This document shows positions 1 through 64,000 of a stretch of 64,000 nt of DNA, one piece after another. The DNA lies in contig CBDEGZ010000003.1 of the NCBI GenBank assembly GCA_965238175.1, positions 2,432,001 to 2,496,000 of the forward strand, written 5' to 3'. Every line of letters begins with the position of its first letter. Within the stretch, counting starts at the first letter, position 1. Made by a program: the position numbers and the translations under genes. Under the pieces are notes generated by a model. The model was not told the origin of the DNA, ran no database searches, and was given only the letters and a program-made list of their open reading frames with translations. Source of the DNA: Gammaproteobacteria bacterium (GTDB lineage Bacteria > Pseudomonadota > Gammaproteobacteria > CAJXQU01).

Positions 1-674
1 TTAACGCCGATCTCTTTAGCTGCACTTTCTGCATGTGGCCACATCGCCTTAATAAATTCTTCTGGCGATTTAAATTTTGTATTTTCTGTAGACAAATTCT
101 TGGTGACAGATTCAGATCGTTTAACTCGATCATAAATATTCTTATTTTGAGTTTGTAAATCAATTATTGGTCGTACAGTAACTTGTCGGTTTTGCAAATA
201 CTGCTGTAGATTATTGTTCACCCTTTGCTTTGTCGATGAATCTAATTGATGGCTGATCAATCCTGTGTGGTTAAATAATGTTTGTGCTGATGGACCAAAC
301 CCATTAAGCCCTTTTTCTACCGTCGGCATCTGATTTTTTAATTTCTCAACATCAGAATTTTCTTGTGATTTTGGCTTAGTCAGTTGTGCTTCAATTACTT
401 TCGCCACACCAAAATCACCACGTTCAGAAATATCAATGGCAACTTGTTTATCAAACATATCCTGATACATTCGTGAACCTTCGTTATCCATCAAGCCTTC
501 ACCACTTGTCGTATCACGTAGACTCTTAAGCATCATCTCAACAAACGAAGCTTCAAACTCTTTAGCGACGGCTTTAACTGCTTCCGGTGACTCTGCTTTT
601 GCAGAAGCCCGCAACTTGGCCAAACCTGAAAAATCGGTATATACCCTTGAACTTGCTAATTCTGGAGACATCAT
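1..674 (-). CDS. flgJ: Flagellar rod assembly protein/peptidoglycan hydrolase FlgJ (3' part runs off the window)
   Basis: Not in the ORF track. Manual translation from ATG at 674 gives MMSPELASSGVYTDFSGLAKLRASAKAESPEAVKAVAKEFEASFVEMMLKSLR...MYQDMFDKQVA, the FlgJ rod-binding domain, followed by FKSPEEFIKAMWPHA, the start of the glucosaminidase domain. Confidence 0.93.
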   Translation of the reverse strand, partial: MMSPELASSRVYTDFSGLAKLRASAKAESPEAVKAVAKEFEASFVEMMLKSLRDTTSGEGLMDNEGSRMYQDMFDKQVAIDISERGDFGVAKVIEAQLTKPKSQENSDVEKLKNQMPTVEKGLNGFGPSAQTLFNHTGLISHQLDSSTKQRVNNNLQQYLQNRQVTVRPIIDLQTQNKNIYDRVKRSESVTKNLSTENTKFKSPEEFIKAMWPHAESAAKEIGV

Positions 675-716
675 TCTTCCTTTAAAAATTAAACATACTA
701 TTTATAACTGGTTGTA

Positions 717-732
717 TGCAGAAGCTGTGCCA
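717..732 (-). promoter_or_regulatory. Sigma54 (-24/-12) promoter of flgJ
   Basis: The minus strand reads TGGCACAGCTTCTGCA (GG-N10-GC), about 42 bp upstream of the flgJ start. Confidence 0.75.
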
Positions 733-787
733 GCACATTTTTTCATTATTTATCAATAATATATGTATTTTTTTAGTATATAAAGAA

Positions 788-801
788 GGCAAATTTTTGC
801 C
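788..801. promoter_or_regulatory. Palindromic putative enhancer-binding-protein site (FleQ/FlrC-like)
   Basis: GGCAAATTTTTGCC palindrome about 55 bp upstream of the sigma54 site, separated from it by an AT-rich spacer containing an IHF-like TATCAA. Confidence 0.4.
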
Positions 802-948
802 GGGCGGCAAATACAGAACATACCAAATTCAAAAAATTAAAATTGTCTATTAAAGGCACGTTTAATGCTTTACTCTGTCATAAGTTTGAACACTCAAATT
901 CTATAAACCCAATAACTAAAATAAATTACCGAGAAATATCTGTTAAAG

Positions 949-3261
949 ATGGAAGACGAATTTATACTCAACACATCTACCTATAAATGGTCTGCGAGAG
1001 CCTTTAGCCGTCTGGAAAAATTACTGGGTATTAACCTCAAATTGCATGAAGAACAAAATAGTGCAGACGAAGGTGACATTTTTTTATTTAATCATTTTGC
1101 ACGTTTTGAAACTTTTATACCTCAATATTTGATCTACAAAAAAACGGGTGCTGTTTGTCGTTCAATTGCATCCTCAGAATTTTTCAAAGATGACGACACC
1201 TTTACAAATTATTTGATCAAACTTGGTGGTGTACCTAATAACCGTCCTGAACTACTGCCCTTTCTAGCTAAGGAAATATTACGTGGCCGCAAGGTCGTTC
1301 TGTTTCCTGAAGGAGGTATGGTTAAAGATCGTTCTGTTGTGGATGATAAAGGTCAATACAGTGTTTATTCTCGAAGTGCGAAACAGCGTCGAAAACACCA
1401 TACAGGCGCAGCACTATTGGCAATGTCTTTAGAGAATTTTAAAGCCAGGATCAAACTTGCTAAACAACAAAACGATTTCACCCAACTAGAAAATTGGAAA
1501 AACTCACTTGAATTAGAAAGTGTTGATGCTCTTCTCAAGGCGGCTAATAAACCAACGAATATTGTTCCCGCCAATATTACTTTCTACCCGATCAGGATTG
1601 ACGACAATTTACTACGTAAAAGCATAGAGATCATCAATCGAAAAAAACTCAGTCGTCGTGCCACTGAAGAGATTATTATTGAAAGTAATCTAGTCATGAA
1701 TAATACCGATATGGATATTCGCTTAGGTTCGCCAATTTGTCCAATAGAAACCTGGCATTGGTGGGATCGTGCATCGTTGAGTTTTATTAATAAACGCCTG
1801 ACGAATATTGAAGATTATTTTGATCATACTCCTATCGGCAATCGTCTCATAAACCGAATTATTAATCGTATTTCCAAAAGAAGTATCGGTGAGTTGAGAG
1901 ATCGATACATGGAGTCGATGTATTCACTGACAACGATCAACTTAAGCCACCTTGCCTCTGTCGCAATTTTAAAATTAATAGATAAAGGAAGAACATCCAT
2001 TGATCAACAAAAATTCTACAAGCTTCTTTATTTGTGTATTAAAAATGCACAAGCTCAAGAATCTATTTTCTTACATCGAAGCCTGAGAGATGCAACCTAT
2101 TATGAAAAAGTAATCAATGGTGAATCGCCAAGAATTATGACTTTTATAAATACGGCATCACTTTCCGGCTTAATCAAAAAAGAAAATGATCAATTTATAT
2201 TCACCGAAAAAATATCTCATGAAAATGAGTTTGATCAAATTCGCCTACGAAATATCATTGCCGTTTATGCTAATGAAGCGACACCGATTAATGGTGTTAC
2301 TACCGCCGTTGACAAAGCCATTGCAGAAACTGAAACCATCTCTGATCAAATCTGGGCTCAGTACCGATTCGATGATGAACTTGTAAGTTATGAATTTCAT
2401 AAAAAACGATATTCAGAACCAAAATATGAAGAAATAAACAAACAACAAACTGCGACAGAAAATGGTGAACCTTATCTTTTCTTACCTGAAGAACATTCTA
2501 AATTAGGCGTGGTACTTGTTCATGGTTTTCTCGCTTCACCCGCAGAATTAAAAACGTTTGCGGAACGTCTACATAAAAAAAGCTTCCCAGTGATTGGTGT
2601 GCGAATGGCAGGACATGGGACTTCTCCATGGGATCTAAAAAATAGAGATTGGTCAGAATGGGTAACTTCGATCAAACGCAGTTATGAGATCATTTCCCCC
2701 TATTGCGATCAAATCTGTGTCGTCGGGTTTTCAACCGGTGCGACAGCATCCCTGCTACTTGCTGCTGAAAAACCAGCAAAACTGGCTGGCGTTGTAGCCG
2801 TTTCCACACCGGTAAAATTTGGGAATCGAAACATCGTTTTTGTTCCTCTGGTGCATGGCTTAAATAAACTTATTAGTTTGGTGAAATCTTCAGAAAACAC
2901 CAATCCTTTCAGTATTAATGATTCTGATCATCCCGAAATAAATTATCGACATATTCCGATCAAAGCACTCTATGAATTACGATTAATGATCGATGCGATG
3001 AAAAAGAAATTATCCGATATTAGCTGTCCAACATTAATCCTCCATGCAGAAAGGGATGCTGTTGCCGATATTAGTGGAGTCAAAATCATTGAAAAGAATA
3101 TCGGTTCAGATCAATTATCGGTGATTACAATCGCGTCCGATAGACATGGACTCATTCTTGAGGATATCGGCGACAGTCAAACACATATCATGGCCTTCTT
3201 GACAAGACTTGCTGAAACATACCAGGATAACAACAAATGCGAGCCTGTTATAAGTGCATAA
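949..3261 (+). CDS. Fusion of a glycerol-3-phosphate/lysophospholipid acyltransferase-like domain and a C-terminal alpha/beta carboxylesterase
   Basis: N-terminal motifs FNHFARFE and VLFPEGG. C-terminal motifs LVHGF, GHGT, GFSTG (nucleophile), ERD and DRHG. Confidence 0.8.
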   Translation: MEDEFILNTSTYKWSARAFSRLEKLLGINLKLHEEQNSADEGDIFLFNHFARFETFIPQYLIYKKTGAVCRSIASSEFFKDDDTFTNYLIKLGGVPNNRPELLPFLAKEILRGRKVVLFPEGGMVKDRSVVDDKGQYSVYSRSAKQRRKHHTGAALLAMSLENFKARIKLAKQQNDFTQLENWKNSLELESVDALLKAANKPTNIVPANITFYPIRIDDNLLRKSIEIINRKKLSRRATEEIIIESNLVMNNTDMDIRLGSPICPIETWHWWDRASLSFINKRLTNIEDYFDHTPIGNRLINRIINRISKRSIGELRDRYMESMYSLTTINLSHLASVAILKLIDKGRTSIDQQKFYKLLYLCIKNAQAQESIFLHRSLRDATYYEKVINGESPRIMTFINTASLSGLIKKENDQFIFTEKISHENEFDQIRLRNIIAVYANEATPINGVTTAVDKAIAETETISDQIWAQYRFDDELVSYEFHKKRYSEPKYEEINKQQTATENGEPYLFLPEEHSKLGVVLVHGFLASPAELKTFAERLHKKSFPVIGVRMAGHGTSPWDLKNRDWSEWVTSIKRSYEIISPYCDQICVVGFSTGATASLLLAAEKPAKLAGVVAVSTPVKFGNRNIVFVPLVHGLNKLISLVKSSENTNPFSINDSDHPEINYRHIPIKALYELRLMIDAMKKKLSDISCPTLILHAERDAVADISGVKIIEKNIGSDQLSVITIASDRHGLILEDIGDSQTHIMAFLTRLAETYQDNNKCEPVISA

Positions 3262-3280
3262 TAATTAAAAGGGGATTCTT

Positions 3281-5701
3281 ATGTTAGTCTTTTTACTCGG
3301 GTTTATCATTCTTCTAACAGCTTTAGCTTATATCAGCGTTAGCCTGAAAATCTGGTCAGTTGCAATTGTTGCCTTTCTGTTATTCAGCTCTATATTTTTC
3401 TCAGTATCTGGGTGGGCTATAGCAATTTTCTGGATATTATCACTCGCTATTCTAGTCCCATTAAATATCGGCAGTATCAGAAAACAATATCTAACTAAAC
3501 CTGCACTCGATCTATTTCGTAAAGTACTACCTCCGTTGTCATCAACTGAGAAAGAAGCCATGGAATCTGGTGATGTCTGGTGGGATGGTGATCTGTTTAG
3601 TGGCGATCCAGACTGGAATAAACTTCTCAGTAACCCAAAACCGACACTTTCTGAAGAAGAACAAACATTCATGGATGGTCCGGTTGAAATACTCTGCAAT
3701 ATGATCGACGACTGGCAAGTCACTCACGTTGAAAAAGATCTTCCGAAAGAAGTCTGGGATTATCTACGCAAAGAAAAATTCTTTGGAATGATCATTGCTA
3801 AAGAACACGGTGGTTTGGGCTTCTCTGCCCTCGGTCATTCCTCTGTGGTTATGAAGATCTCAACTCGAAGTATCACCGCAGCCGTCACAGTCATGGTACC
3901 TAACTCACTTGGGCCTGGTTCACTGTTACAAACCTATGGCACACAAGAACAAAAAGATTATTATCTACCTCGACTTTCTATCGGAAAAGAATTTCCTTGC
4001 TTCGCATTGACGGGTCCTGACGCGGGAAGTGATGCCGGAGCAATGCCTGATTTTGGTATTGTTTGCCGTCAGGATTTTGATGGCGAAAAAGAAGTTCTTG
4101 GTGTCAAAATTACTTGGGAGAAACGCTACATCACATTAGGTCCTGTTGCGACAATACTAGGGCTTGCGTTTAAACTTTATGATCCTGATCATTTAATTGG
4201 TGAGAAAGAAAATATAGGTATCACACTGGCATTAATCCCGACTGATCACAAAGGGGTTAACATTGGTCGCCGTCACATCCCTATCGATATCCCTTTTCAA
4301 AATGGTCCTAATTCTGGCCAGGATGTTTTTATTCCAATAGATTGGCTCATCGGTGGACAGGAATACGTTGGCAAAGGCTGGAGCATGTTAATGGAATGCC
4401 TGGCTGAAGGTCGTGGCGTCTCCCTGCCCGCCTTGAGTGCAGGTGCTGCTAAATTGGCCAGCAGAACCTCCGGCGCCTATTCCATTATTCGCAAACAATT
4501 CAATATGTCGATTGGCCAATTTGAGGGCGTGCAAGAATCTTTGGGACGTATTGCTGGCTTGTCTTATATGATTGAAGCTGCCCGTACGATGACACTCGGT
4601 GCGCTTGATCAACATATCCACCCTTCTGTTGTCACTGCGATAATAAAGTATCATTTGACCGAAAGCATGCGTACTCTCATTGATGATGCCATGGACATTC
4701 ACGGTGGTAAGGGCATTATGATGGGACCAAGCAATTATCTCGGTCGAATTTATCAATCTATCCCCGTGAGCATCACTGTCGAAGGTGCAAACATTCTGAC
4801 ACGGAACATGATGATCTATGGACAAGGTGCAACGCGTTGTCATCCTTATGTTCTAAAAGAAATGTTAGCTGCAAGTGAAACCAATGATGCCATCGCTTTG
4901 GGTAAATTTGATGATGTGTTCTATAAACACATGGCATTTACTATCAGTAATAAGGCACGCGCATTTGTGCTTGGTCTTACTAATGGCCATTTTGGATCTG
5001 CACCAAATAATGGTGCAGGTAGACGCTATTACCAACAACTTAGTCGAATGAGTGCGGCACTGGCCTTCACATCAGATGTGGCAATGGGCGTGCTTGGTGG
5101 TGAACTAAAACGCCGAGAATATATATCAGCCCGACTTGGTGATGTATTAAGCTACCTGTATCTCGGATCTGCGATTTTAAAACGTTTTGAAGATCAGGGC
5201 AGACCTAAAGATGATGAAGCCTTAATGAAGTGGGCAAGCGAATATTGTCTGTTCCGTATGCAAGAAAGTTTTTATGGTTTATTTGATAATTTTCCAAATT
5301 GTCTTCTGGGTAAATCACTCCGACTGATTGTGTTTCCATGGGGTCGAAACTTTAAAAAACCATCAGATGCATTGACCAGTAAAGCGGCATCCATCTTAAC
5401 GTCACCTTCAGAAGCGAGAGATCGTTTGACGGAAGATTTATTTATTCCTCAAGATGAAAATGAATCAATTTCTCAACTCGAAAAAGCACTCGTATTAATG
5501 ATCAAATCCCAGCCGGTTGAAAAGAAAATTTATAAAGCAAGAAAAGCTGATCAATTAACAATTGTACCAGGAGAGCTTTTATATAAATCGGCTTTGGCAG
5601 CTGGCGTAATCACAGAAGAAGAAGCTCAACTTATGGAAGCTGCAGCTCAAGCGCAACGGAATGTCATCATGGTAGATGATTTTGATCTTGAAGAAGTATA
5701 A
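3281..5701 (+). CDS. fadE: Membrane-anchored acyl-CoA dehydrogenase FadE
   Basis: 806 aa with N-terminal TM helices; motifs VMVPNSLGPG, CFALTGPDAGSDAG and ITVEGANILTR. Confidence 0.95.
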   Translation: MLVFLLGFIILLTALAYISVSLKIWSVAIVAFLLFSSIFFSVSGWAIAIFWILSLAILVPLNIGSIRKQYLTKPALDLFRKVLPPLSSTEKEAMESGDVWWDGDLFSGDPDWNKLLSNPKPTLSEEEQTFMDGPVEILCNMIDDWQVTHVEKDLPKEVWDYLRKEKFFGMIIAKEHGGLGFSALGHSSVVMKISTRSITAAVTVMVPNSLGPGSLLQTYGTQEQKDYYLPRLSIGKEFPCFALTGPDAGSDAGAMPDFGIVCRQDFDGEKEVLGVKITWEKRYITLGPVATILGLAFKLYDPDHLIGEKENIGITLALIPTDHKGVNIGRRHIPIDIPFQNGPNSGQDVFIPIDWLIGGQEYVGKGWSMLMECLAEGRGVSLPALSAGAAKLASRTSGAYSIIRKQFNMSIGQFEGVQESLGRIAGLSYMIEAARTMTLGALDQHIHPSVVTAIIKYHLTESMRTLIDDAMDIHGGKGIMMGPSNYLGRIYQSIPVSITVEGANILTRNMMIYGQGATRCHPYVLKEMLAASETNDAIALGKFDDVFYKHMAFTISNKARAFVLGLTNGHFGSAPNNGAGRRYYQQLSRMSAALAFTSDVAMGVLGGELKRREYISARLGDVLSYLYLGSAILKRFEDQGRPKDDEALMKWASEYCLFRMQESFYGLFDNFPNCLLGKSLRLIVFPWGRNFKKPSDALTSKAASILTSPSEARDRLTEDLFIPQDENESISQLEKALVLMIKSQPVEKKIYKARKADQLTIVPGELLYKSALAAGVITEEEAQLMEAAAQAQRNVIMVDDFDLEEV

Positions 5702-5770
5702 TCGAAAGAGTAATAATGGAATTTAACAAGAGAATCTTCCTAGAACGTATCAATAATTTCAAAGAGGGAT

Positions 5771-7066
5771 GTGATGAAAAAAATGTCCGGCCGTTCTGTT
5801 TATGTTGTCGATGGCAGTCGATCACCCTATTTAAAATCAGGTAGTCCGACGAAAGCCCTAACGGCATCAGATCTGGCCATTAAATCTGCCTATCCTCTTT
5901 TATCCAGGCAACCATTCGCAGAACAAGAACTTGATGAAGTCATTCTGGGCTGTACCATGTCTGGTCCCGATGAAGCCAATATTGCCCGTGTCGTATCCTT
6001 AAGATTGGGTTGTGGAAAAGGTGTTCCTGCCTGGACCGTACAACGTAACTGTGGTTCGGGCATGCAAGCCTTAGACAGTGCGGCCAGAAATATTGCAAGC
6101 AACCGTGCAGACTTGGTTCTGGCCGGTGGCGCTGAGTCAATGAGCCATGCCCCGGTACTGTTTCCGCCGGAGATGGTTGATTGGTTAGGTGATTTAGCCA
6201 GGGCAAAAACAGCTGCGGCCAAAGCCAAAATAATGTCCAGATTCAAACTAAAAAATCTTAAACCGGTTATTGGTCTACTACGTGGCCTCACCGATCCGAC
6301 CATCGGGCTAAACATGGGGCATACCGCTGAAATTCTCGCGGATAAATTCAATATCTCACGATTAGAAATGGATCAATATTCCGTTCGCAGTCATCAACGA
6401 TTATTGGCGGCACATAGTGAAGGTCGTCTAGGCGAAATAGAAACAATCTACAATTGGGAAGGAACTATTTTTGATCATGACGAAGGTGCTCGAGCAGATT
6501 CATCTATCGAACGACTCACAAAACTAAAACCCGCATTTGATAAAAAATTCGGCAAAGTAACACCTGGAAATAGTTCTCAAATCACCGATGGTGCAGCCTG
6601 GTTATTATTGGCCAGTGCAAGTGCTGTGAAGAAATATCAACTTCCCGTCATGGGCAGAATTGTTGATGCACATTGGGCCGGTAACGAACCGCGTGAAATG
6701 GGTTTAGGACCCGTTCATGCCAGCACGCCTCTCTTACTGCGTCATAAACTGGATTTGGAGAAACTTGATTATATCGAACTAAACGAAGCATTTGCGGCAC
6801 AAGTAATCGGCTGCTGTCGAGCCTGGACTGATAGTGATTATTGTAAGAAAGAACTCCATTTAAAATCTGCCTTTGGTGAAATTGATCCTGATAAACTTAA
6901 TGTCGATGGCGGCGCAATTAGCGTTGGTCATCCTGTAGGTTCCAGTGGCGCACGCATTGTCTTGCATCTTTTGCATACACTGCAACAAAAAAATGCAAAC
7001 CGTGGTCTGGCGACTTTGTGTATTGGTGGCGGTCAGGGTGGCGCTATGTTGGTGGAGAGAGATTAG
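5771..7066 (+). CDS. fadI: Acetyl-CoA C-acyltransferase (thiolase), FadI type
   Basis: Thiolase motifs RNCGSG, NEAFA, GHPVGSSG and CIGGGQG. Confidence 0.9.
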   Translation: MMKKMSGRSVYVVDGSRSPYLKSGSPTKALTASDLAIKSAYPLLSRQPFAEQELDEVILGCTMSGPDEANIARVVSLRLGCGKGVPAWTVQRNCGSGMQALDSAARNIASNRADLVLAGGAESMSHAPVLFPPEMVDWLGDLARAKTAAAKAKIMSRFKLKNLKPVIGLLRGLTDPTIGLNMGHTAEILADKFNISRLEMDQYSVRSHQRLLAAHSEGRLGEIETIYNWEGTIFDHDEGARADSSIERLTKLKPAFDKKFGKVTPGNSSQITDGAAWLLLASASAVKKYQLPVMGRIVDAHWAGNEPREMGLGPVHASTPLLLRHKLDLEKLDYIELNEAFAAQVIGCCRAWTDSDYCKKELHLKSAFGEIDPDKLNVDGGAISVGHPVGSSGARIVLHLLHTLQQKNANRGLATLCIGGGQGGAMLVERD

Positions 7067-7068
7067 TT

Positions 7069-9117
7069 ATGTCAACAAATAAATATAATAACTGGCAACT
7101 TAGTACCGATGATCAAAGAATTGTCTGGTTAACGATCAACAAGGCCAATGCAACTACTAATGTTCTTTCTTCCGATGTAATGGAAGAACTCGATCAAATT
7201 CTGACAGAGATCGATCAAAATAATAGCAACAAGGATGTAAAGGGACTTTTGATCTTATCCGGTAAGCCTAATGGTTTTATAGCCGGAGCCGACATCTCCG
7301 AATTTGAAAAAATAGAGAACCGTGATCAAGCCTTAGAATTTATAAAACGTGGTCAAGAAATTTTAAATAAACTGGAATCACTTCGTATACCAACAGCGGC
7401 ATTGATTGACGGATTCTGTCTTGGTGGTGGCTTAGAACTGGCGTTAGCCTGTCGCTATAGAATTGCGACAGATGAGTCAAACACAAGACTTGGTTTACCT
7501 GAAGTGAAATTGGGTATCCATCCAGGTTTTGGTGGCACAATGCGTTTAAATCGTTTGATCGGTGCTCTCGCTGCGATGGACATGATGTTAACTGGTCGCA
7601 CAATAGATTCTCGTCGAACCCATAAAATGGGCATTATTGATCGCCTTGTTCCTAAGCGACATCTGCATTCCGCAGGTGTTATCACACTTACCGAACAAGC
7701 TGCACCGCACAAACTCAACAAGACCAAAGCATTAGTCAGCCAAACAACTCTTGGCAGATCAATCCTGGCTGGGCAGTTTAGAAAACGAGTCGCAAAACAG
7801 GCATTACGCGAACATTACCCAGCTCCTTATGCATTAATTGATCTTTGGCAAAATCATGCTAATTCTGATCAAGATATGTTAAACGCCGAAGCTGAATCGG
7901 TTGCAGATCTGGTCACTAGCGAAACCTCAAAAAATCTGCTGCGCGTTTTTCATTTGCAAGAGCGCTTAAAATCTCAAGATAATAAAACTAGTGATAGTAA
8001 ACAAGATTGGATCCCTAAACATGTACACGTTATTGGCGCAGGTGTGATGGGTGGTGATATTGCCGCCTGGTGTGTTGTACAAGGATTTACAGTTAGTTTG
8101 CAAGATCAAGAACCAGCGTTTATTGCTCCAGCTTTACAACGCGCAAAAAAATTATTTGAACGTCGCTTTAAACAAAAATATCAACTCAAAAATGCACTTG
8201 ATCGGCTGCATCCAGATCATAATGGAGTATGCGTTGAAAAAGCCGATATTGTGATTGAGGCCATTGTCGAAAATATCGAGATTAAACAAACGCTCTACAA
8301 AAAACTCGAACCCAGAATGAAGCCAGGTGCAATCCTGGCAACCAATACATCAAGTATTGAATTAGAAACACTCAGTCATAGTCTTAATGATCCTGCAAAA
8401 CTGGTGGGTATACATTTTTTTAATCCTGTCGCAAAAATGCAATTGGTTGAGATTGTCTCCAGCAAACATACCGATCAAAAAATAATAAACCAGGCAGCAA
8501 CATTTGTTCGACAAATTGATCGTCTACCGCTACCAGTAAAAAGCTCACCCGGCTTTCTGATCAACCGAATTTTAATGCCTTATTTGCTGGAAGCCGTTGA
8601 ATTATTATCTGAAGGAAATACACCTGAGACGATTGATCAGGCGGCGATTAATTTTGGTATGCCAATGGGCCCAATCACTTTAGCCGACACGGTAGGCTTA
8701 GATATTTGTCTTTCGGTTGCATCGATTCTTGGAGAAAAGCTTGGTCTTGCCATTCCAAAAAAACTGCAGCAAATGATTGATCGAAATCGGCTTGGTAAAA
8801 AAAACGGTAAAGGATTTTATGATTATGATCATAAAGGAAATCCTGTTAAATCCAATGCCTCTGATCTACCCACAACACTCATCTCGGATCGTTTAGTGCT
8901 ACGTATTCTTAACGAATCAATCGCATGTTTGAGAGAAGAAGTTGTTGAAGATGCAGATCTGCTAGATGCTGGTTTAATTTTCGGAACTGGCTTTGCCCCA
9001 TACACAGGCGGACCAATGAATTATCTAAGGCACAAAGGCCGCGAGGCCACTTTACAGCGTCTAAAAGATCTCGAAGAAAATTATGGATCACGTTTCAAAC
9101 CCGATCCTGGCTGGTAA
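7069..9117 (+). CDS. fadJ: Fatty-acid oxidation complex alpha subunit (enoyl-CoA hydratase/3-hydroxyacyl-CoA dehydrogenase)
   Basis: Motifs AGADI, GGGLELAL, LPEVKLG, GAGVMG, TNTSS and HFFNPV. Start moved to the ATG at 7069, just after the thiolase stop. Confidence 0.9.
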   Translation: MSTNKYNNWQLSTDDQRIVWLTINKANATTNVLSSDVMEELDQILTEIDQNNSNKDVKGLLILSGKPNGFIAGADISEFEKIENRDQALEFIKRGQEILNKLESLRIPTAALIDGFCLGGGLELALACRYRIATDESNTRLGLPEVKLGIHPGFGGTMRLNRLIGALAAMDMMLTGRTIDSRRTHKMGIIDRLVPKRHLHSAGVITLTEQAAPHKLNKTKALVSQTTLGRSILAGQFRKRVAKQALREHYPAPYALIDLWQNHANSDQDMLNAEAESVADLVTSETSKNLLRVFHLQERLKSQDNKTSDSKQDWIPKHVHVIGAGVMGGDIAAWCVVQGFTVSLQDQEPAFIAPALQRAKKLFERRFKQKYQLKNALDRLHPDHNGVCVEKADIVIEAIVENIEIKQTLYKKLEPRMKPGAILATNTSSIELETLSHSLNDPAKLVGIHFFNPVAKMQLVEIVSSKHTDQKIINQAATFVRQIDRLPLPVKSSPGFLINRILMPYLLEAVELLSEGNTPETIDQAAINFGMPMGPITLADTVGLDICLSVASILGEKLGLAIPKKLQQMIDRNRLGKKNGKGFYDYDHKGNPVKSNASDLPTTLISDRLVLRILNESIACLREEVVEDADLLDAGLIFGTGFAPYTGGPMNYLRHKGREATLQRLKDLEENYGSRFKPDPGW

Positions 9118-9135
9118 AAATTAAAAAAATAATAA

Positions 9136-9717
9136 ATGGCGACAATGAAAAATAGCACCATTCAAGTTACAGATTCTTCAACTCTGCCAGGGTTATTCCG
9201 ACAACGATGTCAGCTCACACCGAATGCAATTGCTTATCGGCAATTCAATCAATCATCAAAAAGCTGGATTAGTTATAGTTGGAAACAAACTGAAAAAGAT
9301 ATTAATCGCTGGCAAGCTTCCCTCGCAAAATATGCTCTTGAAGAAGGTGATCGTGTTGCCATCATGGTACATAACTGTCACGAATGGGTCTTATTTGAAC
9401 AAGCCGCACTGAATCTTGGATTGGTTATTGTGCCTATATATATTAATGACCGCGCGGACAATATCGCCTATGTTATTAATAATTCAGAATCGAAACTTTT
9501 GTTCCTCGCGGGGAATGATCAGTGGCAAGAAGTTTCAAAAGAATTAGATCAATTAAACACCCTAGAAACAATCATCAGCATAAGATCCACCAATGGAAAA
9601 AATGATCCGCGATTGATCACTTTAAATAATTTCTTAATCGAAGTGGATTTTGAACTTCAAACTAAAGACAGTAATCCCAATGCGCTAGCAACTATTGTAT
9701 ATACCCGTGCCACCTGA
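9136..9717 (+). pseudogene. fadD: Truncated long-chain fatty-acid-CoA ligase (FadD/FAA1 type)
   Basis: AMP-binding N-terminal region ends at LATIVYT-RAT*, inside the YTSGTTG P-loop motif. Only 193 aa of the usual ~600 are present. Confidence 0.85.
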
Positions 9718-9754
9718 AATCTGCATTTCCAGATGGCACGGGTACACGGGTATA
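9700..9754. repeat. 55-bp palindromic ERIC/MITE-like element
   Basis: Perfect 10-bp terminal inverted repeats TATACCCGTG...CACGGGTATA, an internal hairpin (TACCCGTGCCACCTGAAAT / ATTTCCAGATGGCACGGGTA) and a duplicated CACGGGTA. Confidence 0.7.
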
Positions 9755-9945
9755 AAGGTCACTAGGAGCTAATGATAAGCAGCGACAGATTTGCTGAACG
9801 TTGTTCCCAGCCTTCTTCAGCTTCACCGCAATTTATTGCCGTTGCTCATTTCCATAGCGAAGAAGGCTTGATCACCTGCACCGAACAGAGGTGAAATTAC
9901 GATGCAGTTTAATTACTCTCGCCTGATGACATACCCTTGAACAGA

Positions 9946-9963
9946 TGTTAAAAATATTAAACA
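9946..9963. promoter_or_regulatory. Putative operator of the PuuR-like regulator (copy 1)
   Basis: TGTTAAAAATATTAAACA, a near-palindrome; a similar 18-mer occurs at 10625-10642. Confidence 0.4.
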
Positions 9964-9982
9964 ACCAGTTTGTTGTAACAAG

Positions 9983-10552
9983 TTAAAATGTACGCGCTGA
10001 ACAGACGCTAATAATCTCGCAATTCTGTTTGCTGATATTTTCAAAGCGGTGTGGCAATTTACTGGAAAAATAGTAGGCATCGCCTTTTTTTAAAACACGT
10101 GTTTGATTATCAACGGTGATCCGGACTGAACCTTTGATAACGACGCCACTTTCTTCACCTTCATGTTGTAGCATTTCTTTTCCCGTATCACTTTGGGAGG
10201 GGTAGATCTCATGCAGAACGGTAAGCTTGGGATTGGGAAAATGCTGCCCAACCAGAAACATATTTATTGAATCAGTTCCTGTATCAGTAATATTAGGCAA
10301 TTCACTTTTCTTGTAGAACCATGCCGGTTCGTCTGTACCGGTTAGTGGTGAAAAGAAATCAACCATAGAGATAGGGAAGGCATCGAGTATTTTTTTCAAA
10401 GATGCGACTGATGGGCTAACGTTATTTTTCTCGATCATTGAGATCGTCCCGTTGGTCATCTTCGCACGCTTGGCAAGTTCTCGTTGAGAAATTTTAAGCT
10501 TCTGGCGCAGCTCTTTAAGCCTTTTTCCAATATCCATTGATACCTCTGACAA
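9983..10552 (-). CDS. XRE-HTH + cupin transcriptional regulator (PuuR/PauR-like)
   Basis: N-terminal HTH (LKELRQKLKISQRELAKR...SPSVASL) and C-terminal cupin (HEGEE...PHRFEN). Confidence 0.9.
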   Translation of the reverse strand: MSEVSMDIGKRLKELRQKLKISQRELAKRAKMTNGTISMIEKNNVSPSVASLKKILDAFPISMVDFFSPLTGTDEPAWFYKKSELPNITDTGTDSINMFLVGQHFPNPKLTVLHEIYPSQSDTGKEMLQHEGEESGVVIKGSVRITVDNQTRVLKKGDAYYFSSKLPHRFENISKQNCEIISVCSARTF

Positions 10553-10624
10553 CTATTATCCTGAGACCATTAATCTTAATCGAAAAGCCATCAAGATAGA
10601 ATAATAATAATTAAATAAACATCT

Positions 10625-10642
10625 TGATTAATATATTAAACA
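10625..10642. promoter_or_regulatory. Putative operator in the divergent regulator/ald promoter (copy 2)
   Basis: TGATTAATATATTAAACA, matching the 9946-9963 motif. Confidence 0.45.
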
Positions 10643-10706
10643 CTATCTATAATATAAACCACAACATGGTCTACTAAAAATTCATTCGAATTGTAGGAGA
10701 AACGCG

Positions 10707-11834
10707 ATGCTTATTGGAGTACCTACTGAAATCAAACCTCATGAGTACAGAGTTGGTTTAACCCCTGCATGTGTTAAAGAAATTTGTATGCAAGGACATG
10801 ATGTGATCGTTCAGTCAGATGCAGGGAATGCTATTGGTTTAACCAACGAGCATTATAAGGGTGCCGGAGCACGAATTGTTGATGTGGATACCGTATTTGA
10901 ACAATCCGATATGGTCATTAAGGTTAAGGAACCTCAATCGCAAGAATGTGCCAAATTAAAGAATGATCAAATCCTCTTTACCTATCTGCATCTGGCTGCT
11001 GATAAGTTACAAACGAGCTTATTGGCAGAATCAGGTTGCACTGCTATTGCCTATGAGACCGTCACGGATCAAAATAACCAATTGCCATTACTTGCACCCA
11101 TGAGTGAAGTTGCAGGTCGGATGTCCATCCAGACAGGTGCTCATTGTCTGGAGCATGTCGTTGGTGGTCGGGGCGTCCTTCTTGGCGGCGTACCAGGCGT
11201 CAAACCTGCAAAAGTTGTGATTATTGGAGGAGGTATTGTTGGTACCAGTGCGATGGAAATGGCTGTCGGTATGCACGCTCATGTCGTGGTACTTGATCGC
11301 GATCTAAAACGTTTAAGAGAACTGGATAGTTTGATGCATGGGCGCATTGAAACTATATTTTCCACAACTGAATCCTTACAAGAACATGTGATTTCAGCTG
11401 ATCTTGTTATTGGCTCAGTGCTATTGCCTGGTGCTGCCGCACCGAAGCTTCTTAGCAAGGAACTTATTAAAGAAATGAAACCCGGCTCTGCGATTGTAGA
11501 CGTGGCTATCGATCAGGGCGGCTGTTCGGAAAACAGCAAACCCACTACCCATTCAGACCCCACGTTTATCATTGATGATGTCGTCCATTATTGTGTGGCT
11601 AATATGCCAGGAGCAGTTGCCCATACCTCCACTTATGCCTTGACCAACGCCACATTACCTTATGTACTACAGATCGCGAATAAAGGTTGGAAATCTGCAA
11701 TGAAAGAACATGTTGGTTTAAGAAATGGTCTGAATGTTCACGCAGGTAAGGTTACTTGCGAGGCCGTAGCAAAGAGTCTTGAATTTGATTACACCTCACC
11801 AGATGAGGTTTTAGATTTGCCTCAGCTTGCATAA
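10707..11834 (+). CDS. ald: Alanine dehydrogenase
   Basis: Motifs MLIGVPTEIK.HEYRV, KVKEP, LFTYLHLA, PMSEVAGR, DVAIDQGGC and HYCVANMPG. Confidence 0.96.
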   Translation: MLIGVPTEIKPHEYRVGLTPACVKEICMQGHDVIVQSDAGNAIGLTNEHYKGAGARIVDVDTVFEQSDMVIKVKEPQSQECAKLKNDQILFTYLHLAADKLQTSLLAESGCTAIAYETVTDQNNQLPLLAPMSEVAGRMSIQTGAHCLEHVVGGRGVLLGGVPGVKPAKVVIIGGGIVGTSAMEMAVGMHAHVVVLDRDLKRLRELDSLMHGRIETIFSTTESLQEHVISADLVIGSVLLPGAAAPKLLSKELIKEMKPGSAIVDVAIDQGGCSENSKPTTHSDPTFIIDDVVHYCVANMPGAVAHTSTYALTNATLPYVLQIANKGWKSAMKEHVGLRNGLNVHAGKVTCEAVAKSLEFDYTSPDEVLDLPQLA

Positions 11835-11840
11835 ATACAA

Positions 11841-13211
11841 GTGACCGAAAATGACAATCAAAAAACAGAGGGTAATCTTTTGACAATCAATAATACCCAA
11901 CAGGGTCAACTTCCAAGCTATTGGATGCCATTTAGCGCAAACCGTAAATTTAATGCTGATCCAATCATGTTCGTCGGTGCCAAAGGAATGTACTTCACCC
12001 GTGATAACGGTGCGAAAGTGCTTGATGGAATTGCCGGTCTTTGGTGTACCGCCTGTGGTCATGGTCGGCCAGAAATTACAGATGCTGTACAAAAACAGCT
12101 GACCGAAATGGACTATTCAACGCCATTTCAGATCAGCCACCCACAAGCTTTCGAATTTGCAACAAGACTGTGTGAAAAAGCACCCGAAGGACTTGAGCGA
12201 GTCTTCTATTCTAACTCTGGGTCAGAAGCAATGGACACGGCTCTGAAAATTGTGCTGGGTTATCACGCCGCTCGGGGAGAAGGGCAAAGAACCCGACTAA
12301 TCGGACGTGAAAAAAGTTATCACGGTGTAGGCTTTGGAGGTATTTCCATTGGTGGGATCGACAATAATCGCAAGGGCTTTGGCCCACTTCTTTCGGGAGT
12401 AGATCACCTGCCGCATACACTTAATCAAGATCACAATACCTTTTGCCGTGGATTACCGCCATGGGGCGAACACCTCGCCGATGATCTTGAGCGTATTATC
12501 AACTTGCACGGTGCCGAGACAATCGCGGCAGTCATTGTTGAACCAGTATCCGGTGCTGGTGGCGTGATTATACCTGCACCGGGGTATTTACAAAAACTTC
12601 GGGAAACCTGTACTCAGAATGGGATCCTGCTTATTTTTGATGAAGTGATTACCGGCTTCGGCCGTCTGGGGCACCCTTTTGCAGGGGACTTTTTTGGTGT
12701 CACACCAGATATCCTGACCACGGCGAAGGCGCTGACTAACGCGACCATTCCGATGGGCGCAACACTGCTAACAAGCAAGATCCAGGATGCTTTTTTACAA
12801 GGTCCAGAAAATTTACCCGAATTTTTCCATGGTTATACCTATTCTGGTCACCCGGTCTCAATAGCTGCGGCAAATGCAACTCAAGATATTTTTGACACAG
12901 AAAACTTATGGACCAGAGTGCAACAGATTGGGCCTGTCTATGAAGAAAAGATTCACGCTTTACGTGAGGATCCTTATGTCAAAGATATTCGTAATATAGG
13001 CTTAATGGGTGCTGTTGATCTAGAAAGTAGTGAGAAAGGCATCGGTGTACGAGCTAACAAGGTTTTTAAGGCATGCCTCGAACGCGGCATCCTCGTTCGT
13101 CCCATCGGAGATAGCATTATTACCGCACCTCCACTGGTAATAACGGAAGAGCAAATAGACGAAACCTTCGGTGTATTATCTGAAGTATTAAATTCTCAAG
13201 AAATTCAGTAA
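11841..13211 (+). CDS. bauA: Omega-amino acid:pyruvate aminotransferase (class III, BauA-like)
   Basis: Motifs YWMPFSANR.F, GLWC, SGSEA, YHGV, FDEVITGFGR and TAK (PLP lysine). Confidence 0.85.
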   Translation: MTENDNQKTEGNLLTINNTQQGQLPSYWMPFSANRKFNADPIMFVGAKGMYFTRDNGAKVLDGIAGLWCTACGHGRPEITDAVQKQLTEMDYSTPFQISHPQAFEFATRLCEKAPEGLERVFYSNSGSEAMDTALKIVLGYHAARGEGQRTRLIGREKSYHGVGFGGISIGGIDNNRKGFGPLLSGVDHLPHTLNQDHNTFCRGLPPWGEHLADDLERIINLHGAETIAAVIVEPVSGAGGVIIPAPGYLQKLRETCTQNGILLIFDEVITGFGRLGHPFAGDFFGVTPDILTTAKALTNATIPMGATLLTSKIQDAFLQGPENLPEFFHGYTYSGHPVSIAAANATQDIFDTENLWTRVQQIGPVYEEKIHALREDPYVKDIRNIGLMGAVDLESSEKGIGVRANKVFKACLERGILVRPIGDSIITAPPLVITEEQIDETFGVLSEVLNSQEIQ

Positions 13212-13487
13212 TGACAACAAATAGACTAAAGGCTGATGCTATTCTTCAACTAGATAATGAACGAACTATAATTTAATCCGGGAGCGGAAACAGGCTGGCA
13301 CAAGCACAAGTATGATTACATTGTCGTTCCAAATATTAAAGGCAATCTTCTCCTTGAAACTAGCGATGGTGAAAGTATTGCAATGCTTGAGGCAGGCCAA
13401 GCTTATTATAGACCTGCAGGTATAGAACATAATGTAATCAATGTGAATGATTATTCATTTTCTTTTGTGGAAATAGAGTTGAAATAA
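13211..13487 (+). pseudogene. bauB: Frameshifted cupin, beta-alanine degradation protein BauB-like
   Basis: Not in the ORF track. Frame 1 gives MTTNRLKADAILQLDNERTII* (13211-13276). The shifted frame from 13272 gives FNPGAETGWHKHKYDYIVVP...AGIEHNVINVNDYSFSFVEIELK*. The TEWR-like segment usually found between these parts is missing. Confidence 0.85.
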
Positions 13488-13553
13488 AAAATTAACAAAG
13501 TGTTCGTTCAGACTATATACCAATCAGGTCAAAAAGAACATCAGAGAGGCTAG

Positions 13554-14288
13554 ATGACAATGACAATAGCAATCAACTGCGATATGGGTGAGAGTTTTGG
13601 TCTCTACAAGATGGGAGATGATGAAGGCATCATGCCCTATGTGACAGAGGCCAATATTGCTTGTGGTTTTCATGGTTCAGACCCTAACCATATGAAAAAA
13701 ACGGTTGCGTTAGCAAAACAATCCGGTGTAAAAATCGGTGCTCACTTTTCCTTGCCTGATCTGGCTGGCTTCGGTAGGAGAGAAATGAAAATCGATCATG
13801 AGGAAATGGCCAATATTATTCTTTATCAGGTAGGTGCTTTAAAAGGGTTTCTTGATATGGCCGGCATACCACTAAATCATCTCAAACCCCATGGCGCACT
13901 CTATGGCATGGCCGCTCGTGAAGAACATATCGCGGAGGCAATTGCCGATATCGCCGTGCATTATCAAGTGCCCGTTTTCGGTCTTGCAGGTACCTTGCAC
14001 GAAGAGGTCTATACCGCACGAGGGATTGAGTTTCGAGCCGAGTTTTTTGCAGATCTGGATTATGACAATCAAGGCAACTTGGTGATCACACGCGAACATA
14101 AAGCCGTTCCACCAGCACAAGCAGCACAACGCTCAGTTCGTGCGGTTACCGACAATTTGGTTCAAAGCCTGGACGGTAGCGATGTCGCGGTGCGCGCCGA
14201 AACTATCTGTGTACATTCTGATACTCCCGAATCTGTGGAAATCGCACGCGCAGTACATACCGCTTTAACGCCGTATCTGTTCGCGTAA
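13554..14288 (+). CDS. pxpA: LamB/YcsF family protein (5-oxoprolinase subunit PxpA-like)
   Basis: Motifs INCDMGESFG, NIACGFH, GFGRR, KPHGALY and ICVHSDTP. Confidence 0.9.
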   Translation: MTMTIAINCDMGESFGLYKMGDDEGIMPYVTEANIACGFHGSDPNHMKKTVALAKQSGVKIGAHFSLPDLAGFGRREMKIDHEEMANIILYQVGALKGFLDMAGIPLNHLKPHGALYGMAAREEHIAEAIADIAVHYQVPVFGLAGTLHEEVYTARGIEFRAEFFADLDYDNQGNLVITREHKAVPPAQAAQRSVRAVTDNLVQSLDGSDVAVRAETICVHSDTPESVEIARAVHTALTPYLFA

Positions 14289-14322
14289 CTTTATAATTGG
14301 TATTAAAACAAAGGAGAACCCT

Positions 14323-14565
14323 ATGGCTAAGTCAGAAATTCGCTCCCCATTACCAGGCACCTTTTATCATCGTTCTGCCCCTGATCAACCTCCATTTATG
14401 GAACCAGGTAAACAAGTAATGGTAGGTGACACCCTCGGTTTGATCGAGGTCATGAAATCATTTCATCCTGTCGCTGCTGAGGTCGATGGCGTATTTACGG
14501 CTTATCTCGTCAACAGTGATGAAGCCGTTATGCCAGGACAGGTTTTGCTGGAAATCGAAAGCTAA
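14323..14565 (+). CDS. Stand-alone biotin carboxyl carrier protein
   Basis: IRSPLPGTFY and the biotinyl motif IEVMKS; 80 aa. Confidence 0.9.
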   Translation: MAKSEIRSPLPGTFYHRSAPDQPPFMEPGKQVMVGDTLGLIEVMKSFHPVAAEVDGVFTAYLVNSDEAVMPGQVLLEIES

Positions 14566-14583
14566 AAAAGGATAATTTAAAAG

Positions 14584-15972
14584 ATGCCAATCAATAAGCT
14601 ACTTATTGCAAATCGAGGGGAAATTGCCATACGCATCATCCGGGCCGCTCGTGACTTAGGAATCAAGACTATTCAGGTATACAGTTCAGCGGATGCAGAT
14701 TCCCTGGCTGTTCAATTGGCTGATGAAGCGATTGAGATCGGTCCACCTCAAGCGGCAAAATCTTATCTTGATAGTGCCGCTATACTTGCTGCTGCTAAAA
14801 AAATGAGGGCTGATGCTGTTCACCCTGGGTACGGTTTTCTTGCTGAGAATGCAGATTTCGCGGATGCAATTGAAGCTGCTGGCATGCACTTTGTTGGACC
14901 CAATGGCAAAACTATTCGACTGATGGGGGATAAGGCTGCGGCACGTCAAGCAGCAAAAGATTCAGGCGTACCGACGGTACCAGGAAGCAATGGCTTGTTT
15001 GAAAATCTTGATGAAGCACTTTCGCTTGCTGTCTCCATTGGTTTTCCTGTCATGGTCAAAGCAACCGCAGGCGGTGGTGGGCGTGGCATCAGGATCATAA
15101 ACGATGAATCTGAATTTATGGAATTAGCACCACAGGCAGCCGCTGAGGCAAAAGCAGCATTCGGCGATGGTGGTCTTTATCTTGAAAAACTAATCACAGG
15201 CGCTCGCCATATCGAAGTACAAATCCTCGGTGATGGCAATCGAGTGATTCACTGTTTTGAACGTGAATGCTCAATACAACGACGCAGACAAAAAATCTGG
15301 GAAGAAGCACCCGCAGCCCCCTTATCGCAAGCAACGCGTGACAAGCTTTACGCCTCCTCGGTAGCACTGGCAGAATCGGTTGATTATCGAGGTGTCGGTA
15401 CGGTCGAATATCTTTACGATGATAATACTAATGAATTTTACTTCATTGAAATGAACACCCGAATTCAGGTTGAACACCCTGTGACCGAATATATTACTGG
15501 AATCGATCTGGTGGCAGAAATGATCAAAATCTGTGGTGGCGAACCACTGTCACTACAACAATCTGATCTTGCGATTAGAGGGCATGCTATTGAAGTACGT
15601 ATTAATGCTGAAGATCCATCGAATAACTTCATGCCTTTTCCAGGCCTTGTGGGCGAATTCCGTGCCCCTGATGGCCCCGGTATTCGCTTCGATCATATGC
15701 TTTTTAGCGGTTATCAAATACCGCCATTTTATGATTCTTTGTTGGGTAAACTTGTTGTTTGGGCCAACACGCGCGAACAGGCTATTCTCAGACTCAAACG
15801 CGCCTTTACTGAACTGCATATCAGCGGCCTGAAGACGACACTGCCTCTGTTTCTGGCATTAGCTGAGGATCAAGATGTGCTCTCAGGACAAGTACACACG
15901 AACTGGCTGGAACCCTGGTTAGAAGAACATCAGAGCAAACTGGTCAATCTGGAAGGAAAAAACATATTATGA
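14584..15972 (+). CDS. Biotin carboxylase subunit (AccC-like)
   Basis: Motifs LIANRGEIA, HPGYGFLAEN, GGGGRG, ECSIQRR, EMNTRIQVEH and RINAED. Confidence 0.93.
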   Translation: MPINKLLIANRGEIAIRIIRAARDLGIKTIQVYSSADADSLAVQLADEAIEIGPPQAAKSYLDSAAILAAAKKMRADAVHPGYGFLAENADFADAIEAAGMHFVGPNGKTIRLMGDKAAARQAAKDSGVPTVPGSNGLFENLDEALSLAVSIGFPVMVKATAGGGGRGIRIINDESEFMELAPQAAAEAKAAFGDGGLYLEKLITGARHIEVQILGDGNRVIHCFERECSIQRRRQKIWEEAPAAPLSQATRDKLYASSVALAESVDYRGVGTVEYLYDDNTNEFYFIEMNTRIQVEHPVTEYITGIDLVAEMIKICGGEPLSLQQSDLAIRGHAIEVRINAEDPSNNFMPFPGLVGEFRAPDGPGIRFDHMLFSGYQIPPFYDSLLGKLVVWANTREQAILRLKRAFTELHISGLKTTLPLFLALAEDQDVLSGQVHTNWLEPWLEEHQSKLVNLEGKNIL

Positions 15973-16844
15973 GTGCGAGATATTCTTTTGGTGGTGACGA
16001 ACATATTTTTGTTGAAGTTAGTGAAGAGATGGCACTGGAAGCTTTTTTTAAAGGCTTATCCATGACAAACGCCATTCGCGATGCTGCAATCACAGGTGTC
16101 ACTGAAATCTGTGCGGCGAACGCTTCATTTCAGGTCAAATTCGATCCTGATCTGATCCACCCCGATGAAATGATGGACACAATAAAACGTTTCGAGGAAG
16201 CTGCTGATCAGTCTGATGCCGTGTTAAACACCCGTATCATTGAGATCCCCGTTTATTATCAGGATCCCTGGACTCATGAAACACAAATGAGATTCAGAGA
16301 ACGCCACCAGACACCTGAATCTACCGATATAGAATTCGCCGCTGATGCCAATGGCTACAAAACAGTCGATGATTTTATCGAAGCACATTCAGGCTCGCCC
16401 TGGTTCGTATCAATGGTCGGTTTTGTTGCAGGCCTGCCATTTCTTTATCAAATGGTCGATAGGCCTCGCCAGATCCAGGTACCCAAATATTTGAGACCAC
16501 GTACCGATACACCGAAATTAACGATTGGCTATGGCGGTTGCTTCACTTGTATTTATTCCGTGCGTGGCGCTGGCGGTTATCAAATGTTCGGTATCACACC
16601 CATGCCAATTTATGATCCACAACAAAAGATAAGCTACCTGAAAGATTTTATGGTGTTCTTTAGACCTGGTGATATTGTCAAATGGAAACCTATCGATCGC
16701 AGCACGTACGAACAGATGGTTGTGGATGTCGAAGCAGGTAAATTCCAGCCTCTAATACGTGAAGTTGTATTTTCACTAAAAGACTACAACAAAGATATTG
16801 ATGGAACCAACACAAAACTTAAGGAGGCGCTCTATGCCGATTAA
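15969..16844 (+). CDS. Carboxyltransferase domain / allophanate hydrolase subunit 1 (PxpB-like)
   Basis: Motifs GFVAGLPF, RPRTDTP and GAGGYQMFG.TP, as in the urea-carboxylase CT domain. Confidence 0.85.
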   Translation: MSARYSFGGDEHIFVEVSEEMALEAFFKGLSMTNAIRDAAITGVTEICAANASFQVKFDPDLIHPDEMMDTIKRFEEAADQSDAVLNTRIIEIPVYYQDPWTHETQMRFRERHQTPESTDIEFAADANGYKTVDDFIEAHSGSPWFVSMVGFVAGLPFLYQMVDRPRQIQVPKYLRPRTDTPKLTIGYGGCFTCIYSVRGAGGYQMFGITPMPIYDPQQKISYLKDFMVFFRPGDIVKWKPIDRSTYEQMVVDVEAGKFQPLIREVVFSLKDYNKDIDGTNTKLKEALYAD

Positions 16845-17805
16845 TGTCAACAGTCCAGGACTCGCAACCACAATCCAGGATCTGGGGCGTCCCGGTTATT
16901 ATCATTTGGGGATACCAATGGGGGGGGCTATGGACAGACTGGCAATGCGCGCGGCTAACTTACTGGTAGGGAATAGCGAAGACGCTGCCGGTCTGGAAGT
17001 CGTGTTTATGGGGCCAGAACTGGAATTCACTGAGGAAGCCATCGTCGCTGTCACTGGTGCCGAATTGCCACCTAAGCTTGATGGTGAATCTCTTGAGACA
17101 TGGACTTCATTCAAGATCAAAGCGGGACAAGTTCTGTCTTTTGATTATTTACGCGAAGGTGCACGGGCCTATATTGCAATCTCTGGCGGCATTGCAACAC
17201 CAAAAGCGCTCGGTAACCGCTCAACCTATACTATTGGTGCACTGGGAGGTATTGATGGCCGAGCTATTCAGAAGGATGACACCTTACCCCTTGGTTCACA
17301 AAAAACTGCTATTGAGGGGCAAAACCTGCCTCAACATTTACAGCGCAAACCTGGTAACCCGGCGGAACTACGGGTGCTGCCTGGCCTTTATTGGCATCGC
17401 CTGACTGAAGAAGCACAAGAAACGTTTTTTGATGATAGCTGGAAAGTGGCATCTGAAGCTGATCGCATGGGTTATCGCTTTCAAGGTGGCCAGGCACTGA
17501 GCTTTGTTGAGCGCGAAGCACCGTTTGGAGCAGGCTCTGATCCTTCCAATATCACAGATGCTGGTTATCCTTACGGTTCTATACAAGTGCCCAGTGGTGC
17601 TGAACCAATTGTCTTGCATCGTGATGCGGTCTCGGGTGGCGGCTACTTTATGCTAGGCACTATTATTTCAGCAGACATGGATCTGATCGGTCAACTACAA
17701 CCAAATACCGAAACACGCTTCATCAAGGTCAACATGCAAACGGCAATGGAAGCCAGACGTGAACGCAAGGCAACACTGGGTGAGATCCGCATGGCACTTG
17801 CCTGA
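16834..17805 (+). CDS. Biotin-dependent carboxyltransferase / allophanate hydrolase subunit 2 (PxpC-like)
   Basis: Motifs PGLATTIQDLGRPG, GAMD, DRMGYR, GSIQVP and DAVSGGGY. ATG at 16834 follows an AAGGAGG RBS. Confidence 0.88.
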   Translation: MPINVNSPGLATTIQDLGRPGYYHLGIPMGGAMDRLAMRAANLLVGNSEDAAGLEVVFMGPELEFTEEAIVAVTGAELPPKLDGESLETWTSFKIKAGQVLSFDYLREGARAYIAISGGIATPKALGNRSTYTIGALGGIDGRAIQKDDTLPLGSQKTAIEGQNLPQHLQRKPGNPAELRVLPGLYWHRLTEEAQETFFDDSWKVASEADRMGYRFQGGQALSFVEREAPFGAGSDPSNITDAGYPYGSIQVPSGAEPIVLHRDAVSGGGYFMLGTIISADMDLIGQLQPNTETRFIKVNMQTAMEARRERKATLGEIRMALA

Positions 17806-17996
17806 CCACCCTCCAGCATATTGGCATTAATACCAAGTCTTTTGACAACTTCTGAACGATTATAGTGTTGTTCTTTTATCAAACTCTCTGCATCCAGTTT
17901 GAATTTTTTCGAATACTTCTTGCGTACTGCCATTTTATTTCCTCAGTTAAGTAAATTATCCTTAACTAAGTTGTACTAATCATTTAAGCCACTTTA
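17806..17996 (-). mobile_element. IS3-family remnant (left end plus orfA N-terminus)
   Basis: MAVRKKYSKKFKLDA...SEVVKRLGINANML is an HTH_Tnp_1-like start, truncated at the pxpC-like stop. The upstream AAAGTGGCTTAAATGATTAGTACAAC resembles a degenerate IRL. Confidence 0.7.
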
Positions 17997-18052
17997 AACC
18001 TCTTGCTCGCTACAAGCTGTATTCACATTATTAAAGACACATACGTGCCAGA

Positions 18053-18388
18053 TTATTTTTCTTTCTTCTTTTTTTTCTTCTTTTTCTTTTCTTCTTCAGG
18101 AGCTCTAATCATAGCGCAATGGACTTCTTCTTCACTTAAAGCTCTGACAATTTTACCTGCGACTTGTGGTAGTACTGTCGTACACCTGAATGTTCCATCG
18201 TAGGTAACAATGGTTGTGATCAAGTCATTGTTACTTGTGCTAAATGTACTGGTCGTTATATGTAAAATTCTATCCTGGTACTTTTGTAAAATATCAGCTT
18301 CAGTTAGATCGCTTTCGACCCAACTCGCTGCGCCAAAAGCATTGCAGACCACCATGCTTAAAAAAATGCTATATATTGATTTTTTCAA
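18053..18388 (-). CDS. Small putative exported protein with a poly-Lys C-terminus
   Basis: Signal-peptide-like start (KKSIYSIFLSMVVCNAFG), GAGG RBS before a TTG start, and the tail EEEKKKKKKKKKEK. Confidence 0.5.
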   Translation of the reverse strand: MKKSIYSIFLSMVVCNAFGAASWVESDLTEADILQKYQDRILHITTSTFSTSNNDLITTIVTYDGTFRCTTVLPQVAGKIVRALSEEEVHCAMIRAPEEEKKKKKKKKKEK

Positions 18389-18742
18389 TTTTCTTTAACC
18401 TCGTGTGACAATTACATTTTTAAAACTGCGTGTGAAATGAGACGTATGGATTGAAATATACCTGTGCCTTTTGCACATCCCGTGGGAACCTGTTTTGGCC
18501 AGGATAATACTTGAGCAAATTTTTATGTTCTGTATGTTGTATTCTCTTCGACATTAAAAATTCTTATTGATTTTCCTTTGGCTAATTTTCAGATTATTCC
18601 TGTACCATTTGGTACTACATGACTCACAACAGAATCTACTAGATCATTTACTAACCCAGTATCGGACTTACACCACACACTCTGTTAGACACTTCGATTA
18701 GCTCCTCAAGTTCAGGCCTTGAATAATGTGATGTTATCGACA

Positions 18743-19798
18743 CTACAATTGATTGAAGGATCTATAAAGTTGATTGACTGTAGCAATTGCTTTGTCACTA
18801 GTGTCCCATTCACCATCGCCATCAACTGGAACAATTTTGGTGCTACTATCGCCAAGATCGGTCAGGCTAAGACGTACACTTTTGTCATCATCCGAGTCCG
18901 GGGATTCTAAATGTTTAAACACACCGGACAGACGGATTTTCAATCCCTCATCTTTCTCCTTTTGCGTACCTAAGGTATAGAGACCACGTAAACTATCCGC
19001 TTCGCTGATATTGAGACCGATCTGCTTCAAAGCCCGTGCTGTACTGAACCAGGCTTGCTCAAAACCCTCCAGCAAATGTATAGAAACCTTGCCATTTCCG
19101 GTATCGATTAATTTCACTCTGGTGGTTGCCGAGTCAGAGACACTGGAAACAGGTCCTGATAAATCAGCTGAGATCTGGCTAGAAGTAGCCGTTACTACTG
19201 TGTCCAAACGTTGCGTGTTGTTCAATTCTTCTGTTTTTTGAATGGAGTTGTTGTTCTCCGAAAAGGCCTTGTGGAGTTGTTTGATCGTGTCGACAGCTAC
19301 GTCGCGCGTATCCCAGTTGCCTGCCCCGTCAACAGGAACGATTTTCGTACTATTATCTTCCAAACTAATCAATCTGATACGTACACTCTTTACACCCTCT
19401 GAACCATCCTTACCAAAAGATTCCAATGATTCTAAATGCTTTAGTACTCCTGAGGTTCGTATTACAAAACTTTTATCTTTTTTTTCTTTTGGTTTTTGTT
19501 TCAAAATATAGAACCCACGCTGAGCATTGGCCTCACTAATCTCAAAACCAACCAACTCAACGGCACTGGACGTACTTTGCCAGGCTTGCTCAAAACTCTC
19601 GCGCAAGCGGACAGAAACCTTATCGTTACCAGAATCAACCAAGTGTACATAGCCTCCTGACTGAAGTTCGCCGATACTCCGATCAGATACAAGTGTATAT
19701 GTATTTGGTGTGGAAACCACACGACTACAGCCAGCCATAAAGACAACAATAATCAACAGGTTCGATATAACAATTTGTCTTAGCATAGGAATACTCAT
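18743..19798 (-). CDS. Lipoprotein with two tandem BamC/NlpB-like domains
   Basis: Lipobox FMAGC and two copies of FEQAW..T..A....G..ISEA...RG.Y.L...SGV.KHLES...STKIVPVDG.G.WDT. Confidence 0.65.
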   Translation of the reverse strand: MSIPMLRQIVISNLLIIVVFMAGCSRVVSTPNTYTLVSDRSIGELQSGGYVHLVDSGNDKVSVRLRESFEQAWQSTSSAVELVGFEISEANAQRGFYILKQKPKEKKDKSFVIRTSGVLKHLESLESFGKDGSEGVKSVRIRLISLEDNSTKIVPVDGAGNWDTRDVAVDTIKQLHKAFSENNNSIQKTEELNNTQRLDTVVTATSSQISADLSGPVSSVSDSATTRVKLIDTGNGKVSIHLLEGFEQAWFSTARALKQIGLNISEADSLRGLYTLGTQKEKDEGLKIRLSGVFKHLESPDSDDDKSVRLSLTDLGDSSTKIVPVDGDGEWDTSDKAIATVNQLYRSFNQL

Positions 19799-19983
19799 TT
19801 GCAGATTGAAAATAATTTTAGAAAGAAGAAAATGATCAATCTCTCTAGTCGTTGACTCGCAAGCGATATTTAACCGGCACAGAAACCCTTTCCCTTTATC
19901 TTTTTTGGTTAAATTATTATGTACAGTGGCTCAAGCCTTAATTCTTCCTTTCTTACACGAAACTTAGACTCTGTAATAAAAAA

Positions 19984-20032
19984 GTCCCTGGTTCACTGAA
20001 TTATGGAGGTTCATTTTTTGTGACCCAGGGAC
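19984..20032. terminator. Stem-loop downstream of the porin gene, possible terminator
   Basis: GTCCCTGGTTCAC...GTGACCCAGGGAC inverted repeat; an A-run on the left becomes a T-tail on the minus strand. Confidence 0.4.
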
Positions 20033-20134
20033 AAAACAATGGATTTGTTACTATCTCCCAACCTTAAGGTTGGAGGGTAATTAATAGCATCATCCCACAA
20101 GCGTTTTACTACATATAGAAATCCCTTTCTTAAT

Positions 20135-21403
20135 CTAGAAGAACAAAATTATACCAACACTGAAGACATCGTTATCGATATCACCACCAGCCTGGTTTTC
20201 TGCTTCAAGATGTGAATATTCACCTGTTAGCATTACACCTGATGCAAGCGTATGATAAATCCCGCCAGTGATCTTGGTTTTCTCTTCAAGAACGGCAGTA
20301 CCTGCATCTACAGCGTTATCATCAAGATTGTTTACACCATAGTTGATACCATATTTGGTGTTACCTGCTGCATACGTTGCCTGCAGCAAATAACCATCAC
20401 TATCGCGTTCCTCACCTGTTGGATCAACGGCATCAATAAAGTAACCAGTATGACCTAAGCCCTGAGCATGATGGTATGTTCCTGTCAATGTCAGGTTAGA
20501 GAAACTATACTGACCTGTGAGATCAATACCATACGCCGTGTAATCGGATGTTAATGCACCAGCGCTAGCCTCTACTGATTGGGCGAGAAAAGTTGAGGAA
20601 ATAAACCCTCCGTTGAAATTAAATCTTAACCTGCCGTGTGCGCCTGGCAGCTCAGAACCAGTCTCAGCACCTGCGAATGTACCGCTGTTAAAGGAAAAAC
20701 TTGATAGGTTTAAAGGTTGGAAAAGACCAATTTGAGCGACCCACTGATCACTGGTTGGTATTGTCCAGGTAAGCTGGGTAATACGATCCAGGAAGATGTA
20801 ACCCGTACCAGCCGCACCTAACTGAGTGTTCACTGGGTTATTGACCAAAAAGTTACCACCCACTGAAGAAACAGACATATCCTGGAAAGTTGAGTCATAA
20901 GCAAAAACGCCCCAAGCACGACCGACCAATATCTGTCCTATGCTTTCGTTACCCAAAGTCATCCAGATACGAAAACCTGATCCATCATCACCGACATTGA
21001 ATGCTTCATTAGTATCTAACCCACGATCAAAAGTAGAGAAGACACCTATGTCATAACCACCAGCAGTTGTTGACAGACCGAATTCCAGTATCGTTGGCAA
21101 ATAACCATTAGTGATTGCGTTTGGATCCTGATCACCACCACACAAAAATGCCCCTACAACCAAGGCACCATTATCATCGCAAGTATTATATATATAACTT
21201 GCATTGAAATTCCCATGTACTGAGAACGTCCAGCCTTCATTTTCAATTTCAAAAGCATTGGCTGATAAAGAACCGATCGCACATAAACTTGCTACCGATA
21301 ACGTACTGATTTTTTTCCGCATTATTTTATTAATCATTTTTCCACTCCGTAATTTTGTTTTGTTTAATGTTTGTCTTTCCAGACTATTCGTTATTACTGT
21401 CAT
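20135..21403 (-). CDS. Outer-membrane porin (Gram-negative general/DcaP-like)
   Basis: Signal peptide ending SANA-F, alternating beta-strand pattern and C-terminal Phe (VFSVGIILFF). The true start is probably a later Met. Confidence 0.85.
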   Translation of the reverse strand: MTVITNSLERQTLNKTKLRSGKMINKIMRKKISTLSVASLCAIGSLSANAFEIENEGWTFSVHGNFNASYIYNTCDDNGALVVGAFLCGGDQDPNAITNGYLPTILEFGLSTTAGGYDIGVFSTFDRGLDTNEAFNVGDDGSGFRIWMTLGNESIGQILVGRAWGVFAYDSTFQDMSVSSVGGNFLVNNPVNTQLGAAGTGYIFLDRITQLTWTIPTSDQWVAQIGLFQPLNLSSFSFNSGTFAGAETGSELPGAHGRLRFNFNGGFISSTFLAQSVEASAGALTSDYTAYGIDLTGQYSFSNLTLTGTYHHAQGLGHTGYFIDAVDPTGEERDSDGYLLQATYAAGNTKYGINYGVNNLDDNAVDAGTAVLEEKTKITGGIYHTLASGVMLTGEYSHLEAENQAGGDIDNDVFSVGIILFF

Positions 21404-21673
21404 TTATTTCCCCCATAATTTCACTTAATCTAAACAGCTGCTATTTTTCTATCCAGTGCATCTTTAAGAATGTTCTATCTCTGAGACGCACCTCACCCCT
21501 GACACCTACATATCGCCATTTTTTCGAAGCCATTCTTCGAGAGTTAATTTTTTGAATTTCATCTACTGATTAATAGACGCTTATTCAATTTACTCTGGGT
21601 AAAATAACCTAGTAGCTTCGCCTCCTGGATTTTCAAAAATCCTTGTCTTACCGTATTTATACAAAAAATAAAG

Positions 21674-22081
21674 CTATCCGTACTTCTCCATTAAACCAGC
21701 GATGCGTTTTAAAAATATGGCATGCTCGCAGGCCTCTTCTGACGAATAAGAACCATCGAGTATTTCGACAGGTTCTCCTCGTACGCCGGAGGAAATACCT
21801 ATTCTGTAATCCTCAAACATGCGTACACAAACGCTCACGTATTTACCGGCCATTGGATGTCGGCGTAATTTATCAAGTAACGTTCTCAGATCCTGGCTAT
21901 GTTCTATTGCTGGCTGACCATTCTTAGGTGGTGTACCCACAGGGTTAGCTTTGTGTTCAGCAATCAGGCGACGACGTGATTCATCCTCAAACAACAGCGG
22001 CATTACATAGCGACGCGTCATGTGATCGTCAGCCCCTTCATAACCTTCGTTTGCTTGCACACCTTTTTGTTTATCTAACAT
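21674..22081 (-). CDS. N,N-dimethylformamidase small (alpha) subunit homolog
   Basis: LIAEHKANPVG...GKY...EEACEHAIFLKRI matches the DmfA1 pattern EEHAANPFG...EEEAMHAVFLRRI. Confidence 0.8.
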   Translation of the reverse strand: MLDKQKGVQANEGYEGADDHMTRRYVMPLLFEDESRRRLIAEHKANPVGTPPKNGQPAIEHSQDLRTLLDKLRRHPMAGKYVSVCVRMFEDYRIGISSGVRGEPVEILDGSYSSEEACEHAIFLKRIAGLMEKYG

Positions 22082-22129
22082 CTTGTATTCCTCTTAATTT
22101 CAAGTAATAAGTGCTATGACCTTTATTCA

Positions 22130-22498
22130 TCAATGGTTTCGACAAGGTGTAAATTCACCGCGCTCATCTTTAATGCGCTGCGCTTCCTCTTGCGCCAGTT
22201 CTGGTGAGTCGTAAACTTTGTCCTCAAACAATATGATAGGTTTTGCACGATCTGCATTGAGTTGTCCCACACACCACTGTTTATCCGGTTTAATACAAAC
22301 GACGACATAAGCACCTGAGATCGCTCCATACTTATTGTTGTTCAGCTTGAACAGGCATTCAGCTACATCGATAACCTTTTCCTCATCAAGCGACTCCATC
22401 ACCAATTTTTCTAAATCGTTAGGCGGAATCGAACTTGCACCAAGTTCAGATTTGCCCGGTGGTGGATCCAACATGTCGGGGTGTTGATTTATTGTCAT
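22130..22498 (-). CDS. Small protein resembling the C-terminal half of the DMFase small subunit
   Basis: GAYVVVCIKPDKQWCVGQL..DR.KPI.L..DKVYDSPELAQ aligns by eye with GKYVSVCVRMFEDYRIG....RGEPVEI.DGSYSSEEAC of the neighbouring gene. Has a GAGG RBS. Confidence 0.6.
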   Translation of the reverse strand: MTINQHPDMLDPPPGKSELGASSIPPNDLEKLVMESLDEEKVIDVAECLFKLNNNKYGAISGAYVVVCIKPDKQWCVGQLNADRAKPIILFEDKVYDSPELAQEEAQRIKDERGEFTPCRNH

Positions 22499-22524
22499 AT
22501 CACTATCCTCATGTGGTTTTACGT

Positions 22525-24888
22525 TTAAGGTAAATCACCTTCTTTCAAGAAGCCTTTGATCGCATTTTCAGTCAGCCTGGAGACGTTGTTGTTGTAGTTG
22601 TTGTGCGAAAGGCTGCCGCACCATGACAATGATCCTGGTGCGAAGGTTGCTCCACCATTTGGTGTTTTGTAATAGACCATGTCTGCACGCACCATTGGAT
22701 TTTCCGTACCGCTGCCGTGATAACCGCGGACAGAGAAATGAATTTCTTCGTTAACCTGCAGCATTAGATTGGTGTGCCCTTCTGAATGCGCTAATAGATA
22801 TGCGTCGTGCGGTGTACCGAATTCCAGGTCGTAGCGATCAAGTTCCAGACCGGCGGCACCGCCACCAACTAAGCCGAAGTCACCAATTTTTTCGCCATTA
22901 CCAATACCTTCCATAATCCAGGCAGTTTCTGGCAACTCACTGTCCTTATCACGCACATAATAAGAAGACACATCGAAACCATAAGCTGTGAAAGTCAGGC
23001 CACAAAGCTTACTTGGAATACGTCCTCGTGCACGCCACATGCCACCGTACTTACCATCAAAGGCGTTATTGTATTCACCAGGATTAGCTGTCCAGGCACG
23101 GGTACCTGCTTCGCCTTTACGTACTTCAATAATGTTGGAATTATCTGGATGATATTGACTGATCCAATAGAAACCATTCGCACCCAGATAGATCCAGCGT
23201 CCACCTTCCTGCTGATATCTCTCATAAGCTGAGAACATGTTTTCTGAGGTATATTCAGGGTGACTACCCGTCAATACCGTTCGATATTTATTCAGTAAAG
23301 CAACGCCTTCACGATCCAAATCTTCATCAGTATGAACGTCATAATCGAAGCCTTTTTCATCCAGCCAGTCAATTAAGTGCAGGTCACCATTAAGTTGCCA
23401 AAGCGATGGAGACAACCAGTGACGATACTTGGGACGCATGTTCAGAATTGGACGCAAACGTGATGAATAGCTCACACCACTCCCATCGGAATGTAATGAA
23501 TAGGTAGATAAACCATATTCCCTATGCTCATTCAGATACAAATCTGAAGCAGTCATAACCGGAACCTTACCAGCGAGCAATTCAGCAACAACACAGTTAG
23601 TCGCCAGGTTATCGTTGGAATACGCCATATAGGAATTAGTCGGTAAGATAAACGCTAGTTTTGAGGTAGTTGTACCGCGTGGGGGACGTATAACAAAGGG
23701 AATATAATCTTCTGTTTCTGGCGAATCCACACCACCGATCCTCAGGCGTGCAGCATATACACCACTTTTCAGATTGTCAGGAACTGTCAGTTCAAAGTCC
23801 ACATCCCAGCGAGCATCATCGATATCGTCATCGTGGAAATGAATAGCACCGTATTCTTCTGGTTTATGATGATAAACAATCTCGTCACCAGTCCAATTAA
23901 AACCGGTCATACCTCGACATGGCATATTTACAATGTAACCGTGGAGTCGAGAAGTCGACAGATCAAGAATATGTGTACTTGCAATATTCTTAGTGATGTT
24001 GGCATGAAAATCCCAAGCTCCGATCACATCATTGCGCACATCAGGATGACAATATTGAAAACCGCGTGCCAACGCTTCGATTTCTGCTTTAGAGAGGGCA
24101 CGACGAGATAATCTAGGTCGATCGATCTTACCGTTATAAGTAGCACCGCGAGTTTGTTCTGGCAACTCAATCGCTTCAGGAGCTTCCTTAAAGTGTGCTC
24201 CAGAAATACTACGTCCTGATCGCTCAGTCCAGGTACTAGCAGCCATCAGAAATGGGGCATCATTTATTCCTGGCTTCATACTGTTAATCGATTCAACAGT
24301 TGCTGTAGTTTCTTCAGCAGGGTTCAGAATACCTTGTCCCAGACCACCATTGGTTGGAGTCACAACAGGCTCTTGATAAAGAGTGACTTTGCCTGTTCGT
24401 GCATCGTAGCTAACTGCCGCAAGATACCAGACCTTTCGTAATAATTTCTTATCACTGGAAATTTTCATTACCTGCCCAGAACCATTACCAATTCTTGCTT
24501 CCAGGCAACCATTTTTATCGATAAATAATCCGTAACCACTTTCCGAATGATCAACCCATTTGGTTAGAAGCCCCTGACGTCCTTTCTCAGGTGTGGTTGG
24601 AAAGATATAGCACTGCAATGTAAAACTTTCTACATTCAGGCGTTCATCCTGTGGAACGATAATATAAGAACCACCATGAATTTTTTGATTACGTCCTGGA
24701 TAACTTTTATTGCAGGATGCACTAATTTCCTCTTCTTTATATCCAGGACCTTCCGGGTTGGTATCACCATGGATCAAACGTACGAGTTGGGTATCGTAGA
24801 CCTCGTCTTCCTCGGAATTAATATAGAACTTAATATTATCCCCGGGACATATAGAATATTTATCGCTATAACCAGTAATTCTTAACAT
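22525..24888 (-). CDS. N,N-dimethylformamidase large (beta) subunit homolog
   Basis: 787 aa with N-terminal TGYSD...RLIHGD.NPEGPG, a LamG-like insert, and active-site-like motifs SYMAYSN, GLSTY..H.DGSG, GSHPEY and AAGLELD. Confidence 0.92.
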   Translation of the reverse strand: MLRITGYSDKYSICPGDNIKFYINSEEDEVYDTQLVRLIHGDTNPEGPGYKEEEISASCNKSYPGRNQKIHGGSYIIVPQDERLNVESFTLQCYIFPTTPEKGRQGLLTKWVDHSESGYGLFIDKNGCLEARIGNGSGQVMKISSDKKLLRKVWYLAAVSYDARTGKVTLYQEPVVTPTNGGLGQGILNPAEETTATVESINSMKPGINDAPFLMAASTWTERSGRSISGAHFKEAPEAIELPEQTRGATYNGKIDRPRLSRRALSKAEIEALARGFQYCHPDVRNDVIGAWDFHANITKNIASTHILDLSTSRLHGYIVNMPCRGMTGFNWTGDEIVYHHKPEEYGAIHFHDDDIDDARWDVDFELTVPDNLKSGVYAARLRIGGVDSPETEDYIPFVIRPPRGTTTSKLAFILPTNSYMAYSNDNLATNCVVAELLAGKVPVMTASDLYLNEHREYGLSTYSLHSDGSGVSYSSRLRPILNMRPKYRHWLSPSLWQLNGDLHLIDWLDEKGFDYDVHTDEDLDREGVALLNKYRTVLTGSHPEYTSENMFSAYERYQQEGGRWIYLGANGFYWISQYHPDNSNIIEVRKGEAGTRAWTANPGEYNNAFDGKYGGMWRARGRIPSKLCGLTFTAYGFDVSSYYVRDKDSELPETAWIMEGIGNGEKIGDFGLVGGGAAGLELDRYDLEFGTPHDAYLLAHSEGHTNLMLQVNEEIHFSVRGYHGSGTENPMVRADMVYYKTPNGGATFAPGSLSWCGSLSHNNYNNNVSRLTENAIKGFLKEGDLP

Positions 24889-24936
24889 GATATTTCCTCA
24901 AACTTTTATTAAATAGAAATGACAGCTTCTCAATTT

Positions 24937-26880
24937 TTAATTGTAAGCAACTCTTTCAATTTCCTTTTCCGGCGTGGTCGACATCCGCATTTTATTAGCT
25001 AGAAACCAGATCATAAGTACACCGAGTGCCCACCAAATAATCTGCCATGCCCAGAGAGATGGCATTCGGAAAACCCAAGCGTCATAACCTGCATTTGGTT
25101 CTCCGAATAAAACATTGCCTAATAGTGATCCCGGACCAATAGCAAAAAACATCCACACCATCACCATCACACCTGCCACAGGTTTCGACCAACGATCACA
25201 AACCTCTGAAGCTGTGTATTCATGGAAAAAATCGTGAAAGGAATCTCGCCACTTACGATCATCGATATCCTCGCGTGAAGAAGCAGAAACAATCAGACAG
25301 ATAACAAGGTTGAAAAACATACCCCAGGCAGCGGAATGAATAGTCCATGGCCATACACCCCATGGCAGCGAACCACCTGTGAGTTTCTGACCTAACGGCT
25401 CAGTCAAAACAACTGCAATCAAACCGACGATTAAACCTGCTGTTGCCGCACTCCGGGTGATAAATGAGAACCAGGTTACTGCTAACAGTGAAGGCCACAG
25501 TTGGAATGCACAGGCAATGGCTAAGCCGCCTAACAGCATGGTTGCTTCCATCGAAAAAGAAGCCAGTAGCATTGCCGCAAGGAACACCAAACCTGTGCAC
25601 AGACGTGCAACCAACATCTGTTTCTTATGGTCAGCTTCGGGCTCCAGAAAACGAAGATAAATATCACGAGCCAAGATGCTGCCCGTGGTTGACATAAAGG
25701 CAGAACCGGTAGCTTGTAATGCTGCAATAGCACACACAGCCAGGAAACCAATTAGCCAGGGCAAGCTTCCACCGATCAATTTGATATAGTGCGCAACCAA
25801 TTCATTTTGTTGATGCTCTGATAAGACAGGCAATAAATTAGCAACTGCAAAACCAGCTTCGTTAACATCGGCGTTGGCACCTAACAAATGAGCACTGACA
25901 CCCTGAAAGGTTGCAAAAACAAACATCAGAATGCCAACAACACATGCAGCACCCCAAATCTGATGAATCGCAAAACCCCGTGGTGAACGGCTGGCAAAAC
26001 CTAACATGGAAAATGAAGGTGACGCCTGAATACCCATAACTGACATCATGAAGGTCAGGATCATAATAGAGGTCCAGGGACCTCCCGTTGGTGTTTCAAC
26101 ACCTAATCCGCTTGTCCATTGAATAACCCCTGGCACTGCAAAATAACCGGGGAAATTACCACCACCTAGACCTTTAGTTTCAGCCGAATGACTGGCTAGG
26201 TTTTGCGCGATATTAGCCAAACCAGCATTCAATGAGTCGAAGCCGCCTACAAGATCTAAAGCGTACGTTCCCAACACCACCATGCCCAGTATAAAGAGAG
26301 CACATTGCACAACCGCAACTTTAGCAACAGCTTGCATACCGCCTATAACACAGTAGAGCAACACAAAACCTGAGAGACCCCACATAGCAACTGTGCGAGA
26401 CACTTCTCCATTAGTTAGCTCGCTGATCAGGAAGCCGGAAGCACCAAAGAGAATGGCAACAAAAGGAATACCAAATAGCAGGGCAATGAAGACAGAGATA
26501 AGACGTAATGTATTACCCTTAAAATAATCTGCCAACATCTCACCAGATGTCACATAGCCGAAGCGTTGACCTAACATCCACTGCCGTTTAAGTAAGACAA
26601 CACCACTCAAAGCAACAGCCACTGCGTAAAAAGACGCGTTGGCGAACTGAAAACCATCTCGAAAAACTAGTCCAGGATGTCCTATAAAAGTCCATCCTGC
26701 AAAAGAAACCCCAGTAGCGGCAAGCGCAAAAACCCATGGCGACAAACTTCTTCCAGCGAGAAAATAATCGCTAGCAGTGTCCACACGTCGGCACGCACGC
26801 ACGCCCCAGAAGAAGCAATACGCCCAGTAAAGCATCAAAAAAACTAGCAGCCAGGCGGTATTATCAGTCATGTTATTCAA
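24937..26880 (-). CDS. Sodium:solute symporter (SSS family)
   Basis: Motifs DYFLAGRSL, SFAGWTFIGHPG and GYVT.GEML.DYF, with about 15 hydrophobic helices. Confidence 0.9.
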   Translation of the reverse strand: MNNMTDNTAWLLVFLMLYWAYCFFWGVRACRRVDTASDYFLAGRSLSPWVFALAATGVSFAGWTFIGHPGLVFRDGFQFANASFYAVAVALSGVVLLKRQWMLGQRFGYVTSGEMLADYFKGNTLRLISVFIALLFGIPFVAILFGASGFLISELTNGEVSRTVAMWGLSGFVLLYCVIGGMQAVAKVAVVQCALFILGMVVLGTYALDLVGGFDSLNAGLANIAQNLASHSAETKGLGGGNFPGYFAVPGVIQWTSGLGVETPTGGPWTSIMILTFMMSVMGIQASPSFSMLGFASRSPRGFAIHQIWGAACVVGILMFVFATFQGVSAHLLGANADVNEAGFAVANLLPVLSEHQQNELVAHYIKLIGGSLPWLIGFLAVCAIAALQATGSAFMSTTGSILARDIYLRFLEPEADHKKQMLVARLCTGLVFLAAMLLASFSMEATMLLGGLAIACAFQLWPSLLAVTWFSFITRSAATAGLIVGLIAVVLTEPLGQKLTGGSLPWGVWPWTIHSAAWGMFFNLVICLIVSASSREDIDDRKWRDSFHDFFHEYTASEVCDRWSKPVAGVMVMVWMFFAIGPGSLLGNVLFGEPNAGYDAWVFRMPSLWAWQIIWWALGVLMIWFLANKMRMSTTPEKEIERVAYN

Positions 26881-26904
26881 TACTCCTTAATACATTTGTC
26901 AGGG

Positions 26905-28926
26905 TTACGTATTAGCCCGGTCACTCTCAGAACTACCGCCATTCCCATCTTTGTAATCCCCAAGAATATTTGTAATATTGCCAATTTCGTTTGGCGACAT
27001 ACCAATTTCATTGAGCAGGTTGTCAACGAATGGCATTTGTGCGCGATAACGCAGAGCTGAATTTACAATGTTGTCAGATAGACTACTTTGAGATCCTCCC
27101 AAGTCACTATTCACAGGACCTAAGCCTCCACCATCACCGTTTACACTTGCGCTGCTACCATTGAAACCAGGCATACCATTAACTTCATAAATCTTGATAC
27201 CGTCGATGTTTTCCATCGGTCTAACCGCTTCGCGGATAATCGAATCAAGATTCTTAGCCAACTGCATACGCAGATCACTTTGACGACTTTTATCGCTTCG
27301 AGCATTTTCAGCCTCATTCAGCATCAACCTGCCGGCAGCATCCACTTCGTAACGCAGCTTGCTCGCCAAAGAACTATGCTTCTCTGCCTGTTCACGTTCC
27401 TGAGATGCTTCTTTCTCGGCTTTGGCAAGAGTTGTAATTTGAATTGCTTCGCTTTCACCTTCTTGTGTGGCATGGATCAGTTTCAGTTTCTTATGTCGCT
27501 CAGCAACCTCGACTTCCCTTGCTGATGAAACCTGCTCCTCGGCAACGACTGTTTGTGCACGCATCTGCTCTTTAACTTCGTTTGCTTTAAGCACCTGCAC
27601 AGATTTTTCTGTTACGGCCAACTCACGATCATGTTCCTCAATCTCAAGTTGTTTACGTTTTTCAATTTCACGTGTTTTGGTTTTTTCTTCGTTTTCAATA
27701 CGCGTGGTTTCAATAGCACGCTGCTGCTCGATTTTTGATTTCTTAACGCTTTCTTCCGCTTTCAATTGAGCCTGCTCAGCTTCACGGTAACGTTCAGACT
27801 CCTCCTTAACCACATCAGATTTTTGCTGAGCGCGACGCTTAGCAACTTCTTCTTCCTGTGCTAATCGAGCAAACTCATTATCCTTCTCAATTTCCAGCGA
27901 TCTGATTTCACTTTCGAGATTTTTCTGTTTAATTTCAATCTCAGTTTGCCTTTCAATTTCGTTGCGCAGTTTTTTTCGTTCTTCTATCTGCAACGTCAAC
28001 TTGTGTTCACGTAACGAGCGCTCAACTTCAATCGTGTCCTGTTGAGATATACGTGCTTTTTCAACTTCCTCAACGGCATTGATTTTGGCTTCTTCTGCAA
28101 CACGTTCCTGTTCCGCACGCTCAATTGCTATTTCTGTTTGCTCTTTGGCACGTTGCATGGCAATTGCACGTTCTTGCATAAGACGTGCAAACTCTCTTTC
28201 CTTATCAATTTCCAGCGTGCGCTGTTCAGTTTCGAGATTTTTAGATCGAATTTTAATCGCTGTATCCTGCTCGATATCATTACGTTTTTTCTTACGGGAT
28301 TCGATTTGCTCAGTCAGTTGAGTTAGACCTTCAGCATCGAATACATTGGAAGGATTGAAGACTTCCAGACCGGCCTGATCTAATCCAGTCAGGGAAACAG
28401 CTTCTAACTCAAGCCCCGTTTCGCTGAGTGAATCTTTAACCAATGCCTTAACAGCCTTGATATATTCGCCACGCTTTTCCTGTATTTCTTCCATGGTCAT
28501 TTGTGCAGCGACAACACCTAACGCATCAATGAAACGACCCTGAACTAACTCACGCAAGCTCTCTGGCTCCAATGTCCGCTTACCCAGAGAACCCGCTGCT
28601 ACAGATACAGCTTCTTTTGTGGGAGTGACGCGAACATAAAATTCGGCCACAATTTCCACCCGCATACGGTTCTTTGTGATAAAGGACTTATCTCCACCAC
28701 GTCGTACCTCAATACGCAAAGTCCTCATACCAACTGTTGTGATGTTATGAATGATGGGTAATACAAATGCACCGCCACTCAGAACAATTTTTTCACCTCC
28801 AAGACCGGTTCTGACAAACGAAACTTCTTTGGACGAACGGCGATAAAGCCAATGTAATAGATAAACCGCGATAGCAATGGTAAGTGCTACCAGAATGATT
28901 ACTGCAATAATGTCTGCACCAGTCAT
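26905..28926 (-). CDS. Flotillin/SPFH (YqiK-like) protein
   Basis: N-terminal TM helix, SPFH motifs FVRTGLGG and GLELEAVSLT.LDQ...F..NVFDAEGL, a long E/A/K coiled coil and a C-terminal PMENIDGIKI. Confidence 0.93.
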   Translation of the reverse strand: MTGADIIAVIILVALTIAIAVYLLHWLYRRSSKEVSFVRTGLGGEKIVLSGGAFVLPIIHNITTVGMRTLRIEVRRGGDKSFITKNRMRVEIVAEFYVRVTPTKEAVSVAAGSLGKRTLEPESLRELVQGRFIDALGVVAAQMTMEEIQEKRGEYIKAVKALVKDSLSETGLELEAVSLTGLDQAGLEVFNPSNVFDAEGLTQLTEQIESRKKKRNDIEQDTAIKIRSKNLETEQRTLEIDKEREFARLMQERAIAMQRAKEQTEIAIERAEQERVAEEAKINAVEEVEKARISQQDTIEVERSLREHKLTLQIEERKKLRNEIERQTEIEIKQKNLESEIRSLEIEKDNEFARLAQEEEVAKRRAQQKSDVVKEESERYREAEQAQLKAEESVKKSKIEQQRAIETTRIENEEKTKTREIEKRKQLEIEEHDRELAVTEKSVQVLKANEVKEQMRAQTVVAEEQVSSAREVEVAERHKKLKLIHATQEGESEAIQITTLAKAEKEASQEREQAEKHSSLASKLRYEVDAAGRLMLNEAENARSDKSRQSDLRMQLAKNLDSIIREAVRPMENIDGIKIYEVNGMPGFNGSSASVNGDGGGLGPVNSDLGGSQSSLSDNIVNSALRYRAQMPFVDNLLNEIGMSPNEIGNITNILGDYKDGNGGSSESDRANT

Positions 28927-28965
28927 AATTTCTTACTCCTCAATAATATAGTTCTGATTATTCTG

Positions 28966-29679
28966 TTACTCAGCAACAGGATGATTTATGGCATTTGTGT
29001 CACTAATAGCAGCCTTATAAATTACGAAACCAAAGATGATCTTGTTTAAAAAATCAGCTAGGTTATAAATAATGTTGAGACTGTTAGTATCAACCCCTCC
29101 ACCCAGGTTATTGATAAAGTATCCGAGTGGATAAATTGCCCAACCGATAGTGACGATCAACCGTAATCCGTTAAATGCCATATGCGTTGCCTCGTTACCG
29201 CTTTCAGTATTAACGCGTCCAGCCTCACCCATATAGAGCTCACCGAGAATGTACAGCCAACCGACCACACCGATAATGAAACCCAAAGTTGCACTCATAT
29301 AACCTGCCGCACCCAGGAACTCACCAATAACCATAACCAATGATCCAATTAGCAAACGCCAAAATAAGGCTGGCGACACCTCTGTCACAGCCGCTAGCAC
29401 CACGTAAAACAGCACCACCTGCATTGAATGCGACAGTACCCAATCCACATAGCGCAAAATAATCGGCGCAGTACCCGTATCCACCCACATGCTTTTTGTG
29501 TAGTGATAAAAAATAGCGGAAACCAGCATCACAACACCGAGCAATGTCATCGTCGTGTGCCATCGGCTGTCCACCCTGTTTCTTTCCAGCAGGAAAAAAA
29601 TGGTGGCTCCGATCATGGCCATTGACAATAGCCAGAATGATCCACCTACTACGTCTGTTGGTAATAACATCTTGTTCAT
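28966..29679 (-). CDS. Proteorhodopsin-like microbial rhodopsin (flotillin-associated type)
   Basis: Seven TM helices with PR hallmarks SFWL, FFLLER, RYVDW, GWAIYPLGY and NIIYNLADFLNKIIFG (retinal-binding Lys). Confidence 0.95.
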   Translation of the reverse strand: MNKMLLPTDVVGGSFWLLSMAMIGATIFFLLERNRVDSRWHTTMTLLGVVMLVSAIFYHYTKSMWVDTGTAPIILRYVDWVLSHSMQVVLFYVVLAAVTEVSPALFWRLLIGSLVMVIGEFLGAAGYMSATLGFIIGVVGWLYILGELYMGEAGRVNTESGNEATHMAFNGLRLIVTIGWAIYPLGYFINNLGGGVDTNSLNIIYNLADFLNKIIFGFVIYKAAISDTNAINHPVAE

Positions 29680-29750
29680 GAAAGCCCTCTACTATCTATT
29701 TTATTTATTAAAACAATGACATACATGCTGTCGTCATGCCTTTCACATCT

Positions 29751-31175
29751 TTATATCTGCGTCCGTATGTGCGGTGAACGTGCATACAAGGCCACCATCG
29801 GCAGAATCAGCAAACCAAACACGAATTGCTGCCCTTCAAAACTCAAACCGATACCCACAAGAAACGACGACAGTACTTGTAGAACAAGCACACCAATGAC
29901 CGTGAATCCATAGCCGCCAATACCACCAAGCAAGGAAGTCCCCCCTACAACAACCGCAGCCAGCGTCATGAACAAATACTGATCGCCCACACCGATAAAA
30001 GCACCGCCACTCCAACCCAGCAGCAAAGCGCCAGTCAAAGCTGAAATCAAACCGCTGATGCAATACACACCCACCCAGTAGGAGTGCTCTGAAATTGACA
30101 AGCGTGCAGCTGCTATTCGACCGCCACCCAAGGCGTAGAGATTTCTTCCCCAGCTTGAATTACGTAATCCAAAAATCAGAATGATGGCCGCCAGGATCCA
30201 GACAACAACAACCGGCGGAATACTAATACCGGCGATGCTGCCATTGACAGAGGCAATATTAGTTAACCAATTAGGAACAACACCGAACACGGTGCCACCG
30301 GAGCCAAGAGTAGTGATAGTTTGAACACCACCAGAGACAGCAAAACCAACCCCCAGTGTCAGGATGAGGGCCTGCCCCTGTAGTTTGAAACTCAATAGAC
30401 CGTTGACAAGCCCAATGGCGGCACCAACCAGCAGCACCGCAAGGATGGCAAGCCAGGGTGGGATGCCCATGTTGAGCAGGAACATCAAACCAACGTTCGA
30501 ACCACCGATAACAAAGGGAATGGATAGATCCAAGCCGCCCAGCAAAGCAACCAGTGTTTGCCCGATACAAGCCAGCCCCAAAAACGAAGCAAACAGCAGC
30601 ATTGATTTGAGATTCAACGTAGAAAGAAATCCCTCTACAACCAAGATACCAATAATAAAAAGCCCAATAAGAACGGTGAGACCCAAGTAAGCACTTTTAT
30701 TATTTTTAACGTTTTTATTAATAACAATGCCAATAACAATCAGCAGGACAAATACAAGTGCCGCGAGGATATTAGACGGTTGAAAGAAGTCCTCGACAGC
30801 AGCACCAACGGCAAAGAAAAGGGCGATCCCGAGCAAAATACCAATCAAGGCACCCTTGTATCTGGAGATAAGTAAACTAAAATAACTTTGTTCGTGCTCA
30901 TCCTCATCACCAGGTTTTACTTCTGCTGCTGCAACTGGCTCAACTGCTTCAGCCTCTGTTGTGCTGATGGCTATTGCATCATCACGATATATCCAGCGCA
31001 CTGAAAAGTGGTGCCAACCCCATAAAATGAGACCGAAGATTGCAACCGTGTAGAAAACAATGTGTTGTGTAGGCATATCATCAAGCGATCCCAGTACAGC
31101 ACTGACCCCAGCGACTAGCATTGCGATAACTAAACCCAGTCCCTTGTAAAACGAAAAGGCGCCTCTGGTGCTCAT
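29751..31175 (-). CDS. ABC permease (RbsC/BPD_transp_2 family) with an N-terminal membrane extension
   Basis: Motifs GQTLV.L.GGLDLS, GRNLYALGG...AARLS and AAVVVGGTSL.GG.G; 474 aa. Confidence 0.88.
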   Translation of the reverse strand: MSTRGAFSFYKGLGLVIAMLVAGVSAVLGSLDDMPTQHIVFYTVAIFGLILWGWHHFSVRWIYRDDAIAISTTEAEAVEPVAAAEVKPGDEDEHEQSYFSLLISRYKGALIGILLGIALFFAVGAAVEDFFQPSNILAALVFVLLIVIGIVINKNVKNNKSAYLGLTVLIGLFIIGILVVEGFLSTLNLKSMLLFASFLGLACIGQTLVALLGGLDLSIPFVIGGSNVGLMFLLNMGIPPWLAILAVLLVGAAIGLVNGLLSFKLQGQALILTLGVGFAVSGGVQTITTLGSGGTVFGVVPNWLTNIASVNGSIAGISIPPVVVVWILAAIILIFGLRNSSWGRNLYALGGGRIAAARLSISEHSYWVGVYCISGLISALTGALLLGWSGGAFIGVGDQYLFMTLAAVVVGGTSLLGGIGGYGFTVIGVLVLQVLSSFLVGIGLSFEGQQFVFGLLILPMVALYARSPHIRTQI

Positions 31176-31211
31176 TTTATTTGCTCTTATCCTCCTCTAT
31201 ACGCATAATGA

Positions 31212-33410
31212 TTACCTTTCCCACGGACTAATTGCATCATCGCGTTTTTCGCCGACGATGTAGGTGTTGATTATGTGCATAACGTTTGGTGCTGTAATAA
31301 TCGACATACCGATAACCGCCAGGATTTTCCACAGCGGAACACCGATTGCGTAAAACAGACCGCTCCAGGCTAACGTGGCTAAAGCAGCGATATGCCAGTA
31401 ACGCCAAAAACTACGGAAACTGGATTCGCCCATCGCCATACGAAGGAAGATATGCAACATAAGAATAATGAAACCGCAGTAAGCCAACTCTGAAAATATC
31501 GCCATATCTGAGACGCCCACACCAACTCTGGCAGGGTCGGAATACTCGATGGCTGGTAGTTCCATAGGTGTCACACCCGTGCGAATAACAGGTTCGGCAT
31601 AACCCGCCCCTTGAGCGATCACGTCAGCAGGTATACCGCTACCGCTGGCGAAGAAATACACAACAATGACGGCTAGCACCGCTAAGGCACCAATGAACAG
31701 GTTATTAATATTGTGCAGTTTGGTTTGTACCAGCGGCGCCGTGATGGCGAACAACAGCGCGCCGACCAGAATAATGGCATATATTTCACCGGACAGTTGA
31801 CCAGCCAAATAGCCCTTGTCCGCATCTGAGAAGAACATGGCGCCAACAGCAATGACTGCAACCGCACCACCAAATAGAATCATTGCAACGCGTTTTGTGC
31901 GAATTGCCACCTGTGGCAGCATCACCAGAACGATCAAGGAAGTCAGTAGTACAGTACCCAACACCCCCATCAGCACATAGGTAGATTGAGCCACCGATTC
32001 GGTCATATTAAATGTGCCGCCGGCGTAAGTGATCGTTTCCAAGGCAAAGAAACCATACGTCTGCTCAACAACACTCGATGCCGACACTTGCGAAGCTACT
32101 GCCGTTATCGCTTCAGTTGGGGCACCTGAATTAGCCATCAGGCCTATGGCAACAACGATCAAGACGATAATAAAACCGATCATTGGCCCTGTCGTATGCT
32201 TCATCAACGCGCGCACTGCGCAAGCGATAGCCGCCCCGCCAAGAATGACGAATAGGAAATAAGTGCCTACTGGATAGGATGTATACGCTGTTTCTACAGG
32301 CGCAACATATTTCCACTCAGCTGCTGCCGCCAATGCCGCTGGATCTATCAAATTATCCATTGCGGCATGCATACTCACGCCCATCGCAATGACCGCCAGT
32401 ATCACGAAAAACATGATGGGCGACAGATTGCGAGCGATTTTTTGCAGTTGAGGAATCGCCACACTGATTAATAGAGAAATAACCAGCACCGCACCATAAG
32501 CCATGTCAGTAACATAACTTTGTACCTGGCCGAAGTTAAACGTGGACAGCGCATAGGTGATCAAATAGATATTTAACGCACCTAACAGACCACCAAAAGC
32601 ACTACCCCGGCCACCGGCCAGGTTGGCACCGCCAAGCACCAGAGCGGTCACAGCCATCAAAGTGTAGGTTGTGCCTTGCGAGGGATCGCCAGAACTGATC
32701 AGCGAGGTAAAGGTCAAGGCAGCAAGCCCGGCGTATATACCACCGACAATATGTGCACCTAACCGCACCATGTTGATATTTACTCCACTGGTGTAGGTCG
32801 CCCGTTCATCTGAGCCCATCATTATGAGGTTGCCGAAAAAGGCGGTTTTAGCAAGAACGTACCAGCCGAGGGTCGCGGCGATTAAGATCACCAGAACCGG
32901 TGAAAAAATGGTAGTTCCTGCACCCCAGTCCAACATCCATTCTGGTGCCAACCCGCCAGGTCGCGGCATAATCATCAGGTTCAGACCCACCAGAGCAAGA
33001 TAGCCACTCAATGAAACGATGATCGGCTGCACACGGACGAAAATAATAATCAAGCCGAGCAATATTTGATAGACAACACCGACAGCCATGGCAAAAAGGA
33101 ATACTGCTATTGGCGACTCAATGAAACCAATGCCGACTAACTGGATCAAACTGACATTAACAAAACCGATGAGTGGACCAATAGACAGGTCAACACCAGC
33201 TCGCCCTGCCATCGTAATCATGGTTAATGCGTAAGTCGCCAAAACCAGTGGCGCGACCACGATCACAGCACTACCGATCCCTGCACTAGAGATCAAATTA
33301 GGTCCTCTGATAACGGCAAAGATCAGCAATACAAAGAAGATAAAAATCGGAACCATAAGGTATGTACTCGCCCCGGAACCTGACTCTTTGCGCTTTTTTA
33401 CAGTATTCAC
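31212..33410 (-). CDS. ABC permease (RbsC family) with a ~410-aa C-terminal multi-TM extension
   Basis: Motifs GVDLSIG, GSDERATYTSGVN and ALVLGGANLAGGRG lie within the first ~320 aa; 732 aa in total. Confidence 0.88.
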   Translation of the reverse strand: MNTVKKRKESGSGASTYLMVPIFIFFVLLIFAVIRGPNLISSAGIGSAVIVVAPLVLATYALTMITMAGRAGVDLSIGPLIGFVNVSLIQLVGIGFIESPIAVFLFAMAVGVVYQILLGLIIIFVRVQPIIVSLSGYLALVGLNLMIMPRPGGLAPEWMLDWGAGTTIFSPVLVILIAATLGWYVLAKTAFFGNLIMMGSDERATYTSGVNINMVRLGAHIVGGIYAGLAALTFTSLISSGDPSQGTTYTLMAVTALVLGGANLAGGRGSAFGGLLGALNIYLITYALSTFNFGQVQSYVTDMAYGAVLVISLLISVAIPQLQKIARNLSPIMFFVILAVIAMGVSMHAAMDNLIDPAALAAAAEWKYVAPVETAYTSYPVGTYFLFVILGGAAIACAVRALMKHTTGPMIGFIIVLIVVAIGLMANSGAPTEAITAVASQVSASSVVEQTYGFFALETITYAGGTFNMTESVAQSTYVLMGVLGTVLLTSLIVLVMLPQVAIRTKRVAMILFGGAVAVIAVGAMFFSDADKGYLAGQLSGEIYAIILVGALLFAITAPLVQTKLHNINNLFIGALAVLAVIVVYFFASGSGIPADVIAQGAGYAEPVIRTGVTPMELPAIEYSDPARVGVGVSDMAIFSELAYCGFIILMLHIFLRMAMGESSFRSFWRYWHIAALATLAWSGLFYAIGVPLWKILAVIGMSIITAPNVMHIINTYIVGEKRDDAISPWER

Positions 33411-33574
33411 TTTTGTTGACTCTTAATCACGGTTCGTATTAACCCTATGTATGTTTACTGAAGTCCACAGGGTGAAAAAATTGCAGACTTCTTCATATTT
33501 AATATCTTGACTCTTGCAACACATTCAATCCTGCTTAACTCACTTGGACGCTGACACTAACAGGCACATCAGTG

Positions 33575-35893
33575 CTATTTCTCTCCAAGCATCAACTGGT
33601 TAAATTTTTGCAGATCCTTTTCGCTATACTCGAATGGACTAGAAACTGCTTGCCGGGACTTCTCCTTGTGGTTCTCAAATTTCGCCTTACTTTCTTTTTT
33701 GCCTACAGAGATGAACTCATTACTATGGGGCTCCTCAACCTCCGGCTGCATAAGCTCCTGGAATCTACGCTCGTCTGCATCGCTGTAATTTGCACCGTTA
33801 TCTCTACACCCAGAAAAACGTGTTACCTTTCTGCCCTTTTTCTCAAAAACCATCAGCTCCTCAAAATTACGTGCGTCATCCTCCGAGTATTGGGTTCCTG
33901 TCGACGACACTATTTCTTCATGTCGCTTATCATCATCACGAAGCCCCAAAATATCTTCTTCAACACCCGAAGATATCATCAACTTTTCGAACTGGTCTTC
34001 ATCACTTGAGCTATAACCATCTTTGCCCAGACTTGAAGTCAGAGGCTCTTCTTTGAAATATTTGCTTACGTTGAGTTTGCTCACATTGAACTCCGAGTTT
34101 GTCTCTTTGTTTGTTTCTGATTCGACTTTTTCCGAGGGTTTAATTTCAGACTTAATTGACTGCTGACTAATGGTGTTTTGCTTCAACAGCAGCTGCTTTT
34201 CTCTGTCGCTTTTCGGTTTGCTGACAGTCTTTCGGGGGCTTGTTTGTTTACTATTGCCAACGGCTGCTCTCATTTTTCGTTCCAGGTAGGCCTGATGAGA
34301 ACCATCTTTGCCCTGATAGCGACCAAACATCGACTCGAGAATGCCGACCGGCTCAATCTTTTCATCTACAAATTCTTCAAAAATACTGCCATTACGAAAC
34401 ACCAGAACGCGCGAACAAAATCCAATAAATTCTTCCAGTTCGCTTGACATATAAATTGCCGAACTGCCTTCCCCGGCGAATTCACGCAATTGCTTGTAAA
34501 GATCCCTTTTGGTATGCAAGTCAATACCACGAGCAGGATCCAGCAAAACCAAGGTTTTTGGATGGGTCGCGAAAGCACGTCCCAGCATTACTTTTTGCTG
34601 GTTACCACCACTCAATGAGGTGATCAGGTTTTCTTTCGGTCCGGTTTTAATGGCAAGACGCTCGACCTCCCAATCAAAAACATCTCTTAAACTAAACCAG
34701 TCAATCAAACGTGCACCAGGCAACTTCGAATGACTGTGATATAAGGGGAGTAATAAATTCTCAAAAATACTTAAATTCGGGAGAATGCCTTCTTTTTTAC
34801 GATCACCCGATACAAATGCGATATTATGAGTTTTAGCATCGTCCAGACTTCTAATGGTGAAATAATCTTCTGAATTTTGCTTTCTCACCAGAGTATGACC
34901 ATCACTAGCTTCTTTAACTCCAGCAATAATGCGGCAAAAATCGTCCTGACCGTGACCATCCAAGCCAGTAACACCGATAATTTCACCCTTTAACAGATCG
35001 AAATTCATCGGTTCAGCATCGGCCCAAACCTTCATATTCCTGGTTTTTACGGCAGACTCGGTGTTCGTTGTTTGATGAGCATCACCAATTTTCGGCTTTT
35101 CCGACTCAGACTTGCCAGTCATTAAACGCAACAGGTTTTCTTCGGTGATTTCCTCTTTTTGCAAAACACCAACATCTATGCCATCGCGCATCACCGTGCA
35201 ACGATCACTGACACGAATCAACTCCGCGATGCGGTGAGTAACGATAATAATCGCAGTACCAGCATCCCGCATTTGCCGCATTTTTTCGAACAGCCGTTCC
35301 GTTGAATCAAAATCCAACGCAGCGGATGATTCATCGAGAATCAGAAGATCCGGATCACATAAAAAACCACGGCAAATGGTTATCCATGCTTTGATACTTA
35401 ATGGCAAAGTACCTGCTAGCTGCAGCGGATCAATCGGCTCGCCGCACATCTCACTCATCAACTCACGCGCCTTGTCCTCTTTCTCCGTGTCCGACATAGA
35501 TTTTGAGAAGAAACCATCAGAGCCAATAAACAGGTTATCAACCACCGAAGCCTCGTCAGCGACCAGTACTTCCTGGAATACCATAGCAACCCCGACTGAA
35601 CGGGACTCGCCTGGCGTACTAGGATGATGCCCTTTAATAGATACCTTCCCTGAATCAATTGGTAAAACACCAGCCAGCACTTTGGCCATAGTACTTTTAC
35701 CACAGCCGTTACCCCCGGTAATCGCGTGAATCTCACCGAAATTACCGTTAAAGGTAGCACCGTTCAAGGCTTTGGTTACCCCAAATGCCTTATGGACATT
35801 CCTAACATAAAGGTCACCCGGATAGGTGGTTAACACTTCCCCTGCAACTCCTGAGGAATTATTCTCAGGTGTTTTGTCGGCTGCGATTTCCAC
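33575..35893 (-). CDS. Sugar-type ABC ATPase (RbsA-like, two NBDs) with a ~245-aa charged C-terminal tail
   Basis: Motifs GGNGCGKST, LILDES, VTHR and LSGGNQQK. The tail contains four YSxxDxxxFxxLM repeats. Confidence 0.9.
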   Translation of the reverse strand: MEIAADKTPENNSSGVAGEVLTTYPGDLYVRNVHKAFGVTKALNGATFNGNFGEIHAITGGNGCGKSTMAKVLAGVLPIDSGKVSIKGHHPSTPGESRSVGVAMVFQEVLVADEASVVDNLFIGSDGFFSKSMSDTEKEDKARELMSEMCGEPIDPLQLAGTLPLSIKAWITICRGFLCDPDLLILDESSAALDFDSTERLFEKMRQMRDAGTAIIIVTHRIAELIRVSDRCTVMRDGIDVGVLQKEEITEENLLRLMTGKSESEKPKIGDAHQTTNTESAVKTRNMKVWADAEPMNFDLLKGEIIGVTGLDGHGQDDFCRIIAGVKEASDGHTLVRKQNSEDYFTIRSLDDAKTHNIAFVSGDRKKEGILPNLSIFENLLLPLYHSHSKLPGARLIDWFSLRDVFDWEVERLAIKTGPKENLITSLSGGNQQKVMLGRAFATHPKTLVLLDPARGIDLHTKRDLYKQLREFAGEGSSAIYMSSELEEFIGFCSRVLVFRNGSIFEEFVDEKIEPVGILESMFGRYQGKDGSHQAYLERKMRAAVGNSKQTSPRKTVSKPKSDREKQLLLKQNTISQQSIKSEIKPSEKVESETNKETNSEFNVSKLNVSKYFKEEPLTSSLGKDGYSSSDEDQFEKLMISSGVEEDILGLRDDDKRHEEIVSSTGTQYSEDDARNFEELMVFEKKGRKVTRFSGCRDNGANYSDADERRFQELMQPEVEEPHSNEFISVGKKESKAKFENHKEKSRQAVSSPFEYSEKDLQKFNQLMLGEK

Positions 35894-35931
35894 TTATCCG
35901 GGCCCTTCCACAATCAATTAATTACTAAAGA

Positions 35932-37119
35932 TTAATGAGTTGCTGGATCGTATTTTGTTGGATCTGCTGGGCGCAGGAAGAAATTATCCAGATAACCGGG
36001 TCCACCCCAGCGATCAACACCTACATTCAGCCATTCGGTAGAATTGCGATCACAGTCCTCACCTAGCAAGGCTTCAACCTCCTCATATTCAATCAATACT
36101 GATGGCACTAATACGGACTGAATCTTAGGCCCTTGTCCCTGCATGGTACGCATCATGATGTTAAAGCCCAGTTCGATATCATCACCTGGAGGCCAGGTTT
36201 GAATCGCACCGCTGATATAATCAGGGTTGTTGCGCCAGTAGCACAATGCACCCATTTCACCACCAATGGACATTGGCGGAATATCATCACGACCTGACTG
36301 CAAGATTGCCTGCAGTACGCCAGTTTCACCTGAAGATTGCACAGCAATGCCATCCAGTTCGCCGGGGTGCGTTGCTAGCCACTTCTGCGTTTCCGCCTGA
36401 CCAACCTGAGAGGTCCACATGTGAGCGATATTACCTGTGACCTCAATATCTTCAGATTGTGACAAACCGTCCAGAACACCACGGTTTTGAGAGTCGGATG
36501 CAGATGCACCAGGAATACCTTCAATTACCAGGACATTACCTTCCTCATCAATTTCTTCTGCCATCCAACGGCCTATTTCATAGCCAGCCTGATGGTAGTT
36601 AACCGATGAGTTAACTACATAAGGTGAGGTGACATAACCTGTGAAGGAAAACACCGGTACACCTTTGTCATAAGCATATTTAATAGATTGATTTAGAGCA
36701 GTTGGATTTGAGCAACAGATAATGATTGCATCAACACCCTGATCAACTAGCTGTCGAATCTGTTGAATCTGCAGAGAATCTTTTAGATTGGATTGCGTAA
36801 CAATTATATCTTTGAGTAAGCCAAGCTCTTGCCACTTTGGCTTTAACTCTCCAAGCAGACGCTCCATTGCGCCTTTTCGCCAGGTATTACCAGCATAGGT
36901 ACTGGCATAACCAATAGTCCAAGGTGGCTTACGCTCACTTTTCCACTCTCTAAAGACGCTAATATCAAGCGGTTGTGCTGGATCTGTATATTTTGGGTCA
37001 TATGCTTTTTCTCGAATATCATCAGGAATCTCATCAAGACCTTCTGCTACAGATGTAGCCGACAACCCTAACGAACACGCAACTAATGTGATTAGCTGAA
37101 TTATTTTTCTCATAATCAA
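35932..37119 (-). CDS. ABC substrate-binding protein (RbsB/Peripla_BP_4 family)
   Basis: Signal peptide, then IGYASTYAGNTWR, QIQQIRQLVDQGVDAII and IEGIPGAS. Confidence 0.9.
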   Translation of the reverse strand: MIMRKIIQLITLVACSLGLSATSVAEGLDEIPDDIREKAYDPKYTDPAQPLDISVFREWKSERKPPWTIGYASTYAGNTWRKGAMERLLGELKPKWQELGLLKDIIVTQSNLKDSLQIQQIRQLVDQGVDAIIICCSNPTALNQSIKYAYDKGVPVFSFTGYVTSPYVVNSSVNYHQAGYEIGRWMAEEIDEEGNVLVIEGIPGASASDSQNRGVLDGLSQSEDIEVTGNIAHMWTSQVGQAETQKWLATHPGELDGIAVQSSGETGVLQAILQSGRDDIPPMSIGGEMGALCYWRNNPDYISGAIQTWPPGDDIELGFNIMMRTMQGQGPKIQSVLVPSVLIEYEEVEALLGEDCDRNSTEWLNVGVDRWGGPGYLDNFFLRPADPTKYDPATH

Positions 37120-37942
37120 ATCCTCCTCTTTGGATGATTATTTGGTGGTATAGCTGAACGTTTTTATAGTTATTTTGAGATAGTCTACAAAATCACACAG
37201 ACATGCCCATAAGTTATAATTTAAAGCTATAATATACTAACTTTAGTTAGTGTTATTAATTTAATCATGGACTATATTCTTTTGTCAATGCGACACTCTA
37301 TCTAAAGATATATTTATTTAGACCTAATATGCAGTGGTTCTAGATAATTACTGAAAGAATTAATAAGTGTTGAAAGTAACCTTAAGCGTTATATCTAAAG
37401 AATTCTCGATTCCAGAAAAATATATATAACTAGTTATTATTCAATAATTTAATAAATTAATGCTTTTAAGTTTTTTCACTCAAATCTTACAAGATTATTT
37501 GAATTTTAAGGTGAAAATATATTTTCCATAGACTATGCATATATAGACCAATGTTATATCCATACCTGTTAAATAGGTAATCCGAAACAATTTGGATAGC
37601 AGATAACAGAATAGATGTGCACTGAAGTAAGCGAGGACCGTTATTTGAGCTACGCCATTAGCTAAGCGTTCGAAACATGGAGATTCACACTTAGAACCAT
37701 GGGTTAGCGAGAGGAATATACTTCGAAACAAATAAGTGAAAATCAGCGTACTAGAATGTAGCGTCGTCCAGAAAATACACTCATTCTAGACAGGAAAATC
37801 AAAATGGTATGATGTAGTTGGGTACAAATAGATAGTGACAATCTGCTGGTGTCGTATTGCTAGTAAACAGCCGATGAAGTTTAACGCTTAATTAGGATAT
37901 TAAAGTGCAGAGTGTCCATAGGTTTATATAAATGAGAGTATC

Positions 37943-40006
37943 GTGAAGAGTATCGTGAAGAGTATAAAAAATACGTTTAATCGATTTTCTCTGGATCGAA
38001 AAATTTTAACTTTGATTATTATCGAGGTTATTGGCTTTCTCGTTGTAACACTAGTTGCGTTTTCACAGGTACGCACGGTTGGCAACGAAGTAAAGCAGGT
38101 CACTTATGTGATTTTGCCCTTGTCCGTGTCCATAGAAAACATTCATTCACAGATCCAAAGCCAGCGTCTGAATACTGAGATAGTTATCTCCAACGGCAAT
38201 CATAGTGTTAACAACAAAGAGATAAGCGAAGCATATCTCACTGCGCGCTCAAACTATTCAAAAGGTGATAAAAAATTACAGAATAGTCTTATCTCAACTG
38301 AACAATTTATTCGTAAGTCAGTATTCAAAAAAGACAAGAATGAAAGCGTTCTCTCTTCGCACAGTGAAGACTTAATCAATGGATTATCTGACCTGCGACA
38401 TGCTACCCAGGCTTATGACCGACGGGTAGTTAATCTATTAGAGCTGGTAGAAAGCTTTACATTTTCGCTGGATATGAAAATACTGGATAAAATCGCGAGC
38501 AGCGAAACACTCCTAATAGAAAAGCTAGACCATCTGAAAACTGAGTTAGAAAAAATAAGGTTGGAGTCGACCAAACATGCGATCTATGTTGAGCGAATCG
38601 CAATCGGTATTATCGTTTTGATCTCCTTAGCCGCTGTTGTTTTCTTTATTGCGATGGTACTGATCATTATAAGAATGAACATTTCCAAACCACTACAATT
38701 GCTCACCGATACAATTAATGCATTTACGGCATTACACAAAGTCGAAGAGTCTGAGTTTGAAAAAGCTCTTATGGAACGCGGTGATGAGCTTGGTCGAATG
38801 GGTCGTAGTTTCAACAGGCTAAAACACGATTTATGGAGACAAGGGCAAGATCTTCAAACTGCTAAAGAAGAAGCCGAAAGAGCCAACCGGGCAAAATCAA
38901 TGTTCCTTGCAGCGGCCAGCCACGATTTACGCCAGCCATTACATGCTATGCAGATGTACATAGCAGCATTACGGCAAAAAGTGAGCGACCGAGATGCACT
39001 TAAGATCATTGACGATGTAGATGCGGTTTCTGTTTCAACTGCAAGGCTTCTGAGTGCTTTATTAGATGTTTCACAGCTCGAAGCCGGAGCTATCAAACCA
39101 CACTTTGAAGACTTCCCCGTACAGGAAGTATTGCTTAGAACTTTTCGGTCGTTTGCCCCTGTTGCGAAACAAAAGAATTTGAACTTTCAACTTGTAGCTT
39201 CTAGTGCATTCGTACGAAGTGACCCCGTATTATTAGAACGTATCCTTGGAAATTTTGTATCCAACGCAATACGTTACACACAACAAGGACGAGTGCTGAT
39301 TGGTTGTCGGCGACAAGGTAATAGTATTTCAATCGAGGTCTGGGATACTGGCTGTGGGTTTCCCGATAGTCAGATTCAGGCTATTTTCGAAGACTTTCAT
39401 CAGATCGACAACAAAGAACGTGATAGAGGCAAAGGGCTGGGGTTAGGGTTAGCCATTGCCAGACGCTTGTCGCAATGCTTATCACATGAAATTCAGTGCG
39501 ATTCTATCGTTGAACATGGGTCACGATTCGCCGTATTGGTAGAAGCTGGTAAATCCCAGCTCAAACAAGTGGAAAAAGAAGAACTTCTGGAAAACATGGC
39601 ACGAGGACTATCGAATATTTGCGTGTTACTTATTGAAGACGATATGGAAGTTCTAAAAGCAACACAACAACTCCTGCTCTCCTGGGGATGTAAAGTATAT
39701 ATAGGGCGAAATATAGATGAGGTTTTACGTGTTGTGAAAGAGCTGAAAGCAACACCGCCAGATATTATTGTGGCCGATAACCGCTTACCCGGTGGGGCAG
39801 AAGGTATAGAGATTGCTACACGTGTTCAACTGATGATGGGGCGTGCAATACCAACGGTGATCGTGACAGGAGATGTAGAGGAAAGTCATATTAGAAACAT
39901 CGCTGATCAGGGTTATCGGGTGTTGTGTAAACCAGTCCAACCAGCAAAATTGCGAGCTCTCATCTCACATTTGGTTAACCCACAAACAAATCGCAGCTCG
40001 ATTTAA
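37943..40006 (+). CDS. Hybrid sensor histidine kinase (periplasmic helical sensor, HAMP, HisKA, HATPase, REC)
   Basis: Two TM helices; motifs DELGRMGRSFN, ASHDLRQP, NAIRY, DTGCG, GLGLGL, LLIEDD and CKP. Confidence 0.93.
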   Translation: MKSIVKSIKNTFNRFSLDRKILTLIIIEVIGFLVVTLVAFSQVRTVGNEVKQVTYVILPLSVSIENIHSQIQSQRLNTEIVISNGNHSVNNKEISEAYLTARSNYSKGDKKLQNSLISTEQFIRKSVFKKDKNESVLSSHSEDLINGLSDLRHATQAYDRRVVNLLELVESFTFSLDMKILDKIASSETLLIEKLDHLKTELEKIRLESTKHAIYVERIAIGIIVLISLAAVVFFIAMVLIIIRMNISKPLQLLTDTINAFTALHKVEESEFEKALMERGDELGRMGRSFNRLKHDLWRQGQDLQTAKEEAERANRAKSMFLAAASHDLRQPLHAMQMYIAALRQKVSDRDALKIIDDVDAVSVSTARLLSALLDVSQLEAGAIKPHFEDFPVQEVLLRTFRSFAPVAKQKNLNFQLVASSAFVRSDPVLLERILGNFVSNAIRYTQQGRVLIGCRRQGNSISIEVWDTGCGFPDSQIQAIFEDFHQIDNKERDRGKGLGLGLAIARRLSQCLSHEIQCDSIVEHGSRFAVLVEAGKSQLKQVEKEELLENMARGLSNICVLLIEDDMEVLKATQQLLLSWGCKVYIGRNIDEVLRVVKELKATPPDIIVADNRLPGGAEGIEIATRVQLMMGRAIPTVIVTGDVEESHIRNIADQGYRVLCKPVQPAKLRALISHLVNPQTNRSSI

Positions 40007-40039
40007 GAGAAAAGAATTACGCCGATCAGGCTTCTAAAT

Positions 40040-40810
40040 TCACTCCAGAAGTTCAGTACTTTTCTTCAGCTCAGAATACTTTGCTATAGCTTCAGTACGA
40101 CTTCCGACCTCTAGCTTTTTGAAGATTCCAGAAACGTGCATTTTTACTGTACCGGTAGTCAACCCCAGTTCACTGGCAATGGCCTTATTGGATTTACCAG
40201 ATACAATAAGATCAAGTACCTCCTCCTGCCGACGAGTCAAACCAATTTCTTGTCCTGGCTCTTGCGAGATATTGCTGCTGTTTGATTGGTGGTTTGTGTC
40301 TGATCGCAAAACATGAGGAGGGACGTATATCCCGCCAGCCAGCACTAGCCGAATGGCACTAACAGTAACGTCTGGTGAAGATGTCTTTGGAATATAACCC
40401 ATTGCACCGGCGGCAAGTGCTTGTCGAATAGATCCAATACTTTCCTTTACAGACACAATGATGACTGGAACATCAGGCCAAGAGTGACAGATAGCTCTAA
40501 TACCTGCTTCACCTTGCATGCCTGGCATCATAAGGTCAAGCAGCATAAGGTCAACCGATCCTTTCTCTGAAAGAATGTCAGTTACCTGCTCAAAACTGTT
40601 AGCTTCTATCACCTCCGTTCTAGGGGAAGCCATTTCAACCAACAACTTTAATCCACCTCGTACTAACGCATGATCATCAGCAATAACCATTCGTAAATCA
40701 TGTTTATCACCTTCTAACGGGTCAATCGAACCTACCATATCCATTATTTTTTCCATTGAAGTGAAATGAAGATAATTCGTTGATCGCAAATGCCTTTCAT
40801 ATATTTGCAT
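40040..40810 (-). CDS. NarL/LuxR-family response regulator
   Basis: Motifs IADDH, LLDLMMP and LTRRQEEVL...GKSNKAIA...TVKMHV. The real start is probably downstream of 40810. Confidence 0.93.
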   Translation of the reverse strand: MQIYERHLRSTNYLHFTSMEKIMDMVGSIDPLEGDKHDLRMVIADDHALVRGGLKLLVEMASPRTEVIEANSFEQVTDILSEKGSVDLMLLDLMMPGMQGEAGIRAICHSWPDVPVIIVSVKESIGSIRQALAAGAMGYIPKTSSPDVTVSAIRLVLAGGIYVPPHVLRSDTNHQSNSSNISQEPGQEIGLTRRQEEVLDLIVSGKSNKAIASELGLTTGTVKMHVSGIFKKLEVGSRTEAIAKYSELKKSTELLE

Positions 40811-40902
40811 GAATTTTACCTATACTAATACAATACATCCGAGTATAACTAATGATAGGCCATGAATATGGCTAATGATAGTATTTATACTACAAAAAGA
40901 TT

Positions 40903-42144
40903 GTGAAAAGTACGAACACAAAAATGAAGTTTATGTTCATCGAAAAACACAGCATGCAAAAATTAATACTTGTATTAGCAATTACAGCCACGCAAATACT
41001 ATCAGAAGAGTATGATTTTGTCGTTTCAACTGCACATGCTGAGGAAAAACAATGGTGGCCAACAAAGGTCAACGTTTTTAACCCGGCTTGCACGGATGGC
41101 GATGTCGCGTGTTGGACAGATCCGCGAAACGAATCAGCAAAGTTGGATCTGGTTGACTACCTCCCATTAATGTCTGACAAAGTAGCTAAAAAGCACCATA
41201 TATGCGTGTCATTCCCCCATCTGAAAGACTCTTATTGGGCAGGTGTTGCCTATGGTGTAATCACTGAAGGAAAGCGCCTTAAACAAAAAATCACGGTATT
41301 GGACGCAGGTGGCTACACCAACCTCGAAACACAACTAAACCAGGTCGAAGACTGCATTGCTAACGGTGCGGAAGCACTCATCATAGGGCCTATTTCAAGC
41401 AATGGAAATGCCAGGCAATTAGATGCGATTCGTGCGATGGGCATTCCAGTAATCGTCATTATTACCGGTATCAATACAGCGATTGACGCCTATTCGCTGC
41501 AAAGTTTTTACAACATGGGCTACGTTTCATGTAAGTGGATCGTTGATCAGCACCCAACTAGCAACGAAAAGGTAAGAGTCGTTTGGTTCCCAGGTCCTCC
41601 TGGAGCAGGGTGGTCCGTTGCCGGCGACAAAGGCTGCCGTGCAGCCGTACAAAATACTGAAGTTGAGATTATAGAAACGAGGTGGGGCGATGCCGGCAAA
41701 GCCATTCAGTTAAAACTGGTCGAGGACATATTACAAACGATGACCACTGGCGAGAAAGTAGAACTCGACTATATTGTTGGCACGGCTAGCACAATTGAAG
41801 GCGCTGTTGGTGCCATTCGCGAGAGAGGCCTTGAAGAGCAGGTCATGTTGGTGGCTTTTTACTACACTCCGGGTATGCACATTTACCTGAAACGTGGTGC
41901 CGTTGCAATGGCCCCTTCAGATCAAATGATCACTCAGGCGCGGATTGCCATCGACCAGGCAGTTCGGTTACTGGAAAATAAGGGAATGGCCACCGGCGGG
42001 CGGCCAGAATATAATGATACCGGTCGTCTGGTCGAGCATGTTCAGCCCCCACCCTTAATAGTTACCCCAGAGACCGTTGCTGATTTCGATACATCTACAA
42101 CACTTGCACCAAAGGGTTGGATACCGGTATTTTCGGTAGACTGA
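40903..42144 (+). CDS. TorT-like periplasmic binding protein
   Basis: ICVSFPHLKDSYW..VAYG, DAGGYTNL and WFPGPPGAGW resemble TorT. Confidence 0.8.
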   Translation: MKSTNTKMKFMFIEKHSMQKLILVLAITATQILSEEYDFVVSTAHAEEKQWWPTKVNVFNPACTDGDVACWTDPRNESAKLDLVDYLPLMSDKVAKKHHICVSFPHLKDSYWAGVAYGVITEGKRLKQKITVLDAGGYTNLETQLNQVEDCIANGAEALIIGPISSNGNARQLDAIRAMGIPVIVIITGINTAIDAYSLQSFYNMGYVSCKWIVDQHPTSNEKVRVVWFPGPPGAGWSVAGDKGCRAAVQNTEVEIIETRWGDAGKAIQLKLVEDILQTMTTGEKVELDYIVGTASTIEGAVGAIRERGLEEQVMLVAFYYTPGMHIYLKRGAVAMAPSDQMITQARIAIDQAVRLLENKGMATGGRPEYNDTGRLVEHVQPPPLIVTPETVADFDTSTTLAPKGWIPVFSVD

Positions 42145-42197
42145 TTCAGCCAAAGGCCCTAACTTAATATCGACAAAGCCAATGAGAGCAATGAAGA

Positions 42198-43820
42198 GTG
42201 AAGATCAGGCATAAAAAATCAAATATGTCTTCGACAATACAATACGAAAATGTATTGCCAACCAAATCGCAAAAAACTCAAACGCCCCCCATTTTGCGCC
42301 TAGAAGGTATTTCCAAACGATTTCCTGGCATGCTTGCATTAGATCACATCAACCTTGATATATGTCCTTGCGAAATCCATGCGTTATTTGGAGAAAATGG
42401 AGCCGGTAAATCGACACTGATTCAAATTATCGCTGGCGATATTCAACCGACGACAGGGAAGATTTTCCTAAACAATGAGGAATTAAAAATTCGCTCAGTC
42501 CACCATGCTCGCGAATTGGGTATTAGTGTCGTGTTTCAGGAATTTTCGTTAATCCCCCAACTAACTATTGAAGAGAATTTGTTTTTAGGTTCTGAAATGT
42601 TGATGGGGCCATTCCTCAAAAAAAAACGCCTCCGTCAGTTAGCCTGCGAAACGCTCGACCGCTTAGGATTTGCACTAAAACCTGAAACAAAAGTGATGCA
42701 CCTTTCGCGGGCAGAGCAGCAAATGGTTGAGATCGCCAAAGCATTCCGCACTAAGCCATCAATCATGATCCTTGACGAACCTACCGCATCGTTGACTGAG
42801 CAGGAGGCAAATCAGCTGTTTTTGATGATCGAAACCTTAAAGGAAGAAGGTATCGGAATCATCTATATCACGCACCGAACAAATGAAATTTATCGAATTT
42901 GTGATCGAATCACAATTTTACGTGATGGTAAGTGCATTTCGACAACATCTGTTGCTGAGATCAGTGAAGAAAAATTACTCGAATTGACGTTTGGTCGACA
43001 CATTGAGCAAGTATTCCCCAAAATTAACATGCAGCCCGGCAGGTTGTTATTGGACATCAAGGGGTTGACCCTGGCCAATCAAGTCGTTGATGACGTGTCG
43101 ATCAATGTTCGTGCCGGGGAAATCGTTGGTATTACTGGACTCGTGGGCTCGGGCAAATCCCAGGTTGGCCGGGCATGTTTTGGACTTAATAAAATACGAT
43201 CAGGCCATATTTCATACCTGGATGACAACGTTTATGACAGCGAGAAGCGTATCAACGATCTAAGCCCCAGAAGCATGTTGGATCGTGGGATGTTATATCT
43301 ACCTTCAGACAGGCGGGTTGAAGGTCTCGTGATGAGACATAACATTCGCGAAAACGTGACTCTCCCTTCACTTGGGTTGCCGAAATTCTCAAGAGGCTTA
43401 GGACTCCTGCTACATCGACAGAGAGAAATAGAAATAGTAGGAGAAGTCGCCCAACGACTTGGGCTTCATCCATTGAATATTGAAAGTTGTCTTGAGCACC
43501 TTTCTGGTGGAAATCAGCAAAAAGTAATGGTCGCAAAGAGTTTCGTGCGAGACGTTAAGCTGTTTATTCTGGATGAGCCAACTGTGGGAATCGATGTTGG
43601 CGCTCGGGCATCGATATATCAGCTAATCCGAGACGTTTGCGAAGCGGGTGCTGGTGTCTTACTCATTTCTTCAGACTTATCGGAAATTGTGAATTGGACA
43701 CACCGAGCTTACGTCATGCATCGCGGCAAATTACGGGCTGAACTGGCTAAAGACGAGCTCCAAGAGCAAACATTGCAGAGTTATTTTTTTGAAGTAAATG
43801 GGGAACATAATGATGAATAG
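42198..43820 (+). CDS. Sugar-type ABC ATPase (RbsA-like)
   Basis: Motifs GENGAGKST, LDEPT, LSGGNQQK and LDEPTVGIDVG. Confidence 0.92.
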   Translation: MKIRHKKSNMSSTIQYENVLPTKSQKTQTPPILRLEGISKRFPGMLALDHINLDICPCEIHALFGENGAGKSTLIQIIAGDIQPTTGKIFLNNEELKIRSVHHARELGISVVFQEFSLIPQLTIEENLFLGSEMLMGPFLKKKRLRQLACETLDRLGFALKPETKVMHLSRAEQQMVEIAKAFRTKPSIMILDEPTASLTEQEANQLFLMIETLKEEGIGIIYITHRTNEIYRICDRITILRDGKCISTTSVAEISEEKLLELTFGRHIEQVFPKINMQPGRLLLDIKGLTLANQVVDDVSINVRAGEIVGITGLVGSGKSQVGRACFGLNKIRSGHISYLDDNVYDSEKRINDLSPRSMLDRGMLYLPSDRRVEGLVMRHNIRENVTLPSLGLPKFSRGLGLLLHRQREIEIVGEVAQRLGLHPLNIESCLEHLSGGNQQKVMVAKSFVRDVKLFILDEPTVGIDVGARASIYQLIRDVCEAGAGVLLISSDLSEIVNWTHRAYVMHRGKLRAELAKDELQEQTLQSYFFEVNGEHNDE

Positions 43821-44856
43821 AGAATCGCTACAACAGCACCACTCTGGAGAATCAACAGGTGTAGCAGTCAACATAAAACGAGGCGCAACCGTGCTGTTCA
43901 TCAAGGGAGGCGTTTTACCCTGGTTCCTGGGCATTGCAGTACTCGGATTTGGTTTGTCTAATGAAAACTTCTTAACAGAAAGGAATCTATTCGGAGTTTC
44001 CCGACAATCAACATACCTCATTCTGGTGTCCATTGCGCAGATGATTGTAATGATGACGGCAGGCTTAGATCTTTCAGTGGGTGTGATGCTTGCCATGACA
44101 TCTGTCGTCTCATCAATAACTATGGTTTCATTATGGTCTGGGTATGGAACGGGTTGGGAGTCCGTGATTATCGGCTGCCTGGCAGGTCTTGGCGCCTGCG
44201 TCAGTATTGGCGCTATTAATGGTATTGGGGTGGCTATTTTTCGTGTACCCCCTTTTGTAATGACGCTGGGCATGTCATCCATTGTATTTGGTTTAGCTTT
44301 AACTATCACAGGGGGTACACCTATTTACGGCATCCCAGAGGCATTTGCTAATGTATTTGGCTATGGCGAAATGCTTGGGATACCAGTACCTGTGTGGATC
44401 ACTGCATTTTGCATCAGTGTGATGTATGTGTTCATTCACTGGACACCGATGGGCAGGTATCTTTACGCGATTGGTGGCAACATAAGAGCTGCTAGCCTTT
44501 CTGGGATCAACACACGTTTCTATTTGATTGGCGCCTATGTCATGTCTTCATTTATTACCGGTATTGCAGCTTTACTGCTTACTGCACGACTTGAAAGTGG
44601 TGAATCAAACCTTGGGGCAAATTACCCACTGCTTTCAATCGCAGCTTGTGCGATCGGTGGGGTAAGTTTATACGGTGGTGTCGGCCGTCTTTGGAATGTC
44701 GTGTTAGGAGCAATCTTCATCATCTTGATTCAAAACGGTATGAACATACTGCGCATCAATTCGTATCTGCAAATAGTCGTCATCGGTGTTCTTTTAATAG
44801 TGGCCATTATCGCAGACAATTTCCGTCAACAGTTGATTCTGACTACACACGAGTAG
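43810..44856 (+). CDS. ABC permease (RbsC-like)
   Basis: Motifs AGLDLSVG, PPFVMTLG, GRYLYAIGGN..AA.LSGI and IGGVSL.GG.G. Confidence 0.92.
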   Translation: MMNRESLQQHHSGESTGVAVNIKRGATVLFIKGGVLPWFLGIAVLGFGLSNENFLTERNLFGVSRQSTYLILVSIAQMIVMMTAGLDLSVGVMLAMTSVVSSITMVSLWSGYGTGWESVIIGCLAGLGACVSIGAINGIGVAIFRVPPFVMTLGMSSIVFGLALTITGGTPIYGIPEAFANVFGYGEMLGIPVPVWITAFCISVMYVFIHWTPMGRYLYAIGGNIRAASLSGINTRFYLIGAYVMSSFITGIAALLLTARLESGESNLGANYPLLSIAACAIGGVSLYGGVGRLWNVVLGAIFIILIQNGMNILRINSYLQIVVIGVLLIVAIIADNFRQQLILTTHE

Positions 44857-45219
44857 TTATCCTTATACTTGATCATACGGAAAATGCCGTCGTAACCAAC
44901 CGGATATTTGTTAAGGTTAATCTGGATTCATCATATTCTGACAATAACCCTGTCAAAAATTCGTTAAGTTCTCCAGGCCACAACATACTTTAAGCCAAGG
45001 AAGTAAAACTATTATTAGGACTAACTAATTCAAAGAATACGCTTGAAACACTTGATTTCCATTTTAGCTCACAAAATAAACAACATAGCTTTCTCTTTTG
45101 TCGAATAATTGGTTACAATACGCGGCTTTTTGGAGCATCAGCTGTCCGTTTAAACTCGATCATGGGCGACTGAACGGATTTTATTACTAATTAACATACT
45201 TTATTGAGTACGACTGACT

Positions 45220-47304
45220 ATGACTGATTTAGCGCTTTATCGAAATATTGGTATCTTTGCCCACGTGGATGCGGGTAAAACCACCACTTCTGAACGTATT
45301 CTTAGCCTGACAGGTAAAATCCATAAAATTGGTGAGGTGCATGATGGTGAAGCGACGACTGATTTCATGGATCAAGAACGTGAGCGCGGGATCACCATTC
45401 AATCAGCTGCAACCAGTTGTGTATGGAATAATCACCGCCTAAACATCATCGATACTCCAGGACACGTTGACTTCACAATCGAAGTTTACCGTTCACTTAA
45501 AGTCCTTGACGGCGGTATTGGCGTATTCTGTGGTTCAGGTGGTGTTGAACCGCAGTCTGAAACAAACTGGCGTTATGCAAATGATTCAGAAGTTGCTCGT
45601 GTCATTTTGGTCAATAAACTTGATCGAATGGGTGCTGATTTCTACCGTGTGGTTGATCAAGTTAAGAAGGTTCTCGGCGCAAACCCTCTCGTCATGGTGC
45701 TTCCTATCGGTATCGAAGAGGATTTTGTTGGGATTGTTGATCTACTCACTCGTAAAGCTTGGATTTGGGATGATTCAAGTGATCCAATGAAATATAGACT
45801 TGAAGATGTTCCTGCAGACATGGCTGACAAAGTCGAAGAGTACCGCACTGAACTGATTGAACTGGTCATTGAACAAGATGACGACGTAATGGGGAAATAC
45901 CTCGAAGGTGAAGAACCAGATATAGATACGATTAAACGATTGATCAGAAAAGGTACTATTGCATTAGATTTCTTCCCCACTTACTGCGGATCAGCTTTTA
46001 AAAACAAAGGCGTCCAATTGGTACTTGATGCGGTTGTTGACTATCTGCCTAACCCAATGGAAGTTAAACCTCAGCCAGAAGTTGATTTGGAAGGTAACGA
46101 AACCGGAAACTTTGCGATCGTTGATGCGGACAAACCATTGCGAGCATTAGCATTCAAAATTATGGATGACCGTTTTGGAGCCCTGACGTTCGTTCGTGTT
46201 TATTCAGGTAAGCTTGAAAAAGGTATGACCGTTCTTAATACAGCAACTGGCAAAACAGAACGTATTGGACGTATGGTTGAAATGCATGCTGATGAACGTA
46301 TCGAACTCGATTCGGCACAAGCTGGCGACATTATTGCTGTTGTTGGTATGAAAAACGTTCAAACGGGTCATACACTATGTGATCCGAAAGATCCTGCGAC
46401 ACTTGAACCAATGGTCTTCCCTGATCCGGTTATTTCGATTGCGATTTCACCTAAAGATAAAGCCGCTTCAGAAAAAATGGGCGTAGCTCTAGGTAAAATG
46501 ATTCAGGAAGATCCTTCTTTCCGCGTCAACACTGATGAAGAAAGTGGTGAAACAATTCTACGTGGTATGGGTGAACTGCATCTCGATATTAAGATCGATA
46601 TTCTTAAGCGTACACATGGTGTTGAAGTTGAAGTCGGTAAACCTCAAGTTGCTTACCGTGAAACAATTACACAACGTATCGAAGATAGCTACACGCACAA
46701 AAAACAAACTGGTGGTTCAGGTCAATTTGCAAAAATTGATTATGTCATCGAACCAGGTGAACCAGGCAGTGGATATGAATTTAAATCTACCGTCACCGGT
46801 GGTAATGTTCCGCGAGAATTTTGGCCTGCAGTGGATAAAGGTTTCAAATCTATGCTCGACAATGGCGTGTTAGCAGGCTTCCCTTGTCTTGATTTTAAAA
46901 TAACGTTAACTGATGGTGGTTTCCATGCGGTTGACTCCTCTGCTGTTGCTTACGAACTTGCTTCAAGAAGTGCTTTTCGTCAATCAATCCCTAAAGCGGG
47001 ACCACAACTGCTTGAGCCGATCATGAAAGTTGACGTGTTTACACCAGAAGATCACGTTGGTGATGTTATTGGTGATCTTAATCGTCGTCGAGGCATGATC
47101 AAATCTCAAGATGCTGGCCCTACCGGTGTTCGTATCAAAGCAGATGTGCCATTGAGTGATATGTTTGGTTACATTGGTGACTTGCGTACGATGACTTCTG
47201 GTCGTGGTCAATTCTCTATGGAGTTCTCACACTACATGCCCTGTCCTAAAAACGTTGCTGACGAAGTTATTAAAGAAGTTCAGGAACGCAACGCAAGTAA
47301 GTAG
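45220..47304 (+). CDS. fusA: Elongation factor G (stand-alone copy)
   Basis: Motifs [32 protein letters not shown] and GMGELHL. Confidence 0.97.
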
Positions 47305-47337
47305 TTGAATCAATATTATTGATCTCAGCTTTTCACA

Positions 47338-47389
47338 GGGATCGTTTATCAATTTGATCAAAAGATCGGGTTGATAGCGATCCCTTTTT
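47338..47389 (+). terminator. Rho-independent terminator after fusA
   Basis: GGGATCGTTTATCAATTTGATC-AAAA-GATCGGGTTGATAGCGATCCC followed by a T-run. Confidence 0.75.
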
Positions 47390-47393
47390 ATTT

Positions 47394-48617
47394 ATGACGG
47401 ATAAAAACATTCATATAGATGTTTTGATAATTGGAGCCAGTGCTTCGGGTTTAATGTGTGCGATAGAAGCTGGAAAGCGTGGTCGTAAAGTTACCGTGTT
47501 GGACCATGCAAACAAAGCCGGAAAAAAGATTTTAATGTCAGGTGGCGGTCGTTGTAATTTTACAAACATGGAAGTGACTGCGGAAAATTATCTTTCTCAT
47601 AATCGACACTTTTGCAAATCGGCGCTTAGTCGATATACACAGTGGGATTTTATTTCATTGGTTGACCAATATAAAATTCCCTATCACGAGCGTTCTCATG
47701 GACAACTTTTTTGTGATGACAGCGCGAAAGACATTCTTAATATGCTGTTCGAAGAATGTAAAAAAAATCACGTTCAAATTCATCTAAATTGTAATATTGA
47801 GCAGGTTAGTAAAAACCAACAAGATCAGTTTGTCATTATTACATCACAAGAAAAATTCGATCAAAAATTTATATCTAAGTCTTTGGTGATCGCTACAGGC
47901 GGTCTTTCGATTCCGAAGATGGGAGCAAGCTCATTTGGTTATAAAATTGCTGAACAATTTGATCATAAGGTTTGGTCAGTTTCCGCTGGATTGGTGCCGT
48001 TTACATTACAGCCAGAAGATAAAGAGAGCCTGTCAGAATTATCGGGTATTGCCATCAATAGTATAGCTAAAAACAAACCTATGGAAAATCAAGATGAGAT
48101 CCAATTCAAAGAAAATATTCTCTTTACCCATAGAGGGTTAAGTGGGCCTGCGATTCTACAAATTTCTTCTTATTGGAAACCGGGTGAAGCCGTTGAACTA
48201 AATTTATTACCCGAAATAGATTTGATTGATTTTCTAAAACAACGACAAACAGATCGGCCCAATACAAAAATAAAAAAAGTTCTTGGTGAAATGTTACCAC
48301 AACGATTATTGGTTAAATTACTCGGTGAAGAAAAGGTTGATCAACCATTGCAAAGCTTTTCACATGCGTCGTTTAAAACACTGATTGGGCAATTACAAAA
48401 CTGGAATATTAAACCTAATGGAACTGAAGGTTATCGAACGGCTGAAGTCACATTAGGTGGTGTAGATTGCGATGAGCTTTCATCAAAAACAATGGCATCA
48501 AAAAAAGTCACTGGCTTGTACTTTATTGGTGAAGTTGTTGATGTTACTGGTTGGTTAGGCGGCTATAATTTTCAATGGGCCTGGTCATCCGGTTGGTCTG
48601 CTGGACAAGTAGTCTAG
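47394..48617 (+). CDS. yhiN: HI0933/YhiN family flavoprotein
   Basis: Motifs KKILMSGGGRCNFTN, ATGGLSIP, LFTHRGLSGP and GWLGGYNFQWAW. Confidence 0.9.
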   Translation: MTDKNIHIDVLIIGASASGLMCAIEAGKRGRKVTVLDHANKAGKKILMSGGGRCNFTNMEVTAENYLSHNRHFCKSALSRYTQWDFISLVDQYKIPYHERSHGQLFCDDSAKDILNMLFEECKKNHVQIHLNCNIEQVSKNQQDQFVIITSQEKFDQKFISKSLVIATGGLSIPKMGASSFGYKIAEQFDHKVWSVSAGLVPFTLQPEDKESLSELSGIAINSIAKNKPMENQDEIQFKENILFTHRGLSGPAILQISSYWKPGEAVELNLLPEIDLIDFLKQRQTDRPNTKIKKVLGEMLPQRLLVKLLGEEKVDQPLQSFSHASFKTLIGQLQNWNIKPNGTEGYRTAEVTLGGVDCDELSSKTMASKKVTGLYFIGEVVDVTGWLGGYNFQWAWSSGWSAGQVV

Positions 48618-48638
48618 TTAGTAAATAATAAATTCAGT

Positions 48639-49823
48639 TTATAGTTTTCCTTCCAATGCTGCCATCCCACCAGGAAGATCTACATTTGCACCTAGTGTTT
48701 TCAAACTGGATCCTAAAGCATGCAGTGTCCGGAATAAATGATGCTCACGGCTTTGCTCGCCCATTTGTCCAATACGAATAATATTTAGACCAAAGGATAC
48801 AGAAATTTCCACACGATACTCTCGTGACATATGTGCGATGAGATCAGCTGCCTTAATATTTTCTGGTACGTTTATTCCAACAACTGAATTTAAACGCGCC
48901 TCTGGCTCTACAAACAAGCTTAATCCTAAAGTCTCAACCCCAGTTTGTAGTGCGATGGAGCATCTAAGATGTCGATCAAAACGTTTATCTAGTGTTTCTA
49001 AACAAATCAATCGTAAGGCTTCATGCATGGCTAGAATGCCAGAAACCGGCGCCGTATAGTGATAAGCTTTTTTGTACCAAAATTGATGCGCGAGCATTGC
49101 ATCCAGACACCAGTGATGCAGTTTGTCAGTACGTGATTCGATCAAGCTCCAGGCCAAATCAGAAAACGCGACCAGTGATACACCGGGTATAGAAGACAAG
49201 CCCTTTTGACCGCCAGTGATAACAGCATCAACTCCCCATCCGTCCATGTCTAATTGCATTGTGCTTAAGGTACAAACGGCATCAACAATCACCACACAAT
49301 CGTGCTTGTGTGCCAGGCTGGAAATTTTTGGCAGGTAGCGATTATATGTAGTATTAGACGTTTCTCCTTGCACAATCGTAAGTACTCGAGGTTTGTGTTC
49401 GATCAAATATTTCTCGACCAATACCACACTGGCTGTTTGACAGTTTTCGATTTCCAGTCTGATTACCTCCCCCGTTACACGTTCAGCCATTTCAGCAAGC
49501 CTTGAACTAAAAAAACCATTGCAGATACTTAAGACTTTTGCTCCGGGCTCTACTATATTCACCACGGCCATTTCCATAGCAGCCGATCCTGGACCTGCTA
49601 CACCAAGAATATGTCGAGATTCTGTTTGAAACACATAGCGCGACATCGCTTTAACCTGCTCAATAACTTGAGACATGGTTTCTCCTAAATGATTAATTAC
49701 GATGGAGTTCGCTGCGGCTACCCGTTCAGGAATCGGAACAGGTCCAGCTCCCATCATAAGTAAAGGTTCTTCAGGAAGGAGGGTATCGAGTGGAGTAATA
49801 TTTAGAGGAACGGGTATATTCAT
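48639..49823 (-). CDS. Class V aminotransferase (alanine-glyoxylate/serine-pyruvate, PucG-like)
   Basis: Motifs LMMGAGP, GETS, IVDAV, GGQKGL and RIGQMG. Confidence 0.88.
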   Translation of the reverse strand: MNIPVPLNITPLDTLLPEEPLLMMGAGPVPIPERVAAANSIVINHLGETMSQVIEQVKAMSRYVFQTESRHILGVAGPGSAAMEMAVVNIVEPGAKVLSICNGFFSSRLAEMAERVTGEVIRLEIENCQTASVVLVEKYLIEHKPRVLTIVQGETSNTTYNRYLPKISSLAHKHDCVVIVDAVCTLSTMQLDMDGWGVDAVITGGQKGLSSIPGVSLVAFSDLAWSLIESRTDKLHHWCLDAMLAHQFWYKKAYHYTAPVSGILAMHEALRLICLETLDKRFDRHLRCSIALQTGVETLGLSLFVEPEARLNSVVGINVPENIKAADLIAHMSREYRVEISVSFGLNIIRIGQMGEQSREHHLFRTLHALGSSLKTLGANVDLPGGMAALEGKL

Positions 49824-49974
49824 TTTTGTATATTATATTTAATAATTGATCTTATTTTTTTATTTAAAACAAACAATAAATATACCATACAAACCAACTC
49901 TCAGATGTCAAATTTACTGAAATCCATCTAATTTCACATCAATAAATGTTTAACTTAGTTTATGGCTATAATGG

Positions 49975-50763
49975 ATGAGACTTTCAAAATCATTTTCAAT
50001 TAAAAAAATAATGACTCTCATCTTAGAAGAACTTGGCTATCAAAAAACACCTCTGGGCGAAATCAGTCTACGAAGAAGATCAGAACCCCGGTTAGACAAC
50101 AAAATACTCTATGAAGTGAAACTCAATGATGAGTTTTTGATGTCCAGCCTTTTCACTGAGGCTGAAATTCAGCTTGCTAAATTAGGATTGAATGCACTTA
50201 AAGACAAAGCAAGTGATGAACACGCTGATCAGAAATTAGATATTGTTGTTGGTGGTTTAGGGTTGGGCTATACTGCAGCTGCAGTGCTTGAAGATCCATC
50301 AGTTAAATCTTTGACTGTGATAGATGTGATGGAGCCCGTTATTGAATGGCATCAGAAAGGTCTTGTTCCACTTGGTGAAAAACTAACATCTGATACACGA
50401 TGCACCCTACTCCATGCGGACTTTTTTAAGCTTGCTATGGCTGATAGTGGAAGTTTCGATCAAAATAATCCCGATCAAAAAGCGCATGCGCTTTTACTTG
50501 ATATTGATCATTCACCAAGCCACTGGTTGAATTCAGAAAACAGTCAATTTTATACGGAAAAAAGTTTGAATAATCTTGCCGATAAGATCCATCCGGGTGG
50601 TCTCTTTGGACTTTGGTCAAATGATCCACCTGAAAGTGAATTTATCACATTACTGGAATCAGTTTTTGAATCTTCATCATCGCATATAATTACCTTTCCA
50701 AATCCCTATACGGGTGCTGAATCGACGAATACCGTTTATCTTGCTCTTAAATCACATGCTTAA
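49975..50763 (+). CDS. Spermidine synthase-like SAM-dependent protein
   Basis: Motifs EFLMSS, VVGGLGLGYT and LLDIDHSP. Confidence 0.8.
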   Translation: MRLSKSFSIKKIMTLILEELGYQKTPLGEISLRRRSEPRLDNKILYEVKLNDEFLMSSLFTEAEIQLAKLGLNALKDKASDEHADQKLDIVVGGLGLGYTAAAVLEDPSVKSLTVIDVMEPVIEWHQKGLVPLGEKLTSDTRCTLLHADFFKLAMADSGSFDQNNPDQKAHALLLDIDHSPSHWLNSENSQFYTEKSLNNLADKIHPGGLFGLWSNDPPESEFITLLESVFESSSSHIITFPNPYTGAESTNTVYLALKSHA

Positions 50764-50781
50764 TTTTGGCTAATATTTCCG

Positions 50782-51336
50782 ATGATTAATAAAGGAGTTG
50801 ATTTTGAAATAGACAAGATTAAAGCTTGGCTAGATAAAATTGTGATCGGTTTAAACTTTTGTCCTTTTGCAGCAAAACCATACTGCAATAAACAAATACG
50901 ATTTGTCACCAGCAAGGCAAACACAGAAGAATCGCTATTGATAGATTTGCAAGATGAATTAGCTCTATTAGAGAAAAAACCTGCTTCTGAAATAGAAACC
51001 ACCTTAATCATCGTCCCTGAAATATTGTCTGTATTTGAAGACTACAATCAGTTCCTGGATTTAGCAGATCAACTTTTGATCGAATTTGAATGGGAAGGGA
51101 TCTTTCAAGTAGCCAGTTTTCATCCAGATTATTGCTTTGCAGATACTCCATCCGATTCTTTAGAGAATCTCACTAACCGCTCGCCCTACCCCATCTTGCA
51201 TATACTCCGTGAGAGTAGTGTGGAAAATGCTGTCAATAAAATTACAGAGCCCGACGAAATCTATAAAAGTAATATTAAGGCAGTGAATAATTTATCAACA
51301 GAGCAAATTAAGGATCTATTTCATTATTTAAAATAG
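50782..51336 (+). CDS. DUF1415 family protein
   Basis: Motifs VIGLNFCPFA, QVASFHP and TNRSPYPILH.LRE. Confidence 0.88.
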   Translation: MINKGVDFEIDKIKAWLDKIVIGLNFCPFAAKPYCNKQIRFVTSKANTEESLLIDLQDELALLEKKPASEIETTLIIVPEILSVFEDYNQFLDLADQLLIEFEWEGIFQVASFHPDYCFADTPSDSLENLTNRSPYPILHILRESSVENAVNKITEPDEIYKSNIKAVNNLSTEQIKDLFHYLK

Positions 51337-51681
51337 GTATTGATTTAAATTCCTGGTAACCAGTGTTGTAGTTGATGATCCTAAGGTTTAGAGAATTAAG
51401 CTCCAATCTTAACTGCTAATATTGATCTGAGTAGATGTAATCTTGAAATTCAGGTTCAGCAAACGTAACATTTTAGATAAAAAAACTAAAAATGAAATAT
51501 GAATTTTCAATTTGATCTCCTCAACTTGTCTTTCATTTGGATAGCATCTTTTTTCCCACAACAACATAGCCAACGATAGGGTTATCAATGCTTTTTTCAT
51601 TGATATGATTTGTTGAAGTTTAATATGACTAATTATTATAAAATAATTCATTCTAAATCAATTGAAAATGACCTGTCTATT

Positions 51682-52068
51682 TCAGGTATTTCTAATAACC
51701 TTCATATTTTCTATCATTTGTTTCAATGTCATCAGAACATTACCCTTCACTTTATTATCAACATTCAAATTTGTTAGCGCGGTTTCCATACAATAGATCC
51801 ATTGCTGACTAAGTGATTCGTTTAGATCCACACGACTATGCCGTAATTCAAGCCATTCACTATTGATGTATTTATCGTTGAATATCTCTGGGCCACCGAA
51901 CCAATGTGTTAAAAAACGATAGAGGTTCTTTCGGGTTGAAATGAGTTTTTTTGGATGTAAGTCTCGCAGCTCTTTTGCATAAGAATCATTTTCCATAACA
52001 TCGTAAAATTCATTCACTAAGGTTTTAATCGCAGACATTCCACCTAATTGATCAAATATATTATTCAT
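51682..52068 (-). CDS. Group II truncated haemoglobin (trHbO-like)
   Basis: Motifs LGG, FY (B9/B10), WFGGP, LRH (proximal His) and G8 Trp. Confidence 0.85.
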   Translation of the reverse strand: MNNIFDQLGGMSAIKTLVNEFYDVMENDSYAKELRDLHPKKLISTRKNLYRFLTHWFGGPEIFNDKYINSEWLELRHSRVDLNESLSQQWIYCMETALTNLNVDNKVKGNVLMTLKQMIENMKVIRNT

Positions 52069-52087
52069 ACTAGTATGAAATATTTAT

Positions 52088-52501
52088 TCAAGCATTACTT
52101 GTTAGCCGGATTCTCTCAGCGGGAATTCGCAATTGTTCGATTAAATAAACCTTAAACGATTCTTCGTAGGCCTGAAGGTTAACCGCTTTTTGCATGCACA
52201 AAATCCAGGCTTCTCTTTCGTCAATACCTACTGGTAAATGTTTATGTGCCATAGGAATATTTATACCACCAAAGTGTTGAGCATAGAGTTTTGGACCGCC
52301 GAGCCAGCCGGATAAAAAATACGACAACTTTTTTCTGGATTCTGTTAGATCATCGGAATGCATATTACGTATATTTTTTGCTTCTGGAAGTTTTTCCATA
52401 AAGTCGTAAAAAGCATTAACCAATTTTGTAATCCCTGTTATTTCTCCAGCAGCTTGATAGGAATTATCACCCTCACCATATGGTGCGATTTTTGAATTCA
52501 T
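52088..52501 (-). CDS. Group II truncated haemoglobin (trHbO-like)
   Basis: Motifs LVNAFY, WLGGPKLY, AH (proximal His) and AWI.CM. Confidence 0.88.
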   Translation of the reverse strand: MNSKIAPYGEGDNSYQAAGEITGITKLVNAFYDFMEKLPEAKNIRNMHSDDLTESRKKLSYFLSGWLGGPKLYAQHFGGINIPMAHKHLPVGIDEREAWILCMQKAVNLQAYEESFKVYLIEQLRIPAERIRLTSNA

Positions 52502-52602
52502 ATTCTCGATATTCTATTCCAATACACAATCACATCATAATACCCATCGTTTAGGCATTACGGTTTTTAAGTGCCAGGTGTATTAATCTCTGTTAGATAT
52601 TT

Positions 52603-53295
52603 TTAATCAGATTCAAACCAGTGATATACCACACCGGCCAAGATGGCGCCTAAAATTGGAGCGACCCAGAAAAGCCATAATTGTGATACTGCCCAATCTC
52701 CCTGGAATATTGCTACACCCGTACTCCTTGCTGGATTAACAGAGGTATTAGTAACTGGAATACTAATGAGATGAATAAGCGTCAAGCCAAAACCAATCCC
52801 AATGGGTGCGAACCCCTGTGGAGCACGCTTATCAGTTGCACCTAAAATAATGATCAAAAACATAAAGGTCATTACTATTTCAGTAACCAATGCTGCTGTC
52901 ATGCTATAACCACCTGGGGAATGCTCAGCATAACCATTTGAAGCAAAGCCAGCGGTAACATCAAACCCAGCTTGCCCAGAAGCAATGACATATAAAATCG
53001 CAGCACCAGCAAGACCGCCTAAAACTTGTGCAACAATATAAGGTCCAAGTTCAGCCGCTGAAAACCTCCCACCCGACCAGAGTCCAATAGAGACTGCAGG
53101 GTTTAAGTGACAACCCGAAATATGGCCAATCGCAAATGCCATGGTTAATACAGTTAAGCCAAAAGCTAAGGAAACGCCTAATAGTCCAATACCTACATCT
53201 GGAAATGCTGCCGCTAATACAGCGCTACCACAGCCTCCAAGTACAAGCCAAAATGTACCAATAAATTCCGCAACTAGTTTTTTTGTTAGTGACAT
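52603..53295 (-). CDS. aqpZ: Aquaporin Z
   Basis: Motifs [21 protein letters not shown] and TSVNPARS. Confidence 0.97.
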
Positions 53296-53389
53296 TATTT
53301 ATACCTCAATTAATATGGGAAAGTTTTCTTACATATGTTACATCATGTTGAGATGTATGCGTTGTACTTATCTGTTTAACACGTTCTAT

Positions 53390-53854
53390 TTATTGAAGGA
53401 CGATCTCAATAATTTCTGTACTTATATTATCATCTGAAATTTCTATTTTAGCCAAAGTAATAGGTAACTTAAATCGTCGTGGACCAGCACTACCAGGGTT
53501 GAGGTATATAATTTCATCTTTATGTTCGATATCAGACTTGTGTGAATGTCCGGATATAATAATATCAAAACCAGCAGCAACCGGATCAATATCTAAATCG
53601 CGTAAATTGTGCAACATATAAATGAACTTTCCACCTATTTCAATCGCCTCACTGTCTGGAAAATCAGAAGCCCACTCATCTTTATCTATATTTCCTTTTA
53701 TTGCTGTAACGGGGGCTATAGATGATAATTTTTCTATTATTTCCAAACAACCAATATCACCTGCATGAAAAATCCGATCACAACCTTGTAATAGACTGAT
53801 TGCTTCAGGTCGAAGAAGAGAGTGAGTGTCAGAAATAATTCCAATATTTTTCAT
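53390..53854 (-). CDS. YfcE/MJ0936-type metallophosphoesterase
   Basis: Motifs ISDTH, HAGD, GNID, GHSH and NPGS. Confidence 0.9.
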   Translation of the reverse strand: MKNIGIISDTHSLLRPEAISLLQGCDRIFHAGDIGCLEIIEKLSSIAPVTAIKGNIDKDEWASDFPDSEAIEIGGKFIYMLHNLRDLDIDPVAAGFDIIISGHSHKSDIEHKDEIIYLNPGSAGPRRFKLPITLAKIEISDDNISTEIIEIVLQ

Positions 53855-53933
53855 GATCAGATCGTTAAATTATTATTTAAAAATGTTATTTTTTTGTTAT
53901 TCAGATCATCTAATATGCTAAAGCAAAAACATT

Positions 53934-54713
53934 TCAATTCATAAAGTCGCTAATTATTTTATAGTACTCAGCACTATTTGAGAGATTATTATGTCCCATT
54001 TGACTTATAATTTTCATTATCACTTGTCCATTTTCAAACTCATTTATTAGTCGCTGTGTGTGGCTCATCGGTATTATCTGATCAAACTCTGCAGCTAGCA
54101 CTAAAATTTTTGATTTAATATTTTTCACTCTTGAAAATGAATCATATTGATCTTTTAAAAGAAGTTTAATAGGGAATATAGCGAACTTATCTTTTGCTAT
54201 ATTTAGCACACTATCATACGGAGTTATAAGTACAGTACGTTCAATTGGTCTATTAGCTGCTAAATATGTCGCCACACCTGAGCCAAGACTTCTACCGGCT
54301 ACGTAAGTATTATTATGAAGTTCTTTGACTTGATCATATATTGTTAAGGCATCTGCATAGATTCCCGCTTCTGTCGGTTTACCACTACTTCCCCCGTAGC
54401 CTCTATAACAAACAAGATATATTGTTATATCTGAGAAATTAGATGAAAACTTATCTGCACTGGCAATAACATCTTCCCCATTACCCCCAAAGTAGATCAA
54501 AGAGTTTGTATGGCCTTTATTTAATATTATAACTTCTATTGTTTCGCCGTGACTTGAAATACTAATCTTTTCAAAAAAGTGTTGGTGATTTTTAGTCGGG
54601 AAGTACAAAAAGTTACGTTGAAATACATAAAGTAATATTATTGTGCATATATAACAAAATAGTATTATAAGTGTCAGATTTAAAATTATTTTCATATCAT
54701 GAATAATACACAA
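53934..54713 (-). CDS. Membrane-anchored alpha/beta hydrolase (ABHD13/BEM46-like)
   Basis: N-terminal TM helix; motifs YFGGNGE, YRGYG.S.G.P, GRSLG and GHN. Confidence 0.88.
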   Translation of the reverse strand: MCIIHDMKIILNLTLIILFCYICTIILLYVFQRNFLYFPTKNHQHFFEKISISSHGETIEVIILNKGHTNSLIYFGGNGEDVIASADKFSSNFSDITIYLVCYRGYGGSSGKPTEAGIYADALTIYDQVKELHNNTYVAGRSLGSGVATYLAANRPIERTVLITPYDSVLNIAKDKFAIFPIKLLLKDQYDSFSRVKNIKSKILVLAAEFDQIIPMSHTQRLINEFENGQVIMKIISQMGHNNLSNSAEYYKIISDFMN

Positions 54714-54829
54714 GAAAATGTTCAGATAATATCTTCATAGTGCTTCAGCAAAAACAAGTAATACGATACATATACTTAAAGTATTAAGTTATTTAGACTC
54801 TACGGATTATTTCCAATATAGTCGAGCGC

Positions 54830-55957
54830 ATGAAATTCATAACACATTTTATTTTAATCATACTGGTAACAGCCTGCACTATGGATACAGAAAATACAGA
54901 TGGGATTACTTATGATGAAGAAATCACCACTCTAAATTATCAAGATATTAGCTTCAGTATATTAAATACAGAGAGTTTGACAGCCTTTCCTCTTAACACA
55001 GATGAAGATACACAATGGGATGCGAAAGATGATTTCTTTGATCAAATGAGAGAACTGATTAAGCCATTACAGAGAAAAGATCTACTGAAAGTGGATATTT
55101 ATTTCAAAAGACCAAAAAACCATCAACTTTACGAACCCAACATTGGTATCTTTTATTTTAAAGGTAAAACGATTATCCCGATTTTATTTCAAGATTCTCA
55201 TTCTTGGACTACCTGGTATAACGAAATGACAGAAGGTTATGATGACATGGTGCTTTCAACTATTAGTGAAAGTAGTATGAGCGGTACTGCCATTCGAGGT
55301 TTTAACAATGGTGACCCATACCAAAATACAGGTAGTTGGATTGTAAGTGGTGCCCCTAAAGATTATTTTAAAGAGGAGCTAACTAAAGAAAAGGAAGTCT
55401 ATCTTAAAAAATATATCAACATCAATTCTGCCAGTTTTGACAAAAAGGCATTACAAAAAACGTTTCTGGAACTGATAACAAAAAATAAATTTCAAATAAC
55501 ACCAAGTTCTAACAATGAACAAATTTATAAAAAATTTGAAACGCTGACAAACTATGCCTTTCCAGAAGAATTAAAAACCATTTATGAGCACAGCAATGGT
55601 CTTCAAAAGTTTGTCAATCATACTGAGTTTTTATCAGCACAGATGGTATTGCAAGAATGGATAAACTGGAGCGACATATATACTGACTGGACTCTAGAAG
55701 ATCTTACTGGCAATAATCAATCCGACAGTGGAAAAACATTAGGGCTTTATACAACACCCTATTGGGTACCTTTTATACACGACGGCGCAGGAAATTTTCT
55801 GGCCATAGATTACCTACCAGGAAGCCAAGGAACTTCAGGACAAATTATTGCTTTCGGTGCTGATGAAAATAAAATTCGTTTTATTGCCCCAAATATGCAG
55901 AACTTTATACAGCAATTGTTGGACGATAAAAACGCACTAAATAATGGTTTTAACTAA
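54830..55957 (+). CDS. Lipoprotein with a C-terminal SMI1/KNR4 (SUKH) domain
   Basis: Lipobox VTAC; FPEELK.IY...NG...WVPFIHDGAGNFLAIDY.PG..G..GQII is a SMI1/KNR4 signature. Confidence 0.75.
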   Translation: MKFITHFILIILVTACTMDTENTDGITYDEEITTLNYQDISFSILNTESLTAFPLNTDEDTQWDAKDDFFDQMRELIKPLQRKDLLKVDIYFKRPKNHQLYEPNIGIFYFKGKTIIPILFQDSHSWTTWYNEMTEGYDDMVLSTISESSMSGTAIRGFNNGDPYQNTGSWIVSGAPKDYFKEELTKEKEVYLKKYININSASFDKKALQKTFLELITKNKFQITPSSNNEQIYKKFETLTNYAFPEELKTIYEHSNGLQKFVNHTEFLSAQMVLQEWINWSDIYTDWTLEDLTGNNQSDSGKTLGLYTTPYWVPFIHDGAGNFLAIDYLPGSQGTSGQIIAFGADENKIRFIAPNMQNFIQQLLDDKNALNNGFN

Positions 55958-56237
55958 ATATCATGAAAAAAAGCAGCACTTCAATATCATGATAAATCCT
56001 AATAAAATAATTTGGTTCTGGTTTTGGAGGAATTCTTTTAAGCTTTTGTCATTACAGTTTAGTTAGCGATCTTTTATTTACGTATTAAATATATACTTCT
56101 CTTGAGCATAGTTTATCAGAACTGCTTTAGTAGGCCACGACACGATTAAATGTTAGCTTGAACATTGGAGAATACCATCCCAAAACTCTTTAAGTCCTTT
56201 TTAGACTATTGGAATAAAATGAGAGTACACACACAGA

Positions 56238-57905
56238 TCAAAAAATATAGTTGCAGTGCTGCTGAATGTCTTTTAGCGCTGTTTGTGCAACTTCGTGTTC
56301 AACCAGTTGAAGTTGGTGATCAATAATGGTGAGAAGATCTTGCTGTTTGGTTAGCGGGTTTGCAAGAATGATCCGGAAATAAATGATCTCGGTATTGCTA
56401 TATTTCGCTAAACCAACACGTGTTCTGGAGACGAAAGATTTCCCTTCTGATCGCTGCGCCTTCTGAATATTCTTATTTATATAGTCTAACTTTTCATTAA
56501 TCCAGGTCATCGTTTCATGATTAGATTTTTCTAAGCATTCCTGTATCCATTCAGGTGCATAGCGATAACCCATAATATTAAGCTCTGGATGAATGAGAAG
56601 TTCAAAGTCATCATGTTGATCAATAATTTCAGCAAAGTAATGGGCTTTTTCGATACCTTGATCAATCAGCAATTCATAGCCTTTTCTACCGATAATATTT
56701 AGTCCAGCATGCACTAACAAGGCCATTCCCGGACGAGAACCTTCCAAACTTTGTTGTCCTAAATCGCGTGAACCTCGACGAATAATATATTCTGCATGTA
56801 GTTGGATACTTTGCATGGATTTTGGATCTTTGAACAATACCATGCCCGCCCCCATGGGGACATAAAATTGTTTATGCGCATCAATAGTCACAGAATCTGC
56901 TTGCTCAATTCCTTTAAGTAAATGCTTATGTTTTTCTGAAAACAATGTTGGACCACCCCAAGCGGCATCAACATGAAAATGGCATTTCAACTCTTTGCTT
57001 AAAGCTGCAATTTCATCAAGCGAATCAACACTGCCAGTTTCCGTCGTTCCCGCAATACCGACCAAGCTTAAAATTTTATATCCTTTCGCTTGTAACTCTA
57101 TGGCCTTCTCACGCATTGCCTGGATATTTACTTTATGATTGCTGTTCGTTTCGATCATAATCATGTTATCCCGACCCAGGCCTAAAACATCCATTGCTTT
57201 TAATAATGAATAATGACCACGACAGGAAACCAAAACAACAAGGCCTTTTACATCAGCATCTTGCATTGCTGCATAAAGACCACATTTCGAAATCATATTT
57301 CCATCAAGAATATTATTTCGCGCCACCCATAATGCGGTGATATTTGCGACCGTACCGCCTGAACAAAAGGCCCCTAAGGCATGATCAAAATTGTGCAGCC
57401 ATTGCTTATAAAAAGATTTTTTTTGTTGGTAAACCAGGCCATGTAGCATTCCTAAAACTTGTCTTTCCATTGGCGTGAACGCTTTCGATGTTTCGACCTT
57501 CACCATATTTTGATTTAGCGCAGTGATGATTTTTGACAACGGCAGCATAAAATAAGGCAATGCTGATGACATATGGCCGATAAATCTCGGTGCCGAGATA
57601 TGAACAGATTGAGCAACCAGGTTTTTAAGTATGAAATCTGTATAAGCAGAAACGAAAAATGGACGATCAGTTATTTCTACAGATGAAAAGTCTGCTTCAA
57701 TTTCTTCCATCGGTTTTTCTTCTGCGACAATGTGTTCTCGCAAGAAACCATCAAGGTTCGTCGATATTTCTTTTTCGATACGTGCTAATGTTGCACCGCT
57801 AGATTCAGGGATGGTGAAAATACGATCGAGATTTTGCTGATTAACTTCAGCGCGTTCTTCGCTATTAGAGATAAGTGATTCTTTTATGGGTGACGATTCA
57901 GACAA
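56238..57905 (-). CDS. panP: PLP-dependent aspartate 1-decarboxylase PanP
   Basis: Motifs FIGHMSSALP, NQNMVKVETSKAFTP, CSGGTVAN, HVDAAWGG, DAHKQ and LEGSRPG. Confidence 0.88.
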   Translation of the reverse strand: MSESSPIKESLISNSEERAEVNQQNLDRIFTIPESSGATLARIEKEISTNLDGFLREHIVAEEKPMEEIEADFSSVEITDRPFFVSAYTDFILKNLVAQSVHISAPRFIGHMSSALPYFMLPLSKIITALNQNMVKVETSKAFTPMERQVLGMLHGLVYQQKKSFYKQWLHNFDHALGAFCSGGTVANITALWVARNNILDGNMISKCGLYAAMQDADVKGLVVLVSCRGHYSLLKAMDVLGLGRDNMIMIETNSNHKVNIQAMREKAIELQAKGYKILSLVGIAGTTETGSVDSLDEIAALSKELKCHFHVDAAWGGPTLFSEKHKHLLKGIEQADSVTIDAHKQFYVPMGAGMVLFKDPKSMQSIQLHAEYIIRRGSRDLGQQSLEGSRPGMALLVHAGLNIIGRKGYELLIDQGIEKAHYFAEIIDQHDDFELLIHPELNIMGYRYAPEWIQECLEKSNHETMTWINEKLDYINKNIQKAQRSEGKSFVSRTRVGLAKYSNTEIIYFRIILANPLTKQQDLLTIIDHQLQLVEHEVAQTALKDIQQHCNYIF

Positions 57906-57910
57906 GCAGA

Positions 57911-58669
57911 TTATTCCTTTAATTTAAGTTTTAATCGACCTTCCTGGATTTCCAAATATTCAACGCCGGCGGCAAAGCTTTTCCAGAAACCTTGATCGTT
58001 TCCAAATTCTTTTACCAGGTCAATATTTTTTAATCCACCGAGCCAGGCATTAGGAACTGGAACGCCCATTATGCTGATCCCTCTAAGTATGACAATCGGC
58101 TGCTCATTTTCAAATGCCAATTTCATTCCTGCACGAACACGTAAAGTTTTACCTGCAAAGAAGGGGAAATCCTCATCAATTGGAACTAGCACTTTTGCAC
58201 TGACCAGATCATCGGCTAAATCGATGGCTATTTTCCTGGCGAGTTCGGTATTACTTGCTAACAATGAATTCAATTCTTTTTCGGTAAAGTTGACCTCACG
58301 ACTGGCGCCCTCCTCGCTATAGACTTCCGGTGTCACATCATTAGGATCCTCAGCTTTTTCCTCGTGTGAATTTTCACGGATCTCGAGATCAATATTATCT
58401 ATCTCTCTACCATTCAGCTCCAGGTTTTCAAACCGTTGTAATTTTTGTTCAAGAACCTTTTCTTCTTTTTGACTCAACACGGTTGGTGAAAATTCTGATG
58501 GGAAGATATATTTTTTCAATACAAAAAATGTCAGTGCAACGGCAATAATAATCCCAATTAGAAGCATGAAAAAAACCTGAAGACAACCAAAACGTTTTTT
58601 CGGCTCACGATTGACAGTGGGTTCTACCGATGCAATATTTTCTGTATTATTTTCCATTACCAATAGCAA
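57911..58669 (-). CDS. Conserved hypothetical single-pass membrane protein
   Basis: One N-terminal TM helix, FTEKELNSLL and GVPVPNAWLGGLKNIDL; co-oriented within the operon. Confidence 0.7.
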   Translation of the reverse strand: MLLVMENNTENIASVEPTVNREPKKRFGCLQVFFMLLIGIIIAVALTFFVLKKYIFPSEFSPTVLSQKEEKVLEQKLQRFENLELNGREIDNIDLEIRENSHEEKAEDPNDVTPEVYSEEGASREVNFTEKELNSLLASNTELARKIAIDLADDLVSAKVLVPIDEDFPFFAGKTLRVRAGMKLAFENEQPIVILRGISIMGVPVPNAWLGGLKNIDLVKEFGNDQGFWKSFAAGVEYLEIQEGRLKLKLKE

Positions 58670-58690
58670 TCAGTTGTTAGATTTTGTGCA

Positions 58691-60187
58691 TTATAAGTGA
58701 TTTCGCTGACGTTTGTTGGCCGTTCCAGATCGTACAATGGACTTGAGTTTTGGTTTTATAAAGTCCAATACACCTTTTTGTCCTGATCGTAAATAATCTT
58801 GCTCTAATGAATATCGCACAAGGCTTGGTGAAATATCCAAGGTTTCAGTAAGTACTGTATATAATAAATTGAATAGTCGTTTAAGAGAAATTTTCCAAGT
58901 GCTGTCCGCATTTTCATACAAAGCGTCACTTACTTGTAAGAAACGATGAAAGGGATCATTTTCAAGTATAATCACTAACGTTTCTGGAAAACGACCAGCG
59001 TTAGCGATCATATCCCAGAATCGAGCAAAACGATTAACACGCTGCATGGTCTCAAAATCAATGTCACGCGTACTCAAAATATTATAAGGGGCTTTAGGAT
59101 TATAGCGAAGTTGGTATTCGTCACTATGGCGATTAATTGGTGCACCACGTAATCGTTTCAAAATACCCAGTTGAATTTCTTGTGGTTTTAACTCAACCAG
59201 TTGGTTAAAACTTTTTGCAAAATTATCCAATGTGTCTTGTGGTAATCCGAAGATCAAATCCGCATGAATATGAACACCGGTATTTTCACGTAACCATTTT
59301 AGATTCTTAGCTGTTTTCTGATTGTTTTGTTTACGACTGATCAATGTTTGAATTTCTGGATCAAAGGTCTGAACACCAATTTCAAACTGTAACGAATTCA
59401 CCGGAAACAGTTTGATCGTTTGTTTTAACTTTTCCGGTAAATTATCTGGAATAACTTCGAAATGTAGATACAAATCATCTGTCATTCGTTCAAGAAAAAA
59501 CTCTAATATTTTCACGCTACTGCTAACTTTCAAATTAAAGGTCCGATCAATAAATTTGAAATTACGTGCTCCCCTTTTGTACAGTTGTTCCATTTCCATC
59601 AAAAATTGATCAAGTTCAAAAGGTTTGGCTGTTTTATCCAGAGATGACAAACAAAACTCACATTTAAACGGACACCCACGCGAGGCTTCTACATATAACA
59701 GACGATTGCGAATATCTTCTTCGGTGTAAAATTCATACGGAAGCTTCAGATCATTTAAAGCTAGTTCCTGTCCCTTAATGATTTTCTCACTTGGATTTGG
59801 GTCAGATAATATTTGCTTACAAAGTGCAGGGAAACTCACCTCGCCATAACCGGTGATCACATAGTCAACAGAATCTACAAATACGGGTAGATCCGGTGGA
59901 TGGCTAACTTCAGGACCACCGACAATAAGCTTAATGTCAGGATCAATCTGTTTGATCAATAAAACCGTTTCAGCAATTTCCGTAACATTCCAGATATAAA
60001 CACTAAAACCAATTATCTTTGGTTTCTGACGTAATAGTTTCTCAGCTATCTCTATCGGGCGTTCTTGAATAGTAAACTCAATAAGCTCGGTTCGTGATTG
60101 CAAAACGTCCATATTTGCGTACAGATAACGCAAGCCAAAGGCACTATGCATGTAACGCGCATTTAAGGTTGTGAGGATAATATCCAA
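58691..60187 (-). CDS. B12-binding radical SAM protein (DUF4080-type C-terminus)
   Basis: B12-binding motifs GFSVYIWN and GGPE; radical SAM motif EASRGCPFKCEFC. Confidence 0.9.
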   Translation of the reverse strand: MDIILTTLNARYMHSAFGLRYLYANMDVLQSRTELIEFTIQERPIEIAEKLLRQKPKIIGFSVYIWNVTEIAETVLLIKQIDPDIKLIVGGPEVSHPPDLPVFVDSVDYVITGYGEVSFPALCKQILSDPNPSEKIIKGQELALNDLKLPYEFYTEEDIRNRLLYVEASRGCPFKCEFCLSSLDKTAKPFELDQFLMEMEQLYKRGARNFKFIDRTFNLKVSSSVKILEFFLERMTDDLYLHFEVIPDNLPEKLKQTIKLFPVNSLQFEIGVQTFDPEIQTLISRKQNNQKTAKNLKWLRENTGVHIHADLIFGLPQDTLDNFAKSFNQLVELKPQEIQLGILKRLRGAPINRHSDEYQLRYNPKAPYNILSTRDIDFETMQRVNRFARFWDMIANAGRFPETLVIILENDPFHRFLQVSDALYENADSTWKISLKRLFNLLYTVLTETLDISPSLVRYSLEQDYLRSGQKGVLDFIKPKLKSIVRSGTANKRQRNHL

Positions 60188-60234
60188 GCGTTGGCTTTAA
60201 GTGATTTTATTGAGCTTATATATTAAAATTTGAA

Positions 60235-60579
60235 TTATCTTAACTCCAATAATTCGACCTCAAAAATCAAGGTTGCATTGGCTGGAATAACACCACCAGC
60301 TCCACTAGCACCATAACCAAGATCAGAAGGAATAGTGAGCTTGCGTGTTCCACCTGTTTGCATACCGGCAACGCCTTCATCCCAGCCTTTGATAACACGT
60401 CCACCACCTAATGGAAAATCGAAAGGCATATCTCGTTCCTTACTGGAGTCAAACTTTGTTCCATCTTCCAGCCACCCTGTGTAATGTACGACTACAGTTT
60501 GCCCTATTGTTGCCGTATCCCCTTCCCCAACCGTTAAGTCTTCGTATTTCAAACCTGATTCTGTTGTTATTTCTGACAT
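60235..60579 (-). CDS. FKBP-type peptidyl-prolyl isomerase
   Basis: Motifs [23 protein letters not shown] and LIFEVEL. Confidence 0.95.
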
Positions 60580-60683
60580 AATTAGTTTCCTATTGTAGAT
60601 ATTTTGTTTAATCGAAACATTCTATAATATAACGACAAAAATATAACACGAAATTATTATCAACAAAGAGTTTTAAAGTACTA

Positions 60684-61667
60684 ATGAATGCAGAGATGCC
60701 CCAAATTAACAGTATTGAAAATATCGTCGTCGCAGCGATGTATAAGTTTGTTCAACTTCCTGATTATAAGGAGCTACGCAAACCTTTATATGAACATATG
60801 CTGTCACATGATATCAAAGGGACCTTGTTACTGGCTGAAGAAGGCATTAATGGAACAGTGGCTGGCAACCGAGAGGCAATCGATAGTCTGATGGATTATC
60901 TTAGTCTTGATCAGCGATTTGCAGGTATCTCAGCCAAACAATCACTTACTGCAGAGGCTCCTTTTTTACGCACTAAAGTGAAATTGAAAAAAGAAATTGT
61001 CACGATGGGTGTTCCAGGAATTGATCCGACTGAATTGAACGGCCAACGTGTTGATCCAAAAGACTGGAATAATCTTATTTCTGATCCTGACATTATTCTG
61101 GTTGATACCCGAAATAAATATGAAGTAGGCATTGGGACGTTTAAAAATGCCGTTTCACCTAACACAGAAACATTTCGAGAATTCCCCAATTATGTAGAAA
61201 AAAATCTCGATCCTGAAAAACATAAAAAAGTCGCCATGTTTTGTACCGGCGGTATTCGTTGTGAGAAGTCAACCAACTATCTTTTAAGCCAAGGTTTTGA
61301 TCAGGTATATCATCTCAATGGAGGCATACTGAAGTACCTTGAAGAAGTGTCCGAAGAAGATAGTCTCTGGGAAGGTGAATGTTTTGTTTTTGATGGACGC
61401 GTGTCGGTTGATCATAATTTAGAAGAAGGTATGTATGAACAATGCTTTGCCTGCCGGCGACCACTGTCTGATCAAGATCGATTGTCGGATGAATATCAAG
61501 AAGGAATTTCTTGCTCTTTTTGTTTTGACAATATGAGCGATGAACGACGTGAACGTTTCGCAGAGCGACAGCGACAGATCGAATTTTCAAAAGAACGCAA
61601 TGAAAAACATATCGGTGTAAAACTTGAGGTCAGAAAAAAACAAAAGATCGAGAGAGGTAACACATGA
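60684..61667 (+). CDS. trhO: Rhodanese-domain oxygen-dependent tRNA uridine hydroxylase TrhO (YceA)
   Basis: Motifs [39 protein letters not shown] and GECFVFD.R. Confidence 0.9.
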
Positions 61668-62062
61668 ATACATTCTCAATAAAAAGATCTCTTTTGATTA
61701 TTTTTATGCTGATCATTTAACGGTTTTAACATTAACCGTTCATTTCAAAATAGGCCCTTTATCGCTGGGCTTATACGGCTCTATTAACACAAACGAAAAT
61801 GTTGCAATTCATGATTATGATCTAACAAGTTATTTCATTTCAAACTCTGCAAAGAAAGATGAATACTTATTGTAGAAGATGAATCTATTTTATTTGCAAA
61901 TTATTTAGATCGCTTTAAGCCTTTTTGAGGCTCTTAGCAGATTCCATATCATAAAATTATTGAGCAAGTATCATATTACTGTTTATTTCGTAATGTTTGG
62001 AGTTCTTCATGTTACGTTATTAAAATAAGTTTGAAACTTTATATCTCCCTGAAAATAATTTC

Positions 62063-63241
62063 TTAACTTTGCTTAAACATCGAAGCTTTCTCATCAATAA
62101 AAATATTTTCTTTTCTAGTCTCAAACAATCTTGAACTCAAAAATTGATGAAAGTCAGATACGACACGTTCCATCTCGACTAACTTACCACCTGCTCCACA
62201 TTGAGAATACATACCTTTTTGAACTCTCTCACAGATCATTTTATCTTCTGCAAAAAATGACTCGACGAAATCCTTTGTGGCTTTATCTGAATTTATATGG
62301 TCTGTTTCCGCAATACTGGCTGAGCGGATCAAACTTGTTTCCTTATTTATTGGCATAACTTGTAACCAGTCGAAGGAATCACAGGTCATAATTCCCACAA
62401 ATGATGGAGGTAAGGAAACGAGAAGATAATGGTTATAAACTTCGGGATAATCACCTTTTAACCACTTCACTACTTTACTTGTGGTGCCTATAGCATGATC
62501 TGACATTAAGCCTGCGGTCAAAGTCCACTCTGATGATCCTGCAACATAAAAGGCTCGCTTGGTTGGTGTCATCGTTTCTAGTGTACTTTTATGCACTCTG
62601 AACAAGTGATAGCTCTCCATCGCATTTTCCATAGCCAGCTTCCAGTTTGCTTGCCATACTTCAACGTTTCCTGACGTGGCTGATTGAAATCGCTGAGACT
62701 CGAACACCGCCATGTAATCTTCCAACCCTTCTAAACGATCTTTAAGTGGCGTAGGGTTTTCAGATAGATTAATAAATAACAACCCCATAAAGCTTTGCAG
62801 GTTGAATTCAGGTAAGCAGTGTTCCTTCTTTTCTATTTTGATCTCACCTGGGAATGGAACACCTTTTGATGCGCCTTGATCATCATATGACCAGGCATGA
62901 TATGGGCAGCTCATTACCTTATTTATTTTTCCAAAACCTTGATCCAGTATTGGCGTACCACGATGTCGACAGTTATTTGATAATGCTCGGAAGACACCAT
63001 CTTTCCCATGAATGATCGAGATGGATTCACCAACCAGATCAAATGCGTAATAATCACCCTTTTCTTTTATTTCCTGTTCACAGCATATAAAAACCCATTC
63101 ATTACGAAAGATAGATTGTGCTTCAAGATCAAAAACTTCCTGATCGTGATATATGGCAAATGGTAACGATTTAGCATCTTCAATAGGAGCTGCGGCGAGT
63201 TGCTTGTATTTATCCATTAATTGGTTCATTAACTTATTCAT
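62063..63241 (-). CDS. Rieske non-heme iron oxygenase alpha subunit (choline monooxygenase/GbcA/CntA-like group)
   Basis: Rieske motif CRHRG...CPYHAW and mononuclear-iron ligands ENAMESYH...VH...ED. Confidence 0.88.
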   Translation of the reverse strand: MNKLMNQLMDKYKQLAAAPIEDAKSLPFAIYHDQEVFDLEAQSIFRNEWVFICCEQEIKEKGDYYAFDLVGESISIIHGKDGVFRALSNNCRHRGTPILDQGFGKINKVMSCPYHAWSYDDQGASKGVPFPGEIKIEKKEHCLPEFNLQSFMGLLFINLSENPTPLKDRLEGLEDYMAVFESQRFQSATSGNVEVWQANWKLAMENAMESYHLFRVHKSTLETMTPTKRAFYVAGSSEWTLTAGLMSDHAIGTTSKVVKWLKGDYPEVYNHYLLVSLPPSFVGIMTCDSFDWLQVMPINKETSLIRSASIAETDHINSDKATKDFVESFFAEDKMICERVQKGMYSQCGAGGKLVEMERVVSDFHQFLSSRLFETRKENIFIDEKASMFKQS

Positions 63242-63245
63242 TTTT

Positions 63246-63497
63246 TTACCTCATCAAACGCGTAACAGGATCAGCAACGTAATAGAAACCGAAAAACAAC
63301 CAGATGCCGATCACCAAATAAAATAATATTGGGTTTTCAGATTTACGAATGGTTTCTGATAACCAAGTTTCATTTCCAAGTAAATTAGTCAGTCCCCAGA
63401 TAATGAGTAATATCCCCCATAACCACCAATTCATGACCGTCGAGATGACTATCAAAATTAAACTTAGTATCGCGCGCCATTTAATTGTTTTTTTCAT
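63246..63497 (-). CDS. Small membrane protein
   Basis: 83 aa, hydrophobic, tightly packed between co-oriented genes (3-4 bp gaps). Confidence 0.65.
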   Translation of the reverse strand: MKKTIKWRAILSLILIVISTVMNWWLWGILLIIWGLTNLLGNETWLSETIRKSENPILFYLVIGIWLFFGFYYVADPVTRLMR

Positions 63498-63500
63498 ACT

Positions 63501-64000
63501 TTATCTCACAAAAACATGTACTGCTTTTGGGTTACCTGAACTATCTAGATTGTATTCTTCCAGGACTATCTCAGGAACTGCTTCTCCACTATAAATATCG
63601 GCCCAGGCTTTATCTAAAATTTCATCGATAGCCATTCCTTTAAGATCATTAACTGGGAATTTTTGATATAAACCGGCAGATATGTCTTTCTTATCCATTA
63701 CAGCGATATCGGAATTTAAGGATGTTTGTGCTTGATCATAGCCTATAGCTAACGTTGTATTACCTTCTTCATCTATATCTTTATAAACTGCGTAAACAAC
63801 AACAGGTCTATTCCAATTAACGGCTTGATGTAATTCGTCTTTCATTTCAAACATATCCCATAATTTTTGAATTTCCTGAATCGCATCATCCGCGTATAAG
63901 TTGATCTGCGTTTGTATACCGATCACACTAAAAGTACCAATATGATATTTTTTTTCTAGGAACGGACTATCATCTTGAACTACGTAATTTTCAGAGGTTT
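63501..64000 (-). CDS. GyrI-like effector-binding domain protein (5' end outside the window)
   Basis: The frame stays open to the window edge; pattern FSVIGI...IQKLW..F...YAVY...G.Y.KF...AW..IY...EEY. Confidence 0.6.
   Translation of the reverse strand, partial: TSENYVVQDDSPFLEKKYHIGTFSVIGIQTQINLYADDAIQEIQKLWDMFEMKDELHQAVNWNRPVVVYAVYKDIDEEGNTTLAIGYDQAQTSLNSDIAVMDKKDISAGLYQKFPVNDLKGMAIDEILDKAWADIYSGEAVPEIVLEEYNLDSSGNPKAVHVFVR

Follow-up and report, generated by a model that had tools for sequence, protein, structure and literature searches.

A flotillin-associated rhodopsin gene cluster in a gammaproteobacterium without a second detectable rhodopsin, and its conserved transport and amidohydrolase genes

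Relation to the published FAR gene cluster

The region from nt 18743 to nt 37119 of the window (the whole 64,000-nt stretch of DNA analysed here) is a copy of the flotillin-associated rhodopsin (FAR) gene cluster published by Haro-Moreno et al. in 2023 (PMC10308929), and does not represent a new kind of system. What is new is a host without light apparatus, a probable acquired island as the location, and the recurrence across lineages of a unit of enlarged ABC genes, FAR, flotillin, a sodium:solute symporter (SSS) and an amidohydrolase. Ten genes make up this conserved unit, encoding a periplasmic binding protein (SBP), a long ABC ATPase, two enlarged permeases (perm1, perm2), the FArhodopsin, a long flotillin, the SSS symporter and the three subunits of the amidohydrolase (DMFL, sm1, sm2). 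The preliminary description of this DNA had stated that a published account of the same cluster would take away its novelty, and the 2023 publication is such an account.

The cluster as described in PMC10308929 includes DMFase, a sodium symporter, an 'inner membrane translocator', a LuxR regulator and a hybrid kinase, and the present locus was found to correspond gene for gene with that of Ca. Pseudothioglobus Uisw_041. In Pseudothioglobus, HIMB59 and Pelagibacterales a flotillin of about 660 aa likewise comes after the FAR-clade rhodopsin in the same orientation, within a flexible island, and co-transcription of rhodopsin and flotillin has been reported for a SAR11 cluster (PMC10308929). The gene order here is co-linear ('window type') and is common to Ca. 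Njordibacter, whereas the Pseudothioglobus order is split, and porin-like and BamC-like genes are appended in the present copy. According to PMC10308929, marine FARs are confined to three streamlined clades and a pump is present in every case, while the present host belongs to a small, different order and has a genome of 3.35 Mb with no proteorhodopsin.

Gene content and layout

The twelve ORFs listed in the preliminary description all lie on the minus strand, with order and domains (ORF list, Pfam) as it gave them:

35932-37119, minus strand: SBP1, periplasmic binding protein of CUT2 type with signal peptide (395 aa; Peripla_BP_4, E 3.5e-37)
33575-35893, minus strand: ABC ATPase with two nucleotide-binding domains (772 aa; 2x ABC_tran)
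31212-33410, minus strand: perm1 (732 aa; BPD_transp_2 confined to residues 49-313, CUT2 permease part about residues 15-320)
29751-31175, minus strand: perm2 (474 aa; BPD_transp_2 confined to residues 190-458)
28966-29679, minus strand: FArhodopsin (237 aa; Bac_rhodopsin, E 1.1e-31)
26905-28926, minus strand: long flotillin (673 aa; Band_7 and Flot)
24937-26880, minus strand: SSS symporter (sodium:solute symporter family) with C-terminal extension (647 aa; SSF, E 4.5e-26)
22525-24888, minus strand: DMFL, predicted large subunit of a DMFase-like mononuclear-iron amidohydrolase (787 aa; Laminin_G_3, and DMFA2_C at E 1.4e-95)
22130-22498, minus strand: sm1, second, divergent small-subunit-like protein, a paralog of sm2 (122 aa; no Pfam match)
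21674-22081, minus strand: sm2, DMFase small-subunit homolog (135 aa; no Pfam match)
20135-21403, minus strand: porin-like outer-membrane protein (422 aa; signal-peptide-like N-terminus, C-terminal Phe; no Pfam match)
18743-19798, minus strand: BamC-like lipoprotein (351 aa; Lipoprotein_18 (NlpB/BamC), E 7.3e-11; lipobox, two repeated domains)

From SBP1 to the BamC-like gene the intergenic gaps are 38, 164, 36, 71, 39, 24, 48, 26, 48, 270 and 336 nt by ORF coordinates, in exact agreement with the 24-71 bp reported earlier between the first permease and the last small subunit. A scan of the region for promoters and terminators gave no signal above shuffled sequences. The 'non-standard additions' that had been noted (repeats in the ATPase tail, membrane extensions of perm1 and perm2, a duplicated flotillin coil) are all real and are described below.

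Conservation of the unit across loci

The neighbourhood survey proposed in the preliminary description gave a positive result, linkage of rhodopsin and flotillin with DMFase, SSS and enlarged ABC genes being widely recurrent. Fifteen genes, i.e. the ten of the unit plus a hybrid histidine kinase, a LuxR-type regulator and a second ABC system (SBP2, ATPase2, perm3), are all present in the same order in genome G001, and all are present but rearranged in G002. The G312 locus (61% GC) carries nine of the ten core genes; sm2 was not found there, the contig ending just past sm1. In the metagenome survey (the best 80 of 461 relatives, none of SAR11 'DTT' type and many of them near-duplicates from related populations, such that counts overstate independence), flotillin comes after FAR in 76 of 76 loci with at least 200 nt downstream, DMFL is found in 33 of 33 with at least 7 kb downstream, and sm1 and sm2 are found in 23 of 23 with at least 9.3 kb; among the 15 loci with at least 9 kb on both flanks, SBP, ATPase, DMFL, sm1 and sm2 occur in all, perm1 and SSS in 12, and perm2 in 11. 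Directly upstream of FAR the commonest neighbour is perm2 (31 of the 60 loci with at least 1.5 kb upstream). In 33/33 metagenome loci, as well as in G001, G002 and G312, the amidase genes are preceded by FAR and flotillin in the same orientation, and the linkage is kept through at least five gene arrangements in hosts of 34-63% GC. The enzyme genes can also occur separately: in G310 the triad sm2-DMFL-sm1 (74% identity) is flanked on each side by roughly 17-20 kb in which neither FAR and flotillin nor SSS and the enlarged ABC genes are present.

Host genome and island

The host genome (G000; 3.35 Mb, 97.7% complete, 3 contigs) gave a single match to PF01036, the FAR itself, and no second rhodopsin was detected by this search, which returned two matches each in the control genomes G001, G002 and G003. 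The lack of blh in the window, noted previously, extends to the whole genome, while in the control G001 blh was found beside its pump. A heliorhodopsin search of G000, made without a positive control, gave no match. The order holds only seven genomes, G000 and six congeners (93-99% complete), and none of the six shows any rhodopsin match. A second FAR carrier, G312 (5.4 Mb, 95% complete, 290 contigs), also has one PF01036 match, to FAR alone. Co-occurrence of a pump with FAR is nonetheless common: of six FAR-bearing genomes tested, three (G001, G002, G003) encode a proteorhodopsin besides FAR. In the 2023 description, FArhodopsins are paralogs of true proteorhodopsins encoded by the same genome, and in this respect G000 differs. 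The suggestion that the cluster might be light-coupled is disfavoured by the lack of a second rhodopsin or blh in G000 and by the retinal-free state of the PsFAR ortholog (see below).

Window DNA at nt 8000-9870 and 45027-48000 matches the congeners at 70-87%, but between these stretches only short paralog patches are found. The intervening 35 kb or so (approximately nt 9900-45000) is missing from the six congeneric genomes, has a G+C content of 43-46% relative to a genome mean of 40.4%, and is most probably a horizontally acquired island; DMFL, flotillin and FAR were each found in 0/6 congeners. As to marks of mobility, the window contains no tRNA, flanking repeats above 10 nt are lacking, and the annotated ORFs include no integrase.

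The FArhodopsin

Judged by its sequence, the rhodopsin is a member of the FArhodopsin clade and closer to FAR than to proteorhodopsin. It aligns gap-free over residues 1-230 with PDB 9r21 ('flotillin-associated rhodopsin', PsFAR; E 1.7e-130, 436.9 bits), as against 217.8 bits (E 1.5e-63) for the paralogous pump PsPR (9r22) and 222 bits for 4jq6. It also has the gene order of the FAR clade, with flotillin downstream on the same strand after 39 nt. The alignment gives D79, S83, L90, H84, E120, G137, K213, S54 and F57 at the key positions. H84, E120, S54, F57, D79, D209 and K213 are identical in PsFAR, which has Thr at position 83 and Met at position 90 where the present protein has Ser and Leu. 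The pocket is that of the FAR clade, with a bulky residue at position 84 (His) together with E120, and with the helix-G K213 kept as in marine forms. Across relatives position 84 is variable, with His, Phe, Arg, Gln, Trp and further residues.

PsFAR, whose structure was solved by cryo-EM, is reported to be retinal-free unless H84 and E120 are both replaced (Kovalev et al., preprint 10.1101/2025.04.29.651185). Because PsFAR is a close ortholog whose blocking H84 and E120 are kept here, the present FArhodopsin is predicted not to bind retinal. It is almost certainly no pump: where a light-driven proton-pumping proteorhodopsin would have a carboxylic donor (E92 of PsPR), a His in helix B and a retinal pocket left open, the present protein has L90, F57 and H84/E120, by the residue roles assigned in the same preprint. 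The earlier view of a flotillin-associated rhodopsin that is probably not a pump is thus borne out by the PsFAR orthology, the retained H84 and E120, the Leu at the proton-donor position, and the lack of blh and proteorhodopsin in the genome.

The flotillin

The flotillin consists of an N-terminal membrane anchor (hydrophobic segment 6-24), an SPFH domain, a duplicated coiled coil and a Flot C-terminal domain; the SPFH/Band_7 and Flot domains and the anchor place it in the flotillin (SPFH) class. The two coil copies (residues 211-315 and 317-422) are 48% identical (E 1e-29). Against the FloT equivalog of NCBIfam it scores only 29 bits, the cut-off being 700. Among 61 genome loci with flotillin relatives, eight (75-79% identity) carry FAR and DMFL and the remaining 53 carry neither, i.e. 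the FAR-type flotillin subfamily is specific to the FAR/DMFL context.

SPFH proteins are known to form cages around membrane clients, as in HflK/C with FtsH and in flotillin complexes. The likeness here is one of gene arrangement, an SPFH/flotillin protein being encoded beside a multimeric integral membrane protein. As described in the preprint (10.1101/2025.04.29.651185), PsFAR is without obvious adaptation to bind flotillin.

The ABC importer and SSS symporter

The importer has CUT2 architecture, i.e. a Peripla_BP_4 SBP, a fused double ATPase and BPD_transp_2 permeases. SBP1, which among solved structures comes closest to SBPs of the CUT2 family (E 6e-18), shows 74-85% identity in related loci. 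The ATPase is YtfR/XylG-like across residues 29-521 and ends in a low-complexity tail of about 250 aa with four copies of YSxxDxxxFxxLM, which lie at unchanged positions in G001 and G002. A looser form of this pattern gives one to three matches in 10 of 11 complete non-class-C ATPases (713-752 aa; the exception, in locus L106, is 612 aa) and none in nine shorter class-C ATPases.

Behind the CUT2 permease of perm1 is fused a C-terminal part of 408 aa with about nine hydrophobic helices, which gave no Pfam or Atlas match, does not resemble the other permeases and is without a paralog in the host genome. This domain matches just 30 of 1.84 billion representatives, the full-length ones being 733-772 aa, and perm1 orthologs are 717-762 aa in every arrangement class. 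In perm2 (orthologs of 461-485 aa) the addition is an N-terminal membrane extension of about 160 aa, with extra hydrophobic segments at 13-31 and 101-152. From these comparisons the enlarged permeases seem confined to the FAR-cluster context.

All ABC scores against substrate-specific equivalogs of NCBIfam (ribose, xylose, YtfQRT and others) fall far below the curated cut-offs. Amide uptake by the ABC importer, as first envisaged, finds no support in its family: the importer is of the CUT2 sugar/polyol type and is not a known importer of amides or urea, and the idea of an amide solute comes from the enzyme. The solute of the ABC importer need not equal the substrate of the amidase. The SSS symporter gave superfamily-level NCBIfam matches only, below cut-off, and its orthologs in related loci show 43-80% identity.

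The DMFase-like amidohydrolase

DMFL, the most conserved protein of the unit (72-91% identity), aligns over its full length with PDB 6lvb_A (E 3.5e-195). Six active-site residues of the Paracoccus DMFase, Y399, Y440, E521, H519, N547 and F693 (Paracoccus numbering; PMC7686228), are all identical in DMFL. With the iron ligands Y399/Y440/E521, H519 and N547 in place and sm2 adjoining, DMFL is identified as a DMFase-like iron amidohydrolase, for which DMF hydrolysis is putative; the family also includes N-acetyl-beta-phenylalanine acylase (8huy).

That there are two small-subunit-like genes was correctly recognised. sm2 matches 6lvb_B ('N,N-dimethylformamidase small subunit') at E 1.2e-5, and sm1, without a PDB sequence match, is its distant paralog (BLASTP E 5e-5; 91.9% probability and E 7e-7 when the two family alignments of 38 sequences were compared by hhalign). 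The AF2 model of sm1 has a mean pLDDT of 63.9, and a fold search with it was not significant, 6lvb_B appearing at rank 7. The locus shares with the alpha2beta2 N,N-dimethylformamidase of Paracoccus (6lvb, PMC7686228) the full-length large subunit, the 2-Tyr-1-Glu iron ligands, H519/N547/F693 and an adjacent small subunit, but Paracoccus has one small-subunit gene where two different ones are present here, and the present marine locus adds transporters, flotillin and rhodopsin around the enzyme. DmfA of Alpha- and Gammaproteobacteria has been detected in Pacific metaproteomes (PMC9477243).

Regulatory neighbours

Upstream of SBP1 lie further genes of the island:

37943-40006, plus strand: hybrid histidine kinase (HAMP, HisKA, HATPase_c, Response_reg)
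40040-40810, minus strand: NarL/LuxR-type response regulator (Response_reg and GerE)
40903-44856, plus strand: second CUT2 ABC system (ABC_tran x2, BPD_transp_2), comprising SBP2 (40903-42144), ATPase2 (42198-43820) and perm3 (43798-44856)

The kinase is kept in G001, G002 and in class A, B and E loci, the LuxR-type regulator adjoins it in G001 and G002 too, and the second ABC system is kept in the same two genomes. The C-terminal part of the kinase is of NahK/ErcS type (363 bits, cut-off 400), and its periplasmic part has no PDB match. SBP2 is a TorT-family protein (NF008185 TorT, 292 bits, cut-off 200; PDB 3o1h_B TorT, E 1.2e-37), although it scores 225 bits on TIGR02955, below the cut-off of 310. 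A TorT-family SBP2 beside a hybrid sensor kinase resembles TorT-TorS sensing (PDB 3o1h), but SBP2 additionally heads its own ABC ATPase/permease pair and the regulator is of LuxR type. A TorS-type kinase was rejected, given only 197 bits on TIGR02956 (cut-off 676) and the unmatched periplasmic part.

Proposed function and alternatives

The reading that we favour, with somewhat better than even confidence, is that the unit imports and hydrolyses a small amide-like solute, under regulation and independently of light, and that FArhodopsin and flotillin would serve it as a membrane scaffold. Presence of the solute would be signalled by the kinase/regulator pair, possibly aided by the TorT-like SBP2 as co-sensor, and the unit switched on; the ABC and SSS transporters would bring in a small polar amide-like solute, which the cytoplasmic amidohydrolase would then cleave; and a FArhodopsin pentamer with flotillin would form the scaffold for the enlarged transporters, no light or retinal being needed. 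Gene content and its conservation, the identity of the rhodopsin, the kept catalytic residues of the amidase and the lack of proteorhodopsin and blh in this genome are established, here or in the literature; what the substrate is, how the regulation is wired and which proteins touch one another are all inferred. A more specific version, tentative and somewhat unlikely as it stands, is that FArhodopsin and flotillin have nothing to do with light and are structural subunits of a mobile ten-gene membrane machine. In it a retinal-free FAR pentamer in a flotillin assembly would dock the extra membrane domains of the permeases, and perhaps the ATPase tail, and so keep importer, symporter and amidohydrolase together for uptake and cleavage. 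If true, this would be the first rhodopsin fold recruited as a non-photic scaffold in nutrient acquisition.

The rhodopsin and flotillin might instead be a general membrane-organisation or stress module, merely co-inherited with a catabolic island and without functional tie to the ABC, SSS and amidase genes. The DMFase-like triad without FAR and flotillin in G310, the accessory gene content that differs between cluster classes, and the many clients of flotillins in other bacteria (PMC10308929) are in keeping with this, but we regard it as unlikely, since the linkage survives so many arrangements and such a range of host G+C, FAR and flotillin always stand upstream of the amidase genes, the enlarged permeases are apparently restricted to the FAR context, and in 61 genome loci the FAR-type flotillin was never found apart from FAR. 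Quite improbable, in our estimate, is an active role of the retinal-less protein, either as a ligand-gated regulator or sensor of the transporters or as a channel passing a small product (amine, formate, protons) through its water-filled interior. The preprint (10.1101/2025.04.29.651185) describes for PsFAR water-filled cavities, polar H84/E120 in the former retinal pocket and a conserved Lys213/Asp79/Asp209 cluster; in our comparison such residues are kept in 42-43 of 44 relatives, and FAR often directly follows perm2. The preprint's Results and Discussion describe no continuous pore, however; the gene cluster has no transducer gene, either as described in PMC10308929 or among the annotated ORFs of the window; and position 84 is variable, so a space-filling role fits better than a catalytic or binding one.

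The proposal made in PMC10308929, that FArhodopsin in flotillin microdomains forms hetero-complexes with the cell's own proteorhodopsin, a proton pump, and makes light harvesting more efficient in dim water, would leave the transport and catabolic neighbours as raft clients or bystanders. It accords with the proteorhodopsin found beside FAR in G001, G002 and G003 and with depth distributions tied to the lower photic zone (PMC10308929). For the present locus it is highly improbable: G000, in a 97.7%-complete assembly, showed no second rhodopsin, blh or heliorhodopsin match (the last in a search without positive control), none of the six congeners has any rhodopsin, G312 has FAR alone in a 95%-complete assembly of 290 contigs, PsFAR is retinal-free (preprint 10.1101/2025.04.29.651185), and the cluster moves between hosts as one unit, in the company of its transporter and amidase genes but of no pump.

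Accessory genes

Two of the twelve genes, the porin-like and the BamC-like, had been counted as cluster members but are accessory and not conserved parts of the unit. As to the 'porin' label, 7 of 22 database relatives carry a precomputed PF13609 match, whereas the protein itself has no Pfam match. The gene is present in a subset of FAR clusters, with a 61% homolog after sm2 in locus L109, and was not found near FAR in G001 or G002. The BamC-like gene is absent from all related loci compared; the congeners yield matches of only 22-28 bits and G000 has a weak homolog elsewhere (C3:562598). The gene is an additional copy carried by the island, distinct from the housekeeping BamC.

More widely, the accessory content of the clusters varies by class and includes Pxp/carboxylase genes, an alpha/beta hydrolase, an MBL-fold protein, hydantoinase B and a porin. 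In the present island it includes:

13554-17805, plus strand: accessory split biotin-dependent carboxylase set (PxpA/LamB, an 80-aa BCCP-like ORF at 14323-14565, biotin carboxylase, CT_C_D and CT_A_B)

In class-C loci, PxpA and biotin carboxylase lie inside the FAR cluster.

Gene content of the FArhodopsin cluster

Twelve minus-strand ORFs occupy nt 18743–37119 of the window (ORF listing, with domains assigned by Pfam). Their positions agree exactly with the preliminary description, which had reported twelve co-oriented genes in this order, and they carry matching domains.

Genes of the cluster, in order of transcription
SBP1: 395 aa, minus strand; Peripla_BP_4 binding protein; first
ATPase: 772 aa, minus strand; two ABC_tran domains; second
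perm1 and perm2: 732 and 474 aa, minus strand; BPD_transp_2 permeases; third and fourth
rhodopsin: nt 28966–29679, 237 aa, minus strand; Bac_rhodopsin; fifth
flotillin: 673 aa, minus strand; Band_7 and Flot; sixth
SSS symporter: 647 aa, minus strand; SSF; seventh
DMFL (dimethylformamidase-like large subunit): 787 aa, minus strand; Laminin_G_3 and DMFA2_C; eighth
sm1 and sm2 (small-subunit-like proteins): 122 and 135 aa, minus strand; no Pfam family; ninth and tenth
porin-like ORF: 422 aa, minus strand; no Pfam family; eleventh
BamC-like lipoprotein: 351 aa, minus strand; Lipoprotein_18; twelfth

From perm1 through sm2 the intergenic gaps are, in order, 36, 71, 39, 24, 48, 26 and 48 nt; SBP1 and the ATPase are separated by 38 nt, the ATPase and perm1 by 164 nt, and the last two gaps are 270 and 336 nt. 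A scan for promoters returned 29 sites where 39.8 were expected, and one for terminators 22 where 16.6 were expected, which is no signal. The non-standard additions reported earlier (repeats in the ATPase tail, extensions of perm1 and perm2, a duplicated flotillin coil) are all real, the two copies of the coil sharing 48% identity across 106 residues (E 1e-29).

The last two genes are accessory. The porin-like ORF has a signal-peptide-like N-terminus and a C-terminal Phe, PF13609 is found on 7 of 22 relatives, and a 61% homolog comes after sm2 at locus L109; no such gene was found near the rhodopsin in the genomes of Ca. Njordibacter Uisw_039 (G001) or Ca. Pseudothioglobus Uisw_041 (G002). The BamC-like gene was considered as the housekeeping BamC and rejected, being an extra copy: it has matches of only 22–28 bits in the six other genomes of the genus (congeners) and was found in no related locus, and the host genome encodes another weak BamC-like homolog at C3:562598. 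Beyond the twelve ORFs, nt 18053–18388 (minus strand) encode 111 aa with a signal-peptide-like start, a C-terminal lysine run and no family.

The preliminary description had held that a published account of the same cluster would remove its novelty, and such an account exists. A 'FAR gene cluster' of ~26 kb was described from single-cell genomes of SAR11, HIMB59 and Pseudothioglobus by Haro-Moreno et al. (2023, PMC10308929). In their account a flotillin gene of ~1,977 bp always follows the rhodopsin, the neighbouring genes encode an inner-membrane translocator, a sodium symporter, N,N-dimethylformamidase, PxpA and a biotin-dependent carboxylase, and the Pseudothioglobus version also has a LuxR regulator and a hybrid kinase. 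In later work it figures as a structural variant that genomes either have or lack (PMC12379486), and Ca. Njordibacter Uisw_039 and Ca. Pseudothioglobus Uisw_041 are cultured carriers with closed genomes (PMC12509534). It is near certain that the window holds a copy of this cluster.

A FArhodopsin in a host without pump or retinal gene

The best PDB match of the rhodopsin is 9r21, 'flotillin-associated rhodopsin' (PsFAR), at E 1.7e-130 and free of gaps over residues 1–230, with proteorhodopsins next at E 1e-65 or weaker. PsFAR stays colourless when retinal is added; its retinal pocket is filled by H84 and E120, and binding is regained only when both are replaced (10.1101/2025.04.29.651185). The window protein has H84, E120, G137, S54, F57, D79, D209 and K213 in common with PsFAR, and Leu at the proton-donor position. 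Because of the match to PsFAR, the kept pocket residues and the Leu at the donor site, it is classed as an FArhodopsin (FAR), and by homology it is predicted to be retinal-free. The version in the protein collection is only 174 aa (P0186, 73% of the query); as the alignment of the 237-aa ORF with PsFAR starts at residue 1, this public gene call is probably too short.

The host genome (G000; 3,352,323 bases in 3 contigs, 97.72% complete, 40.4% G+C) has a single rhodopsin by whole-genome PF01036 search, that of the window. The same search found two rhodopsins in each of the control genomes G001, G002 and G003 (a P. singularis single-cell genome), and one in G004, an incomplete single-cell genome. 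The gene blh (PF15461) was not found in the whole G000 genome, and in the control, G001, it is present a few kb from the pump. A heliorhodopsin search, run without a positive control, was blank in all genomes searched. None of the six congeners (93–99% complete) gave a match to the window rhodopsin, a query which does pick up proteorhodopsins at 41–50% identity in other genomes; the order consists of these seven genomes only. The host has a single gene of the squalene/phytoene synthase family (SQS_PSY), far from the window (G000:C3:3048426-3049307); Njordibacter has two, one adjoining its pump and blh.

Of 400 genomes sampled from the class, the sole further carrier is G312 (5.4 Mb, 95% complete, 290 contigs). 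It has one PF01036 match, and its FAR, on a contig of 61% G+C, is 84% identical. According to PMC10308929, a standard pump was always present and marine FARs occur in three streamlined clades only. G000 and G312, each with a single PF01036 match, contradict both statements, and the host range of marine-type FARs extends beyond those clades.

The cluster lies in an apparently acquired island. Neither DMFL nor the flotillin occurs in any of the six congeners. Window nt 8000–9870 and 45027–48000 have DNA matches of 70–87% in congeners, and the ~35 kb between 9870 and 45027 finds only short paralog patches there. The G+C content of the 12–36 kb stretch falls at the 88th–98th percentile of the genome. 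No tRNA, integrase or flanking repeat was found at the island within the window, nor direct repeats between the two borders, and the island is defined solely by its absence from congeners and its composition. Exact ends cannot be given, since the flanking genes are not syntenic in congeners. Elsewhere in this genome, contig C1 (10,967 bases) has 55.8% G+C against 40.4% for the chromosome.

Conservation of the linkage

The preliminary description had proposed a survey of rhodopsin neighbourhoods, and the linkage of rhodopsin and flotillin with DMFase, SSS and enlarged ABC genes indeed recurs. In the genome collection a flotillin relative is encoded at 61 loci: at 8 of these it is 75–79% identical and all 8 have FAR, SBP1, DMFL, sm1 and sm2, and at the other 53 it is 37–56% identical and none of these five genes is found. 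The closed genomes G001 and G002 have all 15 genes, that is, the ten-gene unit from SBP1 to sm2 together with the kinase (nt 37943–40006, plus strand), the LuxR regulator (nt 40040–40810, minus strand) and a second ABC system, SBP2, ATPase2 and perm3 (nt 40903–44856, plus strand). Gene order in Njordibacter is that of the window. In Pseudothioglobus, SSS-perm2-perm1-ATPase lie on the opposite strand and SBP1-FAR-flotillin-DMFL-sm1-sm2 form one co-oriented, tightly spaced block.

Metagenomes were scanned with a 44-sequence FAR alignment, and the best 80 of 461 confirmed relatives (63–86% identity) were compared, with orthologs called by tblastn at identity thresholds of 40–60% depending on the gene. 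These 80 loci are the closest relatives only, with many near-duplicates and no SAR11 'DTT' locus among them.

Occurrence of cluster genes at metagenome loci (best 80 of 461 relatives)
flotillin, loci with at least 200 nt after FAR: 76/76
DMFL, loci with at least 7 kb downstream: 33/33
DMFL, loci with at least 3 kb downstream: 49/52
sm1 and sm2, loci with at least 9.3 kb downstream: 23/23 each
SBP1, ATPase, flotillin, DMFL, sm1 and sm2, loci with at least 9 kb on both sides: 15/15 each
perm1 and SSS, loci with at least 9 kb on both sides: 12/15 each
perm2, loci with at least 9 kb on both sides: 11/15

Three loci were scored as missing DMFL (L132, L139, L140); in these, other genes intervene and the enzyme would lie past the end of the contig. 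The missing perm1, SSS and perm2 genes are those of Pseudothioglobus-type loci, where they lie farther off as in G002; L106 is also without perm2. Directly upstream of FAR, the loci with at least 1.5 kb upstream among these 80 have perm2 (31/60), SBP1 (20/60) or no query gene (9/60). At least five gene arrangements occur among the 80 loci, in DNA of 34–63% G+C. One group, with a DNI motif, F84 and 34–36% G+C, fits the description of HIMB59 in PMC10308929; its loci begin with divergent ATPase and SBP1 genes, followed by PxpA, biotin carboxylase, perm1, perm2, FAR and flotillin. Next come an ORF of 129 aa and an alpha/beta hydrolase, then SSS, sm2, DMFL and sm1, and last an MBL-fold protein. Long FAR ORFs at L136, L107 and L150, considered as fusions with a neighbouring gene, reflect tblastn read-through of stop codons or an upstream alternative start, and no fusion was found.

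The linkage is one-sided. Genome G310 (5.7 Mb, 68% G+C) has two DMFase-like sets (L158/L159, G310:C39:212000-251800), sm2-DMFL-sm1 at 74% identity and sm2-DMFL at 54%, and neither FAR and flotillin nor SSS and the enlarged ABC genes were found within ~17–20 kb on either side. The G310 amidase genes adjoin an HTH+cupin regulator similar to the one at nt 9983–13211 of the window; most long ORFs in this neighbourhood are spurious high-GC frames.

Other genes were noted near relatives of the cluster. L106, on a metagenome contig of 49% G+C, has an IS481-type transposase (rve and HTH; nt 8662–9354, minus strand) ~650 nt upstream of FAR, and a hydantoinase B/oxoprolinase gene (nt 313–2385, minus strand) nearby. 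Two alphaproteobacterial MAG loci, L023 and L062, encode flotillins of 685–689 aa with a FAR-type-like N-terminus and 38% overall identity, with no rhodopsin nearby.

Amidohydrolase, transport and regulation

No protein of the unit is more conserved than DMFL (72–91% across loci), which matches the large subunit of Paracoccus DMFase over its full length (6lvb_A, E 3.5e-195). The iron ligands of the latter (Y399, Y440, E521), its essential H519 and N547, and F693 (PMC7686228) all align to identical residues in DMFL. Unlike DMFase, which has one small subunit, the unit encodes two different small-subunit-like proteins: sm2 is a homolog of the small subunit of DMFase (E 1.2e-5) and sm1 is a distant paralog of sm2. 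An AF2 model of sm1 was of moderate quality (mean pLDDT 63.9), and a Foldseek search of the PDB gave nothing below E 0.077, with DMFase small subunits at ranks 7 and 10 (TM 0.34). The DMFL family also includes an N-acetyl-beta-phenylalanine acylase (8huy), and DmfA of Alpha- and Gammaproteobacteria has been reported in Pacific metaproteomes (PMC9477243).

The two ABC systems belong to the CUT2 type. In the first, all named equivalogs fall far below cut-off, and the solved binding proteins nearest to SBP1 are sugar or polyol binders (E 6e-18). Its permeases are enlarged in every arrangement class: perm1 has 408 extra C-terminal residues forming about nine hydrophobic helices (orthologs 717–762 aa), and perm2 has ~160 extra N-terminal residues (orthologs 461–485 aa). 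The extra domain of perm1 has no Pfam family, no paralog in G000 and no usable ESM Atlas match; among 1.84 billion representative proteins just 30 match it, and the full-length ones of those (733–772 aa) carry it at the C-terminal end. An AF2 model of full-length perm1 with 22 orthologs was too poor for a fold search (mean pLDDT 43.8). The ATPase tail of ~250 aa has four YSxxDxxxFxxLM repeats, whose positions are kept in G001 and G002. A looser pattern matches 10 of 11 complete ATPases outside class C (713–752 aa; the exception, L106, has 612 aa) but is absent from all nine of the shorter ATPases of class C (587–594 aa), class C being loci with PxpA and biotin carboxylase inside the cluster. 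The shorter ATPase tails of DNI-type loci (L142, L153) and L106 end in another conserved motif, IK[VI][VI]DF ... KIK[IV].[YF]F, and not in four acidic repeats.

SBP2 passes the NCBIfam cut-off for TorT (292 bits against 200), matches the TorT of 3o1h (E 1.2e-37), and adjoins the hybrid kinase and LuxR-type regulator. The kinase scores below the cut-off for TorS, and no solved relative was found for its periplasmic domain. A complex prediction for flotillin residues 1–205 with FArhodopsin scored 0.00, supporting neither contact nor its absence.

Proposed role

At the loci compared, FAR and flotillin invariably precede, in this mobile unit, a DMFase-like enzyme that appears catalytically intact. 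An SSS transporter and a specialised ABC importer nearly always accompany them. It occurs in hosts without a pump or retinal gene. We argue that the cluster works by itself, and that the constant companions of FAR and flotillin, namely the genes for the enlarged ABC importer, symporter and DMFase-like amidase, point to what it is for, because a near-complete genome of a rhodopsin-free lineage acquired all of it without a pump or retinal gene, and the 5.4 Mb carrier G312 shows the same. The authors of PMC10308929 left the function of FAR open and preferred support of a proteorhodopsin pump in dim light, still the leading published idea; this does not fit G000, where pump and retinal gene are lacking. 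The value of the window copy is that of a natural experiment in which FArhodopsin and phototrophy come apart.

The unit would import and cleave a small amide-like solute under two-component control, with SBP2 possibly a co-sensor for the kinase by analogy with TorT–TorS, and FAR and flotillin may arrange the enlarged transporters within the membrane, with no need of light. Independence from light is highly probable and a functional tie to uptake and hydrolysis reasonably likely; the predicted physical scaffold is doubtful. For the statement as a whole (identity of the unit, light-independence, the tie to uptake and hydrolysis, and the scaffold) the chances are slightly better than even. Pure co-inheritance of FAR-flotillin with the catabolic genes is less likely, as is a FAR with an active part as sensor or channel. 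Of the light- or microdomain-coupled amide scavenging suggested earlier, the FArhodopsin and its conserved linkage with transporters and amidase are retained, and the coupling to light is disfavoured. Uptake and hydrolysis organised by FAR and flotillin, built on the conserved ten-gene unit, is a sharper, testable model, turning a vague 'membrane microdomain' into predictions on substrate, induction and contacts.

Genes at the margin of the island

A truncated AMP-binding ORF (nt 9136–9717; 193 aa, profile positions 1–170 of 384) is followed by a ~36-nt palindromic REP-like element (nt ~9709–9745) with at least nine other sites in the genome. A 107-nt match to genome G008 and short self-matches, considered as a border signal, belong instead to this genome-wide palindrome. 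At nt 9983–13211, genes for an alanine dehydrogenase and an omega-aminotransferase lie divergent to that of an HTH+cupin regulator. The aminotransferase scores 629 bits, above the cut-off of 500 for the AptA equivalog, and the two enzymes resemble a pair for amine-to-pyruvate transamination at the island edge. A full split biotin-dependent carboxylase set follows at nt 13554–17805 (plus strand), with PxpA/LamB, an 80-aa ORF (nt 14323–14565) whose EVMK motif is of the biotinylation type, biotin carboxylase, CT_C_D and CT_A_B. The set resembles a urea carboxylase split in pieces; at DNI-type loci, PxpA and biotin carboxylase lie inside the FAR cluster.

Follow-up and report, generated by a model that had tools for sequence, protein, structure and literature searches.

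Genes and Features of the Locus

The window, that is, the whole 64,000-nucleotide stretch that was analyzed (positions 2,432,001 to 2,496,000 of contig CBDEGZ010000003.1, assembly GCA_965238175.1, of a Gammaproteobacteria bacterium), carries an intact rhodopsin reading frame running from ATG to stop, with GAGGG preceding its start codon (table 1). Judged from its sequence, the product is a flotillin-associated rhodopsin (FArhodopsin, FAR) of the Pseudothioglobus type, a family already described, and the assignment follows because a flotillin gene adjoins the ORF, 39 nt from the FAR stop codon and on the same strand. Genes for transporters, an amidase-like enzyme and regulators surround this pair.

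Table 1. Features of the FArhodopsin cluster, in window coordinates
Feature	Coordinates	Strand	Description
Acquired GC-rich island, largest possible extent	9869..45025		Carries the whole FAR cluster
Convergent block	13554..17805	plus	PxpA (LamB/YcsF), biotinyl-carrier-like ORF, biotin carboxylase, carboxyltransferase CT_C_D and CT_A_B
Biotinyl-carrier-like ORF	14323-14565	plus	80 aa, in the convergent block
N,N-dimethylformamidase-like large subunit and three ORFs	20135..24888	minus	787 aa; then 122, 135 and 422 aa without family match
Sodium:solute symporter family gene	24937..26880	minus	647 aa; separated from the flotillin gene by 24 nt
Flotillin gene	26905..28926	minus	673 aa; N-terminal TM helix, SPFH/Band_7, long coiled coil, Flot C-terminal domain
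FArhodopsin gene	28966..29679	minus	237 aa; triad D79/S83/L90; putative pocket blockers H84 and E120; K213 kept
Two ABC permease genes	29751..33410	minus	474 and 732 aa, BPD_transp_2; adjoin the FAR gene on its upstream side
ABC ATPase and periplasmic binding protein	33575..37119	minus	772 aa, double ABC_tran; 395 aa, Peripla_BP_4; head of the same-strand run
Hybrid sensor histidine kinase and LuxR-type response regulator	37943..40810	kinase plus, regulator minus	687 aa (HAMP domain); 256 aa
Second ABC importer set	40903..44856	plus	Binding protein, ATPase, permease

Key Residues of the FArhodopsin

At a level well above chance, the ORF matches the Pfam family Bac_rhodopsin (PF01036, E 1.1e-31) and the PDB entry 9R21 (E 1.7e-130). 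Its AlphaFold model (pLDDT 87.6) contains seven transmembrane helices, and the best structural matches of the model are 9R23 and 9R21 (TM 0.93-0.94). In the translation, helix C reads RYVDWVLSHSMQVVLF, helix B contains AIFYHY and helix G contains DFLNK, exactly as stated in a first-pass annotation made from the sequence alone. The residue mapping of that annotation was also correct. Aligned with the Med12 blue proteorhodopsin (4JQ6), the ORF keeps the acceptor Asp and has Ser in place of Thr, His of Val, Ser of Pro and Leu of the donor Glu, with Gln at the tuning site; the change of the helix-B His to Phe and the retention of the helix-G Asp and Lys are borne out as well. The absence of a signal peptide is consistent with the alignment of residue 8 to residue 27 of full-length 4KLY and with a model helix A starting at residue 7.

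The key positions of the ORF read S54, F57, H59, R76, D79, S83, H84, Q87, L90, E120, D209 and K213, to which the translation and alignment add M116, G137, Y183, P184 and L211. The proton-donor position is Leu90, with no carboxylic donor in helix C, and the helix-B His partner of the acceptor Asp is replaced by Phe57, a residue also present in PsFAR, the FAR of a Pseudothioglobus SAG. In the pocket the lysine is kept, and His84 and Glu120 stand at the sites of the Val and Gly of the proteorhodopsin PsPR.

Proton-pumping proteorhodopsins are 40-48% identical to the ORF (E 6.8e-65 to 1.2e-58). Those compared (Med12 blue PR 4JQ6, HOT75 BPR 4KLY, green PR 7B03, and PsPR 9R22) share with it the fold, a pentamer-type family, the acceptor Asp and the helix-G Asp and Lys, and blue PR also the Gln at the tuning site. 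The ORF differs from them in the donor (Glu to Leu), the helix-B His (to Phe), the helix-C Pro (to Ser), the lack of a leader peptide and the pocket, where Val and Gly have become His and Glu. The earlier reading of the protein as a non-pumping member of the proteorhodopsin family is supported.

Comparison with PsFAR

The closest characterized relative is PsFAR, the structure of which has been solved (PDB 9R21; double mutant 9R23; Kovalev et al., bioRxiv 10.1101/2025.04.29.651185). The window ORF is 84% identical to it over residues 1-230 without gaps, so that the numbering is the same. The fold is also the same (TM 0.93), and in the contig encoding PsFAR a flotillin gene similarly lies directly downstream. 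Common to both proteins are S54, F57, D79, H84, Q87, M116, E120, G137, Y183, P184, D209, L211 and K213, whereas T83, M90 and Y59 of PsFAR correspond to S83, L90 and H59. Y59 narrows the center of the PsFAR pentamer; in the window ORF this position is a His. The hosts differ too, since that of PsFAR carries PsPR and that of the window has no proteorhodopsin.

According to Kovalev et al., wild-type PsFAR is colorless even with excess retinal and its cryo-EM map is devoid of retinal, the pocket being occupied by H84 and E120; the authors argue that H84 leaves space for no retinal isomer, and E120 is flexible in the map. Retinal is bound only by the H84V/E120G double mutant, the photocycle of which is slow and almost bistable. 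The protein forms a regular pentamer with a 10 Å central constriction lined by residue 59, it contains water-filled but fragmented cavities around K213, and its structure offers "no obvious evidence" of adaptation to flotillin.

By analogy with this 84%-identical solved protein, the window FAR probably binds no retinal either, a transfer that the differences T83 to S, M90 to L and Y59 to H qualify. The authors of the 2023 study, for their part, allow for a different chromophore or a distorted fold (PMC10308929). Of the three functions first guessed for the ORF, only "poor retinal binder" agrees with these findings, H84 and E120 being kept here. "Slow-cycling sensor" does not, as slow cycling belongs to the engineered PsFAR and is absent from the wild type.

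Rh-noK and the lysine-less FARs of freshwater bacteria, compared by description only, are similarly rhodopsin folds without chromophore and without assigned function. They have lost the lysine, whereas the window ORF retains the lysine and has lost the pocket.

Phylogeny and Conservation among Relatives

The window ORF is placed in a clade of 13 rows (SH-aLRT 98) together with the PsFAR contig and named Pseudothioglobus and Thioglobus records, in a quick tree of 51 rows from which the database proteins P0001-P0120 were left out and in which the outgroup and L047 form long branches. The tree groups the ORF with FARs and apart from the DTE pumps. The DSL triad, which had been proposed as a new variant, proved to be recurrent though minor. 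It occurs in 23 of the 168 relatives examined and is only a Thr-to-Ser change away from the published Pseudothioglobus DTL, although it is not named in the main texts of the two FAR papers (PMC10308929; bioRxiv 10.1101/2025.04.29.651185). Of the motifs that the first-pass annotation gives for the family, DTL and DNI are correct and DTV is not, the set given in the text of the 2023 study being DTT, DTL and DNI (PMC10308929).

Across relatives, R76 is found in 168/168 rows, K213 in 167/168, D209 in 166/168 and D79 in 163/168, and 51 columns are invariant over 45 sequences. Of the 90 relatives that are 75% or more identical, 84 have H84 and 85 have E120. Residue 59 varies within this set of 90 (H 36, Y 34, F 17, V 3). 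As read from the alignment, the strict keeping of K213 with R76, D79 and D209 would be unexpected for a protein that never holds a chromophore, and would be compatible with a ligand or ion role at this site.

The FAR gene is under strong purifying selection in a genome without a pump. Its dN/dS is 0.03 against L002, the genome of which is also single-rhodopsin, and 0.03-0.04 across the comparisons with unsaturated synonymous sites.

The Flotillin Gene and the Same-Strand Gene Run

The flotillin (Flot, 1.5e-29; Band_7, 6.9e-15) is encoded by the sole Flot-domain gene of the host genome. Such a gene lies directly downstream of FAR in 48 of 49 related loci, an order kept across Alpha- and Gammaproteobacteria, and the N-terminal helix of the protein is nearly invariant among relatives. 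This neighbor, the feature that identifies the family, was absent from the first-pass annotation. The window flotillin resembles Bacillus subtilis FloT in having an SPFH domain, a coiled coil and a Flot C-terminal domain. However, it scores 29 bits against a cut-off of 700 for the NCBIfam FloT equivalog and is therefore not a FloT ortholog. In the tree of the 2023 study, the flotillins of FAR clusters form a group of their own (PMC10308929). A co-folding prediction of FAR with flotillin residues 1-200, both given as alignments, had a score of 0.00 and a mark of 0.32, which speaks neither for nor against binding.

The order of the two ABC permease genes upstream of FAR is kept in L002 and L025. 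At the other end of the run, the dimethylformamidase-like subunit matches DMFA2_C (1.4e-95) and has no NCBIfam match, and the 135-aa ORF recurs in 28 of 49 FAR loci. A promoter and terminator scan of positions 19000-38500, in which counts were not above those of shuffles, found no terminator-like site between the FAR gene and either of its neighbors. In a survey of public sequencing runs, a single DNA run contained the stretch in full and no RNA run was listed. Based on spacing and strand, the FAR gene is putatively part of one transporter and amidase operon with the flotillin gene.

The Wider Cluster as an Acquired Island

DNA similarity to same-genus genomes breaks off near 9868 and is regained near 45026, boundaries which are upper limits since these genomes are only about 70-86% identical in the flanking genes. 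Left-flank synteny is not kept in the genome G016. FAR and flotillin genes were each found in none (0/6) of the same-genus genomes. The GC content of the cluster is 44.1%, against 40.4% for the genome, and lies within the top 1.7% of 20-kb windows. The FAR cluster is carried by an island of no more than 35 kb that was acquired horizontally. The tRNA and Rfam scans of the window found no match, and therefore no tRNA-type integration site is evident. A FadB-like protein was dropped as a yardstick of relatedness, because paralogs confound it, and EF-G was used instead.

No promoter or operator module shared among the operons of the cluster was found by a repeat search of positions 9700-45300 and by blastn-short over 11 oriented upstream regions, which yielded just 10-14-nt matches (E 0.18-0.91).

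The content of the island is close to that of the clusters described in the text of the 2023 study for Pelagibacterales, HIMB59 and Pseudothioglobus (PMC10308929). The rhodopsin-flotillin tandem, a Na+ symporter, inner-membrane translocators, dimethylformamidase, PxpA, LuxR and a hybrid kinase are found in both, and the hybrid kinase and LuxR regulator are also listed there for the Pseudothioglobus cluster. In contrast, the Pseudothioglobus triad is DTL there and DSL here, and the biotin carboxylase and carboxyltransferase, said in that text to be limited to Pelagibacterales and HIMB59, are present in the window.

The Host Genome and Other FAR Carriers

The host genome of 3,352,323 bases (3.35 Mb) is 97.7% complete, not closed and not streamlined. 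It contains no second rhodopsin, as a PF01036 HMM search showed, and tblastn with three rhodopsin queries matches the FAR gene alone. The term "paralog", applied to the ORF in the first-pass annotation, is accordingly wrong for this genome. Searches for retinal-forming enzymes found neither blh (the positive control was found in G008) nor an RPE65-type oxygenase (control positive in 2 of 14 genomes). A heliorhodopsin search gave no match, but its control was positive nowhere, so that this negative carries little weight. The one SQS_PSY gene of the genome is isolated, the seven neighboring ORFs scanned including no carotenoid genes.

Similarly, eight of the ten other FAR-carrying genomes checked have no other rhodopsin, which makes 9 of 11 with the window host; FAR and another rhodopsin coexist in one Pseudothioglobus and one Njordibacter. 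The other carrier genomes measure 2.6-5.2 Mb, and the named carriers include Arenicellales, Poriferihabitaceae, Rhizobiaceae, Hyphomicrobiales, Chromatiales, Njordibacter and Pseudothioglobus. In the text of the 2023 study, the hosts are streamlined members of three marine taxa, and a DTE proteorhodopsin is always present elsewhere in the genome of the SAGs studied (PMC10308929); none of this holds here. The window host and the single-rhodopsin carriers thus contradict that text, in which a paralogous proteorhodopsin accompanies FAR in every case, and they weaken the idea proposed there that FAR assists the proton pump.

Discussion

Published work already covers the family, the range of its motifs and the structural cause of the loss of retinal, and the window gene itself adds little. 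What is unusual about this FAR is only its setting, an acquired island in a mid-sized genome without a light-driven proton pump. FAR is kept under selection without a pump or retinal enzymes, and eight of the ten other carriers are likewise without a second rhodopsin. Its function is therefore to be sought in the flotillin and transporter operon and not in phototrophy.

The reading that we regard as likely is that of a retinal-free, light-independent FAR acting as a partner or client of flotillin in a transporter and amidase operon, carried by an acquired island in a pump-less host. The protein would retain a proteorhodopsin-derived seven-helix fold whose own side chains fill the pocket, His84 across the polyene site and Glu120 at the ionone site. 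With the retinal pocket so filled, FAR would bind no retinal, and hence would absorb no visible light and pump nothing. It would be expressed from one run with flotillin, the two ABC permeases, the ABC ATPase, the binding protein, the Na+/solute symporter and the dimethylformamidase-like amidase. FAR, a pentamer in PsFAR, would then work in the membrane alongside the flotillin scaffold, as its partner or client and independently of light, and the two may organize a microdomain around the transporters of the operon, which would feed an amide- or lactam-type catabolic pathway. Both the contact between FAR and flotillin and the link to transport are presumed. In the window host, such a module would function without any proteorhodopsin.

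FAR could alternatively be itself the working part for the substrate of the operon, either as a chemoreceptor at the former retinal and Schiff-base site that signals to the hybrid kinase, or as a conduit through its cavities or the pentamer pore. The conservation of R76, D79, D209 and K213 without retinal speaks for such a role, as do the water-filled cavities near K213 and the constriction at residue 59 in PsFAR. The HAMP-domain hybrid kinase and the LuxR regulator belong to the cluster, and GPCR-like sensing was raised as a possibility in the text of the 2023 study (PMC10308929). However, no transducer-type gene adjoins FAR, the kinase lying 8 kb off in the same cluster. The variability of residue 59 speaks against a selective pore, and the cavities of PsFAR are fragmented. 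This role is therefore considered unlikely, though it keeps some weight.

The possibility that FAR takes up environmental retinal or another chromophore in vivo and acts as a slow-cycling photosensor is decidedly improbable. In its favor, the lysine, the two aspartates and the glutamine of the tuning site are all preserved, the double mutant of PsFAR cycles slowly, E120 is flexible in the PsFAR map and, according to the text of the 2023 study, the lower photic zone is enriched in FAR genes (PMC10308929). Against this stand the retinal-free wild-type PsFAR, with no room for any isomer beside H84, the retention of H84 and E120 in the window FAR, the lack of blh and of an RPE65-type enzyme in the host genome and the complete loss of the lysine in the related freshwater FARs.

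The hypothesis of 2023, in which FAR is an accessory subunit of the proteorhodopsin pump and tunes or boosts pumping in dim light within a heterocomplex, has very little left in its favor. It draws on the constant presence of the DTE proteorhodopsin in the SAGs of that study and on the two of 11 genomes that carry both rhodopsins. It is already contradicted for the window organism, which has no second rhodopsin; most other FAR genomes checked are single-rhodopsin too, and the gene is under strong purifying selection despite the absent pump. That the gene is a decaying pump remnant, a functionless passenger of the island, is almost certainly wrong, for although the proton donor, the helix-B histidine and the retinal pocket are lost, the frame is intact and preceded by GAGGG, dN/dS is low where synonymous sites are unsaturated, 51 columns are invariant, the FAR-flotillin order is kept across Alpha- and Gammaproteobacteria and PsFAR forms a regular pentamer.

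Returning to the flotillin partner or client, the window host amounts to a natural experiment, and a clean one, on the leading functional hypothesis, as it combines a lysine-bearing FAR of marine type under purifying selection with the lack of a pump and of known retinal-forming enzymes. FAR is also spread over far more hosts than the three streamlined taxa given in the text of the 2023 study (PMC10308929). Some of the carrier genomes are labeled as the complete chromosome of a named candidate, so that genetics may be feasible. In a broader sense, and more tentatively, since we hold this extension to be somewhat less probable than its opposite, the FAR-flotillin pair may be a self-sufficient membrane-organizing module, in need of neither light nor proteorhodopsin, which moves between distant marine bacteria on a transporter and amidase island and in which the fold of a pump is re-used as a scaffold client or as a ligand-binding subunit for amide or lactam uptake. 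If this were true, the published idea of a dim-light helper of the proton pump would be wrong in general.

Identity of the FAR Gene

The gene at window positions 28966..29679 (-) is a further member of the known, structurally characterised family of flotillin-associated rhodopsins (FARs). These genes, reported by Haro-Moreno et al. 2023 (PMC10308929), are defined by a flotillin gene that follows a gene of the proteorhodopsin family; here the neighboring same-strand gene, starting 39 nt downstream, encodes a flotillin (Flot, 1.5e-29; SPFH/Band_7, 6.9e-15). The protein matches the Pfam family Bac_rhodopsin (E 1.1e-31), and its best solved-structure match is 9R21, the "flotillin-associated rhodopsin" PsFAR of a Pseudothioglobus SAG (E 1.7e-130, residues 1-230, no gap). 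Identity to L003, the contig encoding PsFAR, is 84%. The top fold matches of its AlphaFold model (45-row alignment, mean pLDDT 87.6) are 9R23, the H84V/E120G double mutant of PsFAR, and 9R21 (TM 0.93-0.94), above all pumps.

A quick maximum-likelihood tree of 51 rows covered the window, the 49 named loci and a single outgroup proteorhodopsin, leaving aside the 120 database proteins. The window's FAR is located in a 13-row clade (SH-aLRT 98) together with L003 and records titled Pseudothioglobus or Thioglobus, and its nearest neighbor is the related locus L002 (92-93% identity). The deep order of the tree is not to be trusted, because the outgroup and locus L047 form long branches.

The three strings quoted in the first-pass annotation are all present in the translation, and its residue mapping is borne out when HMMER aligns the protein to 4JQ6, the Med12 blue proteorhodopsin. 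The acceptor Asp is retained, as are Asp and Lys of helix G; Thr is replaced by Ser, Val-Pro by His-Ser, the donor Glu by Leu and the helix-B His by Phe, with Gln at the tuning site. In the protein's own numbering, the key residues are S54, F57, H59, R76, D79, S83, H84, Q87, L90, E120, D209 and K213. This residue-level observation is confirmed and far from chance. The claimed lack of a leader peptide also holds, since residue 8 aligns to residue 27 of 4KLY, leaving about 19 N-terminal residues of the full-length blue proteorhodopsin absent, and helix A of the model begins at residue 7.

The ORF is complete from ATG to stop, with GAGGG 5 bases ahead of the ATG. The entry for this gene in the public protein collection starts at Met64 and so lacks helices A and B. 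This deposited call is probably truncated; the longer start is backed by the upstream GAGGG and by residues 1-63, which align to PsFAR without a gap.

Coordinates of the features (within the window unless a contig is named)
Feature	Position	Strand	Size
Island left edge, AMP-binding (acyl-CoA synthetase-like) ORF (size given) together with the stretch just past it	9136-9868		193 aa
Stretch just past the AMP-binding ORF	9762-9868		107 nt
Unlisted ORF between pxpA and the biotin carboxylase gene	14323-14565	+	80 aa
Three ORFs after the dimethylformamidase-like gene	20135-22498	-	122, 135, 422 aa
Flotillin gene	26905-28926	-	673 aa
FAR gene	28966-29679	-	237 aa
Deposited call of the FAR gene	28966-29490	-	174 aa
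Larger permease gene	31212-33410	-	732 aa
ABC ATPase gene	33575-35893	-	772 aa
Spacer, FAR run head to divergent hybrid kinase gene	37120-37942		823 nt
Island right edge, second EF-G paralog	45220-47304	+	
SQS_PSY gene (stretch L056 of the window's genome)	L056:7292-8410 (G000:C3:3048292-3049410)		

Retinal Pocket and Triad

Wild-type PsFAR is colourless even with excess retinal, its cryo-EM map contains no cofactor, and the polyene and ionone sites are filled by H84 and E120, respectively (Kovalev et al., bioRxiv 10.1101/2025.04.29.651185; cited as Structure 2025). According to the same source, PsFAR is a pentamer and retinal is bound only by the H84V/E120G mutant, a non-pumping variant whose photocycle is slow and nearly bistable. 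At each position of the pocket or lysine network named in that account, the window's FAR is identical to PsFAR (S54, D79, H84, M116, E120, G137, Y183, P184, D209, L211 and K213). The two proteins differ at position 83 (Ser against Thr in PsFAR), at the lost donor site (L90 against M90) and at position 59, where His replaces the Tyr described as narrowing the centre of the PsFAR pentamer. The latter position is freely variable among 90 close relatives (H 36, Y 34, F 17, V 3). Within the band of at least 75% identity, H84 is conserved in 84/90, E120 in 85/90, and K213 and Q87 in 90/90 sequences. Since a characterised protein of this similarity shares the named pocket residues, we strongly infer that the window's FAR is most likely retinal-free.

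The triads (residues 79/83/90) published for FARs are DTT in Pelagibacterales, DTL in Pseudothioglobus and DNI in HIMB59 (PMC10308929), and that of PsFAR is DTM; the "DTV" given as a published motif in the first-pass annotation was an error. "DSL" is absent from the main text of either FAR paper, although the supplements may list it, and none of the papers searched pairs "DSL motif" with "rhodopsin". The proposal that DSL is a new variant did not survive the comparison with 168 relatives (119 database clusters and 49 loci, sets which may overlap, with the window's own truncated gene call excluded), as 23 of them carry it and it is therefore no new type. Ser occupies position 83 in 39 of the 168. 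The triads of the 90 relatives with at least 75% identity are DTL (74), DSL (12), DTM (2), GTL (1) and a gap (1). DSL is a conservative Thr-to-Ser exchange which has arisen on several branches, that is, a minor recurrent variant.

The Gene Cluster around FAR

FAR lies within an eleven-gene run on the same strand, in which ten of the spacers measure 24 to 164 nt and the last one 270 nt. The order is binding protein, ABC ATPase, two permeases (732 and 474 aa), FAR, flotillin, Na+/solute symporter, dimethylformamidase-like protein and three ORFs, and no terminator-like site was found in the spacers on either side of FAR. Divergent from the head of the run are genes for a hybrid histidine kinase and a LuxR-type regulator, after which comes a second set of ABC importer genes. 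Convergent with its tail are PxpA, an 80-aa biotinyl-carrier-like ORF, a biotin carboxylase and two carboxyltransferase subunits.

Compared gene by gene, the window agrees with the published FAR cluster, the single difference being the carboxylase genes, which the published account reports only in Pelagibacterales and HIMB59 clusters and as missing from the Pseudothioglobus type (PMC10308929). Of 49 related loci, 48 have a flotillin gene downstream of that for the rhodopsin; the lone exception, L047, encodes a 50%-identical rhodopsin with DTE, the triad of pumping proteorhodopsins, and is not a FAR. The order ATPase, permeases, FAR, flotillin, symporter, amidase is common to the window and loci L002 and L025, and Pseudothioglobus records have a shorter version.

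Because the 80-aa ORF with its biotinyl-domain-like EVMK motif sits in this block, pxpA, carrier, carboxylase, CT_C_D and CT_A_B look like a biotin-dependent variant of a 5-oxoprolinase-type system. In the larger permease, BPD_transp_2 spans residues 49-313 only, and in the ATPase the sugar-type models span residues ~28-526 only, leaving several hundred residues of each outside the family matches. The three ORFs at the tail had no Pfam or NCBIfam match. The 135-aa one, present in 28 of 49 FAR loci (52-73% identity), is conserved and possibly a small amidase subunit. The spacer at the head of the run is AT-rich, unusually long for the region and likely regulatory; no repeat in common with other upstream regions was found in it.

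A Host without a Pump

In the account of Haro-Moreno et al. 2023, all marine FAR contigs were assigned to Pelagibacterales, HIMB59 or Pseudothioglobus, and FAR was proposed to complement a pump in dim light (PMC10308929). The hosts in that account were streamlined, and a DTE proteorhodopsin was always encoded elsewhere in the genomes studied. The window's genome (3,352,323 bases, 3 contigs, 97.7% complete) departs from this picture and contains exactly one rhodopsin-family match, the FAR gene. Three tblastn queries (FAR, a proteorhodopsin of 41% identity and a rhodopsin of the DTE type) gave no other match in it below E 0.06. Of the retinal-forming enzymes, neither blh nor an RPE65-type oxygenase was found in this genome; the blh search did succeed in a positive control, genome G008, where blh and the pump gene are 5 kb apart.

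Ten other carrier genomes (FAR 77-92% identical) were chosen for large contigs and not randomly, with completeness not reported. Only two, a 1.7-Mb Pseudothioglobus and a 3.0-Mb Njordibacter, have two rhodopsins. The other eight (2.6-5.2 Mb; titled Arenicellales, Poriferihabitaceae, Rhizobiaceae or uncultured Gammaproteobacteria) have FAR alone, so that 9 of 11 carriers, the window's genome included, lack a pump. Compared with L002, FAR has a dN/dS of 0.032, and the value for both L013 and L016 is 0.033, all three loci being from single-rhodopsin genomes; in the remaining pairs synonymous sites are saturated. These ratios indicate that FAR is under strong purifying selection despite its pump-less host.

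The sole SQS_PSY (squalene/phytoene-synthase family) gene of the genome is solitary: it is flanked by genes of the OmpA family and by a 1360-aa ORF with no family match, and has no adjacent carotenoid gene. It could have some bearing on the isoprenoid lipids of flotillin microdomains. Contig C1 of the same genome (10,967 bases, GC 55.8% against 40.4%) is possibly an element of foreign origin or a contaminant from binning.

Origin of the Island

In six same-genus genomes (93-99% complete) neither FAR (0/6) nor a Flot domain (0/6) was found, and positions 24001-44000 had no DNA match in five of these genomes. The flanks match same-genus genomes at 70-86%, on the left to ~9868 and on the right from ~45026. 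With a GC of 44.1%, compared with 40.4% genome-wide, the 13.5-45 kb stretch ranks among the highest 1.7% of 20-kb windows. The EF-G paralog adjoining the island is 78% identical to that of G009, the genome of L002, and 87-96% within the genus. Island proteins are 75-92% identical to their L002 counterparts. Absence from the six same-genus genomes, lack of DNA match, GC shift and the EF-G and island identities together point to horizontal acquisition of an island of at most 35 kb, and synonymous saturation shows that the transfer was not recent.

At the left edge, the AMP-binding ORF ends after 193 aa and covers only profile positions 1-170 of 384. The stretch just past it is 93% identical to a same-genus genome with coding DNA only ~70% identical; it is single-copy in the window's genome and matched no tRNA or Rfam family. 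At the right edge, relatives carry the second EF-G at 78-96% identity alongside a canonical one at 53-55%; in the Pseudothioglobus genome and in one from Arenicellales, the 55% copy is the only one.

Proposed Function

The N-terminal transmembrane helix of flotillin and the SPFH start are near-frozen, with 24 of positions 3-34 invariant in 29 sequences 54-83% identical to the window's. Between clusters of the SAR11, HIMB59 and gamma types, residues 3-70 hardly vary; the coiled coil is far more variable. The frozen helix may point to a specific contact between helices within the membrane, and is equally consistent with flotillin self-assembly.

In the main rival explanation, the conserved Arg-Asp-Asp-Lys core would have come to bind a ligand or ion, FAR itself being a sensor or conduit. 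Most likely, FAR would be a retinal-free seven-helix protein made together with flotillin, whose partner or client in the membrane it would be. The pair is proposed to set up a microdomain for the transporters of the operon, and neither light nor a pump would be needed for this. Judging by the family names of the neighbors, a link to uptake and breakdown of amides or lactams may exist.

What is of interest is less the gene than its context, since it is found in a pump-less, non-streamlined host and was apparently acquired horizontally. Such a context is at odds with a published generalisation and leaves fewer functional hypotheses for FARs.
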